DNA from: Candidatus Nanohalobium sp. | GTDB lineage: Archaea > Nanohalarchaeota > Nanosalinia > Nanosalinales > Nanosalinaceae | Length of the DNA: 64,000 bases | Direction of reading: 5' to 3' | Assembly (NCBI GenBank): GCA_042217555.1 | Contig: JBDGSL010000002.1 | Span: 79,343-143,342, forward strand | In this document: positions 1 through 64,000 of the stretch, piece by piece | Numbering within the stretch: position 1 is the stretch's first letter | Layout of the letters: every line of letters begins with the position of its first letter | Notes under the pieces: generated by a model | What the model saw: the letters and a program-made list of their open reading frames with translations, nothing else | Told to the model about the DNA's origin: nothing | The model's database searches: none | Program-made: the position numbers and the translations under genes

Positions 1-1100
1 GAGATCGTAAAGCTGCTCTGTATATTTTTAAAGTTTTTAACTTTTATTGTAGTATTTCTACCATTAAATAAAGCGCTTTTGCTTCCTCCCACTCCGGCAT
101 ATCCTAGTTTAGGATCATACTCATCGCTTGAGGTGTTTGTGCCCAATATACCGTCTCTATTTTTGGAAGAAAGATCCTCTACTATTTGACCTGAGGTTTC
201 GTGCAGCGGCCACCATCCGACCAGGCCTGATTGAAGGGTGTCGCCTGGCCCGATTCTTTGCTCGGTGTTGCGCTGGTAAAGTTTCTGGACTTCTTTGGTG
301 GAGAGGGCGCGGTCGTAGATGCGTACAGAGTCGATGGAGCCGTTGAAGTTGTAACTGTTGTCTTTTAGTGCTCCAATTGTTAAGGGGGTGTCATTCGGTT
401 TCAGATCAAGAGATACTTGATTGTTTTGACTGTCTTTGTTTCCGTCTACGTATACTGTTGTTGTGTTTGTGGCATCGTTGTGTGTCATGGAGATGTGGTG
501 CCATGTGCCGTCAGTTACGTCTGTATCTCCATCTGCTGCTTGGGAAGCGCTCCATGTTGTTCCGTCTCCGATCAGCCCTCTTACTGTTCCATTGGATAGT
601 ATAATCAGCTGGTACGTGAATGTCTTTCTAACTATTTTCATATTGGAGTCTTCTTCGCTTTTCACCCATGCACTGATGCTCACTTCATTTTTAGCATCCA
701 GTGCACTAGTATCGTTTACTTCAACCAAATCATCTGCGCCATCAAAACTAAGTGAGTGACTCCCAATTCTGGAGCTTGTGTTCCATGCCGGGTCGCTGGT
801 TCCGGTAGAGGTGTTGCTTCCTAGTATTCCGTTGTTGTTTAGTGCTGAGTCGTTGGCGTACTGTCCGCGTCCCTCATCAAATTTGTAGTATGCGATTAGG
901 CCTTGTGTTATGCTGCCGTATTTGTAGCCCTGTGTTAGTTTGTTGTCGGGGTGGTCTTGTATGCCGTCCCATGTTACTCCTGAGTGGTCGGCGGCGTTTC
1001 TCCAGCCGTAGCTCTGTCGGTATTCCTGGTTGAGTGCTGTTGCTGTTCCGGTGAGTAGGAGTAGTGCTAGGATTGCTGAGAATGTTTTTCCTTTATTCAT
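1..1100 (-). CDS. Secreted LamG (concanavalin-like) repeat protein, runs off window start
   Basis: Manual translation from ATG at 1100: signal peptide MNKGKTFSAILALLLLTGTATA, then LamG motifs GLIAYYKFDEG, ISAWVK, WHHI, VYVDG, FNGSIDSVRIYDRALS and a second repeat GLVGWWPL. Confidence 0.85.
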   Translation of the reverse strand, partial: MNKGKTFSAILALLLLTGTATALNQEYRQSYGWRNAADHSGVTWDGIQDHPDNKLTQGYKYGSITQGLIAYYKFDEGRGQYANDSALNNNGILGSNTSTGTSDPAWNTSSRIGSHSLSFDGADDLVEVNDTSALDAKNEVSISAWVKSEEDSNMKIVRKTFTYQLIILSNGTVRGLIGDGTTWSASQAADGDTDVTDGTWHHISMTHNDATNTTTVYVDGNKDSQNNQVSLDLKPNDTPLTIGALKDNSYNFNGSIDSVRIYDRALSTKEVQKLYQRNTEQRIGPGDTLQSGLVGWWPLHETSGQIVEDLSSKNRDGILGTNTSSDEYDPKLGYAGVGGSKSALFNGRNTTIKVKNFKNIQSSFTI

Positions 1101-1382
1101 GTATTGAAGTCCTTGTGTTGTTCTACGGTTTCTTTGTTTTTTATCTGGTGTGGTTGAGGGAGAGAGGGTTAGAACTTGTTCACAGGCCGGTGTTTCTTGA
1201 TGTGTTTATGTGTTCTGTCTTGTTTCTTTTTAGTTTTCGGCCCTGAGGTTGCATGTTTTCATTTGGAAGGTGTTCTGGAGTTAGTGTTTCTTGTTAGTTT
1301 GATTTTGGTGCTAAGTGTTCAACCGCTGATAAGTCTTTTGGCTGTTAGCACTAAAACAGCCCTGTTTTGGTGCTTATTTTTT

Positions 1383-1610
1383 ATGGCTAAAGATATGTCG
1401 GAGGAAACTAATGGAATGAGCTACAACACTTCCAATAGAGCTGTCCGACAGCTTATTGAGGACGGTATTATAGATCAGGTAGGGTCTAGGCAGAGAAATA
1501 AGAGGTACAAGTGTCAGGAGCTTCTTGATATACTTGAGGAGGAAGACATGAGGTTTGAGGAAGAAGAGAAAAGACAGATAAGTCTTACCGAGACAGAGGA
1601 AGAGCTTTAA
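1383..1610 (+). pseudogene. Winged-HTH fragment resembling the C-terminus of Fic-family proteins
   Basis: SYNTSNRAVRQLIEDGII...QRNKRYKCQELLDIL; no N-terminal domain. Confidence 0.4.
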
Positions 1611-1614
1611 GCAT

Positions 1615-2043
1615 TTATCGTGTGATCTTGATCGGTTGTGATGGGAAGATGTATTCTCCGTTGGTTGTCATGTAGAGGTTCATGTTTTTCCGGGTTTTGG
1701 TCTGGTTGCCGGGTACTTCGTAGGTTGGGCCGTTGAAGGGGTTGGCTTCGACTGTGTATGTGATGGTCCAGTTGTACATTTGGGTGTTTCCTATCTGTAC
1801 TGTCTGAATGTTTTCTGTTGAAAGGTTGTAGGTGAATGGGTAGCTGAGTGGTCCGTTTTGAAGGTAGTTTTTACCGTTTTCTATGGCTGTTTCCCTGTCT
1901 ACCTTGTCTGTTGGGGTTTCCGGTTTCTGGATGTTCTGTTCCTGTGGTTGGAGTGTCTGTGAGGTTATGAAGCCTGTTGCGAAGAAGGCTGCGAGCAGTG
2001 TGCCGATGATTATCTGTTGCAGGGGTAGTTGTTCGGTTTCCAT
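1615..2043 (-). CDS. Membrane-anchored hypothetical protein
   Basis: N-terminal hydrophobic segment, 142-aa open frame. Confidence 0.65.
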   Translation of the reverse strand: METEQLPLQQIIIGTLLAAFFATGFITSQTLQPQEQNIQKPETPTDKVDRETAIENGKNYLQNGPLSYPFTYNLSTENIQTVQIGNTQMYNWTITYTVEANPFNGPTYEVPGNQTKTRKNMNLYMTTNGEYIFPSQPIKITR

Positions 2044-2098
2044 GTCTGGTTTTTTGTTGGGTATGGTTTTTATTTTGTCCGTGTCTAATTTCTGTGTG

Positions 2099-2581
2099 AT
2101 GGTCGGGAAGGGGCAGTCTTCTATAGAGTATCTTACGACGTATGGATGGATGATACTGGCTGTAGCGGTTGTGGGAGGTGTAGCTTACGATAATATAGGT
2201 TCTAGCTGTACGCGTTCTTTTTCCGGTTTTTACAGTGGTGATGTTGAGGTGAAGAATTTTGGTGTGGATGGGGATGGAAGTTTCAAGGTCTCTCTTGAGA
2301 ACGAGAAGTATTATACCCTGGAGGTGAAAAGGTTTAACGTGAGTTCTGAGGATTCCTCGCGTTACAAGGATTTAAGCGTGTCTATCAGTCCTGGAGGTGT
2401 GGCGCAGTTGAGTGTTCCTGGTTATTCGCATGCTGAGACGTGTAAAACCCTGGATGTTGAGATGGTGTATGATAAAGGGCCTTTGAAGGGTCAGGTGTTG
2501 AGGGGTACTGTACGTGCGCCTATAAGTATTGATGCGGTTGCTGTTCCGGCGGCTCCTTACTCGCTGGGGGCGGAGGCCTGA
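2099..2581 (+). CDS. Class III signal peptide (pilin-like) protein
   Basis: MVGKGQSSIEYLTTYGWMILAVAVVGG prepilin-type motif; start moved to ATG 2099. Confidence 0.8.
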   Translation: MVGKGQSSIEYLTTYGWMILAVAVVGGVAYDNIGSSCTRSFSGFYSGDVEVKNFGVDGDGSFKVSLENEKYYTLEVKRFNVSSEDSSRYKDLSVSISPGGVAQLSVPGYSHAETCKTLDVEMVYDKGPLKGQVLRGTVRAPISIDAVAVPAAPYSLGAEA

Positions 2582-2587
2582 GAAGCT

Positions 2588-2995
2588 ATGTACGAGTTGC
2601 TTGGTCATACGGCGGATGAGAAGTTTAGGGTGAGGGCTGGTTCTCTGGAGGAGGCTTTTTCTGAGGTTACGAGGGCTTTCTCTGAAGTTGTCAAGGGTGA
2701 TAGGGGGAGTGGTGTTCACAGTGTTTCGGTTGAGTCGGAGAGCTTGGAGGCGTTGCTGTTTGATTTTCTGGATCGGCTTATCTTTCTGCAGGATACTGAG
2801 GGTGTTGCTGTTTCACATGCTGAGAGCTTGGATGTGGAGGAGACGGAGAATGGTTACAGGCTTGAGGCGGATGTGGCTGTGGATTCGATCACTTCTGGTA
2901 TGAACTTCACTGATGTTAAGGCTCCTACCTACAACGAGATGAGGGTTGATTATGAGGACGGTCAGTGGGTGCTTGAAGCAGTCCTCGATGTGTAG
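2588..2995 (+). CDS. Archease
   Basis: HTAD and KAPTY motifs, C-terminal VLDV, adjacent to rtcB. Confidence 0.93.
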   Translation: MYELLGHTADEKFRVRAGSLEEAFSEVTRAFSEVVKGDRGSGVHSVSVESESLEALLFDFLDRLIFLQDTEGVAVSHAESLDVEETENGYRLEADVAVDSITSGMNFTDVKAPTYNEMRVDYEDGQWVLEAVLDV

Positions 2996-3037
2996 TCCGA
3001 ACCAAACTTAACCGTTCCGCCCGCCTAGAAACAATAT

Positions 3038-5884
3038 ATGGAGCTCAACAAAGTATCCGAAAACATCTACGAAATACCTCAAAAAGGAGATATGAACAAG
3101 CCAGGAAGGGTTTACGCAAACGAAGAACTCCTGGAAGAAATCAAACAGGACGACACACTACAACAAGTCAAAAACATGGCTACACTGCCCGGACTGGAAA
3201 AATACTCAATCGTCATGCCAGACGGCCACCAGGGCTACGGATTCCCCATCGGGGGAGTCGCAGCAGTAAACAAGGAAAACGGAGTTATAAGCCCGGGAGG
3301 AATCGGCTACGATATAAATTGCTTAACGGAAGATTCGGAAGTTTTACTGGATAATGGGAGGCGAAAAAGCATTTCAGAACTTAAAGACAGTTTTGATGGT
3401 GAGAAAGCAGTGGTAGCTGCGGATAAAACAGTTAAGTCAGATATAATGCTGTTTACAGAGAATGAGGATAAGAAAGTATTTGAAGTGGAGACTGAGACAG
3501 GAGAAACTATCGAGGCTACTGCTGATCATCCTTTTATGACTGAAGAAGGAATGGTTGAACTGGAAGATCTCTCTGAAGGATCACAAATCTTCGTCCGTCC
3601 CTTTAAAGGCGTCCAAGATTCTGAACCTGAAGAGTTCACTATCTTAGATGAAGAAGATTTCCAAGACGAAAACCACCAACTGGTGGCGGCACTAAAGGAA
3701 AGGAATCTACTTCCATTGAAATCAACTGATGAAAAACTAAATACTTTGCTCAAACTAGTCGGATTCCATACGGGCGACGGGTCTTTCAACAACCACGGTG
3801 AGACAACTTTCTATGCTGAAAAAGAAGACTTAGAAGTAATTCAGAAAGATATAAAGAGACTAGGTTTCAAGCCTTCAAAGATTTACTTCAGAGACAGAGA
3901 CCACTCGGTTAAAGACCACGAGTTTTCAAGAACAGAACATTCAGTGAAGTCAACTTCTAGAGCCTTTCAGAAGCTTATGATTAAACTCGGGGCGCCTAAA
4001 GGAAGGAAGACGCAGCAAGAGTTTACTACTCCAAACTATCTGCAAAGACTGGAGAAATGGCAGAAAGCGCTCTACCTATCAGCCTTCTTTGGAGCAGAAA
4101 TGAGTTCTCCTTCAGCGAGCCAACGGAAAAACCTTTACTGTCCGAAAATCTCTCAGAACAAGTCGATTGAAGCACAGGATTCGGGTAGAAAGTTCATGAA
4201 GGAAGTAAAGGAGATGCTGAATGAACTTGATATCAAAACCAATAGCATGGAAGAGTTTGAGACAGAGGAAAATAGCTACGGAAAAGTCAAAAGATTCAGA
4301 CTGGGCATCAAAAATGATTCTGAGAATCTGCTTAACTTCTTCCAGAAGATAGGGTATAGATATAATTTGGAGAAGAGTAAGAAGTCTATCAAAGCCGTTC
4401 AGTATCTCAAAAAGAAGCATAAAGCAATCCAGCGAAGAGAAAAGATAGCACAAGAGAGTATAGAACTCTATGAGTCCGGAGAACAACCCAAGAAAATCAA
4501 GCAAAAATTCGATATCAATGAAAGGTTCATAGAAAGAAGCATCTACAGCGGGCGAAAAACTGTTTCTAGGCCTCCAAAAAGTTTCCCGGATTATGACGAA
4601 TACGTCAAACAGATAGGAGTTCACGACAATCTAGCTGTCAAGACATCAATCAAAAGCATCGAAGAAAAAGGAAGGGAAACTGTCTACGACATAGGAGTAA
4701 AACACGAAGCACACAACTTCATAGCAAACCAATTTATTGTATCTAACTGCGGCGTACGTGTCCTAAAAACAGATTTAAGCTATGAAGAGATAAGAGGAAA
4801 GGAGCAACAGCTCGCAAATATACTATTCAATAAGGTACCGTGTGGTCTTGGGAAAGGAGGGTATATCGACCTTGAAGAAGAGGAACTGGACGAGATACTG
4901 GATAAGGGCATGGAATGGATGCTGGAGAACGGCCATGCAACGGAAGAAGACCTGAAGCACTGCGAGGAGAACGGAAGACTGGAATGTGACGCTTCCAAGG
5001 TTCCTGAAGACGCCAAAAAGAGAGGGATTAAACAGGTAGGCTCTCTAGGTTCAGGAAATCACTTCCTGGAAGTGCAGAGAGTGGAAAACGTGTTTAACGA
5101 GGAGAAAGCAGAGGCCTATGGCCTGGAAGAAGGCCAGATCCTAGTCATGATCCACTCTGGCTCCCGTGGACTCGGACATCAGACATGTACAGAGTACCTG
5201 AGAAAGTTCGAGAAAAACTACCCGGAGATAGTAGAGTCTCTTCCGGAAAAAGAACTTATCTACGCACCGCTCGGCGACGAACTCGCACAGGACTACAAGA
5301 ACGCGATGTTCGCAGCAGCAAACTATGCCTGGGCCAATCGACAGGGCATAACTGAAGCGGTCAGAGAAAGCCTGGACACACTGTTCGGCGATACTGAAAC
5401 AGAGCTGGTCTACGACGTCTGCCATAACATCGCCAAGGAAGAAAAGCATGAAGTCGACGGAGAAGAGAAAGAATTGCTGGTTCATCGAAAAGGAGCGACC
5501 AGAGCCATGCCTTCGGGACGACCAGAAGTACCGGAAGCATACAGCGAGGCAGGGCAACCAGTACTACTTCCTGGAAGCATGGGAACCAGCAGCTACATAC
5601 TCTCAGGCGGACAAAACTCACTGGAACTATCCTTCGGCTCAACTGCTCACGGCGCAGGACGGCTCAAATCAAGGACACAGTCCAAAAAAGACTACAGGGC
5701 AGCCGACGTACAGAGAGAACTCAAAAGAGACCAGATCTTCGTCAAAGCAGCCTCGGGAGAAACCATAGAAGAAGAAGCGCCCGGCAGCTACAAAGACGTC
5801 GACGAAGTAATCAAAGTCTCAGACGAACTTGGAATTGGGGAGAAAGTAGTCCAGATGAAGCCGATAGTGAATGTTAAGGGCTGA
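3038..5884 (+). CDS. rtcB: RtcB tRNA-splicing ligase, intein-containing
   Basis: MPDGHQGYGFPIG, GYDIN/CGVR, GSGNHFLE, HSGSRG, HNIA, HGAGR motifs. Confidence 0.97.
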   Translation: MELNKVSENIYEIPQKGDMNKPGRVYANEELLEEIKQDDTLQQVKNMATLPGLEKYSIVMPDGHQGYGFPIGGVAAVNKENGVISPGGIGYDINCLTEDSEVLLDNGRRKSISELKDSFDGEKAVVAADKTVKSDIMLFTENEDKKVFEVETETGETIEATADHPFMTEEGMVELEDLSEGSQIFVRPFKGVQDSEPEEFTILDEEDFQDENHQLVAALKERNLLPLKSTDEKLNTLLKLVGFHTGDGSFNNHGETTFYAEKEDLEVIQKDIKRLGFKPSKIYFRDRDHSVKDHEFSRTEHSVKSTSRAFQKLMIKLGAPKGRKTQQEFTTPNYLQRLEKWQKALYLSAFFGAEMSSPSASQRKNLYCPKISQNKSIEAQDSGRKFMKEVKEMLNELDIKTNSMEEFETEENSYGKVKRFRLGIKNDSENLLNFFQKIGYRYNLEKSKKSIKAVQYLKKKHKAIQRREKIAQESIELYESGEQPKKIKQKFDINERFIERSIYSGRKTVSRPPKSFPDYDEYVKQIGVHDNLAVKTSIKSIEEKGRETVYDIGVKHEAHNFIANQFIVSNCGVRVLKTDLSYEEIRGKEQQLANILFNKVPCGLGKGGYIDLEEEELDEILDKGMEWMLENGHATEEDLKHCEENGRLECDASKVPEDAKKRGIKQVGSLGSGNHFLEVQRVENVFNEEKAEAYGLEEGQILVMIHSGSRGLGHQTCTEYLRKFEKNYPEIVESLPEKELIYAPLGDELAQDYKNAMFAAANYAWANRQGITEAVRESLDTLFGDTETELVYDVCHNIAKEEKHEVDGEEKELLVHRKGATRAMPSGRPEVPEAYSEAGQPVLLPGSMGTSSYILSGGQNSLELSFGSTAHGAGRLKSRTQSKKDYRAADVQRELKRDQIFVKAASGETIEEEAPGSYKDVDEVIKVSDELGIGEKVVQMKPIVNVKG
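3320..4747 (+). mobile_element. Intein with LAGLIDADG homing endonuclease (476 aa) in RtcB
   Basis: Begins CLTEDS, block B ATADHPF, LAGLIDADG-like LVGFHTGDG and YLSAFFGAE, ends HNFIANQFIVSN before +1 Cys. Confidence 0.95.
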
Positions 5885-6289
5885 AGGCAAAGTAATAAAC
5901 ATCTGGAAGTTTTTTACTCTTGGAAGATTAATTCTACTGTATGTCCAACATTGACAATCCTCTCCAGAATCTGAAGAAATTGAGGAGTGAAATTACTTTT
6001 TCCTCAGAAGAAATTAATCGTATGATTGAAAATTCAAAGAAGGATTGGGGCAGGTAAATCAGTGTTAGAATTTATGATTTGGGGTAGATAACAGCTGTAC
6101 AGAATATACTTCATTAATACGCCTTTCAAGGAGAGTAGGACAAATAGCAATTTGTTTCAGCAGTTTCCGATGGCTTTATGAGGAAACTGAGCTTGTAGAA
6201 AATGAATTGGGTCTCTGAAACTATTATGATCTTCAGATTCTCTATCAGTAATTTCACATTACTATAATGAGATTAACGGAAATTGGTCG

Positions 6290-6391
6290 AAAATCGTATA
6301 CAATCAATCTATAACTCAATCTAAACTTGAGAGACTGAATATCATGAGGGGTGAGGATTGGACGGTTAGTGGTTGTAAGTTGACAGGGTAG
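6290..6391 (+). pseudogene. 3' remnant of a pilin-LamG paralogue
   Basis: Encodes VYNQSITQSKLERL...VSGCKLTG*, matching the C-terminus of 8089..9462. Confidence 0.7.
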
Positions 6392-6435
6392 TGGGAAAGG
6401 TTAGTTTTTAGAAAATTGAATTATAACAAGGTAAC

Positions 6436-6630
6436 ATGGCTACTGATACTTTGAGTGATAGAATCTCGAATATTGAGATGGAGTTGGAGGCTGTGAAGCG
6501 GAAGATTTCTGGCAATAGGAAACGCTTCTTGGAATCTGCTGGTTCTTGGAGTGATTTTGATGCGGAAGAGTTCAAAGAAAGAGTTAGGAAGGAAAGAAAC
6601 AGGTCTGTAAGCGACAAGGTTGAGCTTTAA
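6436..6630 (+). CDS. Putative VapB-type antitoxin
   Basis: Short ORF (FLESAGSWSD) directly upstream of a PIN toxin. Confidence 0.7.
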   Translation: MATDTLSDRISNIEMELEAVKRKISGNRKRFLESAGSWSDFDAEEFKERVRKERNRSVSDKVEL

Positions 6631-7017
6631 ATGGGTTATTTGATTGATACTGATTGGGCTGTAGATTACCTGAAAGGAGTCGATGAAAAAGTAAAGTTCC
6701 TTCAGAGTCATGAAGAACTTTACATCTCCACATTAACAGTTGGAGAGCTTGTCGAAGGGATCGAAGACTCTAGCAGTAGAGAACAGAGAATGAATAGTCT
6801 GGAAGACTTTCTATCAGGAATAACGGTTTTAGCATTTACAAAACAGATTGGAGTAGAGTTCGGAAAGATTAGAAACAAACTACGGAAAGAAGGCGAAATG
6901 ATTGGTGATATAGACACCATGATAGGGGCGACAGGAAAGACACATGACCTTGAAATACTGACCGACAACAAACAACACTTCCAGAAAATAAACGGAATCC
7001 AAATACACGAAGAATGA
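6631..7017 (+). CDS. vapC: VapC PIN-domain toxin
   Basis: YLIDTD, TVGEL, DTMIGAT, LTDNKQHF. Confidence 0.9.
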   Translation: MGYLIDTDWAVDYLKGVDEKVKFLQSHEELYISTLTVGELVEGIEDSSSREQRMNSLEDFLSGITVLAFTKQIGVEFGKIRNKLRKEGEMIGDIDTMIGATGKTHDLEILTDNKQHFQKINGIQIHEE

Positions 7018-7331
7018 CATATTTTGAATACCACGAAGAAGACGACATAGCAGTATTTGAGTGTGGCGACTACGATAATTATGAGAGAAGTATTGATATC
7101 GCTAACTTCGTGGTAGATTTATCTCAAAGTGAAGAATTTCTTGGTCTAGAGGTAATTGGGGCGAGTGAAAGACTACCTCTCACGAAGAAACAGTTATCTC
7201 AGATCGAAGAAGTAAAGATAAACGTTCAGAAAGATGAAGGAAGCAAAATGATAACCATAGTAATGAAGCAAGGTAAGGAGAAAACTTCCCTAAATCTGCC
7301 TGTTACGGGTTTGATGAGCCAACCTGCTTAG
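7014..7331 (+). CDS. DUF2283-like protein
   Basis: YHEEDDI...VVDL...LGLEVIGAS pattern. Confidence 0.7.
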   Translation: MTYFEYHEEDDIAVFECGDYDNYERSIDIANFVVDLSQSEEFLGLEVIGASERLPLTKKQLSQIEEVKINVQKDEGSKMITIVMKQGKEKTSLNLPVTGLMSQPA

Positions 7332-7675
7332 AACTTTTCAGTTTAGGTATTCTACCTGAGTGCAGTGACTGTATCCGAAGAATTAATTTCGATAGAACTT
7401 CAGACTAAGTTCGAATGCCTCAGCCTCAGCCTATTTTTCTCCAAAGACGTTCAAGGCCTCTAAGAAGTTCGAAGTGAGGATTGGGCGGTTAGTGGTTGTA
7501 AGTTGACAGGATAGAGAAAGATTTTTTGTAGTTGCTGCCGTCAAATTGAGGTATGAGTGATGAGTTTTTCAGTAAAATTGTTTTGGATGAAGATGTTCGG
7601 ATTCAGATAGGATATAAGCTGGAAGGTTCCGAGATATTGAAGAAGTAGAGACAGAGATAGTCTGATTATTACAAG

Positions 7676-7939
7676 CTAGCTACTTCTCTCCTCAGCTTCT
7701 TCCAGCATTTTTCTTCCGTAGTCTGTTATTTGGTAGAATCTCCATTTTCTGTCTTCCGGATTCACTACGTTAACCATTTCTCGCTCTTTCAGTTCACCGA
7801 GCTTCGTGCTTACATTCGACTTGTCGATTTCTGTTTCTTCTGCTATCTGGACTGGGGCCATAGGTTCATCCAGCAATGCGTTCAAAATTTTTCTTCGGAG
7901 AGGGCTCCGCAACAAAAAACTCAAATCTTCCCAATCCAT
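7676..7939 (-). CDS. ArsR-like winged-HTH regulator
   Basis: RRKILNAL...SNVSTKLGELKE...YQITDYG. Confidence 0.85.
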   Translation of the reverse strand: MDWEDLSFLLRSPLRRKILNALLDEPMAPVQIAEETEIDKSNVSTKLGELKEREMVNVVNPEDRKWRFYQITDYGRKMLEEAEERSS

Positions 7940-8088
7940 CAGTCAAGAATTAGACATCTACCCAACACATGCATTGCAGTAAGCTCAAAGGTAAGTTATA
8001 CATACGCTTTAAAAATAAGGCTGGTTTTACAACAAACTGTGAACGCCAAAATCCGCCAACAATTTAAGCCAAAAAAAAAGAACAAGTT

Positions 8089-9462
8089 ATGGTGTCTTGG
8101 AAGGGACAGTCGGCAATCGAGTATCTGACTACCTACGGCTGGATGTTGCTGGTTATCGCTATTGTCGGAGGCAGTATTTTTACGACTGTTATGGGTTCTA
8201 CCGGCATCCAAAGTGTCTCCGGTTTAACTAATGCTGATGTTCGGGTCTCAGACTTTGGGCTGAATCAAAATGGGTTACAACTGAGCTTGAGGAGTGCTGC
8301 AGTAGAACAAGTAGAAATACAGAAAGTAACAATAACCGACCCAAGAACAGGAATATCAGCTGACATACAAGTCTCCAAAACAGTTCCAATAGGTGAAACA
8401 ACAACCGTTAATTTACAAGATGTTCAAACCACAGATACTTCCGACACTTATGACTTGGATATAACCTACAACACTGGCAGTTTGAATGGGTTAGTAGCAG
8501 AAGGTAAAATAACAGGAAACTTCGGAGTATTCAACCGGATTTCACTGGAAAACGCCAAATTCAACCGTTCCACCAACACACTACAGATAGATGTGAAGAA
8601 TACGGGTGACAACACAACAAACTCAATTTCTTACACTGTTGAAGCCAACAATACTGACTACACAGGCAGTTTACCCAACCTAGACGCAGGAGAAACCAGT
8701 CAGATAAACATTACAACAGACAGAACATACCCGCTACAATCAGTCTCTCTAAATACAGAAGGAACACAGTTCGTCGACTCCAGTTCAGGGCTCAAATGCA
8801 CACCAACAAAAGGACTAGTCGGATACTGGACATTCAACCAAGAACAAACCCAGAATGGTTGGTTAGAGGACTTGTCAGATTTAGGTGTTAACGGAAGTTT
8901 AAATGGAAATCCTGAATTAGTCGAAGGAGAAGTTGGAGAGGCATATAATTTTGATGGAAGTGATGATTTCTTGGATAATTTTAACTCTGTAGAGGCTCAT
9001 AAGTGGGGAGGAGAGGATGAATGGGCAATATATACTAAAGCAGAATTTGAATCAACTGGTTCTAATGAAAGATTAATTGACTTCGGAGGCTACCAAATAG
9101 AAATATGGATTAGAAATGGAGATATTAAAGGAGGTTATTATAATGATGCCGGTAATTGGAAATGGACAACCACTTCCAGTTCAAAGAAAGGACTTATAGA
9201 TTTAGTTTATTGGAGAAAGGGAGACACTCAAAGACTGTATATTGATGGAGAGAAAGTAGCAGAAAGTAGTTATACCTCGACTCCGAACACTTCCCGAGAC
9301 GGAGGGCTAAAGCGTATAGGTATGCAGAATAATGATTATTGGACTGGGAAAGTAGACGAAATCAGGGTTTACAACAATTCCATTAGTGAAAGTGCCATCA
9401 AAAACTTAGACTCTATAAAAAGCGAGAAAGTAGCAGTTAGTGGTTGCAAGTTGACAGGGTAG
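8089..9462 (+). CDS. Class III signal peptide protein with C-terminal LamG domain
   Basis: KGQSAIEYLTTYGW; GLVGYWTF...LYIDG...GKVDEIRVYN. Confidence 0.88.
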   Translation: MVSWKGQSAIEYLTTYGWMLLVIAIVGGSIFTTVMGSTGIQSVSGLTNADVRVSDFGLNQNGLQLSLRSAAVEQVEIQKVTITDPRTGISADIQVSKTVPIGETTTVNLQDVQTTDTSDTYDLDITYNTGSLNGLVAEGKITGNFGVFNRISLENAKFNRSTNTLQIDVKNTGDNTTNSISYTVEANNTDYTGSLPNLDAGETSQINITTDRTYPLQSVSLNTEGTQFVDSSSGLKCTPTKGLVGYWTFNQEQTQNGWLEDLSDLGVNGSLNGNPELVEGEVGEAYNFDGSDDFLDNFNSVEAHKWGGEDEWAIYTKAEFESTGSNERLIDFGGYQIEIWIRNGDIKGGYYNDAGNWKWTTTSSSKKGLIDLVYWRKGDTQRLYIDGEKVAESSYTSTPNTSRDGGLKRIGMQNNDYWTGKVDEIRVYNNSISESAIKNLDSIKSEKVAVSGCKLTG

Positions 9463-9498
9463 GAAGGATTTTTGTAGTTGCTGTTCTCAAGTTTTAGC

Positions 9499-9858
9499 AT
9501 GGCGAGTGATGAGTTTTTCGATAGTTTGATTTTGGATGAGAATGTTGATTATTTGGTTGAGAAGAAGCTGGAGAACAACGGTTTTGAGTGTATCCGCTTC
9601 TTAGAAGGTGCTGAGGACAGGGATTTGATGGATTTCTGTATCGAGAAGGAGTTGCCTTTACTGACTGAGGATGATGATTTCAAGACAGATATTATTACGA
9701 TAGAACATTCAGGTATCTTGTTTGACCGTTACCTGTCGAGAAGAGATACTGACATGGTTGTTGATACTTTGGAAGAAGTTCTCTCAACTTATAACAAGGA
9801 AACTTTAAGCAACGAAATATGGCATTTATCCGACTTTTATGGCAGAGATAGTTTTTAA
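9499..9858 (+). CDS. DUF5615 PIN-like protein
   Basis: LILDENV...LLTEDDDF...HSGIL. Confidence 0.8.
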   Translation: MASDEFFDSLILDENVDYLVEKKLENNGFECIRFLEGAEDRDLMDFCIEKELPLLTEDDDFKTDIITIEHSGILFDRYLSRRDTDMVVDTLEEVLSTYNKETLSNEIWHLSDFYGRDSF

Positions 9859-10070
9859 GCGGTGACGCCTGTTTCGTTTTCTTCCTGTTTCTGTCTGTAT
9901 CGGATTGCTTCTTCTACATCTTCTGTGTCGATTGAAGGGTATCTACTGGCAATTTCTTCCGGTTCAACTCCATCCTTGTAGAGTCCGTAGAGTGTTCTGA
10001 CAGGTATCCGTGTGCCTTCGACTCGTGGTTTGCCGTGAAGCGTATCCTCTGTTTTGACAATCTTTGACAT
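9855..10070 (-). CDS. DUF433 protein
   Basis: LHGKPRVEGTRIPV...EAIRY. Confidence 0.9.
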   Translation of the reverse strand: MSKIVKTEDTLHGKPRVEGTRIPVRTLYGLYKDGVEPEEIASRYPSIDTEDVEEAIRYRQKQEENETGVTA

Positions 10071-10174
10071 GAACAAGTGAGATTCCTGAATTGTTTTATC
10101 AGTTATGGTTGTTGGAAGGGTGTTAGTTCGAAGTCTCTGTATGAGAGGATTCTCCTGAAGACTATTTCAACCCA

Positions 10175-10364
10175 TTTATAAAGTTTTCTTCCCTTTTCCA
10201 GTAATACCCGACACGAGTTTTCTCGGTTGGGACAAGCCGGCTCTTGTGGAGTGGGCCTCTGGTGATTGAATTCAGCGGCTAGACAAAGTTACGTCGTTGA
10301 ATTATACTTAAACTGGCTATGCCTCTGACTTCAGTTGGAGGCCTATAGGAGTTGAATCAACACA
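10175..10364 (+). promoter_or_regulatory. TATA box and structured ~160-nt leader of the rpl3 operon
   Basis: TTTATAAA at 10175-10182; several hairpins before the ATG. Confidence 0.6.
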
Positions 10365-11336
10365 ATGGCAGACAAGAATAGATCAAGAAGCGGTTCACTG
10401 GCGTACAAGCCCAAGACACGGGCTGAAAGAATCTACCCAGACGTAAGTACGTGGGAAGACACAGACAAACAAAAACCATTAGGATACGCAGGATACAAGG
10501 TCGGAATGACCCGGGTACTGCGAATAGATGATACAGAAGGAGCAACACAGGGACAGGAAATCGCAACACCTGTAACAATTCTCGAAGCTCCGCCACTGAG
10601 AGTTTACGGAGCACGTTTCTACGTTGAAGATATCAACTCTGGAAAACAGGTCTTCACAGAGGCCTGGACAGAAAGCCCTTCGAAGGAACTCCAGAGAGCA
10701 ACAGACATCCCGAAAGAAGGAAACATGGACAACCTGGAGAAAGCAAAGGAAAACTCAGGGAATATTACGGATGTCAAGCTGTTGGTTCACACTCAGCCTT
10801 CTCGTGCAGGAATCAGTAAGAAGAAACCTGCCAACTTTGAACTCGGCCTAGGTGGCTCAGTTGAAGATCAGCTTGAGTACGCAGAAGAGATGATCGGAAA
10901 AGAAATCGAGTTCTCGGACGTATTCGAGGAAGGAGAGTACTCGGACGTTATCGGTGTTACGAAAGGAAAGGGAATGGAAGGTCCTGTACAGCGTTACGGA
11001 ATCAAGAAGCTGGACCACAAGACGCAGAAGAAAAGAAGAAAGGCTGGAAACGTCGGTCCATGGCATCCGGACCAGCTTTCATGGAGAATTCCTCTTCCAG
11101 GACAGCAGGGTTACAACAACAGGACAGAGGAAAACAAGAGGATCCTCGCACATGGTGAAGACCCAGAGGAAGTTCAGAGGGATGGAGGATTCAAGAACTA
11201 CGGAGAAGTCAAGTCCAACTACATTTTAGTTAAGGGAAGCGTACCAGGACCGGCAGAAAGACTGGTCCGACTTAGAACAGCACTGAGAAAGGATGAAAAA
11301 CCAGGAAATCCAGAGATCACGCACATCGAAAAATAA
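10365..11336 (+). CDS. rpl3: 50S ribosomal protein L3
   Basis: RSGSLAYKP, GYKVGMT, TKGKG, KGSVPG. Confidence 0.98.
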   Translation: MADKNRSRSGSLAYKPKTRAERIYPDVSTWEDTDKQKPLGYAGYKVGMTRVLRIDDTEGATQGQEIATPVTILEAPPLRVYGARFYVEDINSGKQVFTEAWTESPSKELQRATDIPKEGNMDNLEKAKENSGNITDVKLLVHTQPSRAGISKKKPANFELGLGGSVEDQLEYAEEMIGKEIEFSDVFEEGEYSDVIGVTKGKGMEGPVQRYGIKKLDHKTQKKRRKAGNVGPWHPDQLSWRIPLPGQQGYNNRTEENKRILAHGEDPEEVQRDGGFKNYGEVKSNYILVKGSVPGPAERLVRLRTALRKDEKPGNPEITHIEK

Positions 11337-11347
11337 GGTGAATTAAA

Positions 11348-12103
11348 ATGGAGCTACCAAACCAGTTCGACGAGAGGATAAGGCCAGACATCATCAAGAG
11401 AGCCAACCTTTCAATCAAGAGCAAGAAAAGACAGGACTACGGGTCAGACCCGGAAGCAGGACTGCGACACGTAGTATACTGGAAAAAACAGCAAAACGCA
11501 TACAGAGGGCAGAAAGGAAAGGGAATGTCTCGTACTCCTCGAAAGATCCGTGTCAGAAGAGGAAGTCAGATCTATGGAGACGGAGCAGAAGCACCGAACA
11601 CGATCGGTGGCAGAACCGCCCATCCTCCAAAAGCAGAGAAAAACTTTGAAGAAGAGATCAACGACAAGGAAAGAAGAAAGGCAATCAGGTCAGCAATCGC
11701 AGCAACAGCAGACCGGGAACTTGTCTCAGAGAAACATGAGTATGAAGGAGAAGTCCCGATTATCGAGGAAGGAATCTCAGGGATTGAAAAGACACAGGAA
11801 CTCAAGGAGAAGCTCGAAGACCTTGGACTTGAAGACGAACTTGACAGAGTGTCCGAGAAGAAAGTTAGAGGAGGTAAAGGAGCCAATCGTGGAAGAAAGT
11901 ACGTTAGAAAGGTTGGCCCGCTTGTAGTAACAGCGGAAGACGAAGGAATCTCAGATGCGGCAAGCAACCTGGCAGGTGTAGACCACTCCCAGGTAGATCA
12001 GCTGAACGCCGAAAAACTTGCTCCAGGAGCAGAACCAGGAAGACTGGTTGTATGGAGCAAAAAAGCAGTAGAGAAACTTGAAGAAGACGGTATGTACCAA
12101 TGA
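11348..12103 (+). CDS. rpl4: 50S ribosomal protein L4
   Basis: IRPDII, LAPGAEPGRL; operon order. Confidence 0.97.
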   Translation: MELPNQFDERIRPDIIKRANLSIKSKKRQDYGSDPEAGLRHVVYWKKQQNAYRGQKGKGMSRTPRKIRVRRGSQIYGDGAEAPNTIGGRTAHPPKAEKNFEEEINDKERRKAIRSAIAATADRELVSEKHEYEGEVPIIEEGISGIEKTQELKEKLEDLGLEDELDRVSEKKVRGGKGANRGRKYVRKVGPLVVTAEDEGISDAASNLAGVDHSQVDQLNAEKLAPGAEPGRLVVWSKKAVEKLEEDGMYQ

Positions 12104-12159
12104 AAACGAAAACACAAGGTTTTCTAAGATTCAGCAACACGCGAGGTGTAACTGAATAA
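12100..12159 (+). CDS. Bridging mini-ORF (19 aa, MKTKTQGFLRFSNTRGVTE)
   Basis: ATGA overlap with rpl4 stop; TAATG overlap with rpl23 start. Confidence 0.6.
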   Translation: MKTKTQGFLRFSNTRGVTE

Positions 12160-12428
12160 TGGAAGTTGACAGAGCATGGGAAGTTATCGAAAATCCACAC
12201 ATGACAGAACAGGCGATGGACATGATCGACGAAGAAAACAAACTCGTCCTCATGGTGGATCTGGAAGCAGACAAAGGCCAGGTAGAGGACGCAGTAGAGA
12301 CTCTGTTCGATGTGGATGTTGAGAAGGTCAATACTAACATCACGTCTTCCGCAAAGAAAAAAGCATACGTAAGACTAAGTCCAAGTGACAGCGCGATGGA
12401 CGTCGCGACTGAGCTTGGCATGATGTGA
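12159..12428 (+). CDS. rpl23: 50S ribosomal protein L23
   Basis: ENKLVLMV...KVNT...KKAYVRL. Confidence 0.97.
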   Translation: MEVDRAWEVIENPHMTEQAMDMIDEENKLVLMVDLEADKGQVEDAVETLFDVDVEKVNTNITSSAKKKAYVRLSPSDSAMDVATELGMM

Positions 12429-12438
12429 GGTAGGTAAT

Positions 12439-12492
12439 ATGACTAAAATCGAAGATTTTATGGGTTACCAGAAACTCGGTGAGTTTCGATAA
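12439..12492 (+). CDS. Bridging mini-ORF (17 aa, MTKIEDFMGYQKLGEFR)
   Basis: Own SD (GAGGT); TAATG overlap with rpl2 start. Confidence 0.6.
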   Translation: MTKIEDFMGYQKLGEFR

Positions 12493-13193
12493 TGGGATCG
12501 CCACTAAAACAGCAGAGAAGAGGAAAGGGAAGTCCAAACTTCCAGGCCAATAAGAAAGGCAAGGGAGTAACGGATCACAAAAACGCAGAAGTAACGGGAA
12601 CAGTAGTAGACCTGGTCCACGACCCGGCCAGGACAGCACCGGTAGCAAAAGTAGAGTTCGAAGACGGAGAAGTCAGAAACATTCTTGCACCGGAAGGCCT
12701 ACAGACAGGAGACGAAATTCAGGTCGGAGTATCAGCACCTGTAGAACCCGGAAACGTACTTCCACTAGGAGAAATCCCGGAAGGAGTACCAATCAACAAC
12801 ATCGAACTACAGCCAAACGACGGAGGAAAAATGGTTAAGGCATCAGGAACATACGCATTCGTCGTAACACAGGAGCAGGACGGAGTAAGAATCAAGCTTC
12901 CAAGCGGTGACTTCAAGAAACTCGATACTGAATGCAGAGCAACAGTTGGAAAGGTTGCAGCCGGCGGAAGAAAAGACAAGCCGCTTGTCAAGGCCGGAAA
13001 CGCATCCAAGGCTGCAAAGGCTCGTGGAAAACAGTACCCAACTGTCTCCGCAGTAGCCATGAACGCAGTCGACCACCCATTCGGTGGATCAGCAAAACCA
13101 GGACAGCCAAAGACAGTTTCCAAGCACGCTTCACCAGGAAGCAAGGTTGGAAACATCGGAGCCAAACGCTCCGGAAAGAAGAACAACGACTAG
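12492..13193 (+). CDS. rpl2: 50S ribosomal protein L2
   Basis: HDPARTAP, AMNAVDHPFGG. Confidence 0.98.
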   Translation: MGSPLKQQRRGKGSPNFQANKKGKGVTDHKNAEVTGTVVDLVHDPARTAPVAKVEFEDGEVRNILAPEGLQTGDEIQVGVSAPVEPGNVLPLGEIPEGVPINNIELQPNDGGKMVKASGTYAFVVTQEQDGVRIKLPSGDFKKLDTECRATVGKVAAGGRKDKPLVKAGNASKAAKARGKQYPTVSAVAMNAVDHPFGGSAKPGQPKTVSKHASPGSKVGNIGAKRSGKKNND

Positions 13194-13203
13194 GTGAACC
13201 CGC

Positions 13204-13263
13204 ATGACTAAAATCAAAGATTTTATGGCATTGCAGAAAACCACTGAGGTGGTTTTCGAATGA
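13204..13263 (+). CDS. Bridging mini-ORF (19 aa, MTKIKDFMALQKTTEVVFE)
   Basis: SD AGGTGA; ATGA overlap with rps19 start. Confidence 0.6.
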   Translation: MTKIKDFMALQKTTEVVFE

Positions 13264-13637
13264 CAGAAGAATTCACTTACAGAGGAAAAACACTCGAAGA
13301 ACTCCAGGACATGAGCCACGACGAACTAGCACCGCTTATGGATGCCCGGGCTCGCAGAAAACTGGAGAGAGGTCTTCGAGAAAACGAGGAAAAACTACTG
13401 GAAAAACTGGAGGACAAGGACCGTGTCCAGACACATCTCAGAGGAATGATCGTCCTTCCAGAAATGGTAGGAAAGACTATCGAGATCTACAACGGGCAAG
13501 GATTCGAAGAGGTTGATATTGAAGAAGAGATGATTGGCCACTACCTAGGAGAGTTCGCAAAAACCAGGAAAGAAGTATCACACAGCGCACCAGGACTCGG
13601 TGCTACAAGATCTTCAAAGCACGTACCGCTTAAGTGA
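13260..13637 (+). CDS. rps19: 30S ribosomal protein S19
   Basis: FTYRGK, MIGHYLGEFA. Confidence 0.98.
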   Translation: MTEEFTYRGKTLEELQDMSHDELAPLMDARARRKLERGLRENEEKLLEKLEDKDRVQTHLRGMIVLPEMVGKTIEIYNGQGFEEVDIEEEMIGHYLGEFAKTRKEVSHSAPGLGATRSSKHVPLK

Positions 13638-13642
13638 TTCAA

Positions 13643-13750
13643 ATGCGAAAATCAGAGATTCGAAAATTCGGAGAATTTTCTCCAAGAAATTCCTCACGGA
13701 ATTTCGTTTTCAGCCTTCCCAGAAACTCACAAGGTGAGTTTCGGCAATGA
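13643..13750 (+). CDS. Bridging mini-ORF (35 aa)
   Basis: Stop-free frame across the spacer; ATGA overlap with rpl22 start. Confidence 0.55.
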   Translation: MRKSEIRKFGEFSPRNSSRNFVFSLPRNSQGEFRQ

Positions 13751-14169
13751 ACAAGATCGAAACAGAACCACATCAGGCAAGAGCACTCGGCAAGAACATG
13801 CCGATCTCCTGGAAAGACGCAACAGAAATCGGCCGCTTCATCAAGGGAGACACGGTCGAAAAAGCAGAGAGAAAACTGGAAAAGGTAACGGAAGAAGAAC
13901 TCGCCGTACCGTACACAAAGTTCGACAGCGACGCAGGCCACCGAAGCGGAGACGGAGACTCAGGAAAATATCCTGTCAAAGCAGCAGAACACATGCTTGA
14001 AGTCGTACAGGAAGCAGCAAGCAACGCAGAACACCAGGGACTTAACCCGGGATCACTGCATGTAGAAAACGTCATCACAAACAAAGGAAACGAGTACGCA
14101 ACCCCTGGACGGTTTAGGGGAGAGAAAACCAAGGCAGCACATGTCAACGTAATCGTAGGTGAAAAGTAA
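13747..14169 (+). CDS. rpl22: 50S ribosomal protein L22
   Basis: ISWKDATEI, GKYPVKAA, NAEHQGL. Confidence 0.96.
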   Translation: MNKIETEPHQARALGKNMPISWKDATEIGRFIKGDTVEKAERKLEKVTEEELAVPYTKFDSDAGHRSGDGDSGKYPVKAAEHMLEVVQEAASNAEHQGLNPGSLHVENVITNKGNEYATPGRFRGEKTKAAHVNVIVGEK

Positions 14170-14273
14170 TGAATCGAAAACGAAAATTCAGTGAATTTTC
14201 TCAGAGAAAATCCTCAGGGATTTTCGGATCAGAGATTTTCTCAGTGATTTACACGCAAGGTGAAAATCAATAA
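14169..14273 (+). CDS. Bridging mini-ORF (34 aa)
   Basis: TAATG overlaps at both ends. Confidence 0.6.
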   Translation: MNRKRKFSEFSQRKSSGIFGSEIFSVIYTQGENQ

Positions 14274-15427
14274 TGCAAGAGAAACAGTTTATTGAGAAGG
14301 GAGCAAGGAAGGTAAGGCTTGATGAGTTCTTCTCGGATGAGCTTGCAGGAGCAGGTTATTCCAACTGTGAAATTGAGAGGACTCCTACAAGTACCAAAAT
14401 CGTAGTACATGCACAGAAACCAGGACTGGTTATAGGACGTGGTGGAAGCAGGATTCAGGAACTGACTGAAGATCTTGAAAGCGAGTTCGATTTCGAGAAC
14501 CCGCAGATCGAGGTCAGCGAGATCGATGAACCGGATGCAGACGCAAAGGTCGTGGCGAAGAGTATTGCAGACTGGCTTGAGAAAGGAGGCCACGCCAAAC
14601 GTGTAGGATACACATACGTCCGCAGGATGAAAGAAGCAGGTGTTATCGGAGCAGAGATAGAGATTACAGGAAAACTCTCCGGTAACAGAGGAAGAACAGA
14701 GAAGTTCTCCTTCGGATACGTCAAGAGATGTGGAGACACCTCAAAGAAAAACGTTCAGAAAGGATACGAGCTAGCCCGTACCAAACCAGGTGCTATCGGT
14801 GTCAAAGTAAGGATCATGAAGGACATGCCAGGTTTCCTTCACAGAGACGTCGATGTAAGCGGTGAAGTCCTCCATGAAGTCCAGGAAACTGAGGAAGCAA
14901 GAGATAAATCCACGAGGATTGAGGAAGTCGTCAGAGAAGCAGAGAATATGACTTCGGCAGAGCTTGAAAGAGCTATCGAGGAGAAGACAGAGGAAGTCAA
15001 GACAGACGACATCTCCAAGGAGGAAATCAGGGAAGCCTTCGACTCCGCTGACGCAGTAGAGAAACTGGAGGAAGAAGCTGAAGAAGTCGAAGAAGAAGCA
15101 GAGGAAATCATCGAGGAAGAAACAGGTGAAGAACAGGAAGAAGACGTTGAAGCAACTGAAAAGGAAGCTGAAGAAGTCAAAGAAGAGGCAGAGAAAGTTG
15201 CTGAAGAGACAGAGGATGAAGACGTAGAAGAAAAGGCTGAAGAAGTTGAGGAGGAAATGGAAGAAGTAGAAAAAGACCTTGAGGAAATCGTCTCAGGTAC
15301 GATAAGCGATGCCAAAGAGATGATCAACGAACTGGAGAATCCTGACTTCACAGCCCTGCTCGAGGCAGAGAAAGAGAACAAGGACCGTAAAACCTTCAAG
15401 GACTGGCTTGAAACCCGGAAGGATTAA
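14273..15427 (+). CDS. rps3: 30S ribosomal protein S3 with long acidic C-terminal extension
   Basis: KH motif PGLVIGRGG, GAIGVKVRI. Confidence 0.97.
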   Translation: MQEKQFIEKGARKVRLDEFFSDELAGAGYSNCEIERTPTSTKIVVHAQKPGLVIGRGGSRIQELTEDLESEFDFENPQIEVSEIDEPDADAKVVAKSIADWLEKGGHAKRVGYTYVRRMKEAGVIGAEIEITGKLSGNRGRTEKFSFGYVKRCGDTSKKNVQKGYELARTKPGAIGVKVRIMKDMPGFLHRDVDVSGEVLHEVQETEEARDKSTRIEEVVREAENMTSAELERAIEEKTEEVKTDDISKEEIREAFDSADAVEKLEEEAEEVEEEAEEIIEEETGEEQEEDVEATEKEAEEVKEEAEKVAEETEDEDVEEKAEEVEEEMEEVEKDLEEIVSGTISDAKEMINELENPDFTALLEAEKENKDRKTFKDWLETRKD

Positions 15428-15452
15428 AAGAGCTGAGAGGTGAAACCAAACC

Positions 15453-15641
15453 GTGAAAGCAGAAGAACTAAGAGAGAAGAGCGTATCCGAACTGAAGGAA
15501 GAACTTGGAAACCTTCAGAAAGAACTCGTACAGCAGAGAGGACAGATCGAGGCCGGAGGATTCGCTGACAGCCCGGGAGAGATCAAAGAGATGAAGAAAA
15601 CCATTGCAAGAATCAAAACAGTTCTCAACGAACGCAACTAG
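15453..15641 (+). CDS. rpl29: 50S ribosomal protein L29
   Basis: KAEELRE...KKTIARIKT; GTG start. Confidence 0.95.
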   Translation: MKAEELREKSVSELKEELGNLQKELVQQRGQIEAGGFADSPGEIKEMKKTIARIKTVLNERN

Positions 15642-15647
15642 ATACTA

Positions 15648-15755
15648 ATGAACGAAATTCACAGAATTTCTGGAATCAAAGGCCTTTCAGGCCTTCTGCA
15701 ACCTAGAAACCTGAAAGGTTTCGGAACTGCAGAAAATCGGGAGGCCGATTTTTGA
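15648..15755 (+). CDS. Bridging mini-ORF (35 aa)
   Basis: Stop TGA directly abuts the sui1 ATG. Confidence 0.5.
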   Translation: MNEIHRISGIKGLSGLLQPRNLKGFGTAENREADF

Positions 15756-16061
15756 ATGTCAGAGACCTGTCCAAAGTGCGGAATGCCTGAAGATCTTTGC
15801 GTCTGCGACAGCATCGCACGTGAAGATCAACAGATTACAGTAAAACTCGACTCAAGAAGCTACAATAAAGAGATGACAGTAGTTGAAGGCCTTGAAGAAG
15901 GATCAGAAATAGACGAACTGGCCTCGACACTGAAATCCCAACTTGCCTGCGGAGGAACAGCCAAGGAAGGCCACATAGAACTTCAGGGCGACCACAGAAG
16001 AAGAATCGTCGACATACTGGAAGACGAAGGCTTCTCACGAGAAAACATCGAAGTCAAATAA
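15756..16061 (+). CDS. sui1: Translation initiation factor SUI1 (aIF1)
   Basis: CPKCG..DLCVC, LACGGT, IELQGDH. Confidence 0.97.
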   Translation: MSETCPKCGMPEDLCVCDSIAREDQQITVKLDSRSYNKEMTVVEGLEEGSEIDELASTLKSQLACGGTAKEGHIELQGDHRRRIVDILEDEGFSRENIEVK

Positions 16062-16254
16062 ATCTTCGACACATTTTTACTTCTCCATTTTCTCCGTATT
16101 GAGTCTCAGTAGCATGACTTACTGATTGGGGGCAGCGATTTTTAGCTTTTCTAAAATTGGAATATAAGGTTTGAGGACAGGCTTGAGGGAATATTTGATT
16201 ATGTTGAGGTAGTAGATGAAGATAACTTCCTTGTTGTCAGGGCTGTGAAGTAGT

Positions 16255-16578
16255 TTACCTGTTTCTCTCGTGTTTTCTGGCAAACTCTTGCCAGTTGTCT
16301 ACAATTTTCTGGTATGCCGACCAGTAGTCCAGATGCTCTAGAGGAACTTTGTCGTCCTTGAAGGGGTGATCCTGGAACTTTAGGTCGATGTGTACAAATC
16401 CGTGTGCTGTGTCTAAAGTCACTACTTCCTCGTTTTCCTCTGTCTCAGGATTCCTGCAGACAAGAGTTATGCAGAAGTCTTCTTTTTCTTCAACGTCTTC
16501 TAGTTTATAGTCTGGCCTGTAGACGACCTCATATGCTTTGCCTTTAAACTGTCCCAGAGATAAGGAGTCGCTGGTCAT
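16255..16578 (-). CDS. Putative TumE/DUF7718-like toxin (start uncertain)
   Basis: DTAHGFVHID motif; divergent from an HVO_A0114-type HTH gene. Confidence 0.55.
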   Translation of the reverse strand: MTSDSLSLGQFKGKAYEVVYRPDYKLEDVEEKEDFCITLVCRNPETEENEEVVTLDTAHGFVHIDLKFQDHPFKDDKVPLEHLDYWSAYQKIVDNWQEFARKHERNR

Positions 16579-16689
16579 TGCCGATTTTCCCTCTAAATGT
16601 TGTTTGTAATACATCATTGATAAAGTGTTGAGGTCAGACATCATCACTTATTTAAGCTTTCAGCAACCACATTCCATATAGTGGCGGAA

Positions 16690-17061
16690 ATGGAGACTAC
16701 TACTGCAGAATCTGAAATAGATGTGGAAAAAGAGGGGTCGAAATCCTATGTTGGTGAGGACACGCTCGAATTTGTCAAAGAAGTTATTGAGAACAACAAA
16801 GACGTAAGTACTCACGTCATACCTGCTGAACTTGCCAGGAAGATAATGACGGAGAAAAGAATAGAGATTATAGAAACTATCAGAGAAGAGGAAATAGAAT
16901 CCAAAAGAGATCTGGCCAGAAAAGTAGACAGAGACATCAGTGTAGTCTCTAAAGACCTCAAAGTACTCTGGAAATACGGCATCGTCGAGTACAGGGAAGA
17001 AGACAATAACCGGAAGATACCGGAGATCACAGCCGAAAAAATAATAATAGAGCCTCTGTAA
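16690..17061 (+). CDS. HVO_A0114-like HTH DNA-binding protein
   Basis: TEKRIEII...SKRDLARKVDRDISVVSKDLKVL. Confidence 0.75.
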   Translation: METTTAESEIDVEKEGSKSYVGEDTLEFVKEVIENNKDVSTHVIPAELARKIMTEKRIEIIETIREEEIESKRDLARKVDRDISVVSKDLKVLWKYGIVEYREEDNNRKIPEITAEKIIIEPL

Positions 17062-17070
17062 AAACAATGT

Positions 17071-17593
17071 ATGCCGGGCGCAGTATTTCTAGAAGGCGAC
17101 AAAGTCAACCTCAGAACAGTTGAGGAAGAGGATCTGGAATTTATCAGAGATGCCTATAACCATCCTGAGGTTTGGCCTTGGCTAACTCATCAAGGTCCTC
17201 AAAACTTGGAGCAGGAGCGAGAATTCTTCGAAAACGTTATCTGCAGTGATGATCAGATCAACCTGGCGATTTCCGACGAAGAGACTATAACGGGTTTGAT
17301 ATCTCTCGTTCCGAAAGATGAGGACTGTAGCAGAGATAGGTATCTGGATTCATCCTGACTACCACGGAAACGGGTTTGGCACAGAAGCATCTGAACTCTT
17401 GGTAAAGTACGCCTTTGACCACAGGAACTACCACAAAATCGTGGCCCGTGCAATTGAGTCAAACACAGGATCTCAGAAAATCTGGGAGAAACTGGGGTTC
17501 CAGAAAGAAGGAGAACAAAGAGAGGAAATGTACAGAGACGGCAAACACAGAGACGTCTACTACTACGGCCTCATAGAACACGAGAGAAATTAA
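17071..17593 (+). CDS. RimJ/RimL GNAT acetyltransferase, frameshifted near 17320
   Basis: Two ORFs form one protein: VNLRTVEEEDL / EIGIWIHPDYHGNGFGTE...N..SQKIWEKLGF. Confidence 0.85.
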
Positions 17594-18193
17594 ATGAGAA
17601 ACAAAGTGAAGAAAGGCTATGAAGAAGGAGATTATGAATCTGATTACAGGGAAGGCAGGGACGTAAGGCCTGAAGAAAAAGATTTTTTCGACTCCCTTTC
17701 AGACCTGACAGGAGGAGATAAACTACTGGATTTAGGCTGTGGGACTGGAGTTCCTTTCGACAGGTATCTCTCAGAAAAGGGTTGGAAAGTTACAGGCTTT
17801 GATATCGCTGAAACTCACGTGGAAAAAGCCAGGGAAAACGTACCTTCTGGAGAGTTTAGACAGGGAGACTTCTTTCAACTGGACTTTGAAGAAGGCAGCT
17901 TTGACGCTGTAGTCAGCTTCTACGCTATATTCCACATTCCCAGGAAACAGCATTCTAAACTGCTTGATAAGATAAGCAGATGGGTGAAACAAGACGGTGC
18001 TATTTTGATTACCATGGGAGCAGAAAAAATGGATATGATGGAAGGAGACATAGGAGGAGAGAAAATGCTGTGGAGCTCATACTCAGCAGAAAAGAACAAA
18101 GAAATAGTCAAAGAAGCAGGCTTCAACATAGTTAGCTCATATGAGGAAGACTGGAGAGAAGAAACACACCTTTGGATCCTAGCAAAACCATGA
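17594..18193 (+). CDS. Class I SAM-dependent methyltransferase
   Basis: LLDLGCGTG, FDAVVSFYAIFH. Confidence 0.92.
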   Translation: MRNKVKKGYEEGDYESDYREGRDVRPEEKDFFDSLSDLTGGDKLLDLGCGTGVPFDRYLSEKGWKVTGFDIAETHVEKARENVPSGEFRQGDFFQLDFEEGSFDAVVSFYAIFHIPRKQHSKLLDKISRWVKQDGAILITMGAEKMDMMEGDIGGEKMLWSSYSAEKNKEIVKEAGFNIVSSYEEDWREETHLWILAKP

Positions 18194-18227
18194 TAAAAAC
18201 AAAATAATTCTCACATCATTATACTAC

Positions 18228-18506
18228 ATGCCACGAACACCTGAAAACCTGCCAAGACACGAACTGATCGGATTGGAAGCAGAAGTAGAGAAGCATCCTG
18301 ATTCCAACAAAGAAGGTATCTCGGGAGAAGTACTGGATGAAACCCGTGACATGCTGAGGATAGGCGATAAATGGGTGGAGAAAAAAGGCACTACTTTCCT
18401 GTTTGAACTGGGTGAGAAGAAGGTTCGTATCGAAGGCGATATCATCGATAAAAGGCCGGAGGACAGGTTGAAAATGAAGATGCCTGGTAAATGGGAAAGT
18501 GTCTAG
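18228..18506 (+). CDS. rnp1: Ribonuclease P protein component 1 (Rpp29)
   Basis: HELIGL, GEVLDET, RPEDR; conserved position before rps17. Confidence 0.95.
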   Translation: MPRTPENLPRHELIGLEAEVEKHPDSNKEGISGEVLDETRDMLRIGDKWVEKKGTTFLFELGEKKVRIEGDIIDKRPEDRLKMKMPGKWESV

Positions 18507-18551
18507 TCCCTGTCATTACTGATTTAATATTCGGCGAACAAGATTTTTACC

Positions 18552-18827
18552 GTGGCAGAGTCTGAAATTGTCTCGTCTGAGGATACTCTTGGCGGTGAGC
18601 CACGGATTGAAGGCGCTAGAATCGGTGTTTCGCACATCGTCCAGTACTATGAGAGCGAGTGGAGTATCGAAAAGATTTCCCGGGAGCTGGACCTTGAACC
18701 TTTGGGGGTCGTGAAAGCTCTAGAATACTATTACAAGAATCTTCAGGAGATCCGAGGTATAATCAGGGATCGTAAAAGTCGTGGCATTTTGTTTGGAGAT
18801 GAAGAGGCGTTAGTGGAGAAAGCTTAG
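18552..18827 (+). CDS. DUF433 protein
   Basis: LGGEPRIEGARIGV...ALEYY. Confidence 0.85.
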   Translation: MAESEIVSSEDTLGGEPRIEGARIGVSHIVQYYESEWSIEKISRELDLEPLGVVKALEYYYKNLQEIRGIIRDRKSRGILFGDEEALVEKA

Positions 18828-19220
18828 ATGAAGTGATGTTTAGGGAGAGGTTGTGTAACTTGATTTTTCTCTGCAGCTGCTGAAAGATTTATCAGCAGGG
18901 CCGAATTATATTTGTTCGTGGAATTGATTGTAACTCCGCATGGAGAGGAAGATTTAGATTCGCTGGAGAAGACAGGAAGCCTGGGTAGGATAGCGAAAAA
19001 GATTAATGAGATAGAGGGGAAGTTGAGCAAGGTTTCGATCCTGAAAAAGTAGTTGAAAAGCGGACAGGAGGTACGTGGCATCCTATTCTACAGCAAACAG
19101 TAGGAGACTATAGGATATGGTTTATCGAGGGTGGAAAAACCAAGAAAGGTGATGAAGACAAACTATATTTGATCAGGGTATTGACCAAGCCAGAAGCATT
19201 GAAACTACAAGGTGTAGAAG

Positions 19221-19349
19221 TTAATCCAGATATTTATCTTTAATATCGCTCCAGTTCTTACCTTCGCCGCTGCCGACCGACTTCAAGGCCTCGATAGTTT
19301 TCTCTGCCTCTCTTCTCACATCTTCCGCCACCTTCACAGTTTCAGGCAT
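19221..19349 (-). CDS. Small antitoxin-like ORF or remnant (42 aa)
   Basis: MPETVKVAEDV...; SD AGGTGG upstream. Confidence 0.35.
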   Translation of the reverse strand: MPETVKVAEDVRREAEKTIEALKSVGSGEGKNWSDIKDKYLD

Positions 19350-19383
19350 TTCAATCCACCTATGTCCTATTTTGGTATAAAGA

Positions 19384-19614
19384 CTTAAACTTCTTACTGT
19401 CTTCCACCATCAGGGCTTGCACCCTTTTTAAGAGTTGTCTTCTTTTTTGTGTTTACGGCCTTTGGGTCGTGGATTTGGGATTCCTGCTGAAAGTCGCTTT
19501 CGAGCGAAACTGCAGATAGGGGTCCGGCTGAAAGTGGAAAACCTAGTTTTTCCTTGATGGTCGGGTTTCTATGCTTTTTTTCAGCAGGAGTGTTCACGAG
19601 GTGAAAAACGAATA
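19384..19614 (+). promoter_or_regulatory. Promoter and structured leader upstream of rps17
   Basis: TTAAA box at ~19385; 11-bp stem 19482-19492/19579-19589; internal hairpins. Confidence 0.6.
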
Positions 19615-19887
19615 ATGAGCCAAGAATACGAAGTGCGAGGCGGAACTTTCACAGGGACGGTTGTATCTACGAAGATGCAGAAGTCCGCTACGGTGAGATG
19701 GGAGCACACACAGGAAATTCCAAAATACGAGAGAAAAGAAAGAAGAAACACCAAGGTCACGGTTCACGTACCGGAAGACATTGACATAGAGGAAGGTGAC
19801 AGAGTTGAGATAGGGGAGACACGGCCCATCTCAAAGACTAAAAGCCATGTAGTGATTGAAAAAATTGAAAACGGTGGCTCTGAATGA
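19615..19887 (+). CDS. rps17: 30S ribosomal protein S17
   Basis: GTVVSTKM, ETRPISKTK. Confidence 0.98.
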   Translation: MSQEYEVRGGTFTGTVVSTKMQKSATVRWEHTQEIPKYERKERRNTKVTVHVPEDIDIEEGDRVEIGETRPISKTKSHVVIEKIENGGSE

Positions 19888-19994
19888 AGATTTCCGCAGG
19901 AAATACTTCTGGCCACAGATTCGGAGAATCTGTTAATAGAAGTTCTGAGCAGAAGAACTTCGGCAGAAATCACCTCAGAGGTGGTTTCGAATGA
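19884..19994 (+). CDS. Bridging mini-ORF (36 aa)
   Basis: ATGA overlaps at both ends. Confidence 0.6.
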   Translation: MKISAGNTSGHRFGESVNRSSEQKNFGRNHLRGGFE

Positions 19995-20392
19995 AACCTC
20001 TAGGATCGAACATAACACGCTCACTTGACCTGGGAGCAGAACTGACATGTGCAGATAACTCCGGAGCCAAAGAACTAAAGATAATAGGCGTTAAGTCCAG
20101 AAAGGGCAGAAGAAGCAGAAGAGAAAGCGCAGGAGTCGGAGATGTCGTAAAGGTAAAGATACTTAGAGGAGACGAAGAAGTAAGACACCAGGTATTCGAC
20201 GCAGTTATAGTGCGTCAGGCAAAGGAGTTCGAAAGACCTCAGGGCCTCAGCGTAAAGTTCGAAGATAACGCAGCAGTCCTGATCGAGGAAGAGACCGGAA
20301 TGCCGAAAGGAAACGTGACAAAAGGCCCGATCGCAAAGGAAGTAGTACAGAGATTCTCAGCGATCGGAAAAATCGCGTCAAAGGTGGTTTAA
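19991..20392 (+). CDS. rpl14: 50S ribosomal protein L14
   Basis: CADNSGAK, FEDNAAV. Confidence 0.98.
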   Translation: MKPLGSNITRSLDLGAELTCADNSGAKELKIIGVKSRKGRRSRRESAGVGDVVKVKILRGDEEVRHQVFDAVIVRQAKEFERPQGLSVKFEDNAAVLIEEETGMPKGNVTKGPIAKEVVQRFSAIGKIASKVV

Positions 20393-20445
20393 TGAATAAA
20401 ATCGCAGATGTTAAGACTAGCCGGAAACCGGAGGTTTTCAACTAA
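20392..20445 (+). CDS. Bridging mini-ORF (17 aa, MNKIADVKTSRKPEVFN)
   Basis: TAATG overlaps at both ends. Confidence 0.6.
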   Translation: MNKIADVKTSRKPEVFN

Positions 20446-21107
20446 TGGCAGATAAGACACAGAACTGGAGCAAGGAATGGAAGAAAAGCGAGAACCCTCA
20501 GAAACAGAGAAAATACAGGAAAAACGCTCCACAGCACGTAAAGGACAAAATGATATCAGCAAACCTCTCACACGGACTTAGAGACCAACTGGATACAAGA
20601 AACCTTCAGGTTAACCTTGGTGACAGGGTTGAAGTCATGAGAGGAGATTTCAAGGGAAGCAGCGGAATAGTAAGTGCCATAGACAGAAACAGACAGAAGA
20701 TATACATCGACGGCCTTGAAGTAGAGAGACAGGACGGGACGACAAGAGAAAGACCGTTCCAGCCTTCAAACCTTCAGATACAGGCACTTAACCTTGAGGA
20801 CATGGAAAGAATCGAGAAATACGAAGTAGAAGACGCAGAAGAGATCCAGATCGACGAGGAAGAAGTTGAAGAAGTGCTTGAAGAAGACGATGAGAACGAG
20901 ATGATGCAGCAGATGCAGGGAGGCGGCGCACAGCCAGACATGGATATAGATGAGGAAGACATGGAAGAAATCAAGGAGGCCGCAGAAGAAGCAAGCGAAG
21001 ATGAAGGTTCCGAAGACGAATCAGAGGAACCCTCAGAAGATGAAGAAGTTGAGGAACAGGACGAGACAGAAACCTCTGAAGAAGACCAAGAAGGTGAAAA
21101 AGAATGA
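20445..21107 (+). CDS. rpl24: 50S ribosomal protein L24 with acidic tail
   Basis: PQKQRKY, GDRVEVMRGDFKG, PSNL. Confidence 0.96.
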   Translation: MADKTQNWSKEWKKSENPQKQRKYRKNAPQHVKDKMISANLSHGLRDQLDTRNLQVNLGDRVEVMRGDFKGSSGIVSAIDRNRQKIYIDGLEVERQDGTTRERPFQPSNLQIQALNLEDMERIEKYEVEDAEEIQIDEEEVEEVLEEDDENEMMQQMQGGGAQPDMDIDEEDMEEIKEAAEEASEDEGSEDESEEPSEDEEVEEQDETETSEEDQEGEKE

Positions 21108-21763
21108 CACATCAGAAAAGACTTTCAGCACCCAAGCATTATCCCATCTCCAGGAAAGAGAACACTTACATCTCGACGGTTAAGGGAAGCAGAAGTATCG
21201 AAGACGCTATCCCGGCCAATGTTTTCCTGAGAGATGTAACAGGTTACGCAGAGACGGACAAAGAAGCCAAAAAAATAGTGAGAAACGGAGACCTCCTCAG
21301 GAACGGTGAAAGGATCAGGGATGTCAAGCAGGGAATTGGAGTCCTGGACGTAGTAGAGCTTCCAAAGGCAGAAGAAACTTTCAGGGCAATAAGAGATGGA
21401 AAAAACCTTAAATTCATCCCAACAGAGGATAAAAGAACGGCTGCCAAGATCACAGATAAAACTGTTGAAGACGATGAATTTATCTACCATCTTCACAACG
21501 GAGAGAACTTCAGGAGCACTACGGAATATGAAACAGGAAGCACCTTGCTTCTCAAGGAGGGAGAAGAGGAAGTCAAGCTTGAAGACGGAGCAGATGTTCT
21601 TGTTATCTCCGGTCAGCACGCAGGGGAGAAAGCAGAACTTGAAGAGATAAACAGGAGAGGGATGAATCCCGATACCGGAACGGTTTCGGAAGAAGGCACT
21701 GAGTTCGAGACAAAACTTGAAAACCTTGTAGCTCTTGGAGACCTCGAGGTGGTTTTTGAATGA
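21104..21763 (+). CDS. rps4e: 30S ribosomal protein S4e
   Basis: HQKRLSAP, LHNGEN, GQHAG. Confidence 0.96.
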   Translation: MTHQKRLSAPKHYPISRKENTYISTVKGSRSIEDAIPANVFLRDVTGYAETDKEAKKIVRNGDLLRNGERIRDVKQGIGVLDVVELPKAEETFRAIRDGKNLKFIPTEDKRTAAKITDKTVEDDEFIYHLHNGENFRSTTEYETGSTLLLKEGEEEVKLEDGADVLVISGQHAGEKAELEEINRRGMNPDTGTVSEEGTEFETKLENLVALGDLEVVFE

Positions 21764-22272
21764 CAGAGAACCCTATGAAGGAGATCAAGGTGGCAAAGGT
21801 AACAGTGAATATCAGTGAGGAAAACGTAGGAGATCAGGTTGAGGCAGCTTACGATCTGATTGAAAAAATTACAGGTAAAGAGCCTGTCTGGGTAGAGTCA
21901 AAGGAAGGAGCGAAGACTTTTGGAAACCGACAGGGCTTGAACATCGGTGCAATGGTAACACTTAGAGGAGAGGACGCAGTAGATTTCCTCGAAAAAGTTC
22001 GACCAGCTATCGAAGAACTTAACGCTTCAGCTTTCAGCGACGGAAACTTTGCCTTCGGAATCAGTGAATACATCGATGTTCCAGGAGTGGACTACGATGC
22101 AGACATCGGTATGAAAGGTTTCGAGGTGAACGTCGTACTGGAAAGACCTGGATACAGGGTGAAGAAACGGGATCATAAACCCTCCGAGATCGGAGGCAGT
22201 CATAAGGTCTCTAACGATGAAGCAATCGAGTTCGCGGAAAGCAAGCTTGGATTCGAGGTGAATAATCAATGA
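21760..22272 (+). CDS. rpl5: 50S ribosomal protein L5
   Basis: [27 protein letters not shown]. Confidence 0.97.
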
Positions 22273-22493
22273 GTTATGAGAAGGTTTTAGACCAGATCAA
22301 GCACAAGGAGGGTAAGAGAAAGAAGTTTGAGAAGAATAACTCTCCTAAGGAAAGAGACTACGGAAAATCCAAGAAAGAATGCAGAAGATGCGGTAGAACA
22401 GGTAGAGGAGTTATCAGCAAGTACGGACTTAACTACTGCCGTCAATGCTTCAGAGAAGTGGCCGAGGAGATCGGCTTCAAACAGCTTAAATAG
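22269..22493 (+). CDS. rps14: 30S ribosomal protein S14
   Basis: CRRCG...YCRQCFRE. Confidence 0.96.
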
Positions 22494-22505
22494 GTGAGCC
22501 GAAAG

Positions 22506-22568
22506 ATGACAAGAGAATACGGAAACAAGTTTTCTAATCTAGAAAACGCCGGAGGCGATTCCCAGTGA
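22506..22568 (+). CDS. Bridging mini-ORF (20 aa)
   Basis: SD AGGTGA; GTGA overlap with rps8 start. Confidence 0.6.
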   Translation: MTREYGNKFSNLENAGGDSQ

Positions 22569-22954
22569 AACATGATACACTTAGCGATGCACTGAGCGCG
22601 ATTAACAACGCGGCCAGGAACAACAAGGATTACGCAGTGGTCTCTCCAACCAGCAGCCTGCTGAAGAACGTACTGATCGAACTGCAGCAGAACGGTTACA
22701 TAGGAGTATTTGAACTCGTAGAGGACGGAAAGGGAGGTAAGTTCAAGATAGAGGTAACGGACGACATCAATGAATGCAGGCCTGTCAAACCTAACTTTTC
22801 AGTGCAGAACGACGAGTTCGACAAGTGGGCCAAGAGATACCTGCCTGCACAGGGATTCGGCGATCTATTGGTCACGACCTCACACGGAGTAATGACGCAT
22901 GAAGAAGCCCGTGAGGAAAACCTGGGAGGAAAACTGCTTGGATACGTCTACTAA
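22565..22954 (+). CDS. rps8: 30S ribosomal protein S8
   Basis: DTLSDALS, TTSHGVMTH, GGKLLGYVY. Confidence 0.97.
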   Translation: MKHDTLSDALSAINNAARNNKDYAVVSPTSSLLKNVLIELQQNGYIGVFELVEDGKGGKFKIEVTDDINECRPVKPNFSVQNDEFDKWAKRYLPAQGFGDLLVTTSHGVMTHEEAREENLGGKLLGYVY

Positions 22955-22966
22955 GAGGTAGAAAAA

Positions 22967-23497
22967 ATGTCAGAAGAAACAACAATCGAGATTCCGGAGG
23001 ACTTCGACGCAGAATACGAAGAAGGAGTCTTCACTCTTTCAAACGGCGAAGAAGTCAGTAAGAAGATGGAACACGCACTGGTAGACGTAGAGATCAACGG
23101 TCAGGAAGTAACTTTCAGCACTTCCAGCAGTAAGAAAGATGTTCAGAGCATCGTCCATACTTTCAAGAGCCATGTAGAAAACATGATTGAAGGACTGGAA
23201 GACGAGCATGTCTACCGGATGAAGGGTGTTTACGCACACTTCCCTATGACTATCAAACAGCAAGGTGGCCAGGTAGTGATCGAGAACTTCATGGGTGAAA
23301 GAAACCCTAGGAAGGTAGACATTATGGACGGAGTAACTGTAGAGGTAGATGGCGAGGACCTGACACTGAAGGGAGCGGACAAGGACGCCGTAAGCCAGAC
23401 AGCAGCAAGGATCGAACAGGAATGCAAGAAAGGAAACCGTGATCCAAGAACCTTCCAGGACGGAGTATACATCACACAGAAAGGTGATAGTCAATGA
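22967..23497 (+). CDS. rpl6: 50S ribosomal protein L6
   Basis: YAHFPM, NFMGE, DPRTFQDGVY. Confidence 0.97.
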   Translation: MSEETTIEIPEDFDAEYEEGVFTLSNGEEVSKKMEHALVDVEINGQEVTFSTSSSKKDVQSIVHTFKSHVENMIEGLEDEHVYRMKGVYAHFPMTIKQQGGQVVIENFMGERNPRKVDIMDGVTVEVDGEDLTLKGADKDAVSQTAARIEQECKKGNRDPRTFQDGVYITQKGDSQ

Positions 23498-23595
23498 GGC
23501 AGACCAAAGGTTTGCTTGATACAGAAAACAAAGACTCAACCGGTTTTTCCGGGAGAAGATTCAGAGAAGCTTCGAATCAGGTGATTTTCAAATGA
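23494..23595 (+). CDS. Bridging mini-ORF (33 aa)
   Basis: ATGA overlaps at both ends. Confidence 0.6.
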   Translation: MRQTKGLLDTENKDSTGFSGRRFREASNQVIFK

Positions 23596-23927
23596 GTTTT
23601 GAGAGACAGGACAAGCACAAGAACAACAAACTGAAAGATAAATCCTGGAGAAGCCCCGACGGAGGGCATTCCAAGGTAAGACTTGAGAAAAACGGAGCTG
23701 CACCCAAACCCAAGATAGGTTACAGGGCTCCCAGCGAGATAAGAGGAAGACATCCCTCAGGATACGAAGAAGTACTGGTACACAACACCGGCGACCTGGA
23801 AGAGATAGAGGAAGGAGAAGCAGCAAGAATAGCGTCCAAGGTCGGTGGAAGAAAAAGAGAACAGATAATAGAAAAAGCAGACGAAGAAGACATCAAAGTC
23901 CTCAACAGAGGTGAACAGTCAGAATGA
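23592..23927 (+). CDS. rpl32e: 50S ribosomal protein L32e
   Basis: FERQ..WRSP.G.HSK, HPSGY, VLN. Confidence 0.95.
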   Translation: MSFERQDKHKNNKLKDKSWRSPDGGHSKVRLEKNGAAPKPKIGYRAPSEIRGRHPSGYEEVLVHNTGDLEEIEEGEAARIASKVGGRKREQIIEKADEEDIKVLNRGEQSE

Positions 23928-23992
23928 TTGATTCTGACTTTGCAGAAGATTCTCTAAAGAATCTTCGAACCGAGGTGTTTTCGAATGACTGA
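23924..23992 (+). CDS. Bridging mini-ORF (22 aa)
   Basis: ATGA overlap upstream; 8-nt ATGACTGA overlap with rpl19e. Confidence 0.55.
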   Translation: MIDSDFAEDSLKNLRTEVFSND

Positions 23993-24428
23993 TCTAAAGT
24001 CACAGAAGAGAATGGCCGCAGAAGTAATGGACGTAGGAAAGGATCGTGTCTGGATCAACCCTGATGAACAGGAAAAAGTAGAAGAAGCAATCACCAGGAA
24101 AGATATCAGGAACCTTGTAGAAGGAGGTACCATCCAGAAAAAAGACGAGGAAGGAAACAGCAAAGGTAGAAGCAGAGAGAAAAAGAAACAGAAAAAGAAA
24201 GGACGGAGAAAAGGACAGGGAAGCCGGAAAGGAAAGAAATCGGCCAGAAAAGACGATAAACAGAAGTGGATGGAAAAAATCAGATCCATCAGGGAAAGAC
24301 TGAAAGAAATGAAGGAAAACGAGGAAATCACCTCTGAACAGTACAGAGAACTCTACGACATGAGCAAGGGAGGATTCTTCAGAGACACAAAACACCTAGA
24401 AAACCATGTAGAGAACAAACTGGAGTGA
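23985..24428 (+). CDS. rpl19e: 50S ribosomal protein L19e
   Basis: LKSQKRMAA, RVWINP, GSRKG. Confidence 0.97.
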   Translation: MTDLKSQKRMAAEVMDVGKDRVWINPDEQEKVEEAITRKDIRNLVEGGTIQKKDEEGNSKGRSREKKKQKKKGRRKGQGSRKGKKSARKDDKQKWMEKIRSIRERLKEMKENEEITSEQYRELYDMSKGGFFRDTKHLENHVENKLE

Positions 24429-24434
24429 ACAGAC

Positions 24435-24476
24435 ATGAAAATCAGAGACCTACAGAACACAGAAGGTGAACTTTGA
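24435..24476 (+). CDS. Bridging mini-ORF (13 aa, MKIRDLQNTEGEL)
   Basis: SD GGAGTGA; stop 1 nt before rpl18 ATG. Confidence 0.5.
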   Translation: MKIRDLQNTEGEL

Positions 24477-24477
24477 T

Positions 24478-24987
24478 ATGGCAGAAGACTCAAACACTAA
24501 AGTCCCGCACAGAAGACGAAGAGAACAGAAAACAGACTACCAGCAGAGAAGAAAACTGGTGAAGTCAGGAAAACCAAGAGCAGTAGTAAGACTGAGCAAC
24601 AAACACACGAGAACACACCTGGCACACTTCAACAGGGAAGGCGATGAGAACACAGCACAGACACTCAGCAAAGAACTGGAAAACTACGGCTGGGAACACA
24701 ACACAGGTAATCTTCCAGCAGCATACCTGACAGGTTTCCTGACCGGTATGAAAGCTGAAGAAGACGAAGCAGTACTTGATATAGGCCTTAGAGAAAAAAA
24801 GAATGGAGGAAGAGTATTTGCAGCAGTTAAAGGCATGAACGACGCAGGACTCAACGTTCCTGTAGGCGAAGAAGTAATCCCTGAAGAATCAAGGATCAAA
24901 GGAGAACACATTAAAGAAATGATCGACGAAGAAGTCCCGAAAAGCTTTGAAGAAGTCAAAGAAAACATTAAAGGTGATTTCGAATGA
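24478..24987 (+). CDS. rpl18: 50S ribosomal protein L18
   Basis: RRRREQKTDY, NLPAAYLTG; start at ATG 24478. Confidence 0.96.
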   Translation: MAEDSNTKVPHRRRREQKTDYQQRRKLVKSGKPRAVVRLSNKHTRTHLAHFNREGDENTAQTLSKELENYGWEHNTGNLPAAYLTGFLTGMKAEEDEAVLDIGLREKKNGGRVFAAVKGMNDAGLNVPVGEEVIPEESRIKGEHIKEMIDEEVPKSFEEVKENIKGDFE

Positions 24988-25088
24988 TCGAAAATCAGAG
25001 ATTTTCTGGACTCGAAACCGGAACGGTTTCTATGAGTACAGAATCCGTTGGATTCGAACATGCAGAAATTCTAGGTGATTTCGAATGA
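24984..25088 (+). CDS. Bridging mini-ORF (34 aa) flanked by a 16-bp direct repeat
   Basis: ATGA overlaps at both ends; AGGTGATTTCGAATGA at 24972-24987 and 25073-25088. Confidence 0.65.
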   Translation: MIENQRFSGLETGTVSMSTESVGFEHAEILGDFE

Positions 25089-25750
25089 GCGAACAGGAAA
25101 CAGAGGAGATTTGGAAGCCGAAGACAGAACTCGGTGAGATGGTAGCTAACGGACAGATAACAGGAATCCGTGAAGCACTGAACTCCGACAAGAGGATAAT
25201 GGAGCCGGAGATAGTTGATCAACTGGCAGATCTTCAGGAAGAAGTAGTACTGATCGGAGGAACACCTGGAAAGGGAGGGGGCAAGAGAAGAACAGTCTCC
25301 AAACGTACGGCTAGGATGCACAAGTCCGGAGCAAGATACAACAGTAAAGCGATGACAATACTGGGTAACAAGAACGGTATCGTCGGGATCGGCATGGGAG
25401 AATCAGATGACACCCGTGCAGCGATCGACGACGCCAACAGGAGAGCAAAACTCAACCTGATAGAAGTGCCGCTTGGAAACGGAAGCTGGGAGGACCAGGG
25501 AGAAAACAACACTTCCATCCCTCTCGCAGTAGAAGGAAAGTCCGGAAGCGTAACCGTAGAAGTCAAGCCAGCGCCGAGAGGAACAGGTTTAGCTGCCAGT
25601 GACGAGGTAAAGAAGATACTTGAACTGGCTGGCATCCGGAACGCCTGGGTGCAGGCACGTGGAACAACACGAACACGTGAAAACCTGATAAAGGCAACAT
25701 TCAACGCACTGAAAAAAATCAAACAGTACCAGAGAAGTGATGACAGATGA
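25085..25750 (+). CDS. rps5: 30S ribosomal protein S5
   Basis: WKPKTELG, PAPRGTGL. Confidence 0.97.
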   Translation: MSEQETEEIWKPKTELGEMVANGQITGIREALNSDKRIMEPEIVDQLADLQEEVVLIGGTPGKGGGKRRTVSKRTARMHKSGARYNSKAMTILGNKNGIVGIGMGESDDTRAAIDDANRRAKLNLIEVPLGNGSWEDQGENNTSIPLAVEGKSGSVTVEVKPAPRGTGLAASDEVKKILELAGIRNAWVQARGTTRTRENLIKATFNALKKIKQYQRSDDR

Positions 25751-26082
25751 CACTACTAGTAGCAGTCAAGGTCAGGGGCAGCATCGACGCCTCCGAATCA
25801 ATCAGCAGGACACTGCAGACACTGGGCCTGGAGAAGAAAAACCAGGCAAGAATCATGGAAGACAATGAGTCCAACAGAGGGATGCTGAGAAAGGCCAAGG
25901 ACTACATCGCCTACGGAGAAGTAGACCAGGAAACCGTAGAGCAGCTTGAAGCAGAGACAGGAGAAACAGTCACTCTATCACCTCCAAGTGGAGGATTCAA
26001 AAGCACGAAAAAACAGCGTCACCAGGGAGGAAGTCTCGGAAAAAGGGACGACATGGAAGAACTCCTTGGAAAGATGCTGTAA
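25747..26082 (+). CDS. rpl30: 50S ribosomal protein L30 (short form)
   Basis: VKVRG, YIAYGE, LSPPSGG. Confidence 0.94.
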   Translation: MTLLVAVKVRGSIDASESISRTLQTLGLEKKNQARIMEDNESNRGMLRKAKDYIAYGEVDQETVEQLEAETGETVTLSPPSGGFKSTKKQRHQGGSLGKRDDMEELLGKML

Positions 26083-26130
26083 CCGAAAATCGAGAGATTT
26101 TCTAAAAAATTCAACACACAGTGTTCAACA

Positions 26131-26184
26131 ATGCGAAATTCAAAGAATTTCTGTATTACCAGAAGCACAGAGGTGCTTCGATAA
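26131..26184 (+). CDS. Bridging mini-ORF (17 aa, MRNSKNFCITRSTEVLR)
   Basis: TAATG overlap with rpl15 start; starts 48 nt after the rpl30 stop. Confidence 0.45.
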   Translation: MRNSKNFCITRSTEVLR

Positions 26185-26609
26185 TGACAAAACGAAGATC
26201 AAAGAAGAACAAATCCGGAAGCCACGGATACGGAAGCTCCAAGAAGAACCGTGGAGCAGGAAGCCGCGGTGGAAGAGGAAACGCAGGTTCAGGTAAGAAA
26301 GGACAGTCCCAGAGAATGACAGAAGAAGGCGTCCAGGAGATGGGAGAAACAGGTTTCAACTCCCGACAGCCAGATCAGGACGGCATCAACCTGCGAGACA
26401 TCGACCAGAGAATAGAAGAATTTGTCGAAGCAGGAGTAGCTGAGGAAGAAGACGGAAGCTACGTTTTCCACGCTGAAGAAGCAGGCTACGACAAGGTTCT
26501 CGGCGGTGGAGAACTTAGGAAGGACATCAAGATCCATGCCGGGGAGTTCTCAGATACTGCAGAGGAAAAGATCGAGGAAAGTGAAGGCAAAGCCGTGAAG
26601 CAAGAATAA
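26184..26609 (+). CDS. rpl15: 50S ribosomal protein L15
   Basis: HGYG..KKNRGAGSRGGRGNAG, KVLGGG; ATG 26184 follows an SD. Confidence 0.96.
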   Translation: MTKRRSKKNKSGSHGYGSSKKNRGAGSRGGRGNAGSGKKGQSQRMTEEGVQEMGETGFNSRQPDQDGINLRDIDQRIEEFVEAGVAEEEDGSYVFHAEEAGYDKVLGGGELRKDIKIHAGEFSDTAEEKIEESEGKAVKQE

Positions 26610-26661
26610 ATAAACAGTCTTTCCCAAAATATTTTTTACCAGCACAGAGGTAATCAACCAG

Positions 26662-28050
26662 ATGTCAAAGATAGTTCAGGCAGCACAGTACCTTCCAAGC
26701 ATCAAGGAACCTGAAAAAGAACAGTCACTTAAACAGATGTTGACCTGGACAGGTATAACACTTCTACTGTACTTTACACTGGGATCAATCAACCTGTGGG
26801 CGCCAAGCTGGGCTAATGCATCGTTTACACAGGCTATAGGCCAGCTGGAGACATACCAGACCTTGCTTGGTGCACAGATAGGTTCTATAATAACACTGGG
26901 TATCGGCCCTATAGTTACGTCCTCCATAGTTCTCCAGATGGTGGTAGGATCTGAGATACTTAACTGGAACACTAATACACAGGAAGGTAAACAGAAGTTC
27001 CAGTCAGCACAGAAAGTACTGGCATACGTACTCGCAGTAGTCGAAGGAATAGGATACGTCGCAGCAGGAACATTCGGAAACATAACACATCCTACAGTAT
27101 TCGCGATAGTAGCAGGACAGATAGCACTTGGAGGAATCCTCATCATTCTAATGGACGACCTGATCCAGAGCTGGGGATTCGGAAGTGGAACAGGGTTATT
27201 CATCTCCGCAGGAGTATCCCAGTCGATCTATGTTGCTACAGTCTCGCCTCTGGACGCTTCAGGAGCATTCGTAGGGATAGCTCAGGAAGCAGCAGGAGCA
27301 GTTCCAACGTTCCTCGCAACCTCCGAGATCAGCGCACTTGTACCGGTTTTCTCAACACTGGCAGTTTTCGGAGTAGTAGTCTACCTTCAGGCCATGAGAG
27401 TTGAAGTACCGCTGACGTTTGGAAACGTAAGAGGATTCGGACAGAAATGGCCGCTGAAATTCCTTTACACCTCTGTCACGCCTGTCATCCTGGTATCGGC
27501 ACTGGTCACAAACTTCCAGATAGTAGGTACAAGCCTCGCCGGCCAGAACGGGTGCAGCGTACTTGGATGCGTAAGCCAGGGACAGGCATCTTCAGGGTTC
27601 ATCGCATGGCTGCAGGCACCACAGGGAGTAGTCCAGTCCATGCTCAACGGCACACTGGGCTTGTTCGGAACAGGAAGCATCTTCCACATACTGTTCTACC
27701 TCGGGGTCTACATCGTAGGAAGCACGCTTTTCTCAATCTTCTGGATGAAGACCTCAGGTCAGGACGCAGACAGCGTCGCAGAACAGATACAGTCCACAGG
27801 TATGAAAGTCCCCGGCTTCAGAAAAGACAAGCGGGTTATCAAGAAAGTACTCAACCGTTACATACCCGGCCTAACAGTTCTATCAGGAGCCACCATAGGA
27901 TCACTGGCAGCACTCGCCAACATGACAAACGCAGCAGGAGGAGGAACAGGAATCCTACTGACAGTCATGATAATCTACAAGCTGTACGAAGAACTAGCCC
28001 AGAAACACATGGAAGAACTCCACCCAGCGATGAAAGACTTCTTCCAGTAG
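26662..28050 (+). CDS. secY: Preprotein translocase SecY
   Basis: LGIGPIVT, GFGSG, YPIK-like WPLKFLY, PGFR, GTGILL. Confidence 0.98.
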   Translation: MSKIVQAAQYLPSIKEPEKEQSLKQMLTWTGITLLLYFTLGSINLWAPSWANASFTQAIGQLETYQTLLGAQIGSIITLGIGPIVTSSIVLQMVVGSEILNWNTNTQEGKQKFQSAQKVLAYVLAVVEGIGYVAAGTFGNITHPTVFAIVAGQIALGGILIILMDDLIQSWGFGSGTGLFISAGVSQSIYVATVSPLDASGAFVGIAQEAAGAVPTFLATSEISALVPVFSTLAVFGVVVYLQAMRVEVPLTFGNVRGFGQKWPLKFLYTSVTPVILVSALVTNFQIVGTSLAGQNGCSVLGCVSQGQASSGFIAWLQAPQGVVQSMLNGTLGLFGTGSIFHILFYLGVYIVGSTLFSIFWMKTSGQDADSVAEQIQSTGMKVPGFRKDKRVIKKVLNRYIPGLTVLSGATIGSLAALANMTNAAGGGTGILLTVMIIYKLYEELAQKHMEELHPAMKDFFQ

Positions 28051-28053
28051 AGG

Positions 28054-29451
28054 TTAATCCTCTAACTTCTCTTCTACTTCCTCTTCAGTCTTTTCGATCT
28101 CCTTCTCTCCTTTCCGAATCTCTTTCTCTATCTCTTCTTCCGTTCTTTCCACTTCCTCTTCTATAGGCTTCCTCTCGAAGTACAGGAACTCCACAGCTCC
28201 CAGGACAGCGAATACAAAAGCTACAACTATCAGAACATGGAGCTTGTCGACGTATAGATGCCAGATCAGGAGTACAAAGCTCACCGCAGTTCCGACTAGC
28301 CCTAGACCTGTCAAAATGGAAACTCTGCGGCTTTCCGACTCCTTCAGGGCCAGGTAGTTCACCACCGAGAAGACTGCGATGAAGGATATCGAGGCAAAGG
28401 TTGTGATCTCCTCCAGGCTCCCGATAAAGGTGAACGCTGAGGTCAGAGCTCCGATGATCAGTAGACTTCTTGTGGGAACACCTTCCCTGTTCCTGAAGGA
28501 GAATAGATCCGGAAGCTCGCCATCCGACGCCATCCGATGGCTAAAACGTGCGGTGCCGAAAAGAGTTGCGTTTATGGCGGATGAGGTGGAGAAGAGAGCG
28601 GCGGTCGAAATGAGGAACACGGAAACCTTTTCCACTGCAGGATTACCGAATATCTGGGAGGCTGCGAATGCGAGAACGGTTTCCTTGTGGTGGACTATCT
28701 GTTCCGGAGAGACAAGGCTGGTTGTAACAGCCGCAATCAGCACGTAGATCACGGTGGAAATCCCGACGGATGCGATCACCCCTTTCTTCAACGTTTCTAT
28801 CCCGTTCTCCATCTCCGAGTACTCGTAGGTCAGGAGCTGGAAACCCTCGAAGGAGACAAAGACTGCACCGATACTGACTATCGGTGCCAGCACACCCTTG
28901 TTGAATAGGCCTCCTGAAAAGAAGCTTATCCCCGGTCTGGAGAGAAGGGTCCAGCTACCGGCGGCGCTGAAAAGCAGGAGGATAGCGACCTTTACGTACA
29001 CAAGCAGGTCTTCAGAACTTCCTGTCTCCTCAGCTCCAAGGAAGTTGATGCCTACGAAGACCGCTATCACAGCAACAGATAGAAAGCCCCTGAAAAATGA
29101 ACTGGCAGAGAAACCTAGAAGTTCGGCTCCGAAAGCACCGAACGCATACGCATACATCGCCATCGTCCCGATGTAACCTACGAGAAGCACCCATCCGACC
29201 ATGCCGGCTATGTTATTGTTTGAGACATAGTGCTCGAGGAACGTGAACGAACCGCCCTCTTCATGGACCTGGGCAGTTATCCGGTAGTACGCATAGGCCG
29301 AGATCAACGCGATGACACCTGCTAAAAAGTAGGTTAGAAAAGCTGCATTTCCGGATAGACGGGCAGCGACACCTAGAACGGCGAATATCCCGCCGCCGAT
29401 GATTCCGCCAACACCCATCGCAACTACTTCCTTCAGTCCGAGATCTGCCAC
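28054..29451 (-). CDS. APC family amino acid permease
   Basis: GGIIGGGIF, EGGSF, FEGF, ~12 TM segments. Confidence 0.92.
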   Translation of the reverse strand: MADLGLKEVVAMGVGGIIGGGIFAVLGVAARLSGNAAFLTYFLAGVIALISAYAYYRITAQVHEEGGSFTFLEHYVSNNNIAGMVGWVLLVGYIGTMAMYAYAFGAFGAELLGFSASSFFRGFLSVAVIAVFVGINFLGAEETGSSEDLLVYVKVAILLLFSAAGSWTLLSRPGISFFSGGLFNKGVLAPIVSIGAVFVSFEGFQLLTYEYSEMENGIETLKKGVIASVGISTVIYVLIAAVTTSLVSPEQIVHHKETVLAFAASQIFGNPAVEKVSVFLISTAALFSTSSAINATLFGTARFSHRMASDGELPDLFSFRNREGVPTRSLLIIGALTSAFTFIGSLEEITTFASISFIAVFSVVNYLALKESESRRVSILTGLGLVGTAVSFVLLIWHLYVDKLHVLIVVAFVFAVLGAVEFLYFERKPIEEEVERTEEEIEKEIRKGEKEIEKTEEEVEEKLED

Positions 29452-29538
29452 AGGAAAAACTACCCAAGTCTTGAATAAAAAATTTCTTCCAGAAAGCCTG
29501 CGTTAGTTTAAAAGAATACCAGCAACTTATTGATACGT

Positions 29539-30267
29539 ATGATCGCAGGTTTACTGACAGCACTTTACAGTTTTTACAACGCAGTTTTCCAGCCCCTCCT
29601 CAGCATGGGGCCTTACCTCGCACTGGGGTTCTTCTCGGTATGCCTTGCAGCACTGTTCTCAGGGATCCGTTACTGGCTTCTAGACCATGAAAAAGCAGAA
29701 CAGATACAGGACAAGATAGATGAACACCAGGAAAAGATGAAGGAAGCAAAGGAAAACGACAAACACGAGAAAGCCTCCGAACACACCAAGGAACTGTTCA
29801 GACACAACCAGAAGTTCATGATGCTCAACATGAAACCCATGCTGGGAACCATGGTTTTCGTCTCACTGATCTTTCCCTGGCTCGGAGCAACTTTCGCACC
29901 GACAGTACAGCTACAGCAGACCAGTCCTGGCATGTACAAAGGCAACTTCACATACGCACAGACAGACACTCCTATAACCGTAGACAACACAACGGAGAAA
30001 ACCCGGCTGATCCTGGAAGATCAGAACATCACAGCAGGAGAATCAGCTAAAATAGGCAGCTTCAGATGGACCTTCAAAGGGATAAAAGATAAGACACCAG
30101 GACTGTTCAGCAACACAGAGGGAACAATCGCCAGCTTCAACGGGAAGTTCGTACAGCTACCGTTCAGCATACCACTGGCAGGAGAAGCACTTAACTGGCT
30201 AGGATTCTACACCCTTATCGCCATGCCCCTCACATTCGCGTTAAACAAGGTGCTGGGAGTTCAGTAA
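29539..30267 (+). CDS. DUF106 (EMC3/TMCO1-like) membrane protein
   Basis: TM-coiled coil-KPM..TM...WLGFY; usual position after secY. Confidence 0.85.
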   Translation: MIAGLLTALYSFYNAVFQPLLSMGPYLALGFFSVCLAALFSGIRYWLLDHEKAEQIQDKIDEHQEKMKEAKENDKHEKASEHTKELFRHNQKFMMLNMKPMLGTMVFVSLIFPWLGATFAPTVQLQQTSPGMYKGNFTYAQTDTPITVDNTTEKTRLILEDQNITAGESAKIGSFRWTFKGIKDKTPGLFSNTEGTIASFNGKFVQLPFSIPLAGEALNWLGFYTLIAMPLTFALNKVLGVQ

Positions 30268-30501
30268 ACTTTCCAAAAACCCTTTTCCATCTCTATCTCA
30301 CCTTCACCCAATGAGGATGAAATGTACTTCAAACTCAAGAAAACAAGAAAGGCTTGATCACAGGCCCCTGCTCGATATAATCAACGGGAAAATATACTTC
30401 TCCAACATCTTCAACCAGGGAAAAACTCTCAGAGTACCACGGACTAGAACCCGACTTCAAGAACTGACAATCAGATAAAACTTCACCTCTGAACCTTGAA
30501 C

Positions 30502-31461
30502 ATGGAATGGTACACACGGGAAGAAGCAGAAACAGATCCGGAGTTTGGAGAAATGCCGGAGAAAAGAAACGCTGAAGAACTCTTGAAGAAAGGCTTTGTA
30601 CTTGTTGACAAACCGTTCGGCCCGACAAGCAACCAGGTCAGCCACTGGATAAAAGAAGAACTAGACCTGGAAAAGACAGGACACTTCGGAACACTTGACC
30701 CCAACGCCACAGGAGTCCTCCCCGTCGGCCTCAACTCCGGTACCAGGATACAGGACGCACTAACTCACGCAGACAAAGAATACGTATTCGAAGCAGAACT
30801 GAAAGAAGAAAAACCAGAGGAAGAGATCAAAGACAAACTACAGAGTTTCAAAGGAGTCAACAAACAAGTCCCGCCCGATCACTCAGCTGTAAAACAGGAG
30901 GAACGCGAAAGAAAAGTATACGAAATAGAGTTCCTGGAAAAACAAGGTAGAAACGTTCTCGGCCGTGTAAAATGCGAGTCAGGATTCTACGTAAGAGTAC
31001 TCCTCCAACAACTCGGAGAAAAACTAGGTACAGAAACAGAAATGAAGGAACTTAGGAGAACACAGCAAGACGGATTCACAGAAAAAGACACCAACACCAT
31101 ACAGGACATAGTCGACGCATACAGATTCTACAGAGACAACAACGACGAAGAAAAAATAAGAGAAATACTACACCCGATCGAAGAAGCAGTCAGAAACACC
31201 AGAAAAATCGTCTTAAAAGACAGCGCAGTCAACGCAGTCGCCAACGGCTCCAACCTGGGAACCACAGGCATATCAAAACTACAGGACGGAATCAAAAAAG
31301 GAGAAACCATCGCCATAATGACCCTGAAAGGAGAACTAGTCGCACTCGCAGAAGCAGAAATGACCTCCGAACAAATATACGACCAAGACAGCACCGCAGC
31401 CACCCTCCAAAAAGTCTTCATGAACCCCGAAAAATACCCGCGAAGATGGAAACAGAACTAA
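30502..31461 (+). CDS. truB: H/ACA pseudouridine synthase Cbf5
   Basis: DKPFGPTS, GHFGTLDP, ELRRT, PUA domain. Confidence 0.96.
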   Translation: MEWYTREEAETDPEFGEMPEKRNAEELLKKGFVLVDKPFGPTSNQVSHWIKEELDLEKTGHFGTLDPNATGVLPVGLNSGTRIQDALTHADKEYVFEAELKEEKPEEEIKDKLQSFKGVNKQVPPDHSAVKQEERERKVYEIEFLEKQGRNVLGRVKCESGFYVRVLLQQLGEKLGTETEMKELRRTQQDGFTEKDTNTIQDIVDAYRFYRDNNDEEKIREILHPIEEAVRNTRKIVLKDSAVNAVANGSNLGTTGISKLQDGIKKGETIAIMTLKGELVALAEAEMTSEQIYDQDSTAATLQKVFMNPEKYPRRWKQN

Positions 31462-31513
31462 ACCCTACCTAACAGCGCATAAAAAAATACGGCCAAAACA
31501 AACCATACAGGAA

Positions 31514-31669
31514 GCCGGGGTGACTGAGTCTGGCTAAAAGTGCCAGCCTGGAAAACACCACTTGTCTAAGCGTATGCGAGAAAAGTGGTTTGAGAAAATC
31601 TTTGATTTTCGTACCAGTCAGCTGGTGGCCCATAACCGGGCCTCCTGGGTTCAAATCCCAGCCCCGGCG
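31514..31669 (+). tRNA. tRNA-Ser(GGA) with 66-nt intron (31554-31619)
   Basis: Acceptor GCCGGGG/CCCCGGC, CCAGC/GCTGG anticodon stem, long variable arm, CTGG/CCAG central BHB helix. Confidence 0.93.
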
Positions 31670-31722
31670 CTTTACTATACTTTTGCTGGGATTATAAGAG
31701 AAGCTCCAGTTCTGCGAGCTTC

Positions 31723-31845
31723 GGGTTCAAATCTTGAAATTCTCTATGAGAATTTCTGCTCCACAAGTTCCAGGAAATTGTTATCAGCAACTTGGAAAGT
31801 TGCGTCCAGAAAATCTCAACGAGATTTTCGTGTCCAGCCCCGGCG
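31723..31845 (+). repeat. Duplicated tRNA-Ser 3' end split by a 100-nt hairpin insertion
   Basis: GGGTTCAAATC (31723-31733) plus CCAGCCCCGGCG (31834-31845) rejoin to the 23-nt tRNA 3' end. Confidence 0.8.
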
Positions 31846-31892
31846 AAGTCTTTTCCCTAAACTATTTTAACCAGCTTCTGTCTTTAATTGGT

Positions 31893-32303
31893 ATGGCGAC
31901 TGCCCAAGAGTTGATGGATGAACCGGATTTTATTGATGCTGAGGCAGGTATTGATGAAGTGGTTGATGAGATTCACAGGCAGGAAAATACGTTGATCGTT
32001 CGGAGAGACGGTGATGTTGTCGGTGAGGTACATGAGCAGTCGCTTCTGAAGGTTTTAGTCCCGGAGGGTCGGCTCGACGAAGAGAAAGTAGTCGGTATTT
32101 TAGGCTTGTCGTTCGATGAAAGCTACGTTGCGGAGAAGGCCGAGGATATAATGAACAAGCATGAGGTAACTGTTGCGCCGGACGAGGAAACCAGCGAGAT
32201 AGCCTTTGTTATGGATATGGAAGACCTGAGAGCTGTTCCTGTAGAAGAAGACGGCGAAATCACAGGAGTAATACACGAAGACCGTTTAATAGAGGAGATT
32301 TGA
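31893..32303 (+). CDS. CBS domain pair protein
   Basis: TAQELM...VVGEV...AEDIM...VPV...GVI. Confidence 0.88.
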   Translation: MATAQELMDEPDFIDAEAGIDEVVDEIHRQENTLIVRRDGDVVGEVHEQSLLKVLVPEGRLDEEKVVGILGLSFDESYVAEKAEDIMNKHEVTVAPDEETSEIAFVMDMEDLRAVPVEEDGEITGVIHEDRLIEEI

Positions 32304-32304
32304 G

Positions 32305-33507
32305 GTGGCAGCAAGTCTTTCCGGGGCAACGCTTCTCAACGTTGGGATACTGCTCGGCGCCTCGTTTATAGTCGGGGAACTGTTTGAACGGATAGGCCTT
32401 GAATCGATTCTCGGTTATATCTTCACCGGGTTGTTGATGGGTGCCGGGTTGAAGAACTTTGCCAAACTGACAGGTTTAATCCCGCCGGAGTGGGCGATCT
32501 CTGCATCTTCTGTAACTGCTTTTGCCACTGTCGGAGCGACTTTAATCCTTTTCCAGGCAGGCCTCAGGGAGCAAAACGTCAAGGAAATATTCATGCATAA
32601 ACGTGGCCTCCAGCTCGGCACACTTGTACTCTCAGGATCATTCCTGTTCATTTTCTCCGCTTTAATGCTGACAGGAAGCTCCCTGCTGCCGTATCAAGGG
32701 GTTATGCCGCTGGTATTCCTCGCCCTCGCCTACTCGATCGTTGACATCGGTGTACCTTCCAAAATCATGCTTTCTAGAGGATTGATCCGTGAAGAAATGG
32801 GCAGCTACACCATTAAATCAGCGGTTATCAACGTTACAACCGGCTTCATGGTGATGACCGGCCTTGTAATTCTTTTAACTCCGACGCTTCAGTCACAGGC
32901 GATTAAGACAGCGTCTATACTCGGTTTTGGCCTGGTTTTCTACTTCCTTCACGAGTTCATTCATAGGATCGATGACTACATAGTCATGTTTGAAGAGGCG
33001 GAAGCCCAGTTCGCCATAACCTTCGCCCTGCTTCTCTCCATGAGCTATATGACCCAGACCATCGGCATCTCCAGCGTCCTCGGAGCATTCTTCGCCGGCG
33101 TCCTCGTATCCAGAAGCGAGTTCACGGATTCCCGGGCATTCCAGGAAAAGATCAACGGCATCAGCGAAGGCCTGTTCGTACCGATCTTCTTCGCATGGTT
33201 CGGCCTCTCACTACAGATCTTCGGCAGCCACGGAATACTCGCCAACATCGAAGCCGCAACCTACCTCTTCCTATTATCAACAGTGGCCAAACTCGGAATC
33301 GGCTACGCAGTAACAAAAATCCACAACATGGAAAAACCAGCCATGATCGCCTCATCACTCATCAGCCTGGACATCGAAACACTGGTCGTACTCCTCATCG
33401 CCATCGATCTCGGAGTCCTCACCAACCAGATCCTCCAGATCTTCGCACCAAGCGTCCTATTCTCCACCCTCACAATAATCGGACTCTACACCATCCTCGA
33501 CCGATAA
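32305..33507 (+). CDS. Cation:proton antiporter (CPA2/KefB-like)
   Basis: LFQAGL, LGAFFAGV, FVPIFF. Confidence 0.88.
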   Translation: MAASLSGATLLNVGILLGASFIVGELFERIGLESILGYIFTGLLMGAGLKNFAKLTGLIPPEWAISASSVTAFATVGATLILFQAGLREQNVKEIFMHKRGLQLGTLVLSGSFLFIFSALMLTGSSLLPYQGVMPLVFLALAYSIVDIGVPSKIMLSRGLIREEMGSYTIKSAVINVTTGFMVMTGLVILLTPTLQSQAIKTASILGFGLVFYFLHEFIHRIDDYIVMFEEAEAQFAITFALLLSMSYMTQTIGISSVLGAFFAGVLVSRSEFTDSRAFQEKINGISEGLFVPIFFAWFGLSLQIFGSHGILANIEAATYLFLLSTVAKLGIGYAVTKIHNMEKPAMIASSLISLDIETLVVLLIAIDLGVLTNQILQIFAPSVLFSTLTIIGLYTILDR

Positions 33508-33547
33508 AAAAGGGAAAAACTAAAAGAAGAACCTATAACAGTTCCTT

Positions 33548-34682
33548 ATGGATCCTGACGAAATGCAGGAAAAATAGACGAACTGGAAGAGCAGTTTAAA
33601 GAAGGAGAGAGCCAGGTGAAGCAAGATCAGCAAGAGGCTGAGAACCTGGAGCAAGACGCCGAACAACACGAAGAAAAAGCCGGAAAAGAAGCCAAAGAAG
33701 CCGCTGCCGAGACAGAAGAAGCAGAAGAAACAGGGAACTCCCAGGAACTGGAAGACGCTGAAAAAGAAGAGGAAGCCGCCGAAGAAGAAACAGAAGAAGC
33801 AGAAGAAGAGATGGACCAGGCAGAGAAAGACATAGAAGAAGAAATACAGATAGAAGAAAAACAGGAACAGATGATAGAAGGCCTGGAAGAAGAAGCACAG
33901 GAAATGTCCAAGAAGCACTGAACAGCCTTCAACAAGAATACAGCCGGCTTCAAACAGTTAAACAGTCAGAAAACGCCCAGCTCACGAGAGAAGACTACCA
34001 GAACGTGGAAGAAATACTTGAAGAGTTCCAAGACGCGGTCTCACTTGTCAACGAGTCAACCCAGATGCTCTCCGAACTAATGGACGAAATAATGGAGACA
34101 GAGAAAGAGGAAAACCAGGTTGAACAGTTAACAGCCCAGCTTACGCAAGAATTCGAGTTTATGGAGCGAGAGGTAGCAGAACTCGAGAAAGACTACGCAC
34201 AACTCCAAGACCAGAAACATGAACAAATGGCGCAGAAAGAGGGACAAGAACTGAAACAGGAAGAAAAACATGAAAAACAGGAAGATCAAGAAGAACAAAA
34301 AATCGACGCCGAAATACAGAACGAAGTAAAGACTTCCGAACAGTTAATCAAGGAAGATGAACAATTGCTCAAACTTGTAGACCAATCCATAGACGATTTG
34401 AGAAGCCTCTACCAGCTACTTCAAAGCGAGAAAAGCATCTGGAACTTCGCACTCAACACTAATCCTCCTCTCGGAGACATAGAAGAGACAATCAACATGA
34501 TGCAGGACGCCATGAACAGCGACAAAGACGCGCTCGAGGGAATAGAAAGCGAAGAATCAAAAGCCAGGAACATGATTCCCTCCAGAACAGCAGCTCGAGC
34601 AGGAATCACTGCATCAAAACTAATCCTGCTGGTAGTAGGTGTTGTAGTAGCGGCCTCACTCTACTTCGTCTACGCGCCATGA
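33548..34682 (+). CDS. Acidic coiled-coil protein with C-terminal membrane anchor; two -1 frameshifts (~33570, ~33910)
   Basis: Three frames join if one base is added to an A run and to a C run. Confidence 0.6.
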
Positions 34683-34723
34683 CCTCTCCATAAAAAACTG
34701 TTTCTCCATACAGAAACTGTTGA

Positions 34724-34853
34724 AGTCCCCTGGGGTAGCGGTCAATCCTACCAGCTTCTGGACACCGGCTTCCTCTGTGAAGACGGTTTGAGAAGAGCTT
34801 GGCTCTTCGATTGGAAATGGCTGGTGACCCAGGTTCGAATCCTGGGGGGACTA
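34724..34853 (+). tRNA. tRNA-Gln(CTG) with 57-nt intron (34762-34818)
   Basis: AGTCCCC/GGGGACT acceptor, CCAGC/GCTGG stem, TTCT/GGAA central helix. Confidence 0.92.
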
Positions 34854-34867
34854 AAACACATGTCTTC

Positions 34868-35329
34868 TCAGATTTCCATGCAGTATTCTACCTGTTTCTT
34901 CTTGAATCCTTCTCTCCTGTAAAGTCTTCTGGCCTTCTCGTTTTCTGATTCTACATACAGTTTCAGGTAGTCGCAGTCTTCCTCTACTTCTTTTTTGACA
35001 TGTTCTATAAGTTCTGTGCCGTAGCCCTGTCCTCTAAAGTCTTTTTTGACGTAGAAGCTGAGTATTTCTGCATAACTATCTTTCTTGCGTGTTCTGCGGT
35101 GTCCTTTTTCCACACTGATATAGCCTATTTTCTCTTCCGAGTCTTCAAGGACATATACAGTGTAGTTGTCTTCACTGAATTTTTCTCTTATGGCTTCCCG
35201 GGCCCTGCCTCTTGCATCATCTTTCAGAGAGTTAAAACGAGAGTATCTCTCCATTTCACGGGCTAGAGGCAGCCAGAACTCGTCTACGATGGAATCTGAC
35301 TCCTTTAGAGAGGCTTCACGGATCCTCAT
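34868..35329 (-). CDS. GNAT acetyltransferase
   Basis: YVKKDFRGQGYGTEL, N..ARRLY..EGF. Confidence 0.9.
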   Translation of the reverse strand: MRIREASLKESDSIVDEFWLPLAREMERYSRFNSLKDDARGRAREAIREKFSEDNYTVYVLEDSEEKIGYISVEKGHRRTRKKDSYAEILSFYVKKDFRGQGYGTELIEHVKKEVEEDCDYLKLYVESENEKARRLYRREGFKKKQVEYCMEI

Positions 35330-35390
35330 GAACCAGAAACTACTTTTCCAATAACTTAAACCCTGTTGTCGTGAACCCTGTCCTTCTATA

Positions 35391-35762
35391 ATGTTGGACA
35401 TGGTTCTTGAAACTATGAAGTCAAGAGAGGACTATCTGAGAGCAATATATGAACTTGGAGATGAGGAAGGGACCACTACTTCAGAACTGGCAGAACACCT
35501 GGACGTGTCCGATGCCAGTGCCTCGGAAGCCATACAGAAACTGGAGGAGGATAACCTGGTATGCCGCGCACCGTACAGAGGATTCACCCTGTCACCTATA
35601 GGAAAAGCTGAAGCACAGAAAGTGGCCAGAAAACACCAAGTACTCAGAGAGTTCCTTGAGAAAACACTGGAAGTAGAGAAAGCGGAGGAACAGGCCGACG
35701 CCATCGAACACAGCATAACGGAAGAGACAGCGGAGAAGATCAAGGAACTCAATCAAGGTTAA
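35391..35762 (+). CDS. DtxR/MntR-family metal-dependent regulator
   Basis: EDYLRAIY, RKHQVL, IEH. Confidence 0.92.
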   Translation: MLDMVLETMKSREDYLRAIYELGDEEGTTTSELAEHLDVSDASASEAIQKLEEDNLVCRAPYRGFTLSPIGKAEAQKVARKHQVLREFLEKTLEVEKAEEQADAIEHSITEETAEKIKELNQG

Positions 35763-35807
35763 CCTGTTTTCTTAAGTATTGGCTTCGTTCATTAAAACAC
35801 AGCGTAC

Positions 35808-35978
35808 AGCCCCCTGGTGTAGTGGTCAAATAACTTGAGAACACCTCAGGTTAGGCAATTCATATCGGCCTTTGGAGCCTCAAGTTCTCTCCGCCTGGAG
35901 AGAACGAGGATTAAAGGAAACAACTGAACGTTTCCCCAAAGTTAGCCGGTGACCCAGGTTCGAATCCTGGGGGGGCTA
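35808..35978 (+). tRNA. tRNA-Gln(TTG) with two introns (D-loop 35830-35859; anticodon loop 35876-35943)
   Basis: Removing both introns gives a sequence colinear with tRNA-Gln(CTG); CTTT/AAAG BHB helix. Confidence 0.9.
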
Positions 35979-36189
35979 AACACCTATCATTAATCAATCT
36001 GGGCAAAAACCAGTTACAGCCCGAAAACTGTTTAGCCAATACCTAACACTTTCTCTCAGGAACTCAACACGGCAGGTCAATAACGGAAGCACAGTAGCCC
36101 GTCACATATTCACATCGAACCGTTAATGACCGATGACGGAAACCGTCACCGCCTCCACCAACACAATAAGGTGGGCGGAGTTCATTACA

Positions 36190-37491
36190 ATGACAAACGA
36201 AAACGAACAGAACTCTGCACGCAAAGGCGGAGACCCTAACCGGATGAACGACAAACTCAAGAGCTCACTACAAAAAATCAAAAACTCCAACCAACTCACC
36301 GACCACAACAAAGAAACCTTGCTCGACTTCTACGACTACCTGGACAGAGTAGAAGACATATCAGTCGGCAGAGTAGAAAGACCGCTCACCATCTGGCGAA
36401 TCCTCCTGACAAGGACAGAGAAACAGTTCAAGATGGACGAACCCAGCAAGGAAGATATCGTCAGACTTAAGAACGAGATAATGGACAATGAAATCAAAGA
36501 TGTGAAGACAGGGACGAAACGAGAGTACCTGAAAGCGGTCAACAAGTTCTACAACCACTACATGGAGTACAAGCACAAAGACTTCAACGGAGACAAGTAC
36601 ACCGGATTCTACAAACTCCCAGTAGTCAAGGACGACCAGAAAACCGACCCGGATGTACTCCCAAGACCTCATCATGTCCAAGAACTCGTGGAAAACGCAC
36701 CAAACCTCAGGGACAAAACTCTCATCATGTGCCTCTGGAGCACAGGAGCAAGGCGAGAAGAAGTACTCAACATCAAATGGAAACACGTCAAACTCCGAGA
36801 AGACGGAGGAAAAGTCAAGATACAGGAAAAAGACGAAGACGACTCCAAAAGAACAGTACCGCTATACGAAGGCTACCTCTACCTACAAAGACTCAGAGAA
36901 GAAGACAAGATGGGAGGAGACCCAGAATCCTATGTCTTCAGAAGCACCAAAACCAACGAACAACTATCCTGCAACGGCTTATGCGAAGCCATCAAAAGAG
37001 CCAGAAGACGATCAGAACTACCTGAAGAAAAAGAAAACCTGAGAACCAACCCACACGCCTTCAGAAAAGGAAGAGCCGTATACCTCGCAAAGAAAGGCTT
37101 CACCTACACCGATCTCTGCCAACTACAGGGCTGGGAAATCGGCAGCGACATACCCAAACGCTACATCCGAATAGCAGAAGGAGACATAGACAGCAGAGTC
37201 AGAGACAAAAGCAGAAACTTCGAAAGCGAAGACGAAGAACTCGGAGAAGGCTTCTACTTCGAACCACTACGCTGCCACGAATGCCACCACTTCAACCGAT
37301 GGGAAGCAGACAACTGCGAATCATGCGGCCAAGTCCTCACAGAAAGCGAAATCTTCGAACACACCCAGATAGAAGACATGACAGACGAACTAGTCTACGA
37401 AGTAGCACGAAGCGAAGCAGGAATACAACAAGAAGAAATCAAAGAAAAAGCCAAAGAACTAGTCAAGGAAAGACAAGAAGTAGAGGCATAA
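36190..37491 (+). CDS. Tyrosine recombinase/integrase with C-terminal Zn ribbon
   Basis: TGARREE, HAFRKGR, QGW, KRY; CxxC...CxxC. Confidence 0.93.
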   Translation: MTNENEQNSARKGGDPNRMNDKLKSSLQKIKNSNQLTDHNKETLLDFYDYLDRVEDISVGRVERPLTIWRILLTRTEKQFKMDEPSKEDIVRLKNEIMDNEIKDVKTGTKREYLKAVNKFYNHYMEYKHKDFNGDKYTGFYKLPVVKDDQKTDPDVLPRPHHVQELVENAPNLRDKTLIMCLWSTGARREEVLNIKWKHVKLREDGGKVKIQEKDEDDSKRTVPLYEGYLYLQRLREEDKMGGDPESYVFRSTKTNEQLSCNGLCEAIKRARRRSELPEEKENLRTNPHAFRKGRAVYLAKKGFTYTDLCQLQGWEIGSDIPKRYIRIAEGDIDSRVRDKSRNFESEDEELGEGFYFEPLRCHECHHFNRWEADNCESCGQVLTESEIFEHTQIEDMTDELVYEVARSEAGIQQEEIKEKAKELVKERQEVEA

Positions 37492-37601
37492 AGCCTCTTC
37501 TTTTCCTCAAATTTTTATTCTAGTGGCCTCCTAGGCAAATTACAGAACAAACACCTAAACCAGACGAAACCTTTATATTATTACTTGAAAGTCATAACAG
37601 T

Positions 37602-37868
37602 ATGGCTGCAGAGTTTCAAGAACACAAGATACCTCAATTAGAAGAGGGAGAATTAGAAGGAGCGACAGCTTCAGAAGCCATGGAAGAGATAGAGCGACTG
37701 ATGCAGGAAGAAAATGGCCGGATAAGCGAAGATGCAGCCGATTTTAGATATGAAAGAGAGAAAACAGAAGAAGGTTTCAGATATGTTCCGACCCTAATTC
37801 CGGAGTATTCGACACTGAAGAAGGACAGGAAATTAATGAAGAAATCTTTGAGATTGAAACAGAGTTAG
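37602..37868 (+). CDS. Hypothetical protein
   Basis: Acidic ORF with TATA-like upstream element. Confidence 0.5.
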   Translation: MAAEFQEHKIPQLEEGELEGATASEAMEEIERLMQEENGRISEDAADFRYEREKTEEGFRYVPTLIPEYSTLKKDRKLMKKSLRLKQS

Positions 37869-37909
37869 ATTTTGGAGAGGAAATTCTCTACGATGAAGAT
37901 AATCAGAAG

Positions 37910-38473
37910 ATGGTGATAGACATGGGCTGGAACAGCGAAAGAGAAACATACCAAGTCATAACGGAATCTCAAGAAGTATTTGAAAGCCCAGACTCGCCTA
38001 TAATGTTCCGAAACGAAAAAGGCAAACAGGAAGGAATAATTGAATGGTATCCTGTCCAAGACAGAATCATCATGAAGAACTGTGAAGGCGAAAGAGAGAA
38101 CTGGAAAGAGAGTAGCGAATACCAAGAAAAGAAGAAACTTGAGCTTTTCAGAGACCTTCGAAGACAGAGAAACAAGTTTGAATCTGCCGCAGAAGGTGAC
38201 GAATGGGTTCTCCAGAATAGCGACTCAGCCGCCCAGAAGGCAAGAGAATACTTAATCGATAATCTGTGCCCTATGCTCAAAGACAGGGGAAGAGTCAATG
38301 TAGCTCAAGGCGTCAAAAGACTTGGAGAGAAAGGTCCAAAGTACGGGAATCTGCTTCAAGAGTTTGACACAGCGGTAAATAGATTTGAGATTAAAGTCAG
38401 ACAGGAATATGGTATGGACCCAGACAAAATCGAGATAAAGCATAGCAATGATAAGATTGTCTACCAAGAATAA
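37910..38473 (+). CDS. Hypothetical protein
   Basis: 187-aa ORF. Confidence 0.6.
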   Translation: MVIDMGWNSERETYQVITESQEVFESPDSPIMFRNEKGKQEGIIEWYPVQDRIIMKNCEGERENWKESSEYQEKKKLELFRDLRRQRNKFESAAEGDEWVLQNSDSAAQKAREYLIDNLCPMLKDRGRVNVAQGVKRLGEKGPKYGNLLQEFDTAVNRFEIKVRQEYGMDPDKIEIKHSNDKIVYQE

Positions 38474-38484
38474 GGGTAAGAACA

Positions 38485-38982
38485 ATGACTGAAGAAAACC
38501 CTCGAACCGATGGAATACCAGAAGAAATAGACTATGACATAGACCCAGAAGATGTTCCAGAATCTTGGGAGGACATGGTAGATGAAGAAATAGCCGACAT
38601 AGACACAGATTATCTTGATGCAGACTACGTGAATAAGGCAGGTTATGGAGAGCTGCTTGAAGCACTAGGATATGTAGACGGGGCAGTAGAAGGAAGAGAA
38701 GTCGACGTTGAGATAGATGAATACACCACAGACCAACTTAGATGGGGTTCACTAGACGGACCTGTAGTTCTCAACCTTGAGATGGATGCCACTGACATCC
38801 TAGATGATATTGACGACTCCAGACTTACATATAAAGGAAAGTTCGTGGAAGTAGATCACGAACCTCCGATTGTCCTCGGATTTGGAACTTACGAAGGAAG
38901 TTCAGACCATCAGCCGAGATTCTCAACCGAAAGCCTACGTGTCTCAGCCCCTAATAACGATTTCTACGACGGCTTCGAGTAA
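38485..38982 (+). CDS. Hypothetical acidic protein
   Basis: 165-aa ORF with SD. Confidence 0.7.
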   Translation: MTEENPRTDGIPEEIDYDIDPEDVPESWEDMVDEEIADIDTDYLDADYVNKAGYGELLEALGYVDGAVEGREVDVEIDEYTTDQLRWGSLDGPVVLNLEMDATDILDDIDDSRLTYKGKFVEVDHEPPIVLGFGTYEGSSDHQPRFSTESLRVSAPNNDFYDGFE

Positions 38983-39113
38983 CGCAAACCAGTTCAAGAT
39001 TTAAAGTTTGACTTCGATTTTCCTCACCATCCTTTCCTCTTGAGATAATACGAACACGAACATGAAAAGAATTATAAAGTTACTACGATAAGATAACAAC
39101 ATAAGGTGTCAAC

Positions 39114-40583
39114 ATGCAAAAGGTCAATCACGACCCCGAAGATAGAACTACCAGAGACAAGTTTCTGGATGTATATAACGTAGCCAGAAACGTACATCTA
39201 GAAAACGAGTTTATCGATGTCCACGGAAACCAGTTTAACCCAACAGCATACTTCGGAACGCTTTCAGCAGCACTAAACGGAAACGAACTGATTCAAGGAG
39301 ACCCGGGACGTGGTAAAACTACATCTTCAGAAGCAATTTCTTCACTTGCATACGGAGCACCATTGGAGGTCATTCAAGACGCAGAAGTGAGAGGTAACGC
39401 AGAAGCTACAGAAGAAAAGATTAAAGGAACACTCGACCTCGGAGAACTAAACCAAGGTAATGAAGTCGTACAGTGGAACGACACCGTAATGTACGCACCT
39501 AAAATCATAGACGAGATTAACAGGCTAACACCCGGCACACAAGGAACAATCCTCGACGCCGTAGACCGTAACAACTGGATACTGAAAAACGAAACAATCC
39601 GCTCACCAGACGGACCTTTCTATGCTACCGCCAACAGACAGGACGCAGGGAACACAGAAATGCCTCTCGCAATCCGAGACAGATTCGACGTAGCACTTGA
39701 AGTAAACCATCCAGGACACGAGAACCAGGAGATAATTGACGAAGGCGGACCAGATATATTCAACGAAATACTAAACGATCCAGATGTAGCAGACGACATC
39801 CGAGACATCGTAGAGGATAAAGAATACAGAAGCAAACCTCAAGAAGCAGCAAGACAGGTAACAGAAATCGCACAGGACTTCAGAACACAGATAGAAGACG
39901 AACTCACCGCACTCAAAGGAGACGGATACAAAGTACTTCTACCAACCCCTGAAGACCACCAGCAAGCACTTCAAGAAATCGATAACGTGGACTTAGGCGA
40001 CCAGGCAAGCATGTACCTGAAATTCCTTGACAAAGACCTCAACCTCTGTGGATTTGCTGACGGGAAAAGATGCAACGAACAGTGCGAATATACCGATATT
40101 CCAGCACACAGAATAGCACAGCTGGGAGGAAGAGCCACAACCTCCATCAGAGATTACGCAAAAGCCGCAGCATGGCTGGAAGGCTCTGACACTGCAACAG
40201 TAGACCATGTGGACTCCATTATTCCGTACGCACTGAACCACAGGTCAGAGTTCCAGCAAGACCCACGCAGCGTAGATGTGAAATCGCAGTACGACAGCGG
40301 AACTCACCCGATAGAGTTCAACATCTCCGCAATGATTGCTGGGGAGACAAGAGACCGTTTCGAGGAGAAAGAAGAGGGACTGAGAGAAGCACACCAGATT
40401 CAGCAGCAGGCACTTTACCCCGAAAACTTCGAAGATCCTCTTGACCCTGAAGAAGCTGTCAGCGAACTCGAAGACCTTGCAGAACAGTACGATGACGGTT
40501 CAGACGGATTCGTCCACGACTATATGATGACTGTAAGAGATGAACTAAACGAGCTACACGAAGGCTCAGACTACGGATTCTAA
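39114..40583 (+). CDS. MoxR-type AAA+ ATPase
   Basis: Walker A GDPGRGKT, Walker B IIDEINR, ATAN, DRF. Confidence 0.9.
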   Translation: MQKVNHDPEDRTTRDKFLDVYNVARNVHLENEFIDVHGNQFNPTAYFGTLSAALNGNELIQGDPGRGKTTSSEAISSLAYGAPLEVIQDAEVRGNAEATEEKIKGTLDLGELNQGNEVVQWNDTVMYAPKIIDEINRLTPGTQGTILDAVDRNNWILKNETIRSPDGPFYATANRQDAGNTEMPLAIRDRFDVALEVNHPGHENQEIIDEGGPDIFNEILNDPDVADDIRDIVEDKEYRSKPQEAARQVTEIAQDFRTQIEDELTALKGDGYKVLLPTPEDHQQALQEIDNVDLGDQASMYLKFLDKDLNLCGFADGKRCNEQCEYTDIPAHRIAQLGGRATTSIRDYAKAAAWLEGSDTATVDHVDSIIPYALNHRSEFQQDPRSVDVKSQYDSGTHPIEFNISAMIAGETRDRFEEKEEGLREAHQIQQQALYPENFEDPLDPEEAVSELEDLAEQYDDGSDGFVHDYMMTVRDELNELHEGSDYGF

Positions 40584-40604
40584 CAATTTTTGAGGTGACA
40601 AACC

Positions 40605-42248
40605 GTGAGCTGGGAAGAAGAACTGGATGAAGCCTTGGAAGAGGCTAGAGAAGACTTAGGTTTCCCACCTATAGATGACTGGGAGAAAGAGCCAGGTATA
40701 GGAACAGCTGCGGTTGACATGAGTGCAGTAAGAGGCAAAGTAATGGTAGACCCAGAATTTGCACCTCAACTATCCAATACGGCAAAAAAGGGTTTAATGA
40801 GCCACGAACTCGGCCACCCTAAAAAACATCCCAAAGACGCTAAGACAGCTATCCTTGAGAACCACTGGGGCAAAGAATACAACAATTCCGGAACAGTAGT
40901 CAATCTCTTCGATGACCTCGTGGACAACATCAGCCTGATAATGCAGGGACGTGACAGCCAGGCCGAAGAACTCGAAGCACTATACAGAGAAATATCAGAC
41001 AACCAGCACATGGTTGAAGACGTGATAAGAAGAAGATACGAAGAAGTATCAGACATCAGACACGGAACCGAGGGAGAATTTGACTACGGCTCCACGGTTT
41101 ACGACCCTGAAGGAGAACAGAAAGAACTTCTACAGGTACTACAGTCCATAGACTTCCGACGAAATGAAATTATAGAAGACCACGAGTTCTACTTCCACAA
41201 GTTCGCCTCAGCCTTCGACCCTCACCTCGATGACATGCAACAATCTGGAGACGGTCAGGGAGAACCACAGCAAGGAGAAGGTCAAGAACAGCAGCAGGGA
41301 GAAAGCGGCGGACAAGGAGACGAATACGGAGAAGAGCAGCCATCCGACATAGGAGGAGATGTAGGAGTAGACAGCTTCTCGGAAGATGAAATAGAAGACG
41401 CACTTGACGAAATCGCCCGAGACGAAGAAATAGATGCCGATGAATTTGAAGACATACTCGAAGACACGGCTGAAGAAATAGGAGAAGGCGCCGGAGACCA
41501 GCTAAACCAGAAGATGAACCAGGCAATCGCAACATATTACGACAGTCTCTCTCGACAATACAACCTGAAGATAGAAGGAAGCGTAGCCAACAGGGTCGGA
41601 ACAGCACCGAACGGCCACAAGGACTGGGAACTAGGCGATAGAAGTGACATGATAGACCCAGAAAACAGTCTCGGAAAAGTAGGAATGCCAGGGGTCACCA
41701 AGACACGGAAAATGGACGGATACGAGATGCATGGCGGACAAGCAGAAGGAAAACCGGATGCAACAATTATCCTTGACTCGTCAGGTTCGATGCAAGACCC
41801 TGAAGAACAGACCTCCTACGCAGTTCTCGGAGCATTCTGTGCAGCCAATTCATACCTCGGCAATGGTTCAGAAGTAGCAGTCGCCAACTTCAGCAATGAG
41901 ACAGAAATTACCGAGTTCACGAAGGATCAGACAGAAGTTCAAGAAGCTCTGGTAGACTATCAAGCTGGAGGCACAAACCTCGATGTAGAAGCAATACAGG
42001 AATTGGAAGGACAGAAAACCGAAGACACACACTCAATCCTGATCACCGATGCAGGAATAGAAAACTTTGACGACACCGTCGAATACCTGGAAAACAGTCA
42101 CGGCAGGAACACCGTTCTCTGGATAAACGGCGAATACGACGATTTGCCAGAAGAATACAGTGAACTACAAGAAGCACCTCAAACCTCGCTCTACCATATA
42201 CAAGATGAAAGCGACATACCAAACGTCGTCCTCGGTGAAGTAAGATGA
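40605..42248 (+). CDS. HExxH metallopeptidase-like domain + acidic linker + VWA domain
   Basis: SHELGH...NLFDDLVDN; MIDAS DSSGS, GGT, ITD. Confidence 0.88.
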   Translation: MSWEEELDEALEEAREDLGFPPIDDWEKEPGIGTAAVDMSAVRGKVMVDPEFAPQLSNTAKKGLMSHELGHPKKHPKDAKTAILENHWGKEYNNSGTVVNLFDDLVDNISLIMQGRDSQAEELEALYREISDNQHMVEDVIRRRYEEVSDIRHGTEGEFDYGSTVYDPEGEQKELLQVLQSIDFRRNEIIEDHEFYFHKFASAFDPHLDDMQQSGDGQGEPQQGEGQEQQQGESGGQGDEYGEEQPSDIGGDVGVDSFSEDEIEDALDEIARDEEIDADEFEDILEDTAEEIGEGAGDQLNQKMNQAIATYYDSLSRQYNLKIEGSVANRVGTAPNGHKDWELGDRSDMIDPENSLGKVGMPGVTKTRKMDGYEMHGGQAEGKPDATIILDSSGSMQDPEEQTSYAVLGAFCAANSYLGNGSEVAVANFSNETEITEFTKDQTEVQEALVDYQAGGTNLDVEAIQELEGQKTEDTHSILITDAGIENFDDTVEYLENSHGRNTVLWINGEYDDLPEEYSELQEAPQTSLYHIQDESDIPNVVLGEVR

Positions 42249-43099
42249 AACAAAGCAGACTATATAGCGAAATTCTCGAAGAGAGGGATGAAGAGACTCA
42301 TCGACCTAATCCTGTCTCTAATGAAAACCAATCCGATTACTCTATTCATGATGCCTACAACGATTGGCTGGCGCAACTACCTGATCTTAAAAATGAATAT
42401 CAAGATATAGGTAACTTGGGAAATGATATCTACAGAGCTAGAGACAACAAATATAGAGAAGCCCTCTTCCTTGCGGAAAAAGCGACTTACGATAAAGAAG
42501 ATCTTCAAACCTTCCTAAATGGAAACTGGGCTATTGGTTGGAGAGATGAAATGACAACAGAAAGTGCCTCCAGTCATAAAGATTACCTACATCATGAGCA
42601 TAAAATCAAACAGGGAATATTTGCATCGGCATTCATAGAGATTTTAGATAACGAAATAGTTTCTATTCCAAGTGTAGATGTAGAAGGAATTGGATATGGG
42701 AATACCAGTAATATCCGGGTTGAAGGGGATGTCAAGGCCGGTTCCTTCTGTGATAAAATGAGCGGAGGGAACGTTATAGTCGAGGGCGATATCACCGATA
42801 CACTCGGTAATGGAATGACTGGCGGCGAAATAGAGGTAAGAGGTGATGCAGACACAGTTTTGGACAATGAAGATTCTTCTACGATCAAAATTGAGGGGGA
42901 TTTACGAAGATATCTTGGGGTAGGCGGAACAACTAGGGTCTCTGGAAATTTAGAGGAAATTACAGGCCTCGGTATTGCCGGAGAAGTATACGTGGAGGGA
43001 GAAATTAATAATTTAGGAATTGATCTGCCAGAAGATGTAACTATATATCAAAAACAAGACGGAAACTGGACTGAGGTTTTTCCAAGTGATTCTCAGTGA
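42245..43099 (+). CDS. GXGXG/FwdC-like beta-helix protein, paralogue 1
   Basis: MSGGNVIVEGD, GNGMTGGEIEVRGD. Confidence 0.8.
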   Translation: MKQSRLYSEILEERDEETHRPNPVSNENQSDYSIHDAYNDWLAQLPDLKNEYQDIGNLGNDIYRARDNKYREALFLAEKATYDKEDLQTFLNGNWAIGWRDEMTTESASSHKDYLHHEHKIKQGIFASAFIEILDNEIVSIPSVDVEGIGYGNTSNIRVEGDVKAGSFCDKMSGGNVIVEGDITDTLGNGMTGGEIEVRGDADTVLDNEDSSTIKIEGDLRRYLGVGGTTRVSGNLEEITGLGIAGEVYVEGEINNLGIDLPEDVTIYQKQDGNWTEVFPSDSQ

Positions 43100-44343
43100 A
43101 ACAACGCGATATTTACAGAGATATCTTGGATAAAAGCAGCGGAGAACAGAGGAATAGCATGTCTCAGCCAGGCCAAGATTTCAATATAGTCACGAACCCT
43201 ATGCTAGAGCAGTTCAGATTCTTGCAGAATACCTATGAAGAATGGGGAGAGGTTATTGAAGAAGAGGGTATAGATGAGAGTAGAGAAAAATTGGAAGTTG
43301 CTGAAGAACTTTTAGACGAAAATTATTCTGAAGAAGCTATTCACGACCTTTTAAGCGAATTCAAAGACCGAGATTGGAGCATTAATGAACCAAACCAAAG
43401 TATCTACATGTCAGCCGTAATAAATCAAATAGGCGACGAAACTATCTCAATCGAACCAGATAATCTTTCTGAACTAACTGGTTTAGAAGGACTAGGATAC
43501 AGGAATAAAACCGATGTCACTATTGAGGGAGACATATATGAAAACATATTCCGGGAGAACATAGCAGGTAATGTCAATATTGAAGGTGACATTAACTCCC
43601 GAGTTGGGGAGGAAATGATGGGCGGCACCATCAAGGTAAACGGAGACGTCACTGGGACCTTCGGAATAGGACGTCATATGCAGGGAGGACGAATAATAGT
43701 AGAGGGATACGTCGAGAAAGCAGGAACCGGTATGAAAAATGGATTTGTTAGAGTTACAGAAGAAGCCGAAAAACTCGGAAAAAGCATGGAAGGTGGAGAA
43801 ATAGGTTCAGAGCAATCTGTTGAAAAACTTGCGAATTCCGCAAAAGGAGGAATTGCATGGGTCAATGACGATGCTGAAGAAGTTGGAAATTATGCTAAGG
43901 GTGGCCTAATTTACGTAGCAGGGGACGCTGAAGAAATCGGTGAAAGAAGCAGAGATGGAGAGATCTACATAGAAGGAGAAATCGGAAATATTGGAGAAAG
44001 ATGTGGTGCAGACGTATATCAGTGGAGAGACGGCGAATGGGAGTTAGTCCACGAAGGAGAAGACCGACAACCTCGACGCAACCAAGGAAAGAGTAAAAGC
44101 ACCAGCACACCCACTAAAACCTCTAGAAGTTCTTCAGAGATAATGGAACACGAAGAGTCTTATGAAGAACTTGAAGAAATGAACAATATTCTGGAGTATG
44201 ATGACGATGACTTCGGATTCTATGATGAAGAAAGTTACGAGACTAAAACTAAGGAAGCCCCAACTGGACTGGCTGAAAAAGTAGAGGAACTCGATCCACT
44301 TTCTGAAAAACCGATAGAAGAGCAGTTGAGGGATGAGGAATGA
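43096..44343 (+). CDS. GXGXG/FwdC-like beta-helix protein, paralogue 2
   Basis: GEEMMGGTIKVNGD, GRHMQGGRIIVEG. Confidence 0.82.
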   Translation: MKQRDIYRDILDKSSGEQRNSMSQPGQDFNIVTNPMLEQFRFLQNTYEEWGEVIEEEGIDESREKLEVAEELLDENYSEEAIHDLLSEFKDRDWSINEPNQSIYMSAVINQIGDETISIEPDNLSELTGLEGLGYRNKTDVTIEGDIYENIFRENIAGNVNIEGDINSRVGEEMMGGTIKVNGDVTGTFGIGRHMQGGRIIVEGYVEKAGTGMKNGFVRVTEEAEKLGKSMEGGEIGSEQSVEKLANSAKGGIAWVNDDAEEVGNYAKGGLIYVAGDAEEIGERSRDGEIYIEGEIGNIGERCGADVYQWRDGEWELVHEGEDRQPRRNQGKSKSTSTPTKTSRSSSEIMEHEESYEELEEMNNILEYDDDDFGFYDEESYETKTKEAPTGLAEKVEELDPLSEKPIEEQLRDEE

Positions 44344-45148
44344 AACAGAGCGAACTGTATAGTGATATTTTGGAGTCAGAGACAGCAGATAAAATAGTTT
44401 CAGGAGACACTCAGGCAAGCATAAGTCCTGATTATACTGTAAGAGATGCTTACAACGATTGGAAATCTAGCTTGCCTGATATGCCAGAAGATTCTGAAGC
44501 ATTCAAACAGCTTAGTAAAATCAAGGATCAAAAATATGAAGAAGCACTTGAATTAGCTTCTGTAGCCGAATACGACCAAAGCGACCTATTCGCATTTCTT
44601 AAATAGATTGGCGAAAAGGCTGGGAAGACGACATCGGAAATTATGAGAAGAATCCAAGTTCGGTAAGAGACGGAATATTTGCTTCTGCATTTGCTGAAGC
44701 ATTAGAAGCTCAAGAAGTTCGAGTTCCTGATATGTCGGGTGTTTTTGAGTTCGGATACCGTAACAGCAGCGATTTAATAGTTGAAGGAGATGTTGGAGAC
44801 TCCTTTGGCATAATGATGGAAAGTGGGAAAGTAACGGTCAGAGGTGACTCTGATCTCAATCTTGCTCACACCATGAAAGATGGTGAAATAGAAGTCGAAG
44901 GTGATGTTGAAGGGATCTGGAATCCAAGCGGAAGGGTCGTGGTTCAAGGAGATGTAGAAAGTGCCTACCAGATCGAAGGCGAGCTAATTGTGAAGGGAGA
45001 TATTGACGAAATATCTGGAGATGACCGTTTCGAACGAGAAGGAGAGATACGTGTAGAAGGAGAAATAGGCTCAGTTAATGAAGAAGAAATTGAAGGAACA
45101 GAAGTCTATCAAAACCAAAATGGAAACTGGGAGCAAGTTTTTCCCTAG
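44340..45148 (+). CDS. GXGXG beta-helix protein, paralogue 3, -1 frameshift at ~44602
   Basis: Adding one A joins 44340..44606 to 44732..45148; colinear with paralogue 1. Confidence 0.75.
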
Positions 45149-45157
45149 GTGAAAGAA

Positions 45158-45331
45158 ATGAAAATTAGCGACCTATATGAAGATGTATTAGCTTCAGAGC
45201 AAGAAAGAGCTTCAAATAGGACTATCTCTGAGGAAAAAGAATCTGAAGGGCTAATACCTCATTTCCAGCAATTCTATGAAGATCACGAGTTAAACGAACA
45301 CGAAACTGCGACCGAAATATCTGAGGAGTAG
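45158..45331 (+). pseudogene. Truncated paralogue 4 (N-terminal tag only)
   Basis: MKISDLYEDVLA; cut off at the resolvase junction. Confidence 0.6.
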
Positions 45332-45822
45332 CTTTTTTCGGAGTATTTCAGTGCGATGGATTCTTTTTCGCTTTCTGTGAGGCTGGAGGGACGCCCGACC
45401 TTGCCCTCTTGCTTGGCTTTCTCGAACCCTTCTTCCATTCTGCGGCGTATCATCTTCCGCTCTAAGTCGGCGAACAGTGCAAGCTGGTTCAGTAGGAACT
45501 CGCCATACATCTCATCCTCTGTATTGATGGGCTGGTCGAGTGCCTGGAACTCCGCACCGTTCTCACGGACTTTATTGATGCGTTCTAGGAAGTCTTGGAG
45601 TGAGCGGGCGAAACGGTCTATTTTCGTGACAACAACCTTGTCGTAGTCTTCGATGTTCTGCATTATTTTCTCGAACTCAGGGCGTTCTTTGATACTGGAT
45701 GCTTTCTCACTGTAGAGGTCGAAATTCCAGTCCTCCTGTTCAGCGTGTTCACGAAGTTTTTCTTCCTGTGGTTCAAGGTCTTGATTCTGTGTGGATACAC
45801 GGGCATATAATGCGGCTTTCAT
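45283..45822 (-). CDS. Serine recombinase (resolvase/invertase), C-terminal HTH probably truncated
   Basis: YARVST..Q, RPEF, KIDRFARS, GRP. Confidence 0.93.
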   Translation of the reverse strand: MKAALYARVSTQNQDLEPQEEKLREHAEQEDWNFDLYSEKASSIKERPEFEKIMQNIEDYDKVVVTKIDRFARSLQDFLERINKVRENGAEFQALDQPINTEDEMYGEFLLNQLALFADLERKMIRRRMEEGFEKAKQEGKVGRPSSLTESEKESIALKYSEKSYSSDISVAVSCSFNS

Positions 45823-45980
45823 AGCGGTTCTTCAGAAACAACAGTATAATGCAACTTAAAGCCTTCGAAACCTTCCTGCTTCAGAAACATATGGTTTCGG
45901 ATTTATCTCTAATTCTGTATGTCATCACCGACACATTTATAAAGTTACTACTACAATATAACAACATAAGGTGAACAACC

Positions 45981-46631
45981 ATGGGAGAAGACATCATTCA
46001 CGAGAATGCTTCCGAATACATCGAAACTGGAGATGTTCGGGAAGTTCTCAACGACTACGACCACAACTTTGGAAACACTGAATATGGAGCTTACAACGTG
46101 GATGCTCTAGAAGGAAAATTGGATGTAGAAGGAGAAGAACACCCAGTCCACTACCAGATGAAGAAGATGGGAGCGGAGTTCCTCGCCCGTGATATGCTCA
46201 GAGATGGGGTAGTTGAAGTCATAAGATGGGATGGAGGATACTCAGGAAACAGAAAACAACCATCTGGAAGTATTGTAGGCCGGCCCTCGGCTAGCGATAA
46301 AGGTTCTGCCAAACTCAGAGATTTTGATGCAAGAGATTTCGGAGATTTCTACCAAGAAGTTTTAGAGAAAGATGCATCAGAACACGGGTTTGCACGAGAT
46401 AGCGATGCTACAGCAGCAACTGCGGTCGCACTTTCAGCGATTGACAGAGCATTAGAAGACGAATTAGAAGACGAAGTTAACAACTATACCAGAAACGAAG
46501 ACGCTTCTGTTTTTCAGATGCATCAACAGCCAAGCAGTGAGCGCTACATTGGAGAAGTAGCTAATGACGCAGAAGCACAAGCCTTCCAGCCAAAGTCATT
46601 CGGTCAGAGAGTTGTAGAGAAACTCAGCTAA
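45981..46631 (+). CDS. Hypothetical protein sharing its promoter sequence with the MoxR gene
   Basis: 216-aa ORF, SD AGGTGA. Confidence 0.75.
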   Translation: MGEDIIHENASEYIETGDVREVLNDYDHNFGNTEYGAYNVDALEGKLDVEGEEHPVHYQMKKMGAEFLARDMLRDGVVEVIRWDGGYSGNRKQPSGSIVGRPSASDKGSAKLRDFDARDFGDFYQEVLEKDASEHGFARDSDATAATAVALSAIDRALEDELEDEVNNYTRNEDASVFQMHQQPSSERYIGEVANDAEAQAFQPKSFGQRVVEKLS

Positions 46632-46725
46632 ACAGCTTCCATTTAGGAAGCACTCATTTCCTCTTTTTCTTCTATTTTTGAATCAGATAGAAAATCCTTT
46701 TATTTGACCAGTAACACGATAACTT

Positions 46726-47447
46726 ATGGTTTTAGATAACGAGGAGGCTAAATGGGATGAAGAAGAAAGACAGTTTCAGAATCCGAAAGATGTAAAACAT
46801 CAAATCCGTGACTCCTATATCTTCAGAAACCCTGGAGAGTGGGAAGCACAGGTAGAAGCACTTACAAGGAAAGAAGATAAAGCCGCTCACAACTCCTCAA
46901 AGGCGTAGAAAGATTAGAAGCAGAAACTAAAGAAATTTTGGAGGAAGAAGAACACTTTAAGAACTTTCTCAACGGTCTTATGAGAGATATAGAAAAACTT
47001 GAGGAAAGAGAAGGTAAAGTAGATGAAATTCTCGAAGCAGAAAATGAGATGGAGAGAACAAGAAATCAAGCCTTTGAAGGTGCTGGCGAAGATGAACGAG
47101 TAGGTATGAGAAATATTGAAAACGCCTTAAGAGATTCTTTAGAAGATGAAGTAGAGATGCTTCACGTCATTAGACACAAGATTGAACTCGGTCATAAAGT
47201 CTTACAGGATATAAAAGCTAGGCTGGATAGAGAAGAAGGAGATGTGGCGACTGTTGATGATATAGAGGAAAAAATGCTGGAAGGTGAAGAAAAGATAACA
47301 GAGATTCTGCAAGAGATAAGCCATAAATCTGACCTCAACCTCCACGTGGATGCGGGAGATGCAAAAAAGAACATCGCAAATATGAGCAGAGCTAATCTAA
47401 GCGAGGACGCAGAATACCTATTGAACAAAGTTTCAGACACACATTAA
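46726..47447 (+). CDS. Coiled-coil hypothetical protein, probable frameshift near 46890
   Basis: The frame of 46938..47447 extends upstream (QLLKGVERLEAETKEI) into 46726..46908. Confidence 0.55.
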
Positions 47448-48326
47448 TCAAACACAAACTTGTCAAACTGAATCCGACACCCCTCTGTATTCCCCTACGG
47501 ACACGCACACGCCTGAACCCTGCGGAAACAACCCTTCTAATTCCTGAAAACAGGTTCAAACAAGGCACTTTGCAGGGCTTGGCTACATCTGTAGGGAGTT
47601 TTCCGCCATATAATTGTCGGGAATCTCCACTGAGTCGGTTCTGAAGATTTCTCCCCGACGTGGTTGGGGATGCTCTCGGTCATATAATACCAGTGCGAAG
47701 CTATAGTCGTTCTCAGGGTCAAGAGGGAAGTAATCAGGGTTTGTCCAGTCAAGACCGTCCTCTAGCCGCCCCTGAATAAGTTCCCTGTAATCCTTCTTGC
47801 TCCATTCTTCTGGGTTCGAGTTCAGGTCGAATCGTGCTACGGACAGTCGTATATCGCCCTTCAGGAGGCAGAAGACGAGGAAATCTGGGAAAAAGAAAGG
47901 ATAACGGAAGCAGAAATTCTTCTCCGTGTAGAGGATGATAAGCTCCAAGAAATACGGAAGCAACTACAGAAAACCTACCGCAACATCCAGAAACGTTTGA
48001 AAGAGATACACGAGGAAAACGCTAAAACCTACAAAGACATCTCAGATATACAGATTATGGAGCTTCTGACAGGCGAGAAAAACAGGATTTCTGACACTTT
48101 ATTCCAAATGGAAGACAAGGAAGGCGGGCTAGGAGAGGAAGAACAGAAGGAAATTGAAATGCTTCTGCAAGGCAGATACTGAACCGAAAAATGTAAAGTC
48201 CGCCACCACCGATATAGATTTGGGGCATAGTCCTACAAACTCGACACTCCAGACACAGTCCTGGGGGGCTAAACTTTTCCCTGTCTGGAGTAGCTTCTTA
48301 TCGTTTCGGTTGCAGAAACAGTTTTT

Positions 48327-48608
48327 ATGACAGAGGTACGTGCATCACACATCCTGGTAGATAACAAGGAACATGCAAAACAGTTGAAGCTCAAGATCGA
48401 AAGAGATGAAGCCTCGTTTGAGGAACTGGCGGAGGAGCATTCCGAGTGCCCTTCAAGGAGTAAAGGCGGCGATCTCGGATTCTTCGGAAGGGGAAAGATG
48501 GCTAAACCGTTCGAGAAGAAGGCCTTTGAAATGGACATAGGCGAGGTCTCAGATCCGGTGAAGACGGAGTTCGGATGGCATATCATCCGAAAAGACGATG
48601 AACGGTAA
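48327..48608 (+). CDS. ppiC: Parvulin-type peptidyl-prolyl isomerase
   Basis: RASHILV, GGDLGFF, VKTEFGWHII. Confidence 0.95.
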   Translation: MTEVRASHILVDNKEHAKQLKLKIERDEASFEELAEEHSECPSRSKGGDLGFFGRGKMAKPFEKKAFEMDIGEVSDPVKTEFGWHIIRKDDER

Positions 48609-48703
48609 TCCTCTTTTTCCTGTGAAGCAGAAGAATCTTTTTTGAGAGACCGGAAGGGGTTGGCCCGGACATCTTTTATTTCTTCAGACAGGTTAGTCTA
48701 AGC

Positions 48704-49711
48704 ATGAACCGGCAGAAATCCTTCCTTTTTCTTTCCATAGCACTGGTGCTCCTGGTATGTTTCGCAATGGTTCTGCCGTTCCTCGGTTATCTTCTGGCCG
48801 GCCTGATGCTGGCCTTTATACTTGAACCGGTCAAGTCACGCCTGGAGAACTTTACCGGGCCGGGGATTTCATCGGCACTGGTAGTCGTCATGACCGTGCT
48901 GGGCGCAGTACTTCCGGTACTTGCTCTTACAGGTTTCGTCGCTGGAGACGCAAGTGAACTTGTATCAACTATAGAAAGGGACGGCCTGGATCTCTCCAAT
49001 CTGGAGACACAGGTTGAAAAACTGACAGGATTACAGGTATCACTGGAGGATAGAGTGCAGTCCGCAGTGAAAACAATAGGCTCAACTGTTCTATCAGGGA
49101 CTTCACGTATAGTAGGGTTTGCAAGCAGGGTATCCATAGGTATCTCACTGATGCTTTTCACACAGTTCTACGGATTAAAGGAAGGCCGCAAACTGGTGGA
49201 GTGGACAGAAGGATTCGACGTTATGCCAACAGAAGTACAGAGAGATCTGTACAACAGGACAGCCAGAACGATGGATGCGGTTGTCAAGGGGCACATATTT
49301 GTTGCCGTAGCCTCAGCAGCGATCGCAGGCATAGGCCTATTCCTTACAGGAATACCTAACGCAGCCTTCTGGACTTTTGTCATGGTGCTGACAGGGCTTA
49401 TCCCGATGGTAGGAACAGCACTTGTATGGCTGCCTGCAACCGTATACCTTCTCATCCAGGGATCGCTACCTGCCGCAGCCTTCCTCTTCACCTGGGGCGT
49501 GGTAGTCGTAGGAGGCTCTGACAACTTCCTCAGGCCATTCCTTGTCGACCCGGAAGCAGACCTACACCCACTGTACATAATACTTGGAGTCATAGGAGGA
49601 GCAGGAGTATTCGGAGTCATAGGAATATTCGTCGGCCCTGTCATGTTCGGACTTGCCAAATCACTTCTAACCATCTACAGGGAAAACCTGGACATGTTCG
49701 ACACCCGATAA
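48704..49711 (+). CDS. AI-2E family transporter
   Basis: IPMVGTALVWLP, DNFLRP, GIFVGP. Confidence 0.92.
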   Translation: MNRQKSFLFLSIALVLLVCFAMVLPFLGYLLAGLMLAFILEPVKSRLENFTGPGISSALVVVMTVLGAVLPVLALTGFVAGDASELVSTIERDGLDLSNLETQVEKLTGLQVSLEDRVQSAVKTIGSTVLSGTSRIVGFASRVSIGISLMLFTQFYGLKEGRKLVEWTEGFDVMPTEVQRDLYNRTARTMDAVVKGHIFVAVASAAIAGIGLFLTGIPNAAFWTFVMVLTGLIPMVGTALVWLPATVYLLIQGSLPAAAFLFTWGVVVVGGSDNFLRPFLVDPEADLHPLYIILGVIGGAGVFGVIGIFVGPVMFGLAKSLLTIYRENLDMFDTR

Positions 49712-49769
49712 GCAACACAGTCAACCCTTTATAAAATTTAACCGAGGTTTCGTAGTTACGGGTTAATCC

Positions 49770-50252
49770 ATGTCTGAAACCAAAGAAATTGTAAGAATCG
49801 CAAGAACCGGGATCGACGGAACCAAGCCGGTAAGCAAAGCACTGACAGCCCTCAAAGGAGTAGGCGACATGTACGCCAACGCAATCTCCGACGCCATGGG
49901 CTACAGCGGCGAAAAGATAGGAAACCTCTCCGAAGAAAAAATAGACGAAATAGAGGAAACTCTGAAAAACCCGGAGAAAGTAGAGATCCCGGAATGGGTC
50001 AGAAACCGACGTAAAGACAGGGAAACAGGAGAAAACACACACCTGATAGAATCAGACCTGGAACTCAAAGAAGAGTTCGACATAAGAAGATACAAAGAGA
50101 TCAACTCCTACAGAGGATGGAGACACAAGATAGGACTGCCTGTAAGAGGACAGAAAACCAAGTCCTCGTTCAGATCCGGAAGCAAGATCGGAGTAGACAC
50201 GGCATCAATCAAAGAAGAAGCCGCAGGAGGCGGCGACGAAGGTGAAGAATAA
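49770..50252 (+). CDS. rps13: 30S ribosomal protein S13
   Basis: ALTALKGVG, YRGWRH..GLPVRGQ. Confidence 0.98.
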   Translation: MSETKEIVRIARTGIDGTKPVSKALTALKGVGDMYANAISDAMGYSGEKIGNLSEEKIDEIEETLKNPEKVEIPEWVRNRRKDRETGENTHLIESDLELKEEFDIRRYKEINSYRGWRHKIGLPVRGQKTKSSFRSGSKIGVDTASIKEEAAGGGDEGEE

Positions 50253-50305
50253 TGATCAAAAACATCAAACACAAACTGAAAGCTGCACTAGGCAGCCTGA
50301 AGTAG
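50252..50305 (+). CDS. Mini-ORF (17 aa) between rps13 and rps4
   Basis: TAATG overlap with rps13 stop; ends 26 nt before rps4. Confidence 0.4.
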   Translation: MIKNIKHKLKAALGSLK

Positions 50306-50331
50306 ACAACTTTTCCAGGTGATTTTTTGAA

Positions 50332-50877
50332 ATGGTAAAGAAACTGAAGAAACAGTACGAGACACCGAACACAGGATGGAGCGAAGAAAGAATCGAAAGA
50401 GAAGACAACCTGACGGAAGACTACGGCCTGAGAAACAAGAAAGAAATATACAAAGCACAGAGCAAACTGAGAGGTCTCAGAAGACAGGCCAGAAGACTTA
50501 TAGCAGAAGAAGACGAGGAAGGGAAGAAAGACCTTATAAACAAGACGAACAGTCTCGGACTTATCCGAGAGAACGCCGGACTTGAAGACATCCTCACACT
50601 CAACGTCACCGACATACTTGACAGAAGAATACAGAAAGCCGTGGAGAGAAGAGGACACGCAGAGACAGTCTGGGAAGCACGGCAGATGATCGTCCACGGA
50701 CACGTATACATCAACGGAGAAAAAGTCAACGTACCAGGATACCTCCTGACCCAGGAAGAAGAACAAGAACTTGAAGTAAGGATGCCTGAAACCGAAGGCG
50801 AAGAAGAACAGGAAGACACACCTGAAAACGAGACTTCAGAAGAAAACCAGGAAGAAAACCAGAGTGAAGAACAGTAA
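50332..50877 (+). CDS. rps4: 30S ribosomal protein S4
   Basis: YGLRNKKE, ARQMIVHGH. Confidence 0.97.
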   Translation: MVKKLKKQYETPNTGWSEERIEREDNLTEDYGLRNKKEIYKAQSKLRGLRRQARRLIAEEDEEGKKDLINKTNSLGLIRENAGLEDILTLNVTDILDRRIQKAVERRGHAETVWEARQMIVHGHVYINGEKVNVPGYLLTQEEEQELEVRMPETEGEEEQEDTPENETSEENQEENQSEEQ

Positions 50878-50900
50878 AAAAGGATCGAGGTAGATAAAAA

Positions 50901-51281
50901 ATGAAGAAAGGACTTGTACACATCTACTCAAGCTTCAACAACACTATAGTACACCTGACAGACGCAACAGGAGCAGAAACACTTTCCCGCATCACATCAG
51001 GACAGACAACAGACAAAGGCCGGCTACAGGGCTCAGCATTCCCCGCAATGAAAGCAGCAAAGAGAGTAGCTGAAGAAGCAAAAGAGAAAGGTATCGAAAA
51101 AGTCGACATCCGGGTCAGAGCACCTGGAGGACAGAAACAGAAGATGCCAGGCCAGGGAGCACAGCCAGCAATCAGAGCCATCTCACGCTCTGACATCGAA
51201 GTCGGAAACATCGAAGACGTCACACCGGTCCCACACGACGGATGCAGAGAGAAAGGCGGAAAACGTGGCAGAAGAGTCTAA
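50901..51281 (+). CDS. rps11: 30S ribosomal protein S11
   Basis: [17 protein letters not shown]. Confidence 0.98.
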
Positions 51282-51295
51282 AAAAGTGGTTATAA

Positions 51296-51868
51296 GTGAA
51301 ACTTGAAATCCTAAACGAGGAAGACGGCGTTCTGGAAGCACAGCTCAGCCAGGCCAACGACGCTATCGCAAACACACTCAGAAGAGCAATGATGGTCAAA
51401 GTACCAACACTCGCAATAAAAGAACTGCATATAAACCAGAACGAATCAGGTCTCTTCGACGAAGTACTCGCCAACAGGATGGGACAGATACCGTTCACCA
51501 TCCCGGAAAACGTGGACGAAGACGACACAGTCCACATCGCAGTCCAGCAGGAAGGCCCCGGTGTAGTACACGCAGAGGACATAAAGGCCGACAACGACGA
51601 AGCAGAACCGGTCAATCCCGACGCACTCATAGTAGAACTGAAAGAAGACCAGGAACTAACCCTTGAAGGCGAAGCAGTCCTCGGAACAGGAGAACAACAC
51701 GCCAAACACCAGGGAGGGACAGCCGGATACCAGAAAACAGACGACGGACAGTACATCTTCAGGATCGAATCAACATCCGGCTACACCAACGAAGAACTCC
51801 TCAAACAGGGAATCAAACAGGTCCAGAAAGAACTAGATCGTTTCGAAGAAGCAGTAAAAGAACTCTAA
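51296..51868 (+). CDS. rpoD: RNA polymerase subunit D (Rpo3), short form without the Fe-S domain
   Basis: ANTLRR...VPTLAI, G.GEQHAK. Confidence 0.95.
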   Translation: MKLEILNEEDGVLEAQLSQANDAIANTLRRAMMVKVPTLAIKELHINQNESGLFDEVLANRMGQIPFTIPENVDEDDTVHIAVQQEGPGVVHAEDIKADNDEAEPVNPDALIVELKEDQELTLEGEAVLGTGEQHAKHQGGTAGYQKTDDGQYIFRIESTSGYTNEELLKQGIKQVQKELDRFEEAVKEL

Positions 51869-52269
51869 AAAACACGTACACCTACCACACAGTTTCCTTC
51901 TCCCTATGGAAAACACAGTCAATAGAGAACCATTTCAGACAGAAATATACAGACATAGAAATCGACAAACTATACCGCACTACAGTCAGAACACACCCAA
52001 GAAGCAGAAAAACCGGCCGACAAACCAACTTCTAATCACGGGAAAAAGGAAATGTTTTTTCTGATCTTTACTCGTAAACAGAACCTGACCTCTCTCCTCC
52101 CGCCAGTTTGAACACACTAAAAAAACATGGCCGAAAAAACTGAAACAAAAACACACCCTGTACTATACCAGGGTCGAAGACTCTCCGAGTCTTCTCGACA
52201 CCAACAAATCTACGATTCGAAGACACTACAAAGTGTCTTATCCAAGAAGATTCATAGAATCTACGATTT

Positions 52270-52304
52270 GCCGGGGTAGCCAAGTTAAATCTTGCCAACC
52301 CGGC
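52270..52304 (+). repeat. Duplicate of the tRNA-Leu 5' 16 nt folded into a hairpin
   Basis: GCCGGGGTAGCCAAGT at 52270-52285 equals 52333-52348. Confidence 0.8.
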
Positions 52305-52332
52305 CGATCAGAGAAAAAAAATTAACATGCAC

Positions 52333-52482
52333 GCCGGGGTAGCCAAGTGGCCAAAGGCGCAGGACTTAAGAACCGAACTTCTGAAAGTTCGATCATCATA
52401 AACCGCACAAGGCGGCTTTCAGAAGGGAGAATCCGATATCCTGTCCCGCAGGGGTTCAAGAGTTCAAATCTCTTCCCCGGCA
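52333..52482 (+). tRNA. tRNA-Leu (probably TAA) with ~67-nt intron (52371-52437)
   Basis: GCCGGGG/CCCCGGC, CAGGA/TCCTG, variable arm; no clean BHB helix, so intron edges and anticodon are less certain. Confidence 0.82.
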
Positions 52483-52594
52483 TCATATTCTATAACTAGG
52501 AAGAATTTAACACAAAATCAATTCAGCAAGCTCTTTGCTGTCGTCCTGATCTCTAATGTCTTCCCTGGCCTCAGGCAGTAATCTGATCTCCACT

Positions 52595-52828
52595 TCACTC
52601 ACTCAGGTCTTCGATGAAACTGTCAATATCTTCTGTAGTTTCCAGGCCTTCCTTCTGAAGCTTCATATACCGGTAGAGAAGTTCAGGATCAATCTCTTCG
52701 TCTTCCTCAAGCTGATTCCGAATAGCCTGTCTAATATACTCTGAAGCACTCTTGTAGTCCTTCCTCTCAGCAGTCTCCTCAATCCGCTCCTTCAAACCAT
52801 CCGGAACATCAACACTAACCTTCGCCAT
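52595..52828 (-). CDS. RHH/CopG antitoxin followed by a truncated RelE-like remnant
   Basis: VSVDVP...YKSASEYIRQAIR; downstream EIRLLPEAREDI fragment. Confidence 0.8.
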   Translation of the reverse strand: MAKVSVDVPDGLKERIEETAERKDYKSASEYIRQAIRNQLEEDEEIDPELLYRYMKLQKEGLETTEDIDSFIEDLSE

Positions 52829-52933
52829 GATAATAGGTATGTAGGATAAACCTAATATTTCTTTCGCTTTACCTTAGCTCAACTCACTTTTTTCCTGGGG
52901 TTTAACCCCAAATGATTTTCCAGGACAGGAGAG

Positions 52934-53293
52934 TTGAAGAAAAGATTACTATCGAGGCAGTCGTGTACAGGGTTGAGGAAAGTGAAAATTATCCGGACAG
53001 CATCAGATACAGCTTTCAAGCCCACAGAGAAAGAAACACTGCTGAGATATGATAACTACACCAGGGTCGCGGCATCACAAACGGCTATAATGGAGAAAGA
53101 ACCGGACAGCATCACCGAACTAACTGAAATACTTGGCAGAGACATGAAAGAAGTACACAGCGACCTGAAACTGCTTGAGGAAAACAATATAGTTTTCTTC
53201 GAGGAACAAGGCCGAAAGAAACCGGTAATACCCTACAAAGACATAAAAGTCGACTACAGCATCACAAACAGCCTACTGACAGCACGGAGATGA
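52934..53293 (+). pseudogene. Fused remnant of a TumE-like toxin and an HVO_A0114-like HTH
   Basis: LLRYDN joined to PDSITEL...GRDMKEVHSDL. Confidence 0.55.
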
Positions 53294-53377
53294 AGGCGTA
53301 GAAAGCTTTACATTTCCCCATTCTCTGATTTTTCCCTAATCACAAAGTTTAATAGAATACACTGTCAAAGTAAATAC

Positions 53378-53623
53378 ATGCCTACTGTCAGTGTGAACGT
53401 GCCGGAGAAGATGAAGAGGAAAATCGAAGAACTCAGTGAGGAAAACATGTACAGCAACACCTCCGAGTACATCAGGGCTGCATTAAGAAAACAGATTGAG
53501 GAAGACAACGGTTTAACACCTGAAGAAGAGGAGATAGTTCTGGAGAGGATGGAAAGAATGGAGGAGCGTGAAGACAAAGGAAAAACGCTCGAAGAGGTTT
53601 CAGAGGAGTTAGGGATCGAATAG
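53378..53623 (+). CDS. RHH antitoxin
   Basis: TVSVNVP...YSNTSEYIRAALR, TLEEV..ELG. Confidence 0.85.
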   Translation: MPTVSVNVPEKMKRKIEELSEENMYSNTSEYIRAALRKQIEEDNGLTPEEEEIVLERMERMEEREDKGKTLEEVSEELGIE

Positions 53624-53979
53624 ATGGAAATAATCATCGAGCCAGAAGCTGAAGAAGACCTGAAAGAAATAAAAGAAGAACACAGGCCCTACATCAGAAA
53701 CCGGTTACAGGAGCTGAAGCAGAATCCGATAAACCGCGAAGATTCAGCCTATATACGCGTGAAAGGAAGGGAGGTATTCAAGTACGTCATGAAGCAAGGT
53801 TCTAAAGGTGGAAATCCGAAAACTCGCAGAGTTTTCTGGTTTTAAGAAATTCTTTTCCAGAATTTCGGGAAGACTATAGAGCAGTCTACGACATAGAGGG
53901 AGAAAAAGTAGAAGTAAAGGCTATCTTCCACAGAGACCAGGGATACGATAAGGAAGAACTGTCTGATAGAGTACGGTAA
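53624..53979 (+). pseudogene. RelE/ParE toxin interrupted by a ~56-nt hairpin insertion
   Basis: N-half MEIIIEPEAEEDL; C-half DYRAVY...IFHRDQGY in another frame. Confidence 0.8.
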
Positions 53980-54008
53980 TTAAATTCCTAACTCTTCAAA
54001 TATCTCCT

Positions 54009-54257
54009 GTGAAATCGAAAAGTATCGAAAGGTTTCTGGAATTCGTCGTCGTAGGCATAATGTTCGGAACAGTTGAAGACCTTATAGCGGTGAAACTCGC
54101 AACAGGCGAAACAATAACACTTCAGATGATCGGCGTCGTGGTCGCAGTCGCCATACCATTCGCAGCATTCTCAGAACTCTACATCGACCACCCGGAGATA
54201 AGGCCTATGAAGTCACTCGCCCGGAAAATAGAGAAAAAGACAAGAGAAACATTCTAA
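54009..54257 (+). CDS. Small two-TM membrane protein
   Basis: Two hydrophobic segments. Confidence 0.7.
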   Translation: MKSKSIERFLEFVVVGIMFGTVEDLIAVKLATGETITLQMIGVVVAVAIPFAAFSELYIDHPEIRPMKSLARKIEKKTRETF

Positions 54258-54282
54258 GAGAGCCTAAGAAGGCGAAAACTTT

Positions 54283-54513
54283 CTAAGCTATAACCTCTCT
54301 TTCCTGAAACCTCTCCAGAATACGCGGACTAAAACCGTTCTCCGTAACTATATCAACATCACGGCCAATATCCTCTGAGATAACTCTCTCCAACCGTGCA
54401 ACTCCCAACAAACTAACACTCTCACTGAAATCAACCAGGACATCAACATCACTCTCCTCACCTGCATCACCACGGGCAAAACTACCTAAAAGAACTACCT
54501 CAGAGCCCAGCCA
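54283..54513 (-). pseudogene. Minimal nucleotidyltransferase (MNT) fragment
   Basis: LLGSFARGDAGEESDVDVLV; in-frame stop upstream and no start. Confidence 0.75.
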
Positions 54514-54658
54514 CTACTGCTGAATTAGGTATTTTTGCTCCGACACTTTCTCTCAACCTATCATCTTAGACTTTTCACCTTTACTCACAAGACCGGTAAA
54601 AACAGGACTCAGCCCGTTGAACCGAAAAGTTTTAACGCTTCGTCAACAAAAAACATCT

Positions 54659-54856
54659 ATGCCACTGAAAAATGACTTGCCCGAAGATGCCATAGTCATC
54701 AAAGGCGACTCAAAGGTCTTCACACAACCAGTGGAGACCAGTAAAAACGCAAGCCTGGAACAAATAAAGGGCAGTCTAAAAGACTACAACGAAGAATACA
54801 GCAGCGTAGAACTCCAACACAAAGCCTCAGAGTGGCGCAGAAATGTATCTGATTGA
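54659..54856 (+). CDS. Putative antitoxin
   Basis: SSVELQH..SEW; overlaps a PIN gene. Confidence 0.55.
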   Translation: MPLKNDLPEDAIVIKGDSKVFTQPVETSKNASLEQIKGSLKDYNEEYSSVELQHKASEWRRNVSD

Positions 54857-55079
54857 CACAAACATCCTTCTGGAAGTCCTACTCGAACAAGAAAAATCAG
54901 ACGAATGCAGCGAATTCCTGAAGAAAGAAAGAGCCTCAAGAACTCCTGTAAAAAACTCAATCCTGCCGCCGATATACCAAACCAAAAAACACCAAACACA
55001 ATTCTTAACTCCTCAGTCACAAAAACTTAAAGTTTGGAAAATACCGAACAGAAAACCGCTGAAACAAACAACACGTTAA
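54843..55079 (+). pseudogene. Truncated VapC PIN toxin
   Basis: MYLIDTNILLE, then similarity is lost. Confidence 0.65.
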
Positions 55080-55330
55080 AACATCTGAAAAACACTTAGA
55101 AACCTTGCAAATACTTTTAACCAAATATCAGGCCTCTATAAACGTTAAAACCTGTTTAAATAAAACTCTCAGAAAACAACTGCTATACAAAACTCATGTA
55201 GTTCAAAAACCTGGTAAAACAATTCCTGAAGGATATAAAACATTTTAAGCAATTCTATCTGTGTTCGGACATCTGTAGAACGTTCAAAAACGGTTCGTGA
55301 ACGGTTAAAACAGGCCTAGACTACCAAGCA

Positions 55331-55650
55331 TTTAAAAAGGTACTTGACCTTATTAGGCTACAAGGAAGAAACCAGATTCAGCAATACAGCGGACCCCGCT
55401 TTGATTCCCACAGATTGTTAGTACACGCCCAAGAGGAAAACGGGCCAAGGTTTTTTTACGGGAATCGGGATCCCGCGGAGCGAACACAAACCCCACTTAC
55501 AGTCTTCCTCCCTGAGTGACGCTTCGACACCCAAAAACAAACAAAGAAAAAACACGGGAGAAAGAAGACCAGGGGAACACTACGCATCCTCAGGTCTCAA
55601 AAACAAAGACAAAAAACACGCGTAGAAACACACAATAGGTGCAACACACA
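55331..55650 (+). promoter_or_regulatory. Promoter and long structured leader of the S-layer gene
   Basis: TTTAAAAA at 55331; nested stems; SD AGGTG before ATG 55651. Confidence 0.55.
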
Positions 55651-58446
55651 ATGCAATCAATCAAGAAGCTCACCGACAAGGTGGCAAACAACGTATCAAC
55701 CATCGCTGGTTCCGCACTACTCGTAGGCGCAACCCTCACAGGAGGAGCAGCATTCGCTGCAGCCCAGAGTGGGTCCAGTGGAAACAGCATGGATCTCGGA
55801 GACTATCCACAACCATTCGTAACAGAAGACGGACAAGTACAGACAAGCATCGTCCTAGGAAGCGACGCAAAAGTAACCGACGTAGTCGGAGCAACAGAAA
55901 TCGCAGGTTCACTAGGAAACGCAGCATTCAAACAAGAAACAAAATCAGTCTCCGTATCAGGAGCAGGCGGAAGCTGGAGTGCATCCAACGGAGTAACACT
56001 AGACACAGCAAACGACAACCTGTACTTCGGAGACAGCCTAGATACAGTAAGAGACACTCTAACTTCAGAGCAGTTGAGCTCACTGAAGGACACAACATTC
56101 CAGGACGACAACGGAGATGAGACAGACATCGAGAATTATCTCTACCCTGGAAGTCTACAGACAACATTCGGAAAGCCTGACGACAGAAACAACCAGGATC
56201 CGATTCACTACGTAAGCAACCCAGCAGATCCTACATCAAACAACAACCTGTTCACACTACAGGCAAACTTCGAAGACGAGATCGACTTCGCAGCTGACGA
56301 CGTAGAAGACGAAGAGATCCAGCTATTCGGAAACACCTACACAGTTTCCACAGACACAACTTCCGGAGAGCTTGTCCTTTACGGATCACAGGACACAACT
56401 TCAGTAGCTTCTGGAAAATCAACAACCATCACGATCAACGGAAACGAACACACGTTCGAGGTTGTAGGAGTAACAGGAAAGAACACAGCTGCATTCAAAG
56501 TTGACGGAGAACTACAGCAGAAGGATGAAGAAGACACAATAACAGTCGACGGAACAGAAGTCAGACTTTCAGATGTAATCCAGACAAACGCTGACCAGTC
56601 TCAGGGAACCGTAACATTCGCAATCGGAAACAACGAGCTAGTCCTCAAGGAAGGCGAAGCAATTGAAGACGGCGATGGAAACGACATCGACGGAACAAAG
56701 GTCAACTTCCAGGGACTAGACGCACAGGACGACAACAACGACGACAGCAACGAAGCTGACGACAGTGAAGAGATGGCGGCTTCAGGAATCGAGATCTACG
56801 TCGGCGCACAGAACGACGACCACGAGTACATCCAGGCTGGAAACAGCTACAGTCACGAGCTATTCCCAGAATTCACATTCCGCTACGGAGGACTTGCACC
56901 TGACGCAAGCAACGCAGATTCAGAAAACGTTCACCAGGTAGAGTTCTCCACAAGCGGAGACGACACAGTCACAGTCGGAATGACAGCAGACGGTTCAAGC
57001 ACAAGCCTTGAAGCACTGCACAACCCAGACCCTGCAAGCGATAACAGTTACCTACTCGGTGACGACGACGGAGACCAGTACGTAGTAAAGGAAGGAGCAT
57101 CCGTCTACGAAGACGAATACGTCGCAGCTGACGCAGGAGACTTCGCACACATCTGGGAAGTCACCAACATCGACAGAGACACAGCAGGCACAAACCTAAG
57201 TGCAGGCGACGAAGCAGTAGTCACACTTCAGGACGCAGTAACAGGAGACACAGTTGAAGTTGACGTTGACGCAGCTAACCCAACAGCTAACGCAGCTAAC
57301 GCTGATGAAGACTACACCGGTACAGAAGTCATCGACGGACAGACCTACCACATCACAGTTGACGGAACCGCAGATGACGCAAGCACCAATGGACGCGAAG
57401 GTTACGGTGTCCGAATGGCTTACGGTGGAGCAAGCGCAACAGTAGTCAACGATGGTCCAGACACACTGGACACAGGAGATGCAACATCACTTTACGCTCC
57501 TGTAGACACAGCATCTGGCTCAGCAATCGCACTGACAGAAGAGATCACAGGTCTGTCAAACAACACTGTAGTCGAGCTTCCTTCAACAGAATCTACAGAC
57601 GCCAAAACACACAACGTCTCACTTGCCGATGGTAAAGTCAACGAGTTTACAGTTGGACAGACACTCTACCAGGCAGAGAACACTGCAGGCGCTGGAGGCG
57701 TAAAGGTATCTGTAGATCCAGATCAGAGTACAGATACAAATTACGACCCAGCCAACGCTGGAGTTCTGACAGTCCTTCCTGAGGACGACAACGACAACGA
57801 AGAATCTTACTTCGTTGGCGCAGGTTACGATGGACAGGACGATCAGATCACAGTCAACAACGCAGATTACTCAGGTGCGATGAACAACAGACAGTCATCC
57901 ACACTTGAGAGCAACAACGATGTAACTGCGTACGTTGACTACTACGGAGCTTACTCCGAGTTTGACAGTGACGAGCAGAAGAGCTTCACACTGAACATCC
58001 CAGCAGGACAGTCGACCGTTGGAGCTGCTTTCACCACGCAGGCTGGAAGTCTTTCAAGTGAAGGCGGCGGATCTGGTTCAGTTCAGACCCAGATGCCTAC
58101 GTGGCAGCGTGCTGACGGAGTTCTTGCTGACGACGGTAACGTCGGTCAGGTCAAGCAGAACGAGAACGTTATCCTGGTAGGAGGCCCAGCAGCTAACAGC
58201 CTTACACAGGAGCTTGTTGCTGACAACCAGACCATGCCAGCATCCGAGTACACACAGGGACAAGGTATGATCCAGTTGGTTGATGGCTTCAGTGAAGGCC
58301 ACCAGGCTCTTGTAGTTGCCGGTTACAGCGGTAAGGACACGAGAGCTGCTGCAGAGTTCCTGGCTAACTACAGGAACAATCAGGATGCACTGGAAGGTAA
58401 GGAGAAAGTCACAATTTCGACTTCCACCGGTAGTGTAGTCAATTAA
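55651..58446 (+). CDS. S-layer protein
   Basis: Signal peptide, YPQPFV...IVLG N-domain, ILVGGP.AN...LVVAG...T.AAA C-domain; very acidic. Confidence 0.88.
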   Translation: MQSIKKLTDKVANNVSTIAGSALLVGATLTGGAAFAAAQSGSSGNSMDLGDYPQPFVTEDGQVQTSIVLGSDAKVTDVVGATEIAGSLGNAAFKQETKSVSVSGAGGSWSASNGVTLDTANDNLYFGDSLDTVRDTLTSEQLSSLKDTTFQDDNGDETDIENYLYPGSLQTTFGKPDDRNNQDPIHYVSNPADPTSNNNLFTLQANFEDEIDFAADDVEDEEIQLFGNTYTVSTDTTSGELVLYGSQDTTSVASGKSTTITINGNEHTFEVVGVTGKNTAAFKVDGELQQKDEEDTITVDGTEVRLSDVIQTNADQSQGTVTFAIGNNELVLKEGEAIEDGDGNDIDGTKVNFQGLDAQDDNNDDSNEADDSEEMAASGIEIYVGAQNDDHEYIQAGNSYSHELFPEFTFRYGGLAPDASNADSENVHQVEFSTSGDDTVTVGMTADGSSTSLEALHNPDPASDNSYLLGDDDGDQYVVKEGASVYEDEYVAADAGDFAHIWEVTNIDRDTAGTNLSAGDEAVVTLQDAVTGDTVEVDVDAANPTANAANADEDYTGTEVIDGQTYHITVDGTADDASTNGREGYGVRMAYGGASATVVNDGPDTLDTGDATSLYAPVDTASGSAIALTEEITGLSNNTVVELPSTESTDAKTHNVSLADGKVNEFTVGQTLYQAENTAGAGGVKVSVDPDQSTDTNYDPANAGVLTVLPEDDNDNEESYFVGAGYDGQDDQITVNNADYSGAMNNRQSSTLESNNDVTAYVDYYGAYSEFDSDEQKSFTLNIPAGQSTVGAAFTTQAGSLSSEGGGSGSVQTQMPTWQRADGVLADDGNVGQVKQNENVILVGGPAANSLTQELVADNQTMPASEYTQGQGMIQLVDGFSEGHQALVVAGYSGKDTRAAAEFLANYRNNQDALEGKEKVTISTSTGSVVN

Positions 58447-58608
58447 AGGCTGACTACACTTCCCGCTTATCTTTTCCTTTCTTCTTTAATTCCAATTCAT
58501 TAAGCTTTCCAATTCATTAAGCTTTCCAGATTTGTATGATAACCGGTTCCCAGAGAATCCGTTTCGTCGATGGGTAAATATTTAAGATTTATTTCCCCGT
58601 CCATAACT

Positions 58609-59931
58609 ATGGATTCTGAAAGGGTTAAGCAGTATTTGAGGGATTTTCAGGAAAGGGATTTGCCGGGGCTTGTTGAGAGAGATCTTCAAACTCCTGAGAC
58701 TGATAAAATTGTGTCGGTTTACGGTCCTCGGAGAAGTGGTAAGACTTTTTACATGTATCAGAAAATAGTTAATCTGCTTGATTCAGGGGTAGACAAGGAT
58801 CAAGTTCTTTACCTGGATTTTGAGGATACAAGGCTTTCCGGTGTTGGTTACAAGGATTTTGAGGATATTTTGAAGCTTCACTGGGAGTTGAATCCTGAGA
58901 GCAGTGATAAAGAGCTTTACATTTTTCTTGATGAGGTTCAGGTTATTGAGGACTGGGAGAAGGCTGTCAGAACTCTTTATAGTCGGGGATATGACAATAT
59001 TTTCATTACGGGTTCGTCTGCTACTCTTCTAAGCAAAGAAATAGCCACGCAGCTGAGAGGTAGGACTCTTTCTTACATGATGCTGCCTTTATCCTTTAGA
59101 GAATACTTGGAGTTCAAAGATTTCCCTGTACAGAATATACCTGATCTTAGCTCAGAAAATGAAGCCGAGATAAAGAGTCATTTTGAAAACTATGTGGAGT
59201 GGGGAGGGTTCCCTGAAGTAGTTGAAGAGGAAAACGAAATGGTTAAAACCCAGATTCTTCAGGAGTACCGTGAAATGGTTGTTTACAAGGATGTAATCGA
59301 AAGACACAGTATTCAAAACCCGGTTGTCATCAAAACCTTGATTGAACATCTTTACTCATCATTCGCAGCTCCTTTCAGCCCGCATAATCTTTACAACACG
59401 CTTAAGTCACAGGGAATCAAAGTAAGCAAAAAAACCGTTTACAACTACACTGAGTACTTGGAAGAGGCGCTTGGAGTTTTCATGCTGGAGAAATGGAGTC
59501 CATCTTCTAAAAAGAGAAACTTGAGTAAGAAGAAAGCCTATCTGCCTGACACCGGGTTCGGAAACCTTTACACAACTTTTTCAGATAAGAAAGGCCAATT
59601 ACTTGAAAACATTGTTTTCCTGCATCTTAAGAGAAGACAGAACCAGCATCCGCAAGAAGAACTGTACTACTGGCAGAATGAGAATCAGGAGGAAGTTGAT
59701 TTCATGCTGAAGGAGAAGCAAGAGACCAAGGCATTGATACAGGTCAGCCACAGTATAGACGGCTCTGAAACAAGGGAAAGGGAAATTTCAGCACTTCTAA
59801 AGGCTTCGAAACAGTTAGAACCTGAAAAACTTAGAATAGTGACCTGGGATACAGAGAGAACTATTGAAGAAGAGGAAACCCAAATCGAACTGGTGCCGGC
59901 CTGGAAATTCCTTCCAAGCCCAGACCTATGA
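58609..59931 (+). CDS. AAA_14 ATPase with DUF4143 domain
   Basis: GPRRSGKT, FLDEVQ, TGSS, GGFPE, EVDF. Confidence 0.92.
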   Translation: MDSERVKQYLRDFQERDLPGLVERDLQTPETDKIVSVYGPRRSGKTFYMYQKIVNLLDSGVDKDQVLYLDFEDTRLSGVGYKDFEDILKLHWELNPESSDKELYIFLDEVQVIEDWEKAVRTLYSRGYDNIFITGSSATLLSKEIATQLRGRTLSYMMLPLSFREYLEFKDFPVQNIPDLSSENEAEIKSHFENYVEWGGFPEVVEEENEMVKTQILQEYREMVVYKDVIERHSIQNPVVIKTLIEHLYSSFAAPFSPHNLYNTLKSQGIKVSKKTVYNYTEYLEEALGVFMLEKWSPSSKKRNLSKKKAYLPDTGFGNLYTTFSDKKGQLLENIVFLHLKRRQNQHPQEELYYWQNENQEEVDFMLKEKQETKALIQVSHSIDGSETREREISALLKASKQLEPEKLRIVTWDTERTIEEEETQIELVPAWKFLPSPDL

Positions 59932-60051
59932 TCACCTGGTGAAATTTCCCCAAAATGCTTCAGTCCGGCTTTTGGATAGGTTCACGATTTGGATGTTTTC
60001 TGGTTTTGTGGTTTGGTAACCGGTTTAAGTTTTGAGTTCTAACTTGGTTGT

Positions 60052-60356
60052 ATGTCTGAGGTTGATTCTGTTTCTGACATGGTTTTGAAGCGGGCGGAGA
60101 GCCTGGGTTTTGAGGATTCTGATGAGTTGATTGATACGGCCTTGGAGACGTTTTTGGCTTCTCGCCCTGATTTGAGGCTTGACTTGGCTGTAAGTCTTTA
60201 CAGGGAAGGTGAGGTGTCTTTGAGTAGGGCTGTTGAGGTTTCTGGCGTCGGGAGAACCGAGTTTAAGAGGAGTTGTCTGAAAGAGGGGTTGTGAGAAAAA
60301 GCGGTTCTGTAGATGGTTCTGTTGAAAGTTTTGATGATTACGTGGGTCAAAAATGA
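60052..60356 (+). CDS. UPF0175-family antitoxin, frameshifted near 60267
   Basis: AVSLYREGEVSLSRA. Confidence 0.75.
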
Positions 60357-60800
60357 TTGTTGCTGATACTGATTTCCTAAGTGCTTTCCTGAAGATTGAG
60401 GAATTGGACTTGGTTCTTGAAGTTTTTTGAAGAGAGTGAAGTTGTTATTCCTGTTCAGGTTAGAGAAGAGCTTGTTCAAGAGCTTGAAGAAGAGTTAGGT
60501 GAAAAAATTAGAGTGGTTGAAGCTGATCCCGTAACTGATTCCTGTCTTGGTAGAGGTGAGAGAGCTGCCATAGCAGTGGCTGATGAGGAAGACTTGCTTT
60601 TGATGAATGATAGGAAAGCGACTGAGAGGGCGTCTAAGGAAGGGCTGAGAATAGTGACTATCCCTGGATTCCTTGAAGTAGTGAAGAGGGAGAGAGGAGA
60701 AGAAGTTACATCCGATTTGGCGAATCAACTGAGGGAAGAAGATAACTACAGGTTTTCTAAACAGGAAATTGACAGACTAAACCTGGATTCTCACCGATAA
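60353..60800 (+). CDS. PIN-domain protein (DUF3368-like), frameshifted in a T run at ~60425
   Basis: MIVADTDFLS + LGRGERAAI...LLMND. Confidence 0.78.
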
Positions 60801-60849
60801 AAGCTTAATAGACAACTCTTGTGGTTGGAGTCGGCTACAAGTTTCACTT

Positions 60850-61059
60850 TTAGTCTTCACTGAGGAAGTCGTCAGCCATGTCTTTGTTGATCTTGTCGGC
60901 AATTTCTTCTACCTCTTCTTCTGTTAATTCACTGCTTTCGGCGATTTCATCCATTACCTCGAAATCCTTCAATTTTTCAATCGCTTCCAGATCTACTATC
61001 TTCTGTTCAAATGCATCGCGTGCGACCTGGCTCCAGTTGATCTCTTGGTGGTCCGACAT
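60850..61059 (-). CDS. Antitoxin-like protein
   Basis: EINWSQVAR motif. Confidence 0.55.
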   Translation of the reverse strand: MSDHQEINWSQVARDAFEQKIVDLEAIEKLKDFEVMDEIAESSELTEEEVEEIADKINKDMADDFLSED

Positions 61060-61161
61060 CTTATCCTTGAATTCATGTGTTATGGGTAGGAGAGTTTCCT
61101 CAATGCAGGAGGCTTTTAGAGGAGGTAAACTGGTTTAAGTCTTGAAGCCTATTTGTTTGGT

Positions 61162-61377
61162 ATGGTTGATGTTGTTGTTGATGATGATGTTCGGCATGGT
61201 AAGCCCGTTATTGAAGGTACTCGTGTGACGGTGGAGGAGGTTTTAGGTATGCTTGAGGCAGGTATGGATTTTGATGATATTGAAAGTGAGTACGGTGTGG
61301 AGAGGGAAGGTGTTCAGGCTGCTGTAAGATATGCTTCTTCGTTTATGAAGGGGGAGAAGACCGGTTCACTGGCTTGA
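61162..61377 (+). CDS. DUF433 protein
   Basis: RHGKPVIEGTRVTV. Confidence 0.9.
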   Translation: MVDVVVDDDVRHGKPVIEGTRVTVEEVLGMLEAGMDFDDIESEYGVEREGVQAAVRYASSFMKGEKTGSLA

Positions 61378-61383
61378 TGCTTT

Positions 61384-61743
61384 ATGGATTTCTTAATTGA
61401 TGAAAACTTGCCGAATAGTCTTTCCGAAGAACTTAGAGACCATGGTTTTGAAGCAGAAAATATCAGGGAGCTTGATAGGAAAGGAGATCCGGATTCTGAA
61501 GTTTTCAACGTTGCCTTAGAAAATGATGCCGTTCTAATTACAAGGGATTTAGAGTTTGGAAGTCCTGAACACTATGATACAGGGAAGTATGAAGGGTTAC
61601 TGATTGTTAGATTGGGTGTTTCCCTGAAGGCGGAAAAACTTGTGAGTAAAACTGTAGATGCCATTGAGGAGATAGGATTTGAAGACCTGAAGAGCTCTAT
61701 AACTGTTTTAGAAAGCGGCAGGTATAGGACTAGAGAGATATAA
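61384..61743 (+). CDS. DUF5615 PIN-like protein
   Basis: FLIDENLP, LITRDLEFG. Confidence 0.9.
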   Translation: MDFLIDENLPNSLSEELRDHGFEAENIRELDRKGDPDSEVFNVALENDAVLITRDLEFGSPEHYDTGKYEGLLIVRLGVSLKAEKLVSKTVDAIEEIGFEDLKSSITVLESGRYRTREI

Positions 61744-61948
61744 TCTCTCGTTGTTTGTAAACCAGTTATCCGAACACTTTAGCTCTGAAGACTTTCAAAA
61801 CACTGTTTTTGAAGTATCGTTCCGGTGATTCTCCTGAGGAATTAACTGGAAGTTTTGAACGGTTGGAGCTGTCTGATGTCTACGGAGCTATTTCTTTCTA
61901 TCATTCCATGTGGTAACCGGTTTAAGTTTTGAGTTGTAAACCGGTTGT

Positions 61949-62242
61949 ATGTCTGAGGTTGATGTTGAGTCGGTGGCTCGTATTACTGGTGAGTCCGAGG
62001 AAGAGGTTGTTCGGCGTGGTTTGGAGTCTTATGTTGAGTCTGAGCTACGTCAGTGTCGGGCCAGGGTTAAGGAGTTGGAACGTGAGTACGGTGTTGGGTC
62101 TCTTGAAGAGCTTGAGAATGAAGTTGAGTCAGGCGGTGTTGAGGAGCATCCTGCCTGGGAGGCGGTTATTGAATGGAGGAATCTGAAGGACAGGATAGAG
62201 AGACTGGTTTCTCGTCGAAAAGTGATTGAAGACGCCAAGTAG
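61949..62242 (+). CDS. Antitoxin-like hypothetical protein
   Basis: YGV.SLEEL...EHPAWE..IEW. Confidence 0.65.
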   Translation: MSEVDVESVARITGESEEEVVRRGLESYVESELRQCRARVKELEREYGVGSLEELENEVESGGVEEHPAWEAVIEWRNLKDRIERLVSRRKVIEDAK

Positions 62243-62322
62243 GCCTGGAAGAGTTTCTAACTGAAGTAGATGAAAAGTTCTTCAGCTAAACCGGTTTAAG
62301 TTTTGAGTTCTATGTCTTGGTT

Positions 62323-62571
62323 ATGGAGAAGGTTGTGGTTGATGAGGATGTGATGGATGGTCAGCCCAGGGTTAGAGGTACGAGGGTGAGAGTTGTTGAT
62401 GTAGTTGGTTTTTACGAGGTAAGAGGTCTTTCTCCTCAGGAGATCGAGATGCCCGGTGTTGTAAAGATAAACGGCTTTCCTGAGCCTTCAGAGCTTGCTG
62501 ACAGTATTATGGAGAACTTGGAGCCGGTTTCTGAGGAAGACATGAGAAATTTCCTATGTGAAACTGTTTAA
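62323..62571 (+). pseudogene. DUF433 N-half fused to another fragment
   Basis: MDGQPRVRGTRVRV then abrupt change. Confidence 0.55.
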
Positions 62572-62633
62572 GTCTTGGAGTTCTAAACCGGTTGTATGTC
62601 TCGTCATCGTGAGGCTTTTGAGGAGGTGCTTTC

Positions 62634-62960
62634 ATGGATAAGGAAACGGTTGAAAAAGTGAAACAGAAACTGGAGAAAACTGCTGAAGACAAAGACCTGC
62701 AGCTGGATAAAGTTTTAGTTTTCGGTTCTCGCGCAAGCGATGACTACAGAGAAGATAGCGATATCGACTTACTAATCGTTTCCAAGGACTTTGAGGGAGT
62801 GAACTGGAACAAAAGACCGAGACATTTCTACCTCAACTGGGATTATGACAGGCTCCCGGAGCCGGAGTTCATATGCTTAACTCCCCAAGAATTTGAAGAT
62901 AAAAAAGAGGAAAAACCTCATATCGTCCGTACTGCTGTAGATGAAGGAGTCAGCATCTAG
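62634..62960 (+). CDS. Minimal nucleotidyltransferase (MNT)
   Basis: VFGSRA.DD..EDSDIDLL. Confidence 0.9.
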   Translation: MDKETVEKVKQKLEKTAEDKDLQLDKVLVFGSRASDDYREDSDIDLLIVSKDFEGVNWNKRPRHFYLNWDYDRLPEPEFICLTPQEFEDKKEEKPHIVRTAVDEGVSI

Positions 62961-63077
62961 CCGGTTAACTCATATACCTCTCTTTGTATCTAGGCCTTGT
63001 CTGAAAGTTTTACTTCAAAACCCATGCATGCCTTTTAGCATTTTAGTGCTATAAGAGTAGCACTTTAATGTTGCATC

Positions 63078-63308
63078 ATGGCTTCGGTTGATATACCTGC
63101 GGGGCTTGAAAGAGCGATAGACGAGGAAGTTGGGGAAGAAAAGATTTACAAGAACAAAAGCGAGCTTATCAGAGATGCAATCAGAAGGCTCCTAGAGGAA
63201 AAAGGCAAGATCAACAACAAGAAACTATCAGATGAAGTAGTTCAAAACATCAGAGAAGCCAAGAAATCCGACGAATGGAACAACTGGGAAGACCTGAAAG
63301 AACAGTAA
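63078..63308 (+). CDS. RHH antitoxin
   Basis: YKNKSELIRDAIRRL. Confidence 0.8.
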   Translation: MASVDIPAGLERAIDEEVGEEKIYKNKSELIRDAIRRLLEEKGKINNKKLSDEVVQNIREAKKSDEWNNWEDLKEQ

Positions 63309-63876
63309 TTCCCCCCATTCCTATCTTAACAGTTTCCTTCTCCATCGCTTTCACTCCGAACATCTCTTCCTTATCTACAGCAAACAGTCCAAAAACACCT
63401 GTACCCAAAACCTTTCCTTCTGAACTCTTCAATACAAGTTAGTCGACACATACACCACATCGTCCGGAACTACACTCAGCGATCAAAAATATCTTCCCGA
63501 CCCACACACAGATCCAACAAACCTTCTCCCCTTCCTCATCATATTCCAGCAACATACTTCCAACCAGAAAAACAAATCAGAAAAAAATAGCCGGCAGCCA
63601 AAACCTGACAACACAAAAAACACAGAAAAACCCCTCCAAAACCACTGATATCAGGAAAAACACGGCTGAAAACCTTTGAAACCCCAAAAAACCAGCCGAC
63701 ACCAGCCAGAAAACAGAGCCATCAACTAGAAAAACCAGATATAGTCGTCCTCAACCAGTAAAAACCCGGTTACAACAGGGAAACCTTTTAAAGAGTCCTC
63801 CAAGTTAACCATAATATATCTATTCAAAAACAACTACAATCATTCCCCCAACATTACAGGTGATAAACCAAACAAC

Positions 63877-64000
63877 ATGACAACACACAACACAACTTCT
63901 ACGGCCAAATATGCAACCCTCTTATCAGTTTTCCTCCTGGCAACAGGCATGGCGGCGGCTTCCGTCTCAAGCATCACAGGAGACTCTGCCGACAACGTCG
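63877..64000 (+). CDS. Secreted protein, runs off window end
   Basis: SD AGGTGA; signal-peptide-like KYATLLSVFLLATGMAAA. Confidence 0.6.
   Translation, partial: MTTHNTTSTAKYATLLSVFLLATGMAAASVSSITGDSADNV

Follow-up and report, generated by a model that had tools for sequence, protein, structure and literature searches.

The closest described counterparts of the cassettes examined here are mycobacterial interspersed repetitive units (MIRUs), which were reportedly described by Supply et al. 1997. As far as two sources present them (PMC12548453, PMC3184786), MIRUs are mobile mycobacterial repeats of 40-100 bp that occur in tens of copies between operon genes and use start codons as insertion sites; an ORF within the element is coupled to, and overlaps, the flanking genes at −4. 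The same accounts mention filled and empty sites, short direct repeats at the ends and internal inverted repeats, and all of these features have likenesses at the locus described below. The arrangement is therefore already in print, contrary to the sequence-only reading of this DNA, which knew of no such description, and the nanohaloarchaeal case is an archaeal variant. The likeness is one of description, and a sequence relation between the two is not expected. The host is a nanohaloarchaeon rather than Mycobacterium, and the hairpins are A/T-rich (GAAA..TTTC), whereas those of MIRUs are given as G+C-rich. In addition, the last hairpin holds a new Shine-Dalgarno sequence (SD), tandem (VNTR-like) arrays of the cassette were not seen, and the universal S10/spc cluster is heavily invaded, with cassettes at 14 of its 22 junctions.

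In synthetic bicistronic designs, the first cistron is short and has an SD of its own, the second SD is placed within its coding sequence and stop overlaps start; structure around the real start is thereby opened by a ribosome that is already translating. The leader cistron is said to 'deliver' the ribosome (PMC12548453). All three elements recur here, although this version occurs naturally, is mobile and rich in hairpins, and follows one after another many times along a single operon. Strict coupling was reported for 13 of 14 overlapping gene pairs (PMC6728339), and wide gaps would break termination-reinitiation coupling, which is nearly lost at ~20 nt in Haloferax volcanii and E. coli (PMC10666635). 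The ATGA and TAATG overlaps of these pairs are found at both ends of most mini-ORFs, and the same types join L24-S4e-L5-S14 and S5-L30 directly. Unlike in the coupled pairs, two real genes are separated here by a mini-cistron that looks non-coding, and coupling would therefore require reinitiation twice in succession. Small palindromic repeats that spread through intergenic DNA (REP/BIME, MITEs, Neisseria REP2 and Borrelia IR elements) are also comparable, and REP2 and IR elements are placed just upstream of genes with an RBS, an ATG and two stem-loops (PMC3184786). In contrast to these repeats, the defining trait here is a frame bridging two cistrons, and no promoter is implied. Rickettsia palindromic elements insert in frame into genes.

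Cassettes at the S10/spc junctions

The window analysed is a stretch of 64,000 nucleotides from Candidatus Nanohalobium sp. Pfam confirmed the gene identities from L3 to SecY, and the starts were confirmed in two ways: relatives align with these proteins from residue 1, and an independent gene caller places the starts alike. In a second sample (X2, contig records 11-14), positions 14701-15635, 17467-18527, 19711-21511 and 22364-23919 are identical (0 differences) and cover four of the mini-ORFs; the locus sequence is not an assembly artefact.

The sequence-only reading had listed 14 stop-free ATG frames, and all of them check out: each interval has a length divisible by 3, an ATG start, one terminal stop and no internal stop. 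They comprise 13-36 codons and span gaps of 50-115 nt. As that reading had also counted, seven overlap the upstream stop, either as ATGA (L4-L23, S17-L14, L6-L32e, L32e-L19e, L18-S5) or as TAATG (L22-S3, L14-L24), six begin 5-12 nt past it, and only L30-L15 begins 48 nt past it. Five end on the next start as TAATG and six as ATGA or GTGA; at L29-SUI1 a TGA lies immediately 5ˊ of the ATG, and at L19e-L18 one base separates TGA from ATG. The claim that all 14 stop at the next start, or 1 nt from it at most, holds for 13, but the L32e-L19e mini-ORF terminates 8 nt inside L19e, which starts at 23985. Explicit TAA or TGA stops are present wherever the second codon of the next gene does not begin with A. 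The direct ATGA overlaps named above had been reported correctly; the other unwidened junctions are L3-L4 (11 nt), S3-L29 (25 nt) and S8-L6 (12 nt), and L15-SecY is 52 nt wide without a mini-ORF.

Structurally, the spacers are copies of a repeated ~55-nt two-hairpin cassette (basic unit ~53-59 nt) or multi-hairpin derivatives of it. The 5ˊ part is a hairpin of the type (C)GAAAATC-NNN-GATTTTC followed by a short linker. A second hairpin carries the new SD (GAGGTG) in its loop and 3ˊ arm, often with an anti-SD mimic (..CAC/CACC) as its 5ˊ arm, and a few bases then lead to the start codon. Longer units contain extra hairpins. Relative to shuffles, the 14 folds have z values of −0.6 to −5.1, and in 12 of them half or more of the SD core is paired. 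A good SD precedes 10 of the 14 mini-ORFs. Transposase-type terminal inverted repeats were not recognised in the cassettes.

Three genomes of the same genus (L001-L003; L2 protein 90-94% identical) have junctions that are 0-15 nt wide or overlapping at 12 of the 14 cassette places. These empty sites mark the widened spacers as recent insertions; that they were inserted had been proposed by the sequence-only reading. L22-S3 is widened in all three genomes, and L23-L2, L29-SUI1, S17-L14 and S14-S8 are each widened in one. At L23-L2, L2-S19, L29-SUI1, S14-S8, L6-L32e, L18-S5 and L30-L15, the mini-ORF ATG occupies the relatives' start-codon site with the same spacer letters. From such alignments, the mini-ORF start codon usually appears to be the downstream gene's ancestral start codon.

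All cassettes are on the forward strand. The L4-L23 cassette (12100..12159, 19 codons; z −3.4) overlaps the L4 stop as ATGA and meets the L23 start as TAATG; the second of its two hairpins contains GAGGTG. Its ATGA is new, by a stop-codon change, because the relatives have 10-12 nt junctions with TAA or TAG stops. The L23-L2 cassette (12439..12492, 17 codons, ending TAATG; repeat family D2, nhmmer E 2.8e-6) begins 10 nt past the stop, at the position of the relatives' L2 start, and resembles the L009 copy at a different junction, L4-L23. The L2-S19 cassette (13204..13263, 19 codons, ending ATGA) is the best match to the family model. It retains the old SD and ATG (GTGAACC.GC-ATG, same in relatives), and its last hairpin is GAAAACCAC/GTGGTTTTC.

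The long S19-L22 cassette (13643..13750, 35 codons, at least three hairpins, ending ATGA; z −3.2) is missing from the three same-genus genomes. Compared with the cassette at the same junction of L009, which belongs to another genus, it shows 1 substitution and one 3-nt indel, whereas flanking coding DNA there is mostly 70-85% identical. The long L22-S3 cassette (14169..14273, 34 codons) has TAATG at both ends, and its extra 48 nt (14181-14226) are an 85% copy of 13661-13706 (repeat family D18). The relatives carry 52-55 nt versions, every one open, and the frame is open in all 10 genomes in which the junction is widened (34-103 nt). The long L29-SUI1 cassette (15648..15755, 35 codons; z −4.5) corresponds to a 6-nt junction in L002 and a likewise open 72-nt cassette in L001. 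The long S17-L14 cassette (19884..19994, 36 codons, ATGA at both ends; z −5.1) corresponds to 3-nt junctions in L002 and L003, and in its last hairpin, GAAATCACCT/AGGTGGTTTC, an arm resembling the anti-SD is paired to the SD.

The L14-L24 cassette (20392..20445, 17 codons, family D2) has TAATG at both ends. At S14-S8 (22506..22568, 20 codons, ending GTGA on the S8 GTG start) the ATG is 12 nt past the stop and 3ˊ of the old AGGTGA; its fold is the weakest of the 14 (z −0.6). The long L6-L32e cassette (23494..23595, 33 codons, ATGA at both ends) replaces a direct ATGA overlap seen in all three same-genus relatives. The out-of-register L32e-L19e cassette (23924..23992, 22 codons) runs into L19e at ATGACTGA, and L016 has a version that is 20 nt shorter and in register, with an identical 5ˊ part. 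The short L19e-L18 cassette (24435..24476, 13 codons) precedes the ATG at 24478. The long L18-S5 cassette (24984..25088, 34 codons) has the 16-nt AGGTGATTTCGAATGA at both ends, and relatives show an ATGA or TAATG overlap at this junction. The L30-L15 mini-ORF (26131..26184, 17 codons, ending TAATG; nhmmer E 6e-5, family D2) begins at the old L15 ATG, and a lone GAAAATC..GATTTTC hairpin (26085..26102), followed by TAA, lies directly 3ˊ of the L30 stop and outside the mini-ORFs. This hairpin and TAA within the 48-nt lead, and the register of L32e-L19e, are counter-cases to the relay proposed below.

Signal for a maintained reading frame

A shuffle test and an alignment of orthologous spacers, both suggested by the sequence-only reading, were carried out. 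The blind test took, between −12 and +15 relative to the upstream end, the first ATG that is not in the upstream frame, and a junction passed if the ORF of this ATG stopped between −6 and +10 relative to the next start. Expected counts came from dinucleotide-shuffled interiors with random deletion of 0-2 nt. In the window, 13 of 15 widened junctions pass versus 2.8 expected (Poisson-binomial P = 3e-10, a value that overstates independence because junctions share related inserts and the genomes are kin). At other nanohaloarchaeal loci 38 of 69 pass versus 10.5 expected, and at other DPANN loci 24 of 233 (10%). The null probability per junction is 0.05-0.6; the inserts are T-poor before A or G, and open frames are therefore fairly likely.

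Among the 51 blind-test matches, the ATG-to-start distance modulo 3 is 2 in 39, 1 in 7 and 0 in 5, and stops fall at −2 (19), +1 (18), −3 (5), +5 (4), −4 (3) and −5 (2). Of these matches, 36 have a terminal hairpin whose stem reaches 5 bp or more, and in 34 of the 36 it contains an SD core; these hairpins have 27 different 5ˊ arms, each with a matching 3ˊ arm. Thirty cassettes were examined for a first hairpin, and the 17 in which it is recognisable read it in frames 0, 1 and 2 in 8, 5 and 4 cases; simple inheritance along with the sequence therefore does not account for the frame. The alignment revealed frame-preserving indels of 3 nt (S19-L22) and 48 nt (L22-S3), and register is held across lengths that vary from 42 to 111 nt. 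Both the statistics and the comparisons show a signal for a maintained frame. The indels, the three-frame first hairpin and the target-fitted stops argue that selection keeps it. The earlier suggestion that the spacers were selected for coupling is thus partly supported: the indels, the new L4-L23 ATGA and the explicit stops fit selection for a frame that begins at the upstream stop and finishes on the next start, while translation of the mini-ORFs and a relay, regulatory or otherwise, are predictions.

Proposed translation across the inserts

Because each mini-ORF ends on the next start, translation is apparently handed across the insert. Repeat units insert at start codons of genes within operons, and therefore the downstream gene's old SD and old ATG remain at the 5ˊ end of the cassette, which provides a new SD, half buried in the last hairpin, and a new start. 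A stop-free frame of 13-36 codons opens at the old ATG, passes through the hairpins and reaches its stop on the new start (TAATG, ATGA or TGAATG). We infer that ribosomes coming off the upstream gene either start again at the old ATG or load there through the old SD, that translation of the mini-cistron melts the hairpins concealing the new SD, and that termination on the new start is followed by another reinitiation. In this way the operon would stay translationally coupled despite the 50-115 nt gap, with selection removing inserts that break the frame or register rule. We consider it probable that the mini-ORFs keep translation coupled across recently inserted mobile hairpin units in this way.

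Because every cassette supplies an SD, initiation at the downstream gene might not depend on the mini-ORF, which might then be superfluous. In that case the repeats would be selfish or neutral, and the mini-ORF a tolerated, unused by-product of an insert that duplicates an ATG, is poor in stop-forming dinucleotides and inherits the frame of a master copy. This is unlikely in our estimate, although the copies are related to one another, the hairpins also occur in 3ˊ regions and tRNA-like genes without ORFs, other frames of the inserts are often nearly open too, the null probability reaches 0.6 at a junction, and some start-adjoining copies (3/25) lack an ATG mini-ORF. The register kept through length changes, the three frames of the first hairpin, indels in multiples of 3, the L4-L23 ATGA gained by stop-codon change, the explicit stops before starts whose second codon lacks A, and the blind test, with its low pass rate in other DPANN loci, all speak against it. 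Rather less probable is a cis-acting RNA role, in which the hairpins serve as processing or stability sites, as r-protein or nuclease binding sites, or as pauses setting subunit ratios, and the open frame merely limits harm from ribosomes at the leftover ATG. The stable folds, the stem covariation across 27 different arm pairs and the clustering in particular gene classes are in keeping with such a role, which would not predict stops exactly on the next start. Moreover, hairpin sequences vary from junction to junction, no Rfam family matched the cassettes at a useful score, and same-genus relatives manage without inserts at most junctions, so no conserved regulatory need is visible.

The inserts are bordered by direct repeats centred on ATG(A); cutting an insert out could therefore re-create the ancestral tight ATGA junction, and inserts in tRNA-like genes are filled with the same hairpins. 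We nevertheless regard bulge-helix-bulge introns or other excised segments as very improbable, since a scan for a helix-bulge(3)-helix(4)-bulge(3)-helix motif removing about the ATG-to-ATG distance found 0 of 14 in this strict form (shuffle mean 0.64), and a maintained frame with stop on start would be needless in an excised segment. Genes for small functional proteins are the least credible reading. Although the ATG starts and frequent SDs would suit them, one hairpin is read in three frames as unrelated peptides, the ORFs are missing in same-genus relatives, and none of the eight peptides of at least 20 aa had a Pfam match at E up to 1.

Spread of the repeat family

The sequence-only reading missed the hairpins, the repeat family, its spread through genome and clade, its recency and the use of ancestral start codons. 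GAAA..TTTC hairpins whose stems reach 7 bp or more give 190 strand-wise matches, versus 8-80 for ten control arms. The nhmmer family model has 68 matches in the genome, and 25 of these adjoin a called gene start; 22 of the 25 carry an ATG mini-ORF ending −4..+7 of the start, and three do not. Repeat searches placed cassettes in families D2, D12 and D18. Across genomes, the family was found in 50 of the 70 nanohaloarchaeal genomes searched, and at least 16 different r-protein junctions are struck. The widened junctions thus appear to be copies of a mobile, or at least copy-and-paste, nanohaloarchaeal repeat family. Behind stop codons and within tRNA-like genes the same hairpins occur as well, there with no ORF, and their spread therefore has causes other than coupling. 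The family lies mainly within core operons that are presumably highly expressed; its cassettes cluster in ribosomal, RNA polymerase, ATP synthase, exosome, proteasome and EF-2 genes.

Hairpin cassettes in the S10/spc cluster

The genome that carries the window comprises 1.3 Mb on 88 contigs. Its S10/spc cluster occupies positions 10365-28050, where Pfam assignments give the gene order L3-L4-L23-L2-S19-L22-S3-L29-SUI1, followed by S17-L14-L24-S4e-L5-S14-S8-L6-L32e-L19e-L18-S5-L30-L15-SecY. Cassettes, which are hairpin-built spacers with units of 42-111 nt that hold a mini-ORF ending on the start of the next gene, have invaded 14 of the 22 junctions. A sequence-only reading had proposed 14 such bridging mini-ORFs between 12100 and 26184, and every one of the claimed intervals begins with ATG and is free of internal stops. 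The end positions it gave hold for 13 of the 14, which stop on or no more than 1 nt from the following start, but not for the L32e-L19e mini-ORF, which ends 8 nt inside L19e. At their 5′ ends, seven mini-ORFs overlap the upstream stop codon and six begin 5-12 nt past it. Four cassettes were found with no differences on contigs of a second sample, indicating that the sequence is real. 'Skipping' joints in the second-sample run were considered as polymorphism within the population, a reading that was rejected because their junction letters are those of relatives of the type of congener locus L002, and hence probably of co-occurring species.

The basic cassette unit spans about 53-59 nt and consists, in order, of the ATG, 0-6 nt, a first hairpin of the form (C)GAAAATC-NNN-GATTTTC, a linker, a second hairpin, TTTCGA or CGATA, and the start codon. 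The sequence GAGGTG sits in the loop and 3′ arm of the second hairpin, and in 12 of the 14 folds at least half of the Shine-Dalgarno (SD) core is paired. Folds of the 14 spacers beat those of shuffled sequences, with z values from -0.6 to -5.1, and GAAA...TTTC palindromes are heavily enriched in the genome (190 strand-wise matches versus 8-80 for control arms). Among 51 junctions that pass a blind mini-ORF test (13 in the window and 38 from other nanohaloarchaeal loci), a terminal hairpin of this type is present in 36, and the SD core lies within it in 34. When the stems were tabulated by script, these hairpins displayed 27 different 5′ arms, every one matched by its 3′ arm. Long spacers hold additional hairpins; at L22-S3, for example, the additional 48 nt are an 85% copy of the inner part of the S19-L22 cassette (repeat family D18). 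Searches against Rfam 15 gave no match at gathering score anywhere in the window, and only two chance-level matches (E 0.2-0.35) in 10000-28000. The native tight S4e-L5 junction at 21738-21768 (GAGGTGGTTTTTGAATGA) is nearly identical to the cassette 3′ ends, which therefore look like copies of the usual ribosome-binding region of this genome.

Other features of the cluster were also noted. The gap between SUI1 and S17 (16062-19614), which varies widely in size between relatives (about 0.4-8.5 kb), contains accessory genes for DUF7718 (minus strand), an HVO_A0114-like winged-helix protein, a SAM methyltransferase, the RNase P subunit Rpp29 and DUF433. A GNAT acetyltransferase at 17071-17593 is read in two overlapping frames (17071-17358 and 17318-17593), the first corresponding to the N-terminal and the second to the C-terminal half of Pfam Acetyltransf_3, owing either to a frameshift in the gene or to an error in sequencing. 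S3 (14273-15427) has 384 amino acids, with Pfam domains that stop near residue 181 and a long acidic Glu-rich tail, and L24 (20445-21107; 220 amino acids) carries a similarly long acidic Glu-rich tail. These tails are made of imperfect 9-21-nt and 90-nt repeats (TRF, 15071-15276).

Insertion and spread

In three genomes of the same genus, most cassette sites are empty, with junctions of 0-15 nt or ATGA/TAATG overlaps in their place. The cassettes are recent insertions. The flanking letters reveal that the downstream gene originally started at what is now the ATG of the mini-ORF, with the SD ahead of it; the insert lies behind these signals and supplies a new SD and start at its own 3′ end. Duplications at the ends are centred on ATG and mostly measure 3-6 nt, reaching 16 nt at L18-S5. 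The L4-L23 junction has lost the old start signals, and the L4 stop codon there, formerly TAA or TAG, is now TGA, a change that created an ATGA at this junction. In one congener (L002:3209-3564, genome G002), the L2-S19 junction carries a 356-nt insert in place of the 66-nt cassette of the window; this looks like an inserted small gene, not a hairpin cassette.

An nhmmer search located 68 pieces in the genome, 25 of which adjoin a called start, with an ATG mini-ORF in 22 of these 25. The genes behind cassettes outside the cluster are mostly core machinery. They include ribosomal and translation genes (S24e, L21e, L1, L39e, aEF-2 and PheRS beta), transcription and RNA genes (RpoA′, an RpoP-like zinc ribbon, Spt4 and Rrp41), and others for proteasome alpha, ATP synthase A/B/D, topoisomerase VI A, an amino-acid kinase and a PAPS-reductase-like protein. 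A family model built from sequence only (R1) matches 50 of the 70 genomes examined of the order. The genome of the window has 24 matches, two genomes of another genus have 28 and 22, the complete genome of Candidatus Nanosalina sp. VS9-1 (G004) has six, and one congener has only two. The same model has no matches in 67 ribosomal-protein loci from other lineages.

The S19-L22 cassette of the window differs by only one substitution and a 3-nt indel from that of L009, a locus from another genus; the genes flanking it have diverged between the two, and the congeners lack it. The remaining junctions that are widened in both genomes contain unrelated cassettes, implying that the same sites have been invaded repeatedly. 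The cassettes form a family that moves.

Bridging frames and a probable ribosome relay

The excess of bridging frames over chance was assessed with a blind rule set beforehand. It takes, from -12 to +15 of the upstream end, the first ATG that is out of frame with the upstream gene, and asks whether the ORF of this ATG terminates within -6 to +10 of the next start. The null used a dinucleotide-shuffled interior with a random deletion of 0-2 nt. In this shuffle check, 13 of the 15 widened junctions in the window pass versus 2.8 expected (P 3e-10), as do 38 of 69 in other nanohaloarchaeal loci versus 10.5 expected (P 9e-20). In an outgroup control of 67 loci, taken from other DPANN archaea and from further lineages, 24 of 233 (10%) pass. 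These P values are too small because cassettes and genomes are kin. However, the matches span at least 16 different junctions, each requiring its own insertion. Genome-wide, a stricter definition (start -4 to +15) finds only 30 bridged gaps among the 363 co-directional ones of 30-160 nt, and 12 of these 30 belong to the S10/spc cluster; the remaining wide gaps mostly look like promoter regions. This definition misses three cassettes of relatives in which the ATG precedes the upstream stop by 8 nt.

The distance from ATG to start is 2 mod 3 in 39 of the 51 hits, although lengths span 42-111 nt, and hits outside this class stop at -3, -4, -5 or +5. Overall, stop offsets are -2 (19 hits), +1 (18), -3 (5), -4 (3), -5 (2) and +5 (4). 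The first hairpin is recognisable in 17 of 30 cassettes examined and is read in frames 0, 1 and 2 in eight, five and four of these, respectively, which means that the downstream distance must adjust. Indels between copies, compared in orthologous spacers, measure 3 and 48 nt and preserve the frame, and at L22-S3 the frame is open in all 10 genomes with a widened junction. Where the second codon of the next gene does not start with A, the cassette carries its own TAA or TGA on or beside the ATG. These comparisons point to a mini-ORF frame that is maintained and not merely inherited. The kept frame (13 of 15 versus 2.8 expected; indels of 3 and 48 nt) lends partial comparative support to the earlier proposal of translational coupling. 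The arrangement itself follows a design already described for the mycobacterial repeats called MIRUs.

Termination-reinitiation is reported to couple overlapping gene pairs in Haloferax volcanii and E. coli (PMC6728339), and the stops of the mini-ORFs resemble such pairs in overlapping the next start or lying very close to it (-5 to +5 in the 51 hits). According to PMC10666635, this coupling is nearly gone at a distance of about 20 nt, and thus an insert of 50-115 nt would uncouple the genes. Presumably, the old ATG is where a ribosome that has finished the upstream gene starts again; in seven cases this ATG overlaps the stop, and in six it is found 5-12 nt downstream of the stop and is preceded by the old SD. 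The ribosome would then pass through the hairpins, exposing the new SD, and would terminate on the new start before reinitiating. Such a mini-cistron mechanism is compatible with both RNA unfolding and reinitiation, the two models of coupling outlined in PMC12548453.

A ribosome relay of this kind is the most likely way in which the cassettes work, judging from their sequences, and several other explanations were weighed against it. The cassettes may be selfish repeats whose frame is a by-product, as the lone hairpins present after stop codons and inside tRNA-like genes would suggest, but this leaves the kept register unexplained. They may instead have a regulatory role through RNA structure alone, which predicts neither the exact placement of the stops nor the absence of inserts in congeners. 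That the mini-ORFs encode functional peptides is unlikely, since none of eight mini-peptides tested matches a Pfam family and the three-frame reading of the first hairpin yields unrelated sequences such as KIxDF, ENQRFS and KSEIF. Excision as archaeal bulge-helix-bulge introns finds no support in a strict hBHBh′ scan at the segment ends, which detected 0 of 14 versus a mean of 0.64 in shuffles.

Known systems and other lineages

The sequence-only reading knew of no description of this arrangement, but its principle is already documented for mycobacterial MIRUs. PMC12548453 and PMC3184786 describe them as repeats of 40-100 bp that occupy the junctions of operons. Occupied sites and their empty counterparts are both known, inverted repeats lie inside the element, and short direct repeats stand at its ends. 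Insertion takes place at a start codon, and the ORF within the element is coupled at -4, supposedly a way of limiting damage to the gene that is invaded. The nanohaloarchaeal units are comparable in size and copy number (42-111 nt; 68 nhmmer matches in the genome) and in position, with 25 of the 68 matches adjoining a called start. Their internal ORFs likewise overlap or lie close to the upstream stop and downstream start, the sites are empty in three congeners, and the end repeats are 3-6 nt, or 16 nt at L18-S5. This likeness is one of design only, compared by description, and since the host is an archaeon no membership of the MIRU family proper is claimed. A difference is that no variable-copy tandem arrays of cassettes were found by TRF in 12000-26300. 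Our search of the literature on nanohaloarchaea and DPANN found no description of such elements, and on this subject PMC10266531 refers, in its relevant parts, only to CRISPR, methylation motifs and ncRNAs. The cassettes are an archaeal, hairpin-based version of operon-invading, presumably coupling-preserving repeats that is unusually dense in the universal ribosomal operon. Compared with MIRUs, the advance lies in the extension to another domain of life and in a far denser case, not in the principle itself.

In the most conserved operon cluster of life, 14 of 22 junctions have been opened and bridged in the time that one genus has existed. This would constitute a natural repeated experiment on the distance and reliability of ribosome passing from cistron to cistron in archaea. 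The cassette plan also matches synthetic bicistronic designs. The cassettes offer a ready-made collection of natural 'bicistronic design' parts for halophilic archaea, and they can serve as a marker for recent mobile-element activity and exchange among nanohaloarchaeal genera. A bolder reading, which we put forward tentatively and consider rather doubtful, is that nanohaloarchaea, perhaps DPANN widely, harbour active, horizontally spreading 'translation-transparent' elements. These would home to operon start codons, the last hairpin locking the new SD against an anti-SD mimic, such that each invaded gene is translated only by handed-on ribosomes. If so, a loose operon would have become a strict relay chain.

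Spacers built to the same plan, A/T-rich and with two hairpins and a bridging mini-ORF, occur in Woesearchaeota- or Nanoarchaeota-labelled loci, namely L093 (L22-S3), L068 (L22-S3 and L5-S14) and L076 (L5-S14), which have no match to the nanohaloarchaeal model. Should the bolder reading be true, these look-alikes would belong to a single ancient class of elements not yet described. At L32e-L19e, three loci of other families (L017, L018 and L031) have a gap of 170-178 nt that encodes a small CxxC...CxxC zinc-ribbon ORF, which is a real extra gene and not a cassette. Comparable ORFs also occur in two Aenigmatarchaeota-labelled loci, L039 and L041.

The hairpins call for caution in annotation, as they disturb starts, small ORFs and tRNA genes in nanohaloarchaeal genomes. 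ARAGORN detects no tRNA in the window, and Rfam none at gathering score. A tRNA-like gene is located at 31514-31670 (and 31690-31850), with the acceptor GCCGGGG...CCCCGGCG and the T-arm GGTTCAAATCC. It is interrupted by about 70 nt with a GAAAATC..GATTTTC hairpin, and a second copy of the tRNA-like 3′ end (CCAGCCCCGGCG) lies about 170 nt further on, past more hairpins. Similar tRNA-like regions filled with hairpins are present on other contigs.

Follow-up and report, generated by a model that had tools for sequence, protein, structure and literature searches.

REP and REPIN sequences are short dispersed palindromes, often paired and foldable on either strand; REPs are imperfect, have a conserved GTAG-type head and are accompanied by a single-copy RAYT (Y1 HUH) gene. 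Classical prokaryotic MITEs are bounded by terminal inverted repeats of 4-30 bp, produce a target duplication of fixed length and have a parent IS; one of them, Chunjie, reportedly sits in an operon that its insertion left undisrupted. Transposed or mobile archaeal tRNA introns are characterized by related modules that recur in the introns of different tRNAs. The double-hairpin elements known from chytrid mitochondrial DNA are mobile units of two short hairpins side by side, which occur between genes, in introns, and within coding or rRNA genes; their mobility was inferred from close relatives, and to our knowledge no enzyme has been assigned to them. Yeast GC clusters and Volvox repeats are related organelle palindromes. 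Rickettsia palindromic elements (RPEs) are described as small palindromic repeats for which no transposase is known; they belong to a reduced genome and occur in intergenic DNA, in RNA genes and in frame within unrelated protein genes (PMC10969869).

The window analyzed here is a 64,000-nt stretch of Candidatus Nanohalobium sp. (GCA_042217555.1, contig JBDGSL010000002.1, positions 79,343-143,342, forward strand). Its own genome is labelled G000 and its relatives are labelled G or L followed by a number. The window contains numerous hairpins belonging to a double-hairpin family of which no description was found in the literature. These hairpins are probably complete or partial copies of very small non-autonomous DNA elements that form a lineage-specific family.

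Results

When the window was scanned for perfect hairpins with a stem ≥7 and a loop of 3-5, 41 were found, and 22 of them were of the GAA type (GAA…TTC). In local block shuffles of the window (blocks of 60 or 120 nt, 30 shuffles per block size), the mean was 6.9-7.3 hairpins, and the mean of the GAA type was 0.07-0.13 with a maximum of 1. The whole genome contained 463 hairpins compared to 244-316 in five dinucleotide shuffles. Those starting with GAA numbered 124 compared to 5-12 in the same shuffles, and 0-6 of the GAA type were obtained in 10 local block shuffles of the genome. Perfect hairpins were confirmed at every site named in an initial annotation of this DNA, which had also described chains of two to five hairpins (42 doubles, 12 triples, 7 of four and 3 of five were counted) and expected an excess over shuffled DNA. 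A very A-rich coding strand in which GAA and TTC words are frequent might yield such hairpins by chance, through its base composition or codon usage. However, the 124 GAA-type hairpins of the genome compare with 0-12 after shuffling by either procedure, the window had 22 against a shuffle mean of 0.1, and 99.4% of stem cells were paired compared to 24-78% in slid-partner controls. A chance origin therefore has next to no probability and was ruled out by the shuffle controls.

Most hairpins were part of a unit of approximately 51-60 nt with the architecture C-GAAR(M)(Y)(Y)…YTTC-TGG-n4-7-CA-GAAR…YTTC-G, containing two perfect hairpins of 7-9 bp with loops of 3-5 nt. The two strands of the unit are nearly alike in sequence, and the sequence common to its ends is limited to CGAAR/YTTCG. 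The amount of pairing, 99.4% of 794 stem cells, was obtained from an alignment fitted to a covariance model built from perfect hairpins, with both strands included for about 20 places, which favors paired cells. Changes on both sides were found in 11 of 13 stem pairs; there were 93 two-sided changes compared to five one-sided changes to G·U, and five cells were unpaired. The observed pairing values were reached by none of 500 shuffles. Since the stems are Watson-Crick-perfect while their sequence drifts and G·U is nearly absent, these findings suggest a DNA-level process that preserves palindromy or restores it, and that RNA selection alone would be less likely. In transcripts of known direction, single mismatches were G·U in nine cases and A·C in nine, an equality that does not separate RNA-level from DNA-level constraint. 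Copies that have diverged by 10-20% and still have perfect stems call for either selection, which would be in keeping with a function, or a repair process.

Copies at non-orthologous sites in different species were homologous, in support of the dispersed non-autonomous repeat or hairpin-generating process proposed in the initial annotation. The copies in the L3-to-L4 spacer of L006 and the L22-to-S3 spacer of L003 showed compensatory stem changes and homologous linkers (agcacacgt and agcacacgc, respectively, then agaaaa). The linkers in the tRNA-Lys introns of G000 and G025 were ctgggtcataa and ctgggtcatta. Paralogous copies within G000 were 77-90% identical, some of them 82-90% over 48-59 nt. 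No identical pair was found in this genome, the best being 92.5% over 40 nt, which gives no sign of recent activity in G000.

In the ribosomal-protein operons, orthologous spacers were 10-25 nt in most relatives compared to 52-114 nt in the window; L001, L003, L004 and L006 had units in different spacers, and co-occurring relatives had short replacements. All window intervals given below with two dots are on the + strand. The L4-to-L23 spacer (12104..12158, 55 nt, hairpin 12108-12124) contains the mini-ORF MKTKTQGFLRFSNTRGVTE-stop, which overlaps L4 at its stop (ATGA) and L23 at its start (TAATG); the spacer is approximately 15 nt in relatives and 14 nt in one co-occurring relative. The L23-to-L2 spacer (12429..12491) is occupied by one unit (12444-12460, 12471-12487; 64.5 bits with the covariance model) and the mini-ORF MTKIEDFMGYQKLGEFR-stop. 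The unit was absent in 9 of 9 relatives, eight with short spacers and L003 with an unrelated longer stretch. One unit (13209-13225, 13236-13257; 67.3 bits with the covariance model) was also found in the L2-to-S19 spacer (13194..13259), together with the mini-ORF MTKIKDFMALQKTTEVVFE-stop and a Shine-Dalgarno GGTG within the 3' arm of hairpin 2. This site was filled in L001 and L006 too, unit-free in L002, L003, L004, L005, L007 and L009, and degenerate in L011, with a mini-ORF-like stretch lacking a perfect hairpin.

Longer arrays were found in the S19-to-L22 spacer (13638..13746; hairpins 13662-13680, 13686-13705 and 13722-13742; bridged by a 35-codon mini-ORF), in whose place co-occurring relatives have 7 or 22 nt, and in the L22-to-S3 spacer (14170..14272; perfect hairpins 14182-14200 and 14206-14225 plus decayed ones; bridged by a 34-codon mini-ORF), where the sequence of a co-occurring relative is shorter by 48 nt, with the frame kept, and contains another, single hairpin. 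The L29-to-SUI1 spacer (15642..15755; four hairpins, 15654-15752; bridged by a 35-codon mini-ORF) has a replacement of 11 nt in one co-occurring relative. Three or four hairpins (19890-19961) lie in the S17-to-L14 spacer (19888..19990), which is bridged by a 36-codon mini-ORF, and three (24990-25055) in the L18-to-S5 spacer (24988..25084), which is bridged by a 34-codon mini-ORF. The L14-to-L24 spacer (20393..20444) holds a degenerate unit and the mini-ORF MNKIADVKTSRKPEVFN-stop; the S14-to-S8 spacer (22492..22564) has a hairpin at 22529-22547 and a mini-ORF ending in a GTGA overlap, and the L32e-to-L19e junction (23917..23984) has two 9-bp hairpins without a mini-ORF. In the L30-to-L15 spacer (26083..26183), a single hairpin (26085-26102) accompanies a unit (26135-26179; 63.5 bits with the covariance model) that has its own mini-ORF, MRNSKNFCITRSTEVLR-stop, and an 88% identical paralogue at G000:C12:31272-31328.

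A mini-ORF ending on the next start codon spanned 12 of the 15 operon spacers ≥35 nt, whereas no more than 5 of 15 were spanned in any of 1000 shuffles. In the spacers inspected, the Shine-Dalgarno (GGTG or GGAGG) was located within the final hairpin ahead of the start codon, either in its loop or in its 3' arm. Both findings, the retention of paired stems over an order-level distribution and the two sense-strand G·U pairs in hairpin 2 of L001 and L006 would fit selected functional RNA elements that spread through usefulness. Such modules might be intercistronic structures that enforce coupling by keeping the Shine-Dalgarno hidden as long as the upstream mini-ORF is untranslated, or they might provide polycistronic mRNAs and pre-tRNAs with signals for processing or stability. 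We regard this as unlikely, though deserving of some weight, because the same junctions in close relatives work with spacers of 10-25 nt, no match was found in 7 of 36 family genomes, G·U pairs occurred in only 5 of 794 cells, and the gene-breaking, in-frame enzyme and IS-end copies described below serve no role in translation.

The tRNA genes with 150-nt flanks make up 1.5% of G000, yet they contained 28 of the 124 family hairpins. No tRNA was found in the window with default ARAGORN or Rfam, and the tRNA calls of the initial annotation were recovered with the ARAGORN intron option. The tRNA-Ser(GGA) gene (31514-31670) has a 66-nt intron (31554..31619) with the hairpin GAAAATC-ttt-GATTTTC (31594-31610), and an intron-less form, joined at 31553>31620, was present in other organisms of the same samples. 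A stretch of approximately 100 nt (31734..31833; hairpins 31736-31756, 31787-31803 and 31809-31829) lies inside a tRNA-like T-arm/3'-end fragment; in the contigs of one relative, 31733 was joined directly to CCGGCCCCGGCGCT (loose ends; 4 records, agreement 0.65). The tRNA-Gln(CUG) intron contains the hairpin GAAGAGC-ttg-GCTCTTC (34792..34808), and three hairpins (52176-52194, 52220-52239 and 52248-52262; 52176..52262) are upstream of a tRNA 5' fragment and of tRNA-Leu(UAA) (52333-52482). The length of the tRNA-Lys intron was 0, 58, 74 or 156 nt across six genomes.

A RelE/ParE-like gene (53624-53979) downstream of an RHH antitoxin-like gene was interrupted by a 56-nt double-hairpin unit (53813..53869, register ±1; hairpins 53818-53836 and 53846-53866), which shifts the reading frame and introduces a TAA stop. 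Intact homologues in G003, G005 and G020 read ...GG(K/R)D(Y/F)RA... across the insertion site. The name relE given initially is consistent with the antitoxin-like neighbor but weakly supported by an intact homologue, whose ParE_toxin score, 16.8 bits, falls short of the cut-off (23). The suggestion that mini-ORFs neutralize the copies agreed with the 12 covered spacers and failed for this copy, whose frame is broken. A HhH-GPD glycosylase gene had a 60-nt in-frame insert absent in 5 of 5 orthologues. In an Asn-synthase-like gene, a 54-nt in-frame insert was shared by G001 (57 nt) and absent from six others, and G005 had another unit elsewhere within the gene. A 57-nt unit was present in the left-end hairpin loop of an IS200/IS605 element in G000 and missing from the G001 copy of that IS, and of the paralogous loci upstream of two reverse-transcriptase genes, one was filled and the other empty.

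Comparison of filled with empty sites, the latter anticipated in the initial annotation, at the ribosomal-protein spacers, the RelE-like gene, the two enzyme genes, the IS end and the tRNA introns shows that copies were inserted at many unrelated nanohaloarchaeal sites and that their presence differs between species at orthologous sites. No consistent target duplication was found at the borders, with a repeat of 0-3 nt at relE, the asnB-like gene, the IS end and HhH-GPD, and the apparent repeats of 5-10 nt at ribosomal-protein spacer start codons may belong to the element. This lack of a fixed duplication, the Watson-Crick-perfect stems with strands alike, and the single hairpins and chains of variable length could also result if hairpins were made locally and repeatedly by replication or repair (for example, template switching that forms and perfects inverted repeats at GAAA/TTTC-rich sequence), with no copied elements. 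Homologous linkers and flanks across unrelated sites and species, and inserts of 54-60 nt that come as complete blocks where the empty sites are clean, make that improbable and favor copied elements.

The distribution of the elements was searched with covariance model R1 (E≤1 in G000). The 71 matches on both strands of G000 represent roughly 45 places. Of the 36 other genomes in the nanohaloarchaeal family f1, 29 had matches and seven had none; matches were also found in 8 of 20 genomes outside f1 in the same order (3 of 10 in f3, 5 of 8 in f4 and 0 of 2 in f2 and f5). None was found in four genomes outside the order. Copy number ranged from 0 to 39 matches per genome. The single Y1 transposase gene of G000 adjoins tnpB, with a standard unit approximately 60 nt upstream and a family-like hairpin at the right end, as might be expected of miniature IS200/IS605 derivatives (PATE-like) or REP-like sequences moved by a Y1 HUH transposase or RAYT. 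That unit, however, is the insertion in the IS left-end loop that G001 lacks. PF01797 was found in 1 of 36 other f1 genomes (G001, with two stops) against units in 29, single-contig genomes with 17-25 unit matches had no PF01797, and the f3 genomes with PF01797 (G051 and G056) were both unit-free. TnpB was above the cut-off in 13 of 61 genomes, unrelated to unit copy number. The HUH/RAYT nuclease link proposed initially was thus not supported, and we consider an origin of this kind very improbable. Among the genomes compared, copy number had no correlate in Y1/HUH transposase, TnpB or reverse transcriptase; judged from gene content, the mobilizing enzyme is apparently none of these three.

Discussion

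The distribution of filled sites could be explained if copies persist wherever the host can neutralize them. In tRNA introns and inter-tRNA spacers, the element would be removed together with the intron or spacer. At tight operon junctions, the whole array would be translated as a mini-ORF that begins close to the upstream stop or right at it and whose end overlaps the true start codon (ATGA, TAATG or GTGA), and a Shine-Dalgarno in the last hairpin would keep termination-reinitiation coupling. In useful enzymes, only inserts of a multiple of three would survive, adding approximately 18-20 residues (for example, RNSEGVS…EEFS), and a dispensable toxin gene may simply have been killed by its 56-nt copy. 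Palindromy would be kept through hairpins that form in single strands or cruciforms, or through template switching that 'perfects' quasi-palindromes.

Like MITEs, the nanohaloarchaeal unit is non-autonomous, multicopy and AT-rich, forms transcript hairpins and can sit in operons. In contrast to them, its ends share CGAAR/YTTCG alone and it has a 0-3 nt border repeat at defined sites; no parent element was found. It resembles REPs in being short, dispersed, often paired and foldable on either strand, but it has no GTAG-type head, and 35 of 36 related genomes, most of which carry units, lack the Y1 gene. As with archaeal mobile tRNA introns, related modules recur in the introns of different tRNAs, and introns are gained and lost between close species, although the units also occur outside tRNAs and, by inspection of the RelE-like gene borders only, have no bulge-helix-bulge motif themselves. 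The chytrid-type elements share with the unit a two-hairpin build and an occurrence in spacers, introns and genes; they belong to eukaryote organelle genomes and differ from the unit in sequence and composition, and we know of no mini-ORF bridging of operon junctions by organelle double-hairpin elements. RPEs are bacterial, approximately 100-150 bp long, built as one long imperfect hairpin and described as encoding a conserved peptide, whereas the archaeal unit has 51-60 nt and two short perfect hairpins and is found also in tRNA introns and at operon junctions with mini-ORFs. No sequence relation between the two was seen or expected. By analogy, the family would work like RPEs or the mitochondrial double-hairpin elements. 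The in-frame inserts within coding genes bear out the RPE-like behavior first suggested, and both RPEs and the nanohaloarchaeal unit combine intergenic, RNA-gene and peptide-adding in-frame insertions with a patchy occurrence between species.

Enrichment of perfect GAA…TTC hairpins

The window belongs to a genome assembly (G000) of 1.31 Mb in 88 contigs with 45.8% G+C, and it carries an archaeal ribosomal-protein gene cluster at 10.3-28 kb. Judged from its uL2 protein, which is 74-80% identical to the uL2 of L001-L006 (six nanohaloarchaeal genomes assembled from metagenomes) and approximately 55% identical to that of haloarchaea, the source organism is a nanohaloarchaeon.

When the genome was scanned for perfect stems of at least 7 bp with loops of 3-5 nt, hairpins were found at each place where the initial annotation had named them. 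The total number of hairpins was 463 compared to 244-316 in five dinucleotide-preserving shuffles. The number of hairpins starting with GAA was 124 (88 GAAA and 35 GAAG) compared to 5-12 in the same shuffles, and the excess lay almost wholly in this class. After shuffling in blocks of 60 or 120 nt, which preserves local composition including that of the spacers, only 0-6 GAA-type hairpins per genome were obtained (10 shuffles). In the window, 22 were observed compared to a shuffle mean of 0.07-0.13 and a maximum of 1 (30 shuffles per block size). The reported presence of dispersed hairpins is confirmed by these counts, which are far above both the dinucleotide and the block shuffles, and by the positive result at every named site.

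The stems of the 124 GAA…TTC hairpins (family hairpins hereafter) follow the constrained pattern G-A-A-[A/G]-[A/C]-[T/C]-[C/T], with GAAAATC (18), GAAACTC (10) and GAAGATC (6) as the most frequent forms. They are flanked by C or A at -1 and by T or G at +1, and nothing more is shared. Clustering of the hairpins in G000 amounted to 42 pairs, 12 triples, 7 quadruples and 3 quintuples. Haloarchaeal loci around uL2 (L013-L020; 61-66% G+C) contained 10-17 perfect hairpins per 10 kb, of which none or few were of the GAA type.

A two-hairpin unit and its distribution

Most hairpin chains are made of a repeated two-hairpin module, C-GAAR…YTTC-TGG-(4-7 nt)-CA-GAAR…YTTC-G, referred to here as the unit. 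It is nearly two-fold symmetric as DNA, its flanks, linker ends and stem bases being alike on either strand. Some linkers recur in a second form, tccaa or tcaga. A covariance model was built from eight units sharing the architecture of the first hairpin; variants, among them the subtype with the 'tccaa' linker, are under-detected by it. With this model, 71 matches were found in G000, both strands counted, at approximately 45 places (E≤1). Paralogous units in G000 were 77-92% identical and no two were identical.

At E≤0.01, the model matched 29 of the 36 further genomes compared from the family of G000 (range, 0 to 39 matches per genome). Elsewhere in the order, matches were obtained for 3 of 10 genomes in one family and for 5 of 8 in a second. 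Copies are lacking in the genera g16 and g17 and numerous in the genomes G025, G008, G033 and G009. Neither of two genomes from two further families, nor any of four archaea outside the order, gave a match at this threshold. Because of this distribution across the order, the unit family is old and lineage-specific, and its copy number is widely variable. No description of it for Nanohaloarchaea was found in the openly accessible full-text literature searched.

At least two copies, in opposite orientations, were noted of a longer repeat that comprises 4-5 different hairpins and has GAAACTCC and GAAAATCC hairpins at its boundaries (G000:C12:32591-32692 and G000:C1:15907-16036). Possibly it is a larger, composite form of the family in which 'passenger' hairpins lie internally.

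Filled and empty insertion sites

In the ribosomal-protein cluster of the window, spacers of 49-114 nt were found at L4-L23, L23-L2, L2-S19, S19-L22, L22-S3, L29-SUI1 and several junctions beyond. The same junctions in most of nine related loci measured 10-25 nt and consisted only of a Shine-Dalgarno sequence and a start codon. In contigs of co-occurring relatives from the same salt-lake samples (likeness of at least 85%), 7-22 nt stood in place of the window spacers; one of these relatives had a different single hairpin in the spacer, and its mini-ORF was 48 nt shorter with the frame kept. Among the related loci, the L2-S19 unit was present in L001 and L006, and units occupied other junctions in L006 (L3-L4), L003 (L22-S3 and S14-S8) and L004 (L5-S14). 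The L006 L3-L4 unit is clearly homologous to the L003 L22-S3 unit, linker included, and both stems carry compensatory differences.

Insertions were also found in coding genes. The RelE/ParE-like gene (53624-53979) contains exactly 56 extra bases (53813/4-53868/9), which correspond to one unit and cause a frameshift and a TAA stop; three homologues are uninterrupted across the site (…GG(K/R)D(Y/F)RA…). In an HhH-GPD DNA glycosylase gene (G000:C44), a 60-nt unit translated as RNSEGVSGAPENSDEEFSED adds 20 residues and is absent from all five orthologues compared. In an asparagine-synthase/diphthamide-synthase-like gene (G000:C1), a 54-nt unit translated as PKNSESSSESQKTQEEFS adds 18 residues and is absent from 6 of 7 orthologues. 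The orthologous insert in this gene was found in another genome of the genus (G001), where it is 57 nt long with the second hairpin partly decayed, and the gene of G005, a further comparison genome, carries a separate unit elsewhere.

The left-end hairpin loop of the IS200/IS605 copy in G000, which carries tnpA and tnpB, holds a 57-nt unit, and in an anchored comparison the IS copy of G001 was colinear without it. The paralogous regions 5' of two reverse-transcriptase genes of G000 likewise differ by one unit.

Comparison of orthologous sites, proposed in the initial annotation as a check, therefore yielded empty sites in the ribosomal-protein spacers, in the RelE-like, HhH-GPD and asparagine-synthase-like genes and at the IS end. 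Together with the introns and mini-ORFs described below, these filled and empty sites support its conception of a dispersed repeat, similar in kind to Rickettsia palindromic or REP elements and tolerated at sites where splicing or a mini-ORF makes it harmless. Spacers, introns, coding genes and another mobile element all provide clean filled and empty sites for this family.

Insert borders

The two borders have no more than 0-3 bases in common at each of the four best-defined sites, where the C…G core of the unit is flanked by 1-6 variable bases. The border repeat was AA in the RelE-like gene and TTT at the IS end, the latter being the sole ambiguity there; none was clear in the asparagine-synthase-like or HhH-GPD genes. 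Unit ends share CGAAR…YTTCG only. At ribosomal-protein junctions, the insert opens with 5-10 bases that equal the start of the downstream gene, giving start-codon repeats such as ATGAC (window), AGATGAGTAA (L001) and TGAGTGA (L006). These repeats may be either part of the element or a target duplication.

Mini-ORFs at operon junctions

Of 15 spacers of at least 35 nt in the ribosomal-protein cluster, 12 were bridged by a reading frame that opens with ATG and runs for 10 codons or more, compared to 0-5 (mean approximately 0.7) in 1000 shuffles of the spacers. The mini-ORFs start at the upstream stop or within 20 nt of it, and their stops overlap or abut the next start (ATGA, TAATG, GTGA). The last hairpin before the start codon carries GGTG or GGAGG 7-12 nt upstream of it. 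An additional unit, at 26135-26179, carries a mini-ORF of its own. Such features would be expected if insertions survived only where termination-reinitiation coupling was preserved. Inserts in enzyme genes were multiples of three only, and the 56-nt insert lies in a dispensable toxin gene. A compact genome appears to render inserts harmless in three ways, by splicing, by a bridging mini-ORF that preserves coupling and by in-frame peptide loops. For annotation, operon mini-ORFs and long 'intergenic' gaps of this kind should not be called genes or regulatory leaders.

Between SUI1 and S17, accessory genes encoded on both strands split the ribosomal-protein cluster over approximately 3.5 kb (window 16080-19600). 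This block contains acetyltransferase-like and methyltransferase-like ORFs and, isolated in its middle, the RNase P protein gene; the loci L004, L007 and L011 have short spacers at the same position.

Units in tRNA genes and introns

When introns were allowed, ARAGORN predicted 42 tRNA genes in G000, of which 35 were intron-bearing (33-268 nt). PMC10266531 reports introns for 15 of 39 tRNA genes in a cultivated relative and for 4 of 38 in another. In the window, tRNA genes were located at 31514-31670, 34724-34853, 35808-35978 and 52333-52482. As a consequence of the unit family, standard tRNA and RNA finders see none of them: default ARAGORN reported no tRNA in the 64 kb, and no Rfam match reached the gathering score.

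Family hairpins or whole units were found within many tRNA introns and inter-tRNA spacers of G000, and 28 of the 124 family hairpins fell within tRNA genes and their 150-nt flanks, which make up 1.5% of the genome. At the tRNA-Lys(UUU) locus (G000:C1:47962-48193; orthologues L195-L199), the comparison genomes G001 and G009 had no intron, G003 had one of 58 nt with one family hairpin, and G025 had one of 74 nt. The intron was 156 nt with a full unit in both G000 and G002, whose pre-tRNAs were 98% identical over the whole length with unlike flanks. Between G000 and G025 the intron linker was common and the stems were not. The sequences compared indicate rapid gain, loss or replacement of this canonical-position intron within the genus, and the unit family is possibly linked to tRNA intron turnover. 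It may have a bearing on the growth of archaeal tRNA introns as well as on their turnover.

By eye, the tRNA-Ser intron hosting a hairpin showed CTGG/CCAG pairing with AAA and TCA bulges. No bulge-helix-bulge, in which a 4-bp helix lies between two 3-nt bulges, was seen when the unit borders in the RelE-like gene were inspected by eye.

A second intron module that does not belong to the GAAA family was noted in tRNA introns of G000. It consists of RAACTT-ctga-AAGTTY followed by gatcatca, also AAGCCATG…CATGGCTT, and is found at C15:16514-16855 (tRNA-Trp), C27:61643-61866, C73:6421-6629 and window 52374-52400. Haloarchaeal tRNA-Trp introns encode a box C/D-type guide, and this module, which adjoins CTGATGAT in tRNA-Trp, may be box C/D-like. 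Partial tRNA copies were also observed beside intact genes, namely a Ser-like T-arm and 3' end after tRNA-Ser (window 31671-31850) and a GCCGGGGTAGCCAAGT tRNA 5' piece before tRNA-Leu (window 52270-52310). Integration at tRNA genes may have left these copies behind.

Conservation of stem pairing

The alignment to the model comprised 64 matches, 63 of them distinct as rows, drawn from the window and from 33 loci of relatives. Standard pairs occupied 99.4% of 794 pair cells, in an alignment that is biased towards pairing by the perfect-hairpin model and by the entry of approximately 20 places with both strands. Two-sided changes were found at 11 of 13 pairs (93 cells), one-sided changes to G·U in 5 cells and unpaired bases in 5 cells. 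The observed pairing was unmatched by 500 shuffles and by slid registers (24-78% paired). A scarcity of G·U is unusual for typical structured RNAs. Its near-absence here fits a constraint on both DNA strands, with the reservation that the alignment leans towards pairing. Single mismatches in transcripts of known direction were balanced, 9 G·U versus 9 A·C, and favour neither an RNA-level nor a DNA-level constraint. Since the non-identical paralogues of G000 remain paired, pairing has persisted while the sequences diverged by 10-20%, maintained by selection or else by a repair process in which one arm templates the other. Quasi-palindromes are known to be 'perfected' by template switching.

Candidate mobilising enzymes

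The initial annotation had suggested a linked HUH/RAYT-type nuclease, a link that the location of one unit next to the only tnpA of G000 might also suggest. This proposal was not supported. The Y1 transposase (PF01797) is encoded by one gene in G000; among the 36 other genomes of the family it was found in a single one, as a broken gene, compared to units in 29 of the 36. It was also present in two genomes of another family of the order (f3) without units. The link was rejected on this distribution and on the empty site in G001. The possibility that the units are miniatures derived from IS200/IS605 (PATE-like) was rejected as well, the tnpA-adjacent unit being an insertion in the left-end loop and not a homologue of the IS end.

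TnpB was above cut-off in 13 of 61 genomes, unrelated to copy number, and was rejected as the mobiliser. Reverse transcriptase (RVT_1) was detected in G000, G003 and G033 and was absent from the unit-rich genomes G009 (24 matches) and G025 (39 matches), and it was likewise discarded. No parent element with the same ends, as expected for a classical MITE, was seen, and the families searched, Y1, TnpB and RVT_1, were all uncorrelated with copy number; on this evidence the units are probably not classical MITEs.

Each of the two reverse-transcriptase genes of G000 (G000:C75:52121-53350 and G000:C38:800-1950) is preceded by a frame ending …N(A)PSNT…IGFRC and then by a hairpin, and one of the two frames has a unit inserted directly 3'. 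In pattern, these loci resemble diversity-generating retroelements.

A further reading, which we regard as improbable, is that the units constitute a previously unrecognised kind of mobile DNA in archaea, able to move in the absence of a dedicated transposase, and that they may supply raw material for the gain and enlargement of tRNA introns. By one possible route, hairpin-forming single-stranded or excised fragments would be captured at breaks, and template-switch repair would keep the stems perfect. In G000, 35 of the 42 tRNA genes bear introns, and the tRNA-Lys intron varies from 0 to 156 nt among six close genomes. If this reading were true, the units would be a prokaryotic counterpart of the eukaryotic 'introner' elements.

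Comparison with known systems

The highly expressed 'hairpin-hinge-hairpin-tail' ncRNAs of Ca. Nanohalococcus (115-322 nt), as described in PMC10266531, are dissimilar in sequence and were rejected as units. An assignment to REP/REPIN elements with RAYT was also rejected, since a single-copy Y1 HUH gene does not co-occur with the units across the family and no conserved head tetranucleotide was found. The head tetranucleotide of REP sequences is of the GTAG type and lies beside an imperfect palindrome, whereas the stems here are perfect with a GAAR base.

Rickettsia palindromic elements are in-frame inserts in unrelated genes with orthologues that lack the insert, a feature also seen here. PMC10969869 describes them as in-frame inserts without a transposase in a reduced genome. 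The unit is set apart from them in size, fold and host domain. Functionally, the unit family behaves like these elements, and it probably does not belong to them.

Comparable behaviour is shown by mitochondrial double-hairpin elements and other organelle palindromes, to which the unit family does not belong. Tiny palindromic repeats without a known enzyme are a long-standing puzzle that includes the Rickettsia elements, the organelle double-hairpin elements and GC clusters; the archaeal family joins them as one widespread in an order of symbionts with genomes of approximately 1 Mb, several members of which are cultivable.

Follow-up and report, generated by a model that had tools for sequence, protein, structure and literature searches.

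Shine-Dalgarno hairpins in a nanohaloarchaeal ribosomal protein operon as candidate end modules of a palindromic insertion cassette family

Why do many genes in a ribosomal protein operon of Candidatus Nanohalobium sp., a nano-archaeon of salt lakes, have their Shine-Dalgarno (SD) sites within hairpins, and do these hairpins couple the translation of neighbouring genes? The window analyzed here is a stretch of 64,000 nt from this organism, one strand (GCA_042217555.1 JBDGSL010000002.1:79343-143342), and coordinates count from its first letter. A sequence-only reading of positions 12130..26180 had proposed that the SDs are locked in hairpins inside mini-ORFs, that de novo initiation is blocked until a ribosome translating the mini-ORF melts the stem, and that stoichiometric synthesis is thereby enforced. 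Pfam confirmed the gene names for all 25 proteins (25/25). The anti-SD sequence GGATCACCTCC was taken from the 16S 3' ends of two relatives, the organism's own 16S being cut at a contig end. Spacers of at least 33 nt, regarded as cassette-type, were found at 14 of 21 junctions here versus 0-7 in each of 20 relatives, giving 52 such spacers across the 21 genomes (Table 1).

All seven hairpins quoted in the sequence-only reading were found where it had placed them, confirming that the SD lies in a stem or its loop before many genes. When the 14 whole spacers of the window were folded and scored as z against shuffles, 11 had z values of -2.1 or lower, the exceptions being L14>L24, L6>L32e and S14>S8. 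Furthermore, 22 distinct stems co-vary: native pairs of 5' and 3' arms had a mean energy of -8.97 kcal/mol versus -4.15 kcal/mol for chimeric pairs, and the native energy sum was reached in 0 of 2000 permutations. These and all other folding energies were computed at 37 °C and standard salt, conditions from which the cytoplasm of a salt-lake organism differs, and cassettes of one family are non-independent data points in all counts and statistics.

The SD (GGTGA, GAGGTG or GGAGG) straddles the hairpin loop and the 3' arm, typically with three core bases in the loop and a variable number, 0 to 5, in the stem; GGAG or GAGG is frequent in the loop. A defined hairpin overlaps the SD at 9 of the 14 junctions, and for the other five genes behind a cassette (S8, L32e, L19e, L18 and S5) only weak or alternative pairing is predicted at the SD. 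The mean predicted energy for opening the SD was 5.3 kcal/mol for cassette genes versus 3.25 kcal/mol for 467 other SD-led genes (p 0.002), with individual cassette values (1.3-9.3 kcal/mol) overlapping the background range, and opening of the region -18..+6 cost 10.2 versus 8.2 kcal/mol (p 0.006). For pairing of the SD, the predicted probability of 0.2-0.83 barely differs from the genome background (0.48-0.56); it is in opening energy and hairpin compactness that cassette genes differ from it. Judged by these predicted folds, "locked" is an overstatement: opening is about 2 kcal/mol costlier than in other SD-led genes, but the SD is only partly masked. That the 5' arm complements the SD could result from the palindromic origin of the hairpin rather than from selection for masking.

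The placement of the hairpins inside mini-ORFs held at all 14 junctions of the window, where the last hairpin lies with both its arms within the frame. The mini-ORFs are 8-36 codons long, and at 13 of the 14 junctions they start on or close to the upstream stop, the exception being L30>L15. Across the 21 genomes, an ATG-started ORF bridges 45 of the 52 spacers of at least 33 nt, and the other two frames are closed in 37 of these 45. Measured from the stop of the upstream gene, the bridging ORF starts at -7 to +17 nt; relative to the first base of the real start, its own stop ends at -2 to +12 nt, in most cases as TAATG or ATGA. Both distances hold in 40 of 41 hairpin-bearing spacers. In same-genus relatives, the position of the mini-ORF ATG is that of the true gene start. 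In Haloferax volcanii, a gap of ~20 nt is described as nearly abolishing termination-reinitiation coupling (PMC10666635), and an insert of 50-110 nt would therefore need a bridging ORF if coupling is to be kept.

Table 1. Cassettes, mini-ORFs and SD-associated structures at the 14 junctions (opening, predicted energy for opening the SD)
Junction	Feature	Coordinates	Strand	Details
L4>L23	cassette, 55 nt	12104..12158	+	fold z -4.39
L4>L23	mini-ORF, 19 codons	12100-12159	+	
L4>L23	nested hairpin before L23	12129..12157	+	SD GAGGTG 12143-12148, half loop, half inner stem
L23>L2	cassette, 63 nt	12429..12491	+	fold z -2.56
L23>L2	mini-ORF, 17 codons	12439-12492	+	ATG at position of L2 start in relative G001
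L23>L2	SD hairpin GAAACTC-ggt-GAGTTTC before L2	12471..12487	+	SD 12478-12482
L2>S19	cassette, 66 nt	13194..13259	+	fold z -2.53; mini-ORF 13204-13263; 56-nt insert after ATGAC (comparison with G003 and G001)
L2>S19	SD hairpin GAAAACCAC-tgag-GTGGTTTTC before S19	13236..13257	+	SD 13246-13251; opening 8.7 kcal/mol
S19>L22	cassette, 109 nt, 3-4 hairpins	13638..13746	+	fold z -3.17; mini-ORF 13643-13750; 89% identity to same-junction cassette of G009 (flanks 78%)
S19>L22	SD hairpin GAAACTCAC-aag-GTGAGTTTC before L22	13722..13742	+	SD 13732-13737; opening 8.8 kcal/mol
L22>S3	cassette, 103 nt	14170..14272	+	fold z -2.12; mini-ORF 14169-14273; equals 52-55 nt cassette of G001/G003 plus 48-nt block of two hairpins
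L22>S3	interrupted hairpin before S3	14245..14269	+	SD AGGTGA 14258-14263; opening 3.8 kcal/mol
L29>SUI1	cassette, 114 nt, 4 hairpins	15642..15755	+	fold z -4.74; mini-ORF 15648-15755
L29>SUI1	hairpin AAAATCGG-gagg-CCGATTTT before SUI1	15733..15752	+	SD GGAGG 15740-15744, nearly all loop; opening 3.6 kcal/mol
S17>L14	cassette, 103 nt, 4 hairpins	19888..19990	+	fold z -4.39; mini-ORF 19884-19994; two-sided change in first hairpin versus G020
S17>L14	SD hairpin GAAATCACCT-cag-AGGTGGTTTC before L14	19966..19988	+	SD 19978-19983, almost entirely stem; opening 9.3 kcal/mol
L14>L24	cassette, 52 nt	20393..20444	+	fold z -1.77; mini-ORF 20392-20445
L14>L24	hairpin GGAAACC-gga-GGTTTTC before L24	20423..20439	+	SD GGAGGT 20430-20435; opening 8.0 kcal/mol; minimum-energy fold favours a competing CCGG stem, which pairs the SD too
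S14>S8	cassette, 71 nt	22494..22564	+	fold z +0.33; mini-ORF 22506-22568
S14>S8	S8 SD, 3-bp stem only	22548-22556	+	opening 1.5 kcal/mol
L6>L32e	cassette, 94 nt	23498..23591	+	fold z -1.44; mini-ORF 23494-23595
L6>L32e	L32e SD, weak 5-bp stem	23574-23587	+	opening 1.3 kcal/mol
L32e>L19e	cassette, 57 nt	23928..23984	+	mini-ORF 23924-23992; SD 23972-23977 paired in alternative folds only
L19e>L18	cassette, 49 nt	24429..24477	+	mini-ORF 24435-24476
L19e>L18	long-range stem covering L18 SD	24441-24477	+	SD 24464-24469; opening 5.2 kcal/mol
L18>S5	cassette, 97 nt	24988..25084	+	fold z -3.25; mini-ORF 24984-25088; flanks, perfect 15-nt direct repeat of native junction
L18>S5	hairpin GAAATT-ctaggt-GATTTC before S5	25065..25082	+	SD AGGTGAT 25073-25079, mainly loop; opening 2.6 kcal/mol
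L30>L15	cassette, 101 nt, 4 hairpins	26083..26183	+	fold z -4.56
L30>L15	mini-ORF	26131-26184	+	start 49 nt past L30 stop; sole junction without full bridge
L30>L15	SD hairpin GAAGCAC-agag-GTGCTTC before L15	26162..26179	+	SD 26170-26175; opening 6.9 kcal/mol

The spacers share a common architecture. Each cassette is 45-115 nt long, with one unit of ~50-60 nt and 1-4 hairpins on GAAA..UUUC feet, and sits directly behind the ancestral start codon, whose old SD and ATG are retained and now start the mini-ORF. Its 3' end reads new SD, TTTCGA-like spacer and start codon of the real gene; the last hairpin has a 5' arm that complements this SD and spacer. Of 52 spacers examined, 48 have a predicted hairpin, and 29 of these show the canonical module, in which 1-5 nt separate the end of the hairpin from the start. 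The SD complement is carried by the last hairpin only; SD-less hairpins of the same form, with GAAA..TTTC feet, occur inside cassettes and fill tRNA introns and other spacers, and hairpins are also present in leaders and tRNA flanks. The foot sequence is conserved and the interior variable. Each hairpin is a palindrome of its own and no element-wide terminal repeat was seen; the direct repeats of the native junction that flank cassettes vary from ATG(A/AC) up to 15 nt, with G000 and G024 differing at the same junction. At L22>S3, newer hairpin blocks are nested within older hairpins.

Most relatives have tight spacing at these junctions, -8 to +15 nt, with no hairpin. Contigs of co-occurring relatives skip the spacers 12101-12159, 13638-13748 and 24425-24477, carrying 14, 7 and 8 other letters instead, and the cassettes are unchanged in the contigs of a second sample. 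Related cassettes sit at different junctions in different genera, with identities of up to 87% versus a median of 52%, the flanks being ~52% identical. Genome-wide, 146 perfect GAAA..TTTC-footed hairpins were counted versus 8 in a Markov control; 108 are unique (the 8 control hits were not deduplicated), and 86 of the 108 lie in the non-coding 14% of the genome. Of 70 genomes from the phylum, 50 contain the hairpin GAAAATC-N3-4-GATTTTC; its reversed-pattern control had no hits. Cassettes of the same types also precede the single genes L40e and L21e in this genome. Many related copies occur at unrelated sites and are present or absent at orthologous sites in close relatives, as with MITE- or REP-like elements. 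A search for a cognate transposase found Y1_Tnp in 4 and TnpB over the cut-off in 14 of the 70 genomes, versus the hairpin in 50, and several hairpin-rich genomes had neither of these two families.

In our view, the hairpins at the SDs are best explained as the module that closes the 3' end of short palindromic insertion cassettes, a family of Nanohaloarchaeota, rather than as a device dedicated to stoichiometry. On this reading, the cassettes are tolerated because translation is relayed through them while the hairpin damps independent initiation; taken as a whole, we find it about as easy to believe as to doubt. REP/BIME, Correia elements, MITEs and Rickettsia palindromic elements are dispersed palindromic repeats of bacteria, short hairpin units scattered in transcribed operon spacers, with clusters, nested copies, subfamilies and presence or absence in close relatives. 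The hairpin units here are also scattered, clustered, nested, grouped in subfamilies and variably present between relatives. Different from the bacterial repeats, the archaeal cassettes land directly behind start codons and include an ORF, an SD and an overlap of stop and start, their stems vary with compensation instead of being near-identical copies, and no linked transposase was found in the searches for Y1 and TnpB. In IS200, a left-end stem-loop occludes the ribosome-binding site of the transposase, repressing the element's own gene; the likeness is an SD-holding hairpin at an element end, whereas the hairpin here precedes a host gene and the cassette has no gene of its own.

The hairpins might instead have no role in translation control and be a by-product or requirement of the element, each gene initiating at a loop-exposed SD; the palindromes might arise by inverted local copying, or a putative propagating machinery might recognize a DNA or RNA hairpin. 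The shared form of the internal SD-less hairpins, the genome-wide excess over the Markov control and its concentration in non-coding DNA, the 50 of 70 genomes with zero control hits, the nesting at L22>S3 and the loops holding GGAG or GAGG agree with this explanation. However, it leaves unexplained why a bridging frame is kept open to end exactly on the start, and why the SD complement is confined to the last hairpin, and we consider it unlikely.

That the hairpins evolved to block de novo initiation and so enforce equal synthesis of ribosomal proteins along the operon seems to us quite unlikely. In its favour are real, co-varying stems, a mini-ORF frame that is kept open, a raised cost of opening the SD, and other cassettes here that lie in operons for complexes (V-ATPase, exosome and Spt4>S24e, names from sequence reading alone). 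But masking is partial, with five of 14 sites weak. The purpose of stoichiometry itself is not supported: the corresponding junctions of most relatives are tight and free of hairpins, and these relatives make the same ribosome, so that such a device would be dispensable. Moreover, cassette number varies from 0 to 14 per genome, the same cassette types precede single genes, the same hairpin type occupies tRNA introns, and the mini-ORF keeps the ancestral SD, so that ribosomes could enter independently of the upstream gene.

Alternatively, the hairpins may be elements of RNA stability, processing or protein binding, such as REP-type stabilizers or barriers, with mini-ORF translation only protecting the spacer from transcription polarity. 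Their occurrence in polycistronic spacers, leaders, tRNA introns and tRNA flanks would fit, the conserved foot with a variable interior suggests foot recognition, and FttA-mediated polarity on untranslated RNA is described in archaea (PMC12548453). A search of Rfam returned no matching family for the hairpins, and relatives lack them at the same junctions; we give this explanation only a slim chance. Bulge-helix-bulge introns cut from the mRNA by the tRNA splicing endonuclease, restoring a tight junction, are very improbable, although direct repeats flank some cassettes and the same hairpins fill tRNA introns, since a strict 3-4-3 motif across the boundaries occurred in 3 of 45 cassettes versus 2.0 expected from shuffles and a maintained bridging ORF would be pointless in a removed spacer. 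Conserved micropeptides with incidental hairpins are just as improbable: a single subfamily has the peptide MTKI[EK]DFM, at four junctions of three genomes, but the frame in which the conserved AAAATC..GATTTT motif is translated can be any of the three (8, 6 and 2 cases), and the peptides, of 8 to 36 residues, are otherwise unrelated.

Under the cassette-and-relay reading, a ribosome that would otherwise start the gene at the old ATG, reached by reinitiation after the upstream gene or via its own SD, would translate the mini-ORF instead, melt the hairpins, terminate atop the real start and reinitiate there, aided by a momentarily single-stranded SD. When no ribosome passes, the hairpin would reduce independent initiation at the new SD. 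As the mini-ORF stop overlaps the real start, no second ribosome could use the melted site while the first holds it, and on this model reinitiation by the same ribosome is likely, rather than de novo entry. In plasmids R1 (tap-repA) and ColIb-P9 (repY-repZ), a short upstream ORF ending at the start region has to be translated before a structure opens and the main gene starts. By analogy, the cassette would share the short ORF ending at the start region; the plasmid examples are individual regulatory sites controlled by antisense RNA, whereas the cassette is dispersed and repeated.

Both RNA-unfolding and reinitiation models of coupling have been described, and it is presented as an established model that a ribosome upstream can unmask a ribosome-binding site, with E. 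coli atpHA, phage MS2 coat-lysis and f1 genes VII-IX as examples (PMC12548453). As in RNA unfolding there, where local structure at the downstream binding site is opened by a ribosome in the upstream frame, the predicted folds here place the binding site in structure and the upstream frame runs through the pairing sequence. Different from those cases, the upstream frame is a non-conserved mini-ORF of 8-36 codons derived from an insertion, the same design recurs at 14 junctions within a single archaeal operon, masking is partial, and the overlap of stop and start would make same-ribosome reinitiation likelier than new entry. The termination-reinitiation coupling of Haloferax volcanii (PMC10666635) and E. 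coli shares ATGA/TAATG overlaps and an upstream SD with both ends of the mini-ORF, where stop and start overlap or lie close; in place of a single direct overlap, a relay ORF here would link two coupled steps, one after the other.

The cassettes probably let ribosomes pass on to the real gene. Because the mini-ORF starts at the ancestral start with its own SD, expression would depend on the mini-ORF but need not depend on the upstream gene. We propose that the relay ties output to the ancestral start, and that coupled junctions tolerate the cassette because it is close to translationally transparent.

At 14 junctions of the archaeal S10/spc ribosomal protein operon, whose gene names were all confirmed by Pfam (25/25), successive genes are separated by spacers of 49-114 nt. 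These spacers originated by insertion behind an ancestral start codon, and we refer to them as cassettes. The same junctions in 20 relatives are mostly tight (-8 to +15 nt): spacers of at least 33 nt occupy 14/21 junctions in the genome under study (1.31 Mb, G+C 45.8%), 7/21 in the relative G009, 5/14 in G007, 4/14 in G020, 3/21 in G001 and 0-2 per genome in the remaining 16 relatives. The L14 protein search returned relatives titled Candidatus Nanohaloarchaea or Nanosalina. In same-genus genomes, the true start is found at the position of the ATG that opens the small frame through the cassette (the mini-ORF), with the native Shine-Dalgarno (SD) sequence ahead of it, as at the junctions L23>L2, L2>S19, S19>L22, L6>L32e, L19e>L18 and L18>S5. 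At L2>S19, an insert of 56 nt follows ATGAC and itself ends in ATGAC. The L18>S5 insert lies between perfect 15-nt copies of native junction sequence; the L18>S5 insert of G024 is flanked by its own, differing 15-nt repeat.

In the inserted unit, which measures about 50-60 nt, a linker joins a first hairpin (often GAAAATC-NNN-GATTTTC) to an SD hairpin, longer spacers containing extra hairpins. The 103-nt spacer of L22>S3 corresponds to the 52-55 nt spacer seen in G001 and G003, into whose first hairpin a 48-nt block of two hairpins has been placed. Median identity between cassettes is 52%, with unrelated flanks, and the highest value found, 87%, is that between S4e>L5 in G020 and L32e>L19e in G007, which belong to different genera. 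In a second pair from different junctions and genera, the L23>L2 cassette here is 82% identical to that of L4>L23 in G009. At S19>L22, the cassettes of this genome and G009 share 89% identity, against 78% for the flanking genes. Contigs from a second sample carry the cassettes unchanged, and those of co-occurring relatives lack three of the spacers, with 7-14 other letters in their place. These sequence comparisons fit insertion and copying and do not fit an ancient fixed design. A reading of the cassettes as bulge-helix-bulge introns was rejected, the motif occurring in 3/45 cases versus 2.0 expected.

The hairpin structure of the cassettes is selected or templated. Whole-spacer folds, scored against 200 dinucleotide shuffles, reached z <= -2.1 in 11/14 spacers and -1.77, -1.44 and +0.33 in the other three. 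In the typical last hairpin, the 5' arm reads GAAA followed by 2-6 variable bases, the loop, 3-5 bases long, includes the first SD bases (GAG, AGG or GGAG) and the 3' arm contains GTG(A) plus TTTC; the start codon comes 2-5 bases further on. An SD hairpin defined in this way is present at 9/14 sites, SD pairing being weak or alternative at S8, L32e, L19e, L18 and S5; all seven hairpins quoted in the sequence-only reading were found at the genes to which it had assigned them. Across 52 spacers of at least 33 nt surveyed between ribosomal protein genes in 21 genomes, a hairpin lies within the last 34 nt in 48/52, and 29 carry the canonical module. These modules represent 22 distinct stems with varying interiors (such as ACTC/GAGT, ACCAC/GTGGT, ATCACC/GGTGAT, GCAC/GTGC and ACC/GGT) and always complementary arms; mean arm pairing was -8.97 kcal/mol for native versus -4.15 kcal/mol for chimeric arms, and the native sum was reached in 0/2000 permutations. 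The count of G.U versus A.C mismatches, meant to separate RNA-level from DNA-level selection, gave few cases (1 versus 0 in ribosomal protein cassettes, 5 versus 4 in the genome's co-directional spacers).

The sequence-only reading had further claimed that the SDs are locked in these hairpins and that de novo initiation is thereby blocked unless a ribosome translating the mini-ORF melts the stem. Masking is indeed real on average, being strong at L22, L14, S19, L24, L15 and L23, but it is slight elsewhere, individual cassette sites spanning 1.3 to 9.3 kcal/mol in opening energy. Opening the SD costs a mean of 5.3 kcal/mol at cassette-preceded genes (n = 14) versus 3.25 kcal/mol at other SD-led genes (n = 467; outside the operon these come from a rough ORF caller that used the SD to choose starts, and this biases the background set towards SD-bearing starts), and opening positions -18..+6 costs 10.2 versus 8.2 kcal/mol (Mann-Whitney, p 0.002 and p 0.006, respectively). 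For tight-junction genes of the same operon (n = 7), the corresponding means are 4.1 and 6.9 kcal/mol. While opening energy thus distinguishes, on average, the cassette sites from other genes, the probability of SD pairing does not (0.2-0.83 versus 0.48-0.56 in every context class of 488 SD-led genes); since the background is already this high, that probability was dropped as a measure of masking and opening energies were used instead. Only 20/488 SD-led genes genome-wide have a hairpin that is compact by a strict definition, indicating that the compact SD hairpin is no general trait of the start sites of this genome. Across the stems, 0 to 5 core SD bases lie within the stem, which speaks against a fixed masking register. 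The anti-SD, GGATCACCTCC, was taken from the 16S 3' ends of two relatives because a contig end truncates the 16S gene of this genome. Where S4e and L5 meet in a tight junction, the S4e coding end can itself form a GAAAACC ... GGTTTTT stem over the L5 SD, with an SD opening of 7.1 kcal/mol. The C-terminus of S4e, EVVFE, recurs at the end of the mini-ORF peptide of L2>S19.

At every junction the last hairpin lies inside the mini-ORF, which ends on the real start codon through TAATG, ATGA or an adjacent stop. It begins at or near the upstream stop in 13/14 junctions, the exception being L30>L15, where it begins 49 nt later. An ATG-started ORF bridges 45/52 of the surveyed spacers, with both other frames closed by stops in 37/45, and when GTG starts are allowed, 40/41 hairpin-bearing spacers are bridged. 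GTG is also the apparent start of L29 and S8, and several relatives likewise have GTG as the start codon that was re-created after the cassette. Selection acts on the mini-ORF, though not on its peptide. Its products, of 8-36 residues, are mostly unrelated, and a micropeptide reading is rejected because the conserved AAAATC..GATTTT motif is translated in all three frames (8, 6 and 2 cases). For annotation, the mini-ORFs should not count as genes, the true starts being those behind the hairpins.

The hairpins belong to a family that extends beyond the operon. The genome contains 664 perfect hairpins (stem of at least 7, loop 3-6) versus 390 in a first-order Markov control, and for those with GAAA..TTTC feet the numbers are 146 versus 8. 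Of 108 unique footed hairpins, 86 are intergenic, in DNA making up about 14% of the genome on our own gene map; 10 are in tRNA introns, and 8 more are within 60 nt of tRNA genes. AAAATC-N3-4-GATTTT occurs in 24 genome copies, where a rough estimate of chance expectation is below one, and GAAAATC-N3-4-GATTTTC occurs in 50/70 genomes of the phylum, the reversed control in none. Outside the operon, canonical pre-start modules precede genes identified by eye from sequence as V-ATPase A and D, Rrp41, S24e, L40e, L21e and two others. On our map, L40e and L21e have no co-directional gene before them, and there the mini-ORF, which has an SD of its own, would serve as a leader ORF.

An Rfam search of the window gave no family at gathering score. 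Among public sequencing runs, no RNA run is listed for this DNA; PMC10266531 and PMC11001535 mention cDNA data from one xylan-degrading consortium. A link of the cassettes to IS200/IS605 elements was unsupported: a Y1 transposase is found in 4/70 genomes and TnpB over cut-off in 14/70, neither distribution follows the cassettes, and the hairpin-rich G007, G009, G051 and G067 lack both the former and TnpB over cut-off. TnpB matches are most numerous here among the 70 genomes (six at E <= 0.001, five over cut-off), and one IS200/IS605-type element is flanked by two GAAA..TTTC or GGAAATC-type hairpins before it and a TGAAATC-N5-GATTTCA hairpin after it.

Default tRNA finders overlook tRNA genes here, since ARAGORN reported none in the window at default settings and four when introns up to 300 nt were permitted. 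Genome-wide, the latter search gave 42 tRNAs, 35 with introns of 33-268 nt, some of these calls being possibly false. In a second tRNA-like 3' piece, GGGTTCAAATC ... CCAGCCCCGGCG, the T-arm region is split by about 100 nt carrying two GAAA..TTTC hairpins; it may be what is left of a tRNA or have an intron at a non-canonical position, and the rough ORF caller had placed a false GTG-started gene there. Within the operon, a 3.5-kb block divides SUI1 from S17, a distance of about 0.75 to 7.4 kb in relatives. It holds a minus-strand ORF, several small plus-strand ORFs, two of which overlap in different frames and may be one frameshifted gene, and an RNase P subunit. S3 and L24 each have a long, very acidic Glu/Asp-rich C-terminal tail past the Pfam domain.

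Coordinates of features (window positions unless a contig is named)
Feature	Position	Strand	Remark
S10/spc operon	L3 at 10365 to SecY at 26662	+
S3	14273-15427		384 aa
L29, apparent start	15453
Block between SUI1 and S17	16062-19614
Small ORF	17071-17358	+	95 aa
Small ORF	17318-17593	+	91 aa
RNase P subunit p29	18228-18506		within SUI1-S17 block; Pfam
L24	20445-21107		220 aa
S4e>L5 junction	21700-21762
S8, apparent start	22565
tRNA-Ser	31514-31670		66-nt intron with GAAAATC-ttt-GATTTTC hairpin; intron-permissive ARAGORN
tRNA-like 3' piece	31715-31845
tRNA gene	34724-34853		long intron; intron-permissive ARAGORN
tRNA gene	35808-35978		long intron; intron-permissive ARAGORN
tRNA gene	52333-52482		long intron; intron-permissive ARAGORN
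16S, sole match in genome	contig C37, 27770-28594		outside window; model positions 4-828; match ends near the end of the stretch retrieved
IS200/IS605-type element	contig C11, 15072-16822		outside window; Y1 transposase and TnpB

We propose that the cassettes function as a translation relay, in which ribosomes starting at the ancestral ATG would read across the cassette, melting its hairpins, would halt on the real start codon and would then reinitiate there, while the hairpin would reduce independent ribosome entry at the new SD that ends the cassette. The proposal is made because termination-reinitiation coupling in Haloferax volcanii breaks down once the gap reaches about 20 nt (PMC10666635), and because the review PMC12548453 describes structure-masked downstream sites as well as overlapping stop/start codons at which the terminating ribosome must leave before a new one loads. 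Because insertion leaves the ancestral SD and ATG in place, the input that existed before it would be preserved and relayed by the cassette; with that input preserved, the cassette would be tolerable yet unnecessary, in agreement with its absence in relatives.

Relief of SD masking by an upstream ribosome is already known. A limited literature search found no account of an archaeal family of dispersed hairpin cassettes that lie next to start codons, contain relay ORFs and have modules in common with tRNA introns. In the main text of PMC10266531, mentions of palindromic, repeat, hairpin or intron refer to CRISPR, methylation motifs, protein repeats, other ncRNAs and tRNA intron counts. We suggest tentatively, as a view with the odds somewhat against it, that Nanohaloarchaeota harbor self-spreading hairpin modules behind start codons that bring a built-in relay (own frame, masked SD, stop-on-start), are nearly invisible to operon expression and also occur in tRNA introns, which would point to one hairpin-propagating mechanism, with no transposase linked to it so far, that is strongly expanded here. 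If the relay holds, the cassettes would offer a natural test set for archaeal ribosome reinitiation, comprising dozens of variants of one design (stop-on-start, an SD whose depth in the stem varies and relay frames 8-36 codons long) at orthologous junctions, some with the insert and some lacking it. The cassettes would further represent a type of insertion element whose form follows from having to preserve translational coupling, which would explain how spacers of 50-115 nt come to lie in the most highly expressed operon of a reduced, 1.3-Mb genome.
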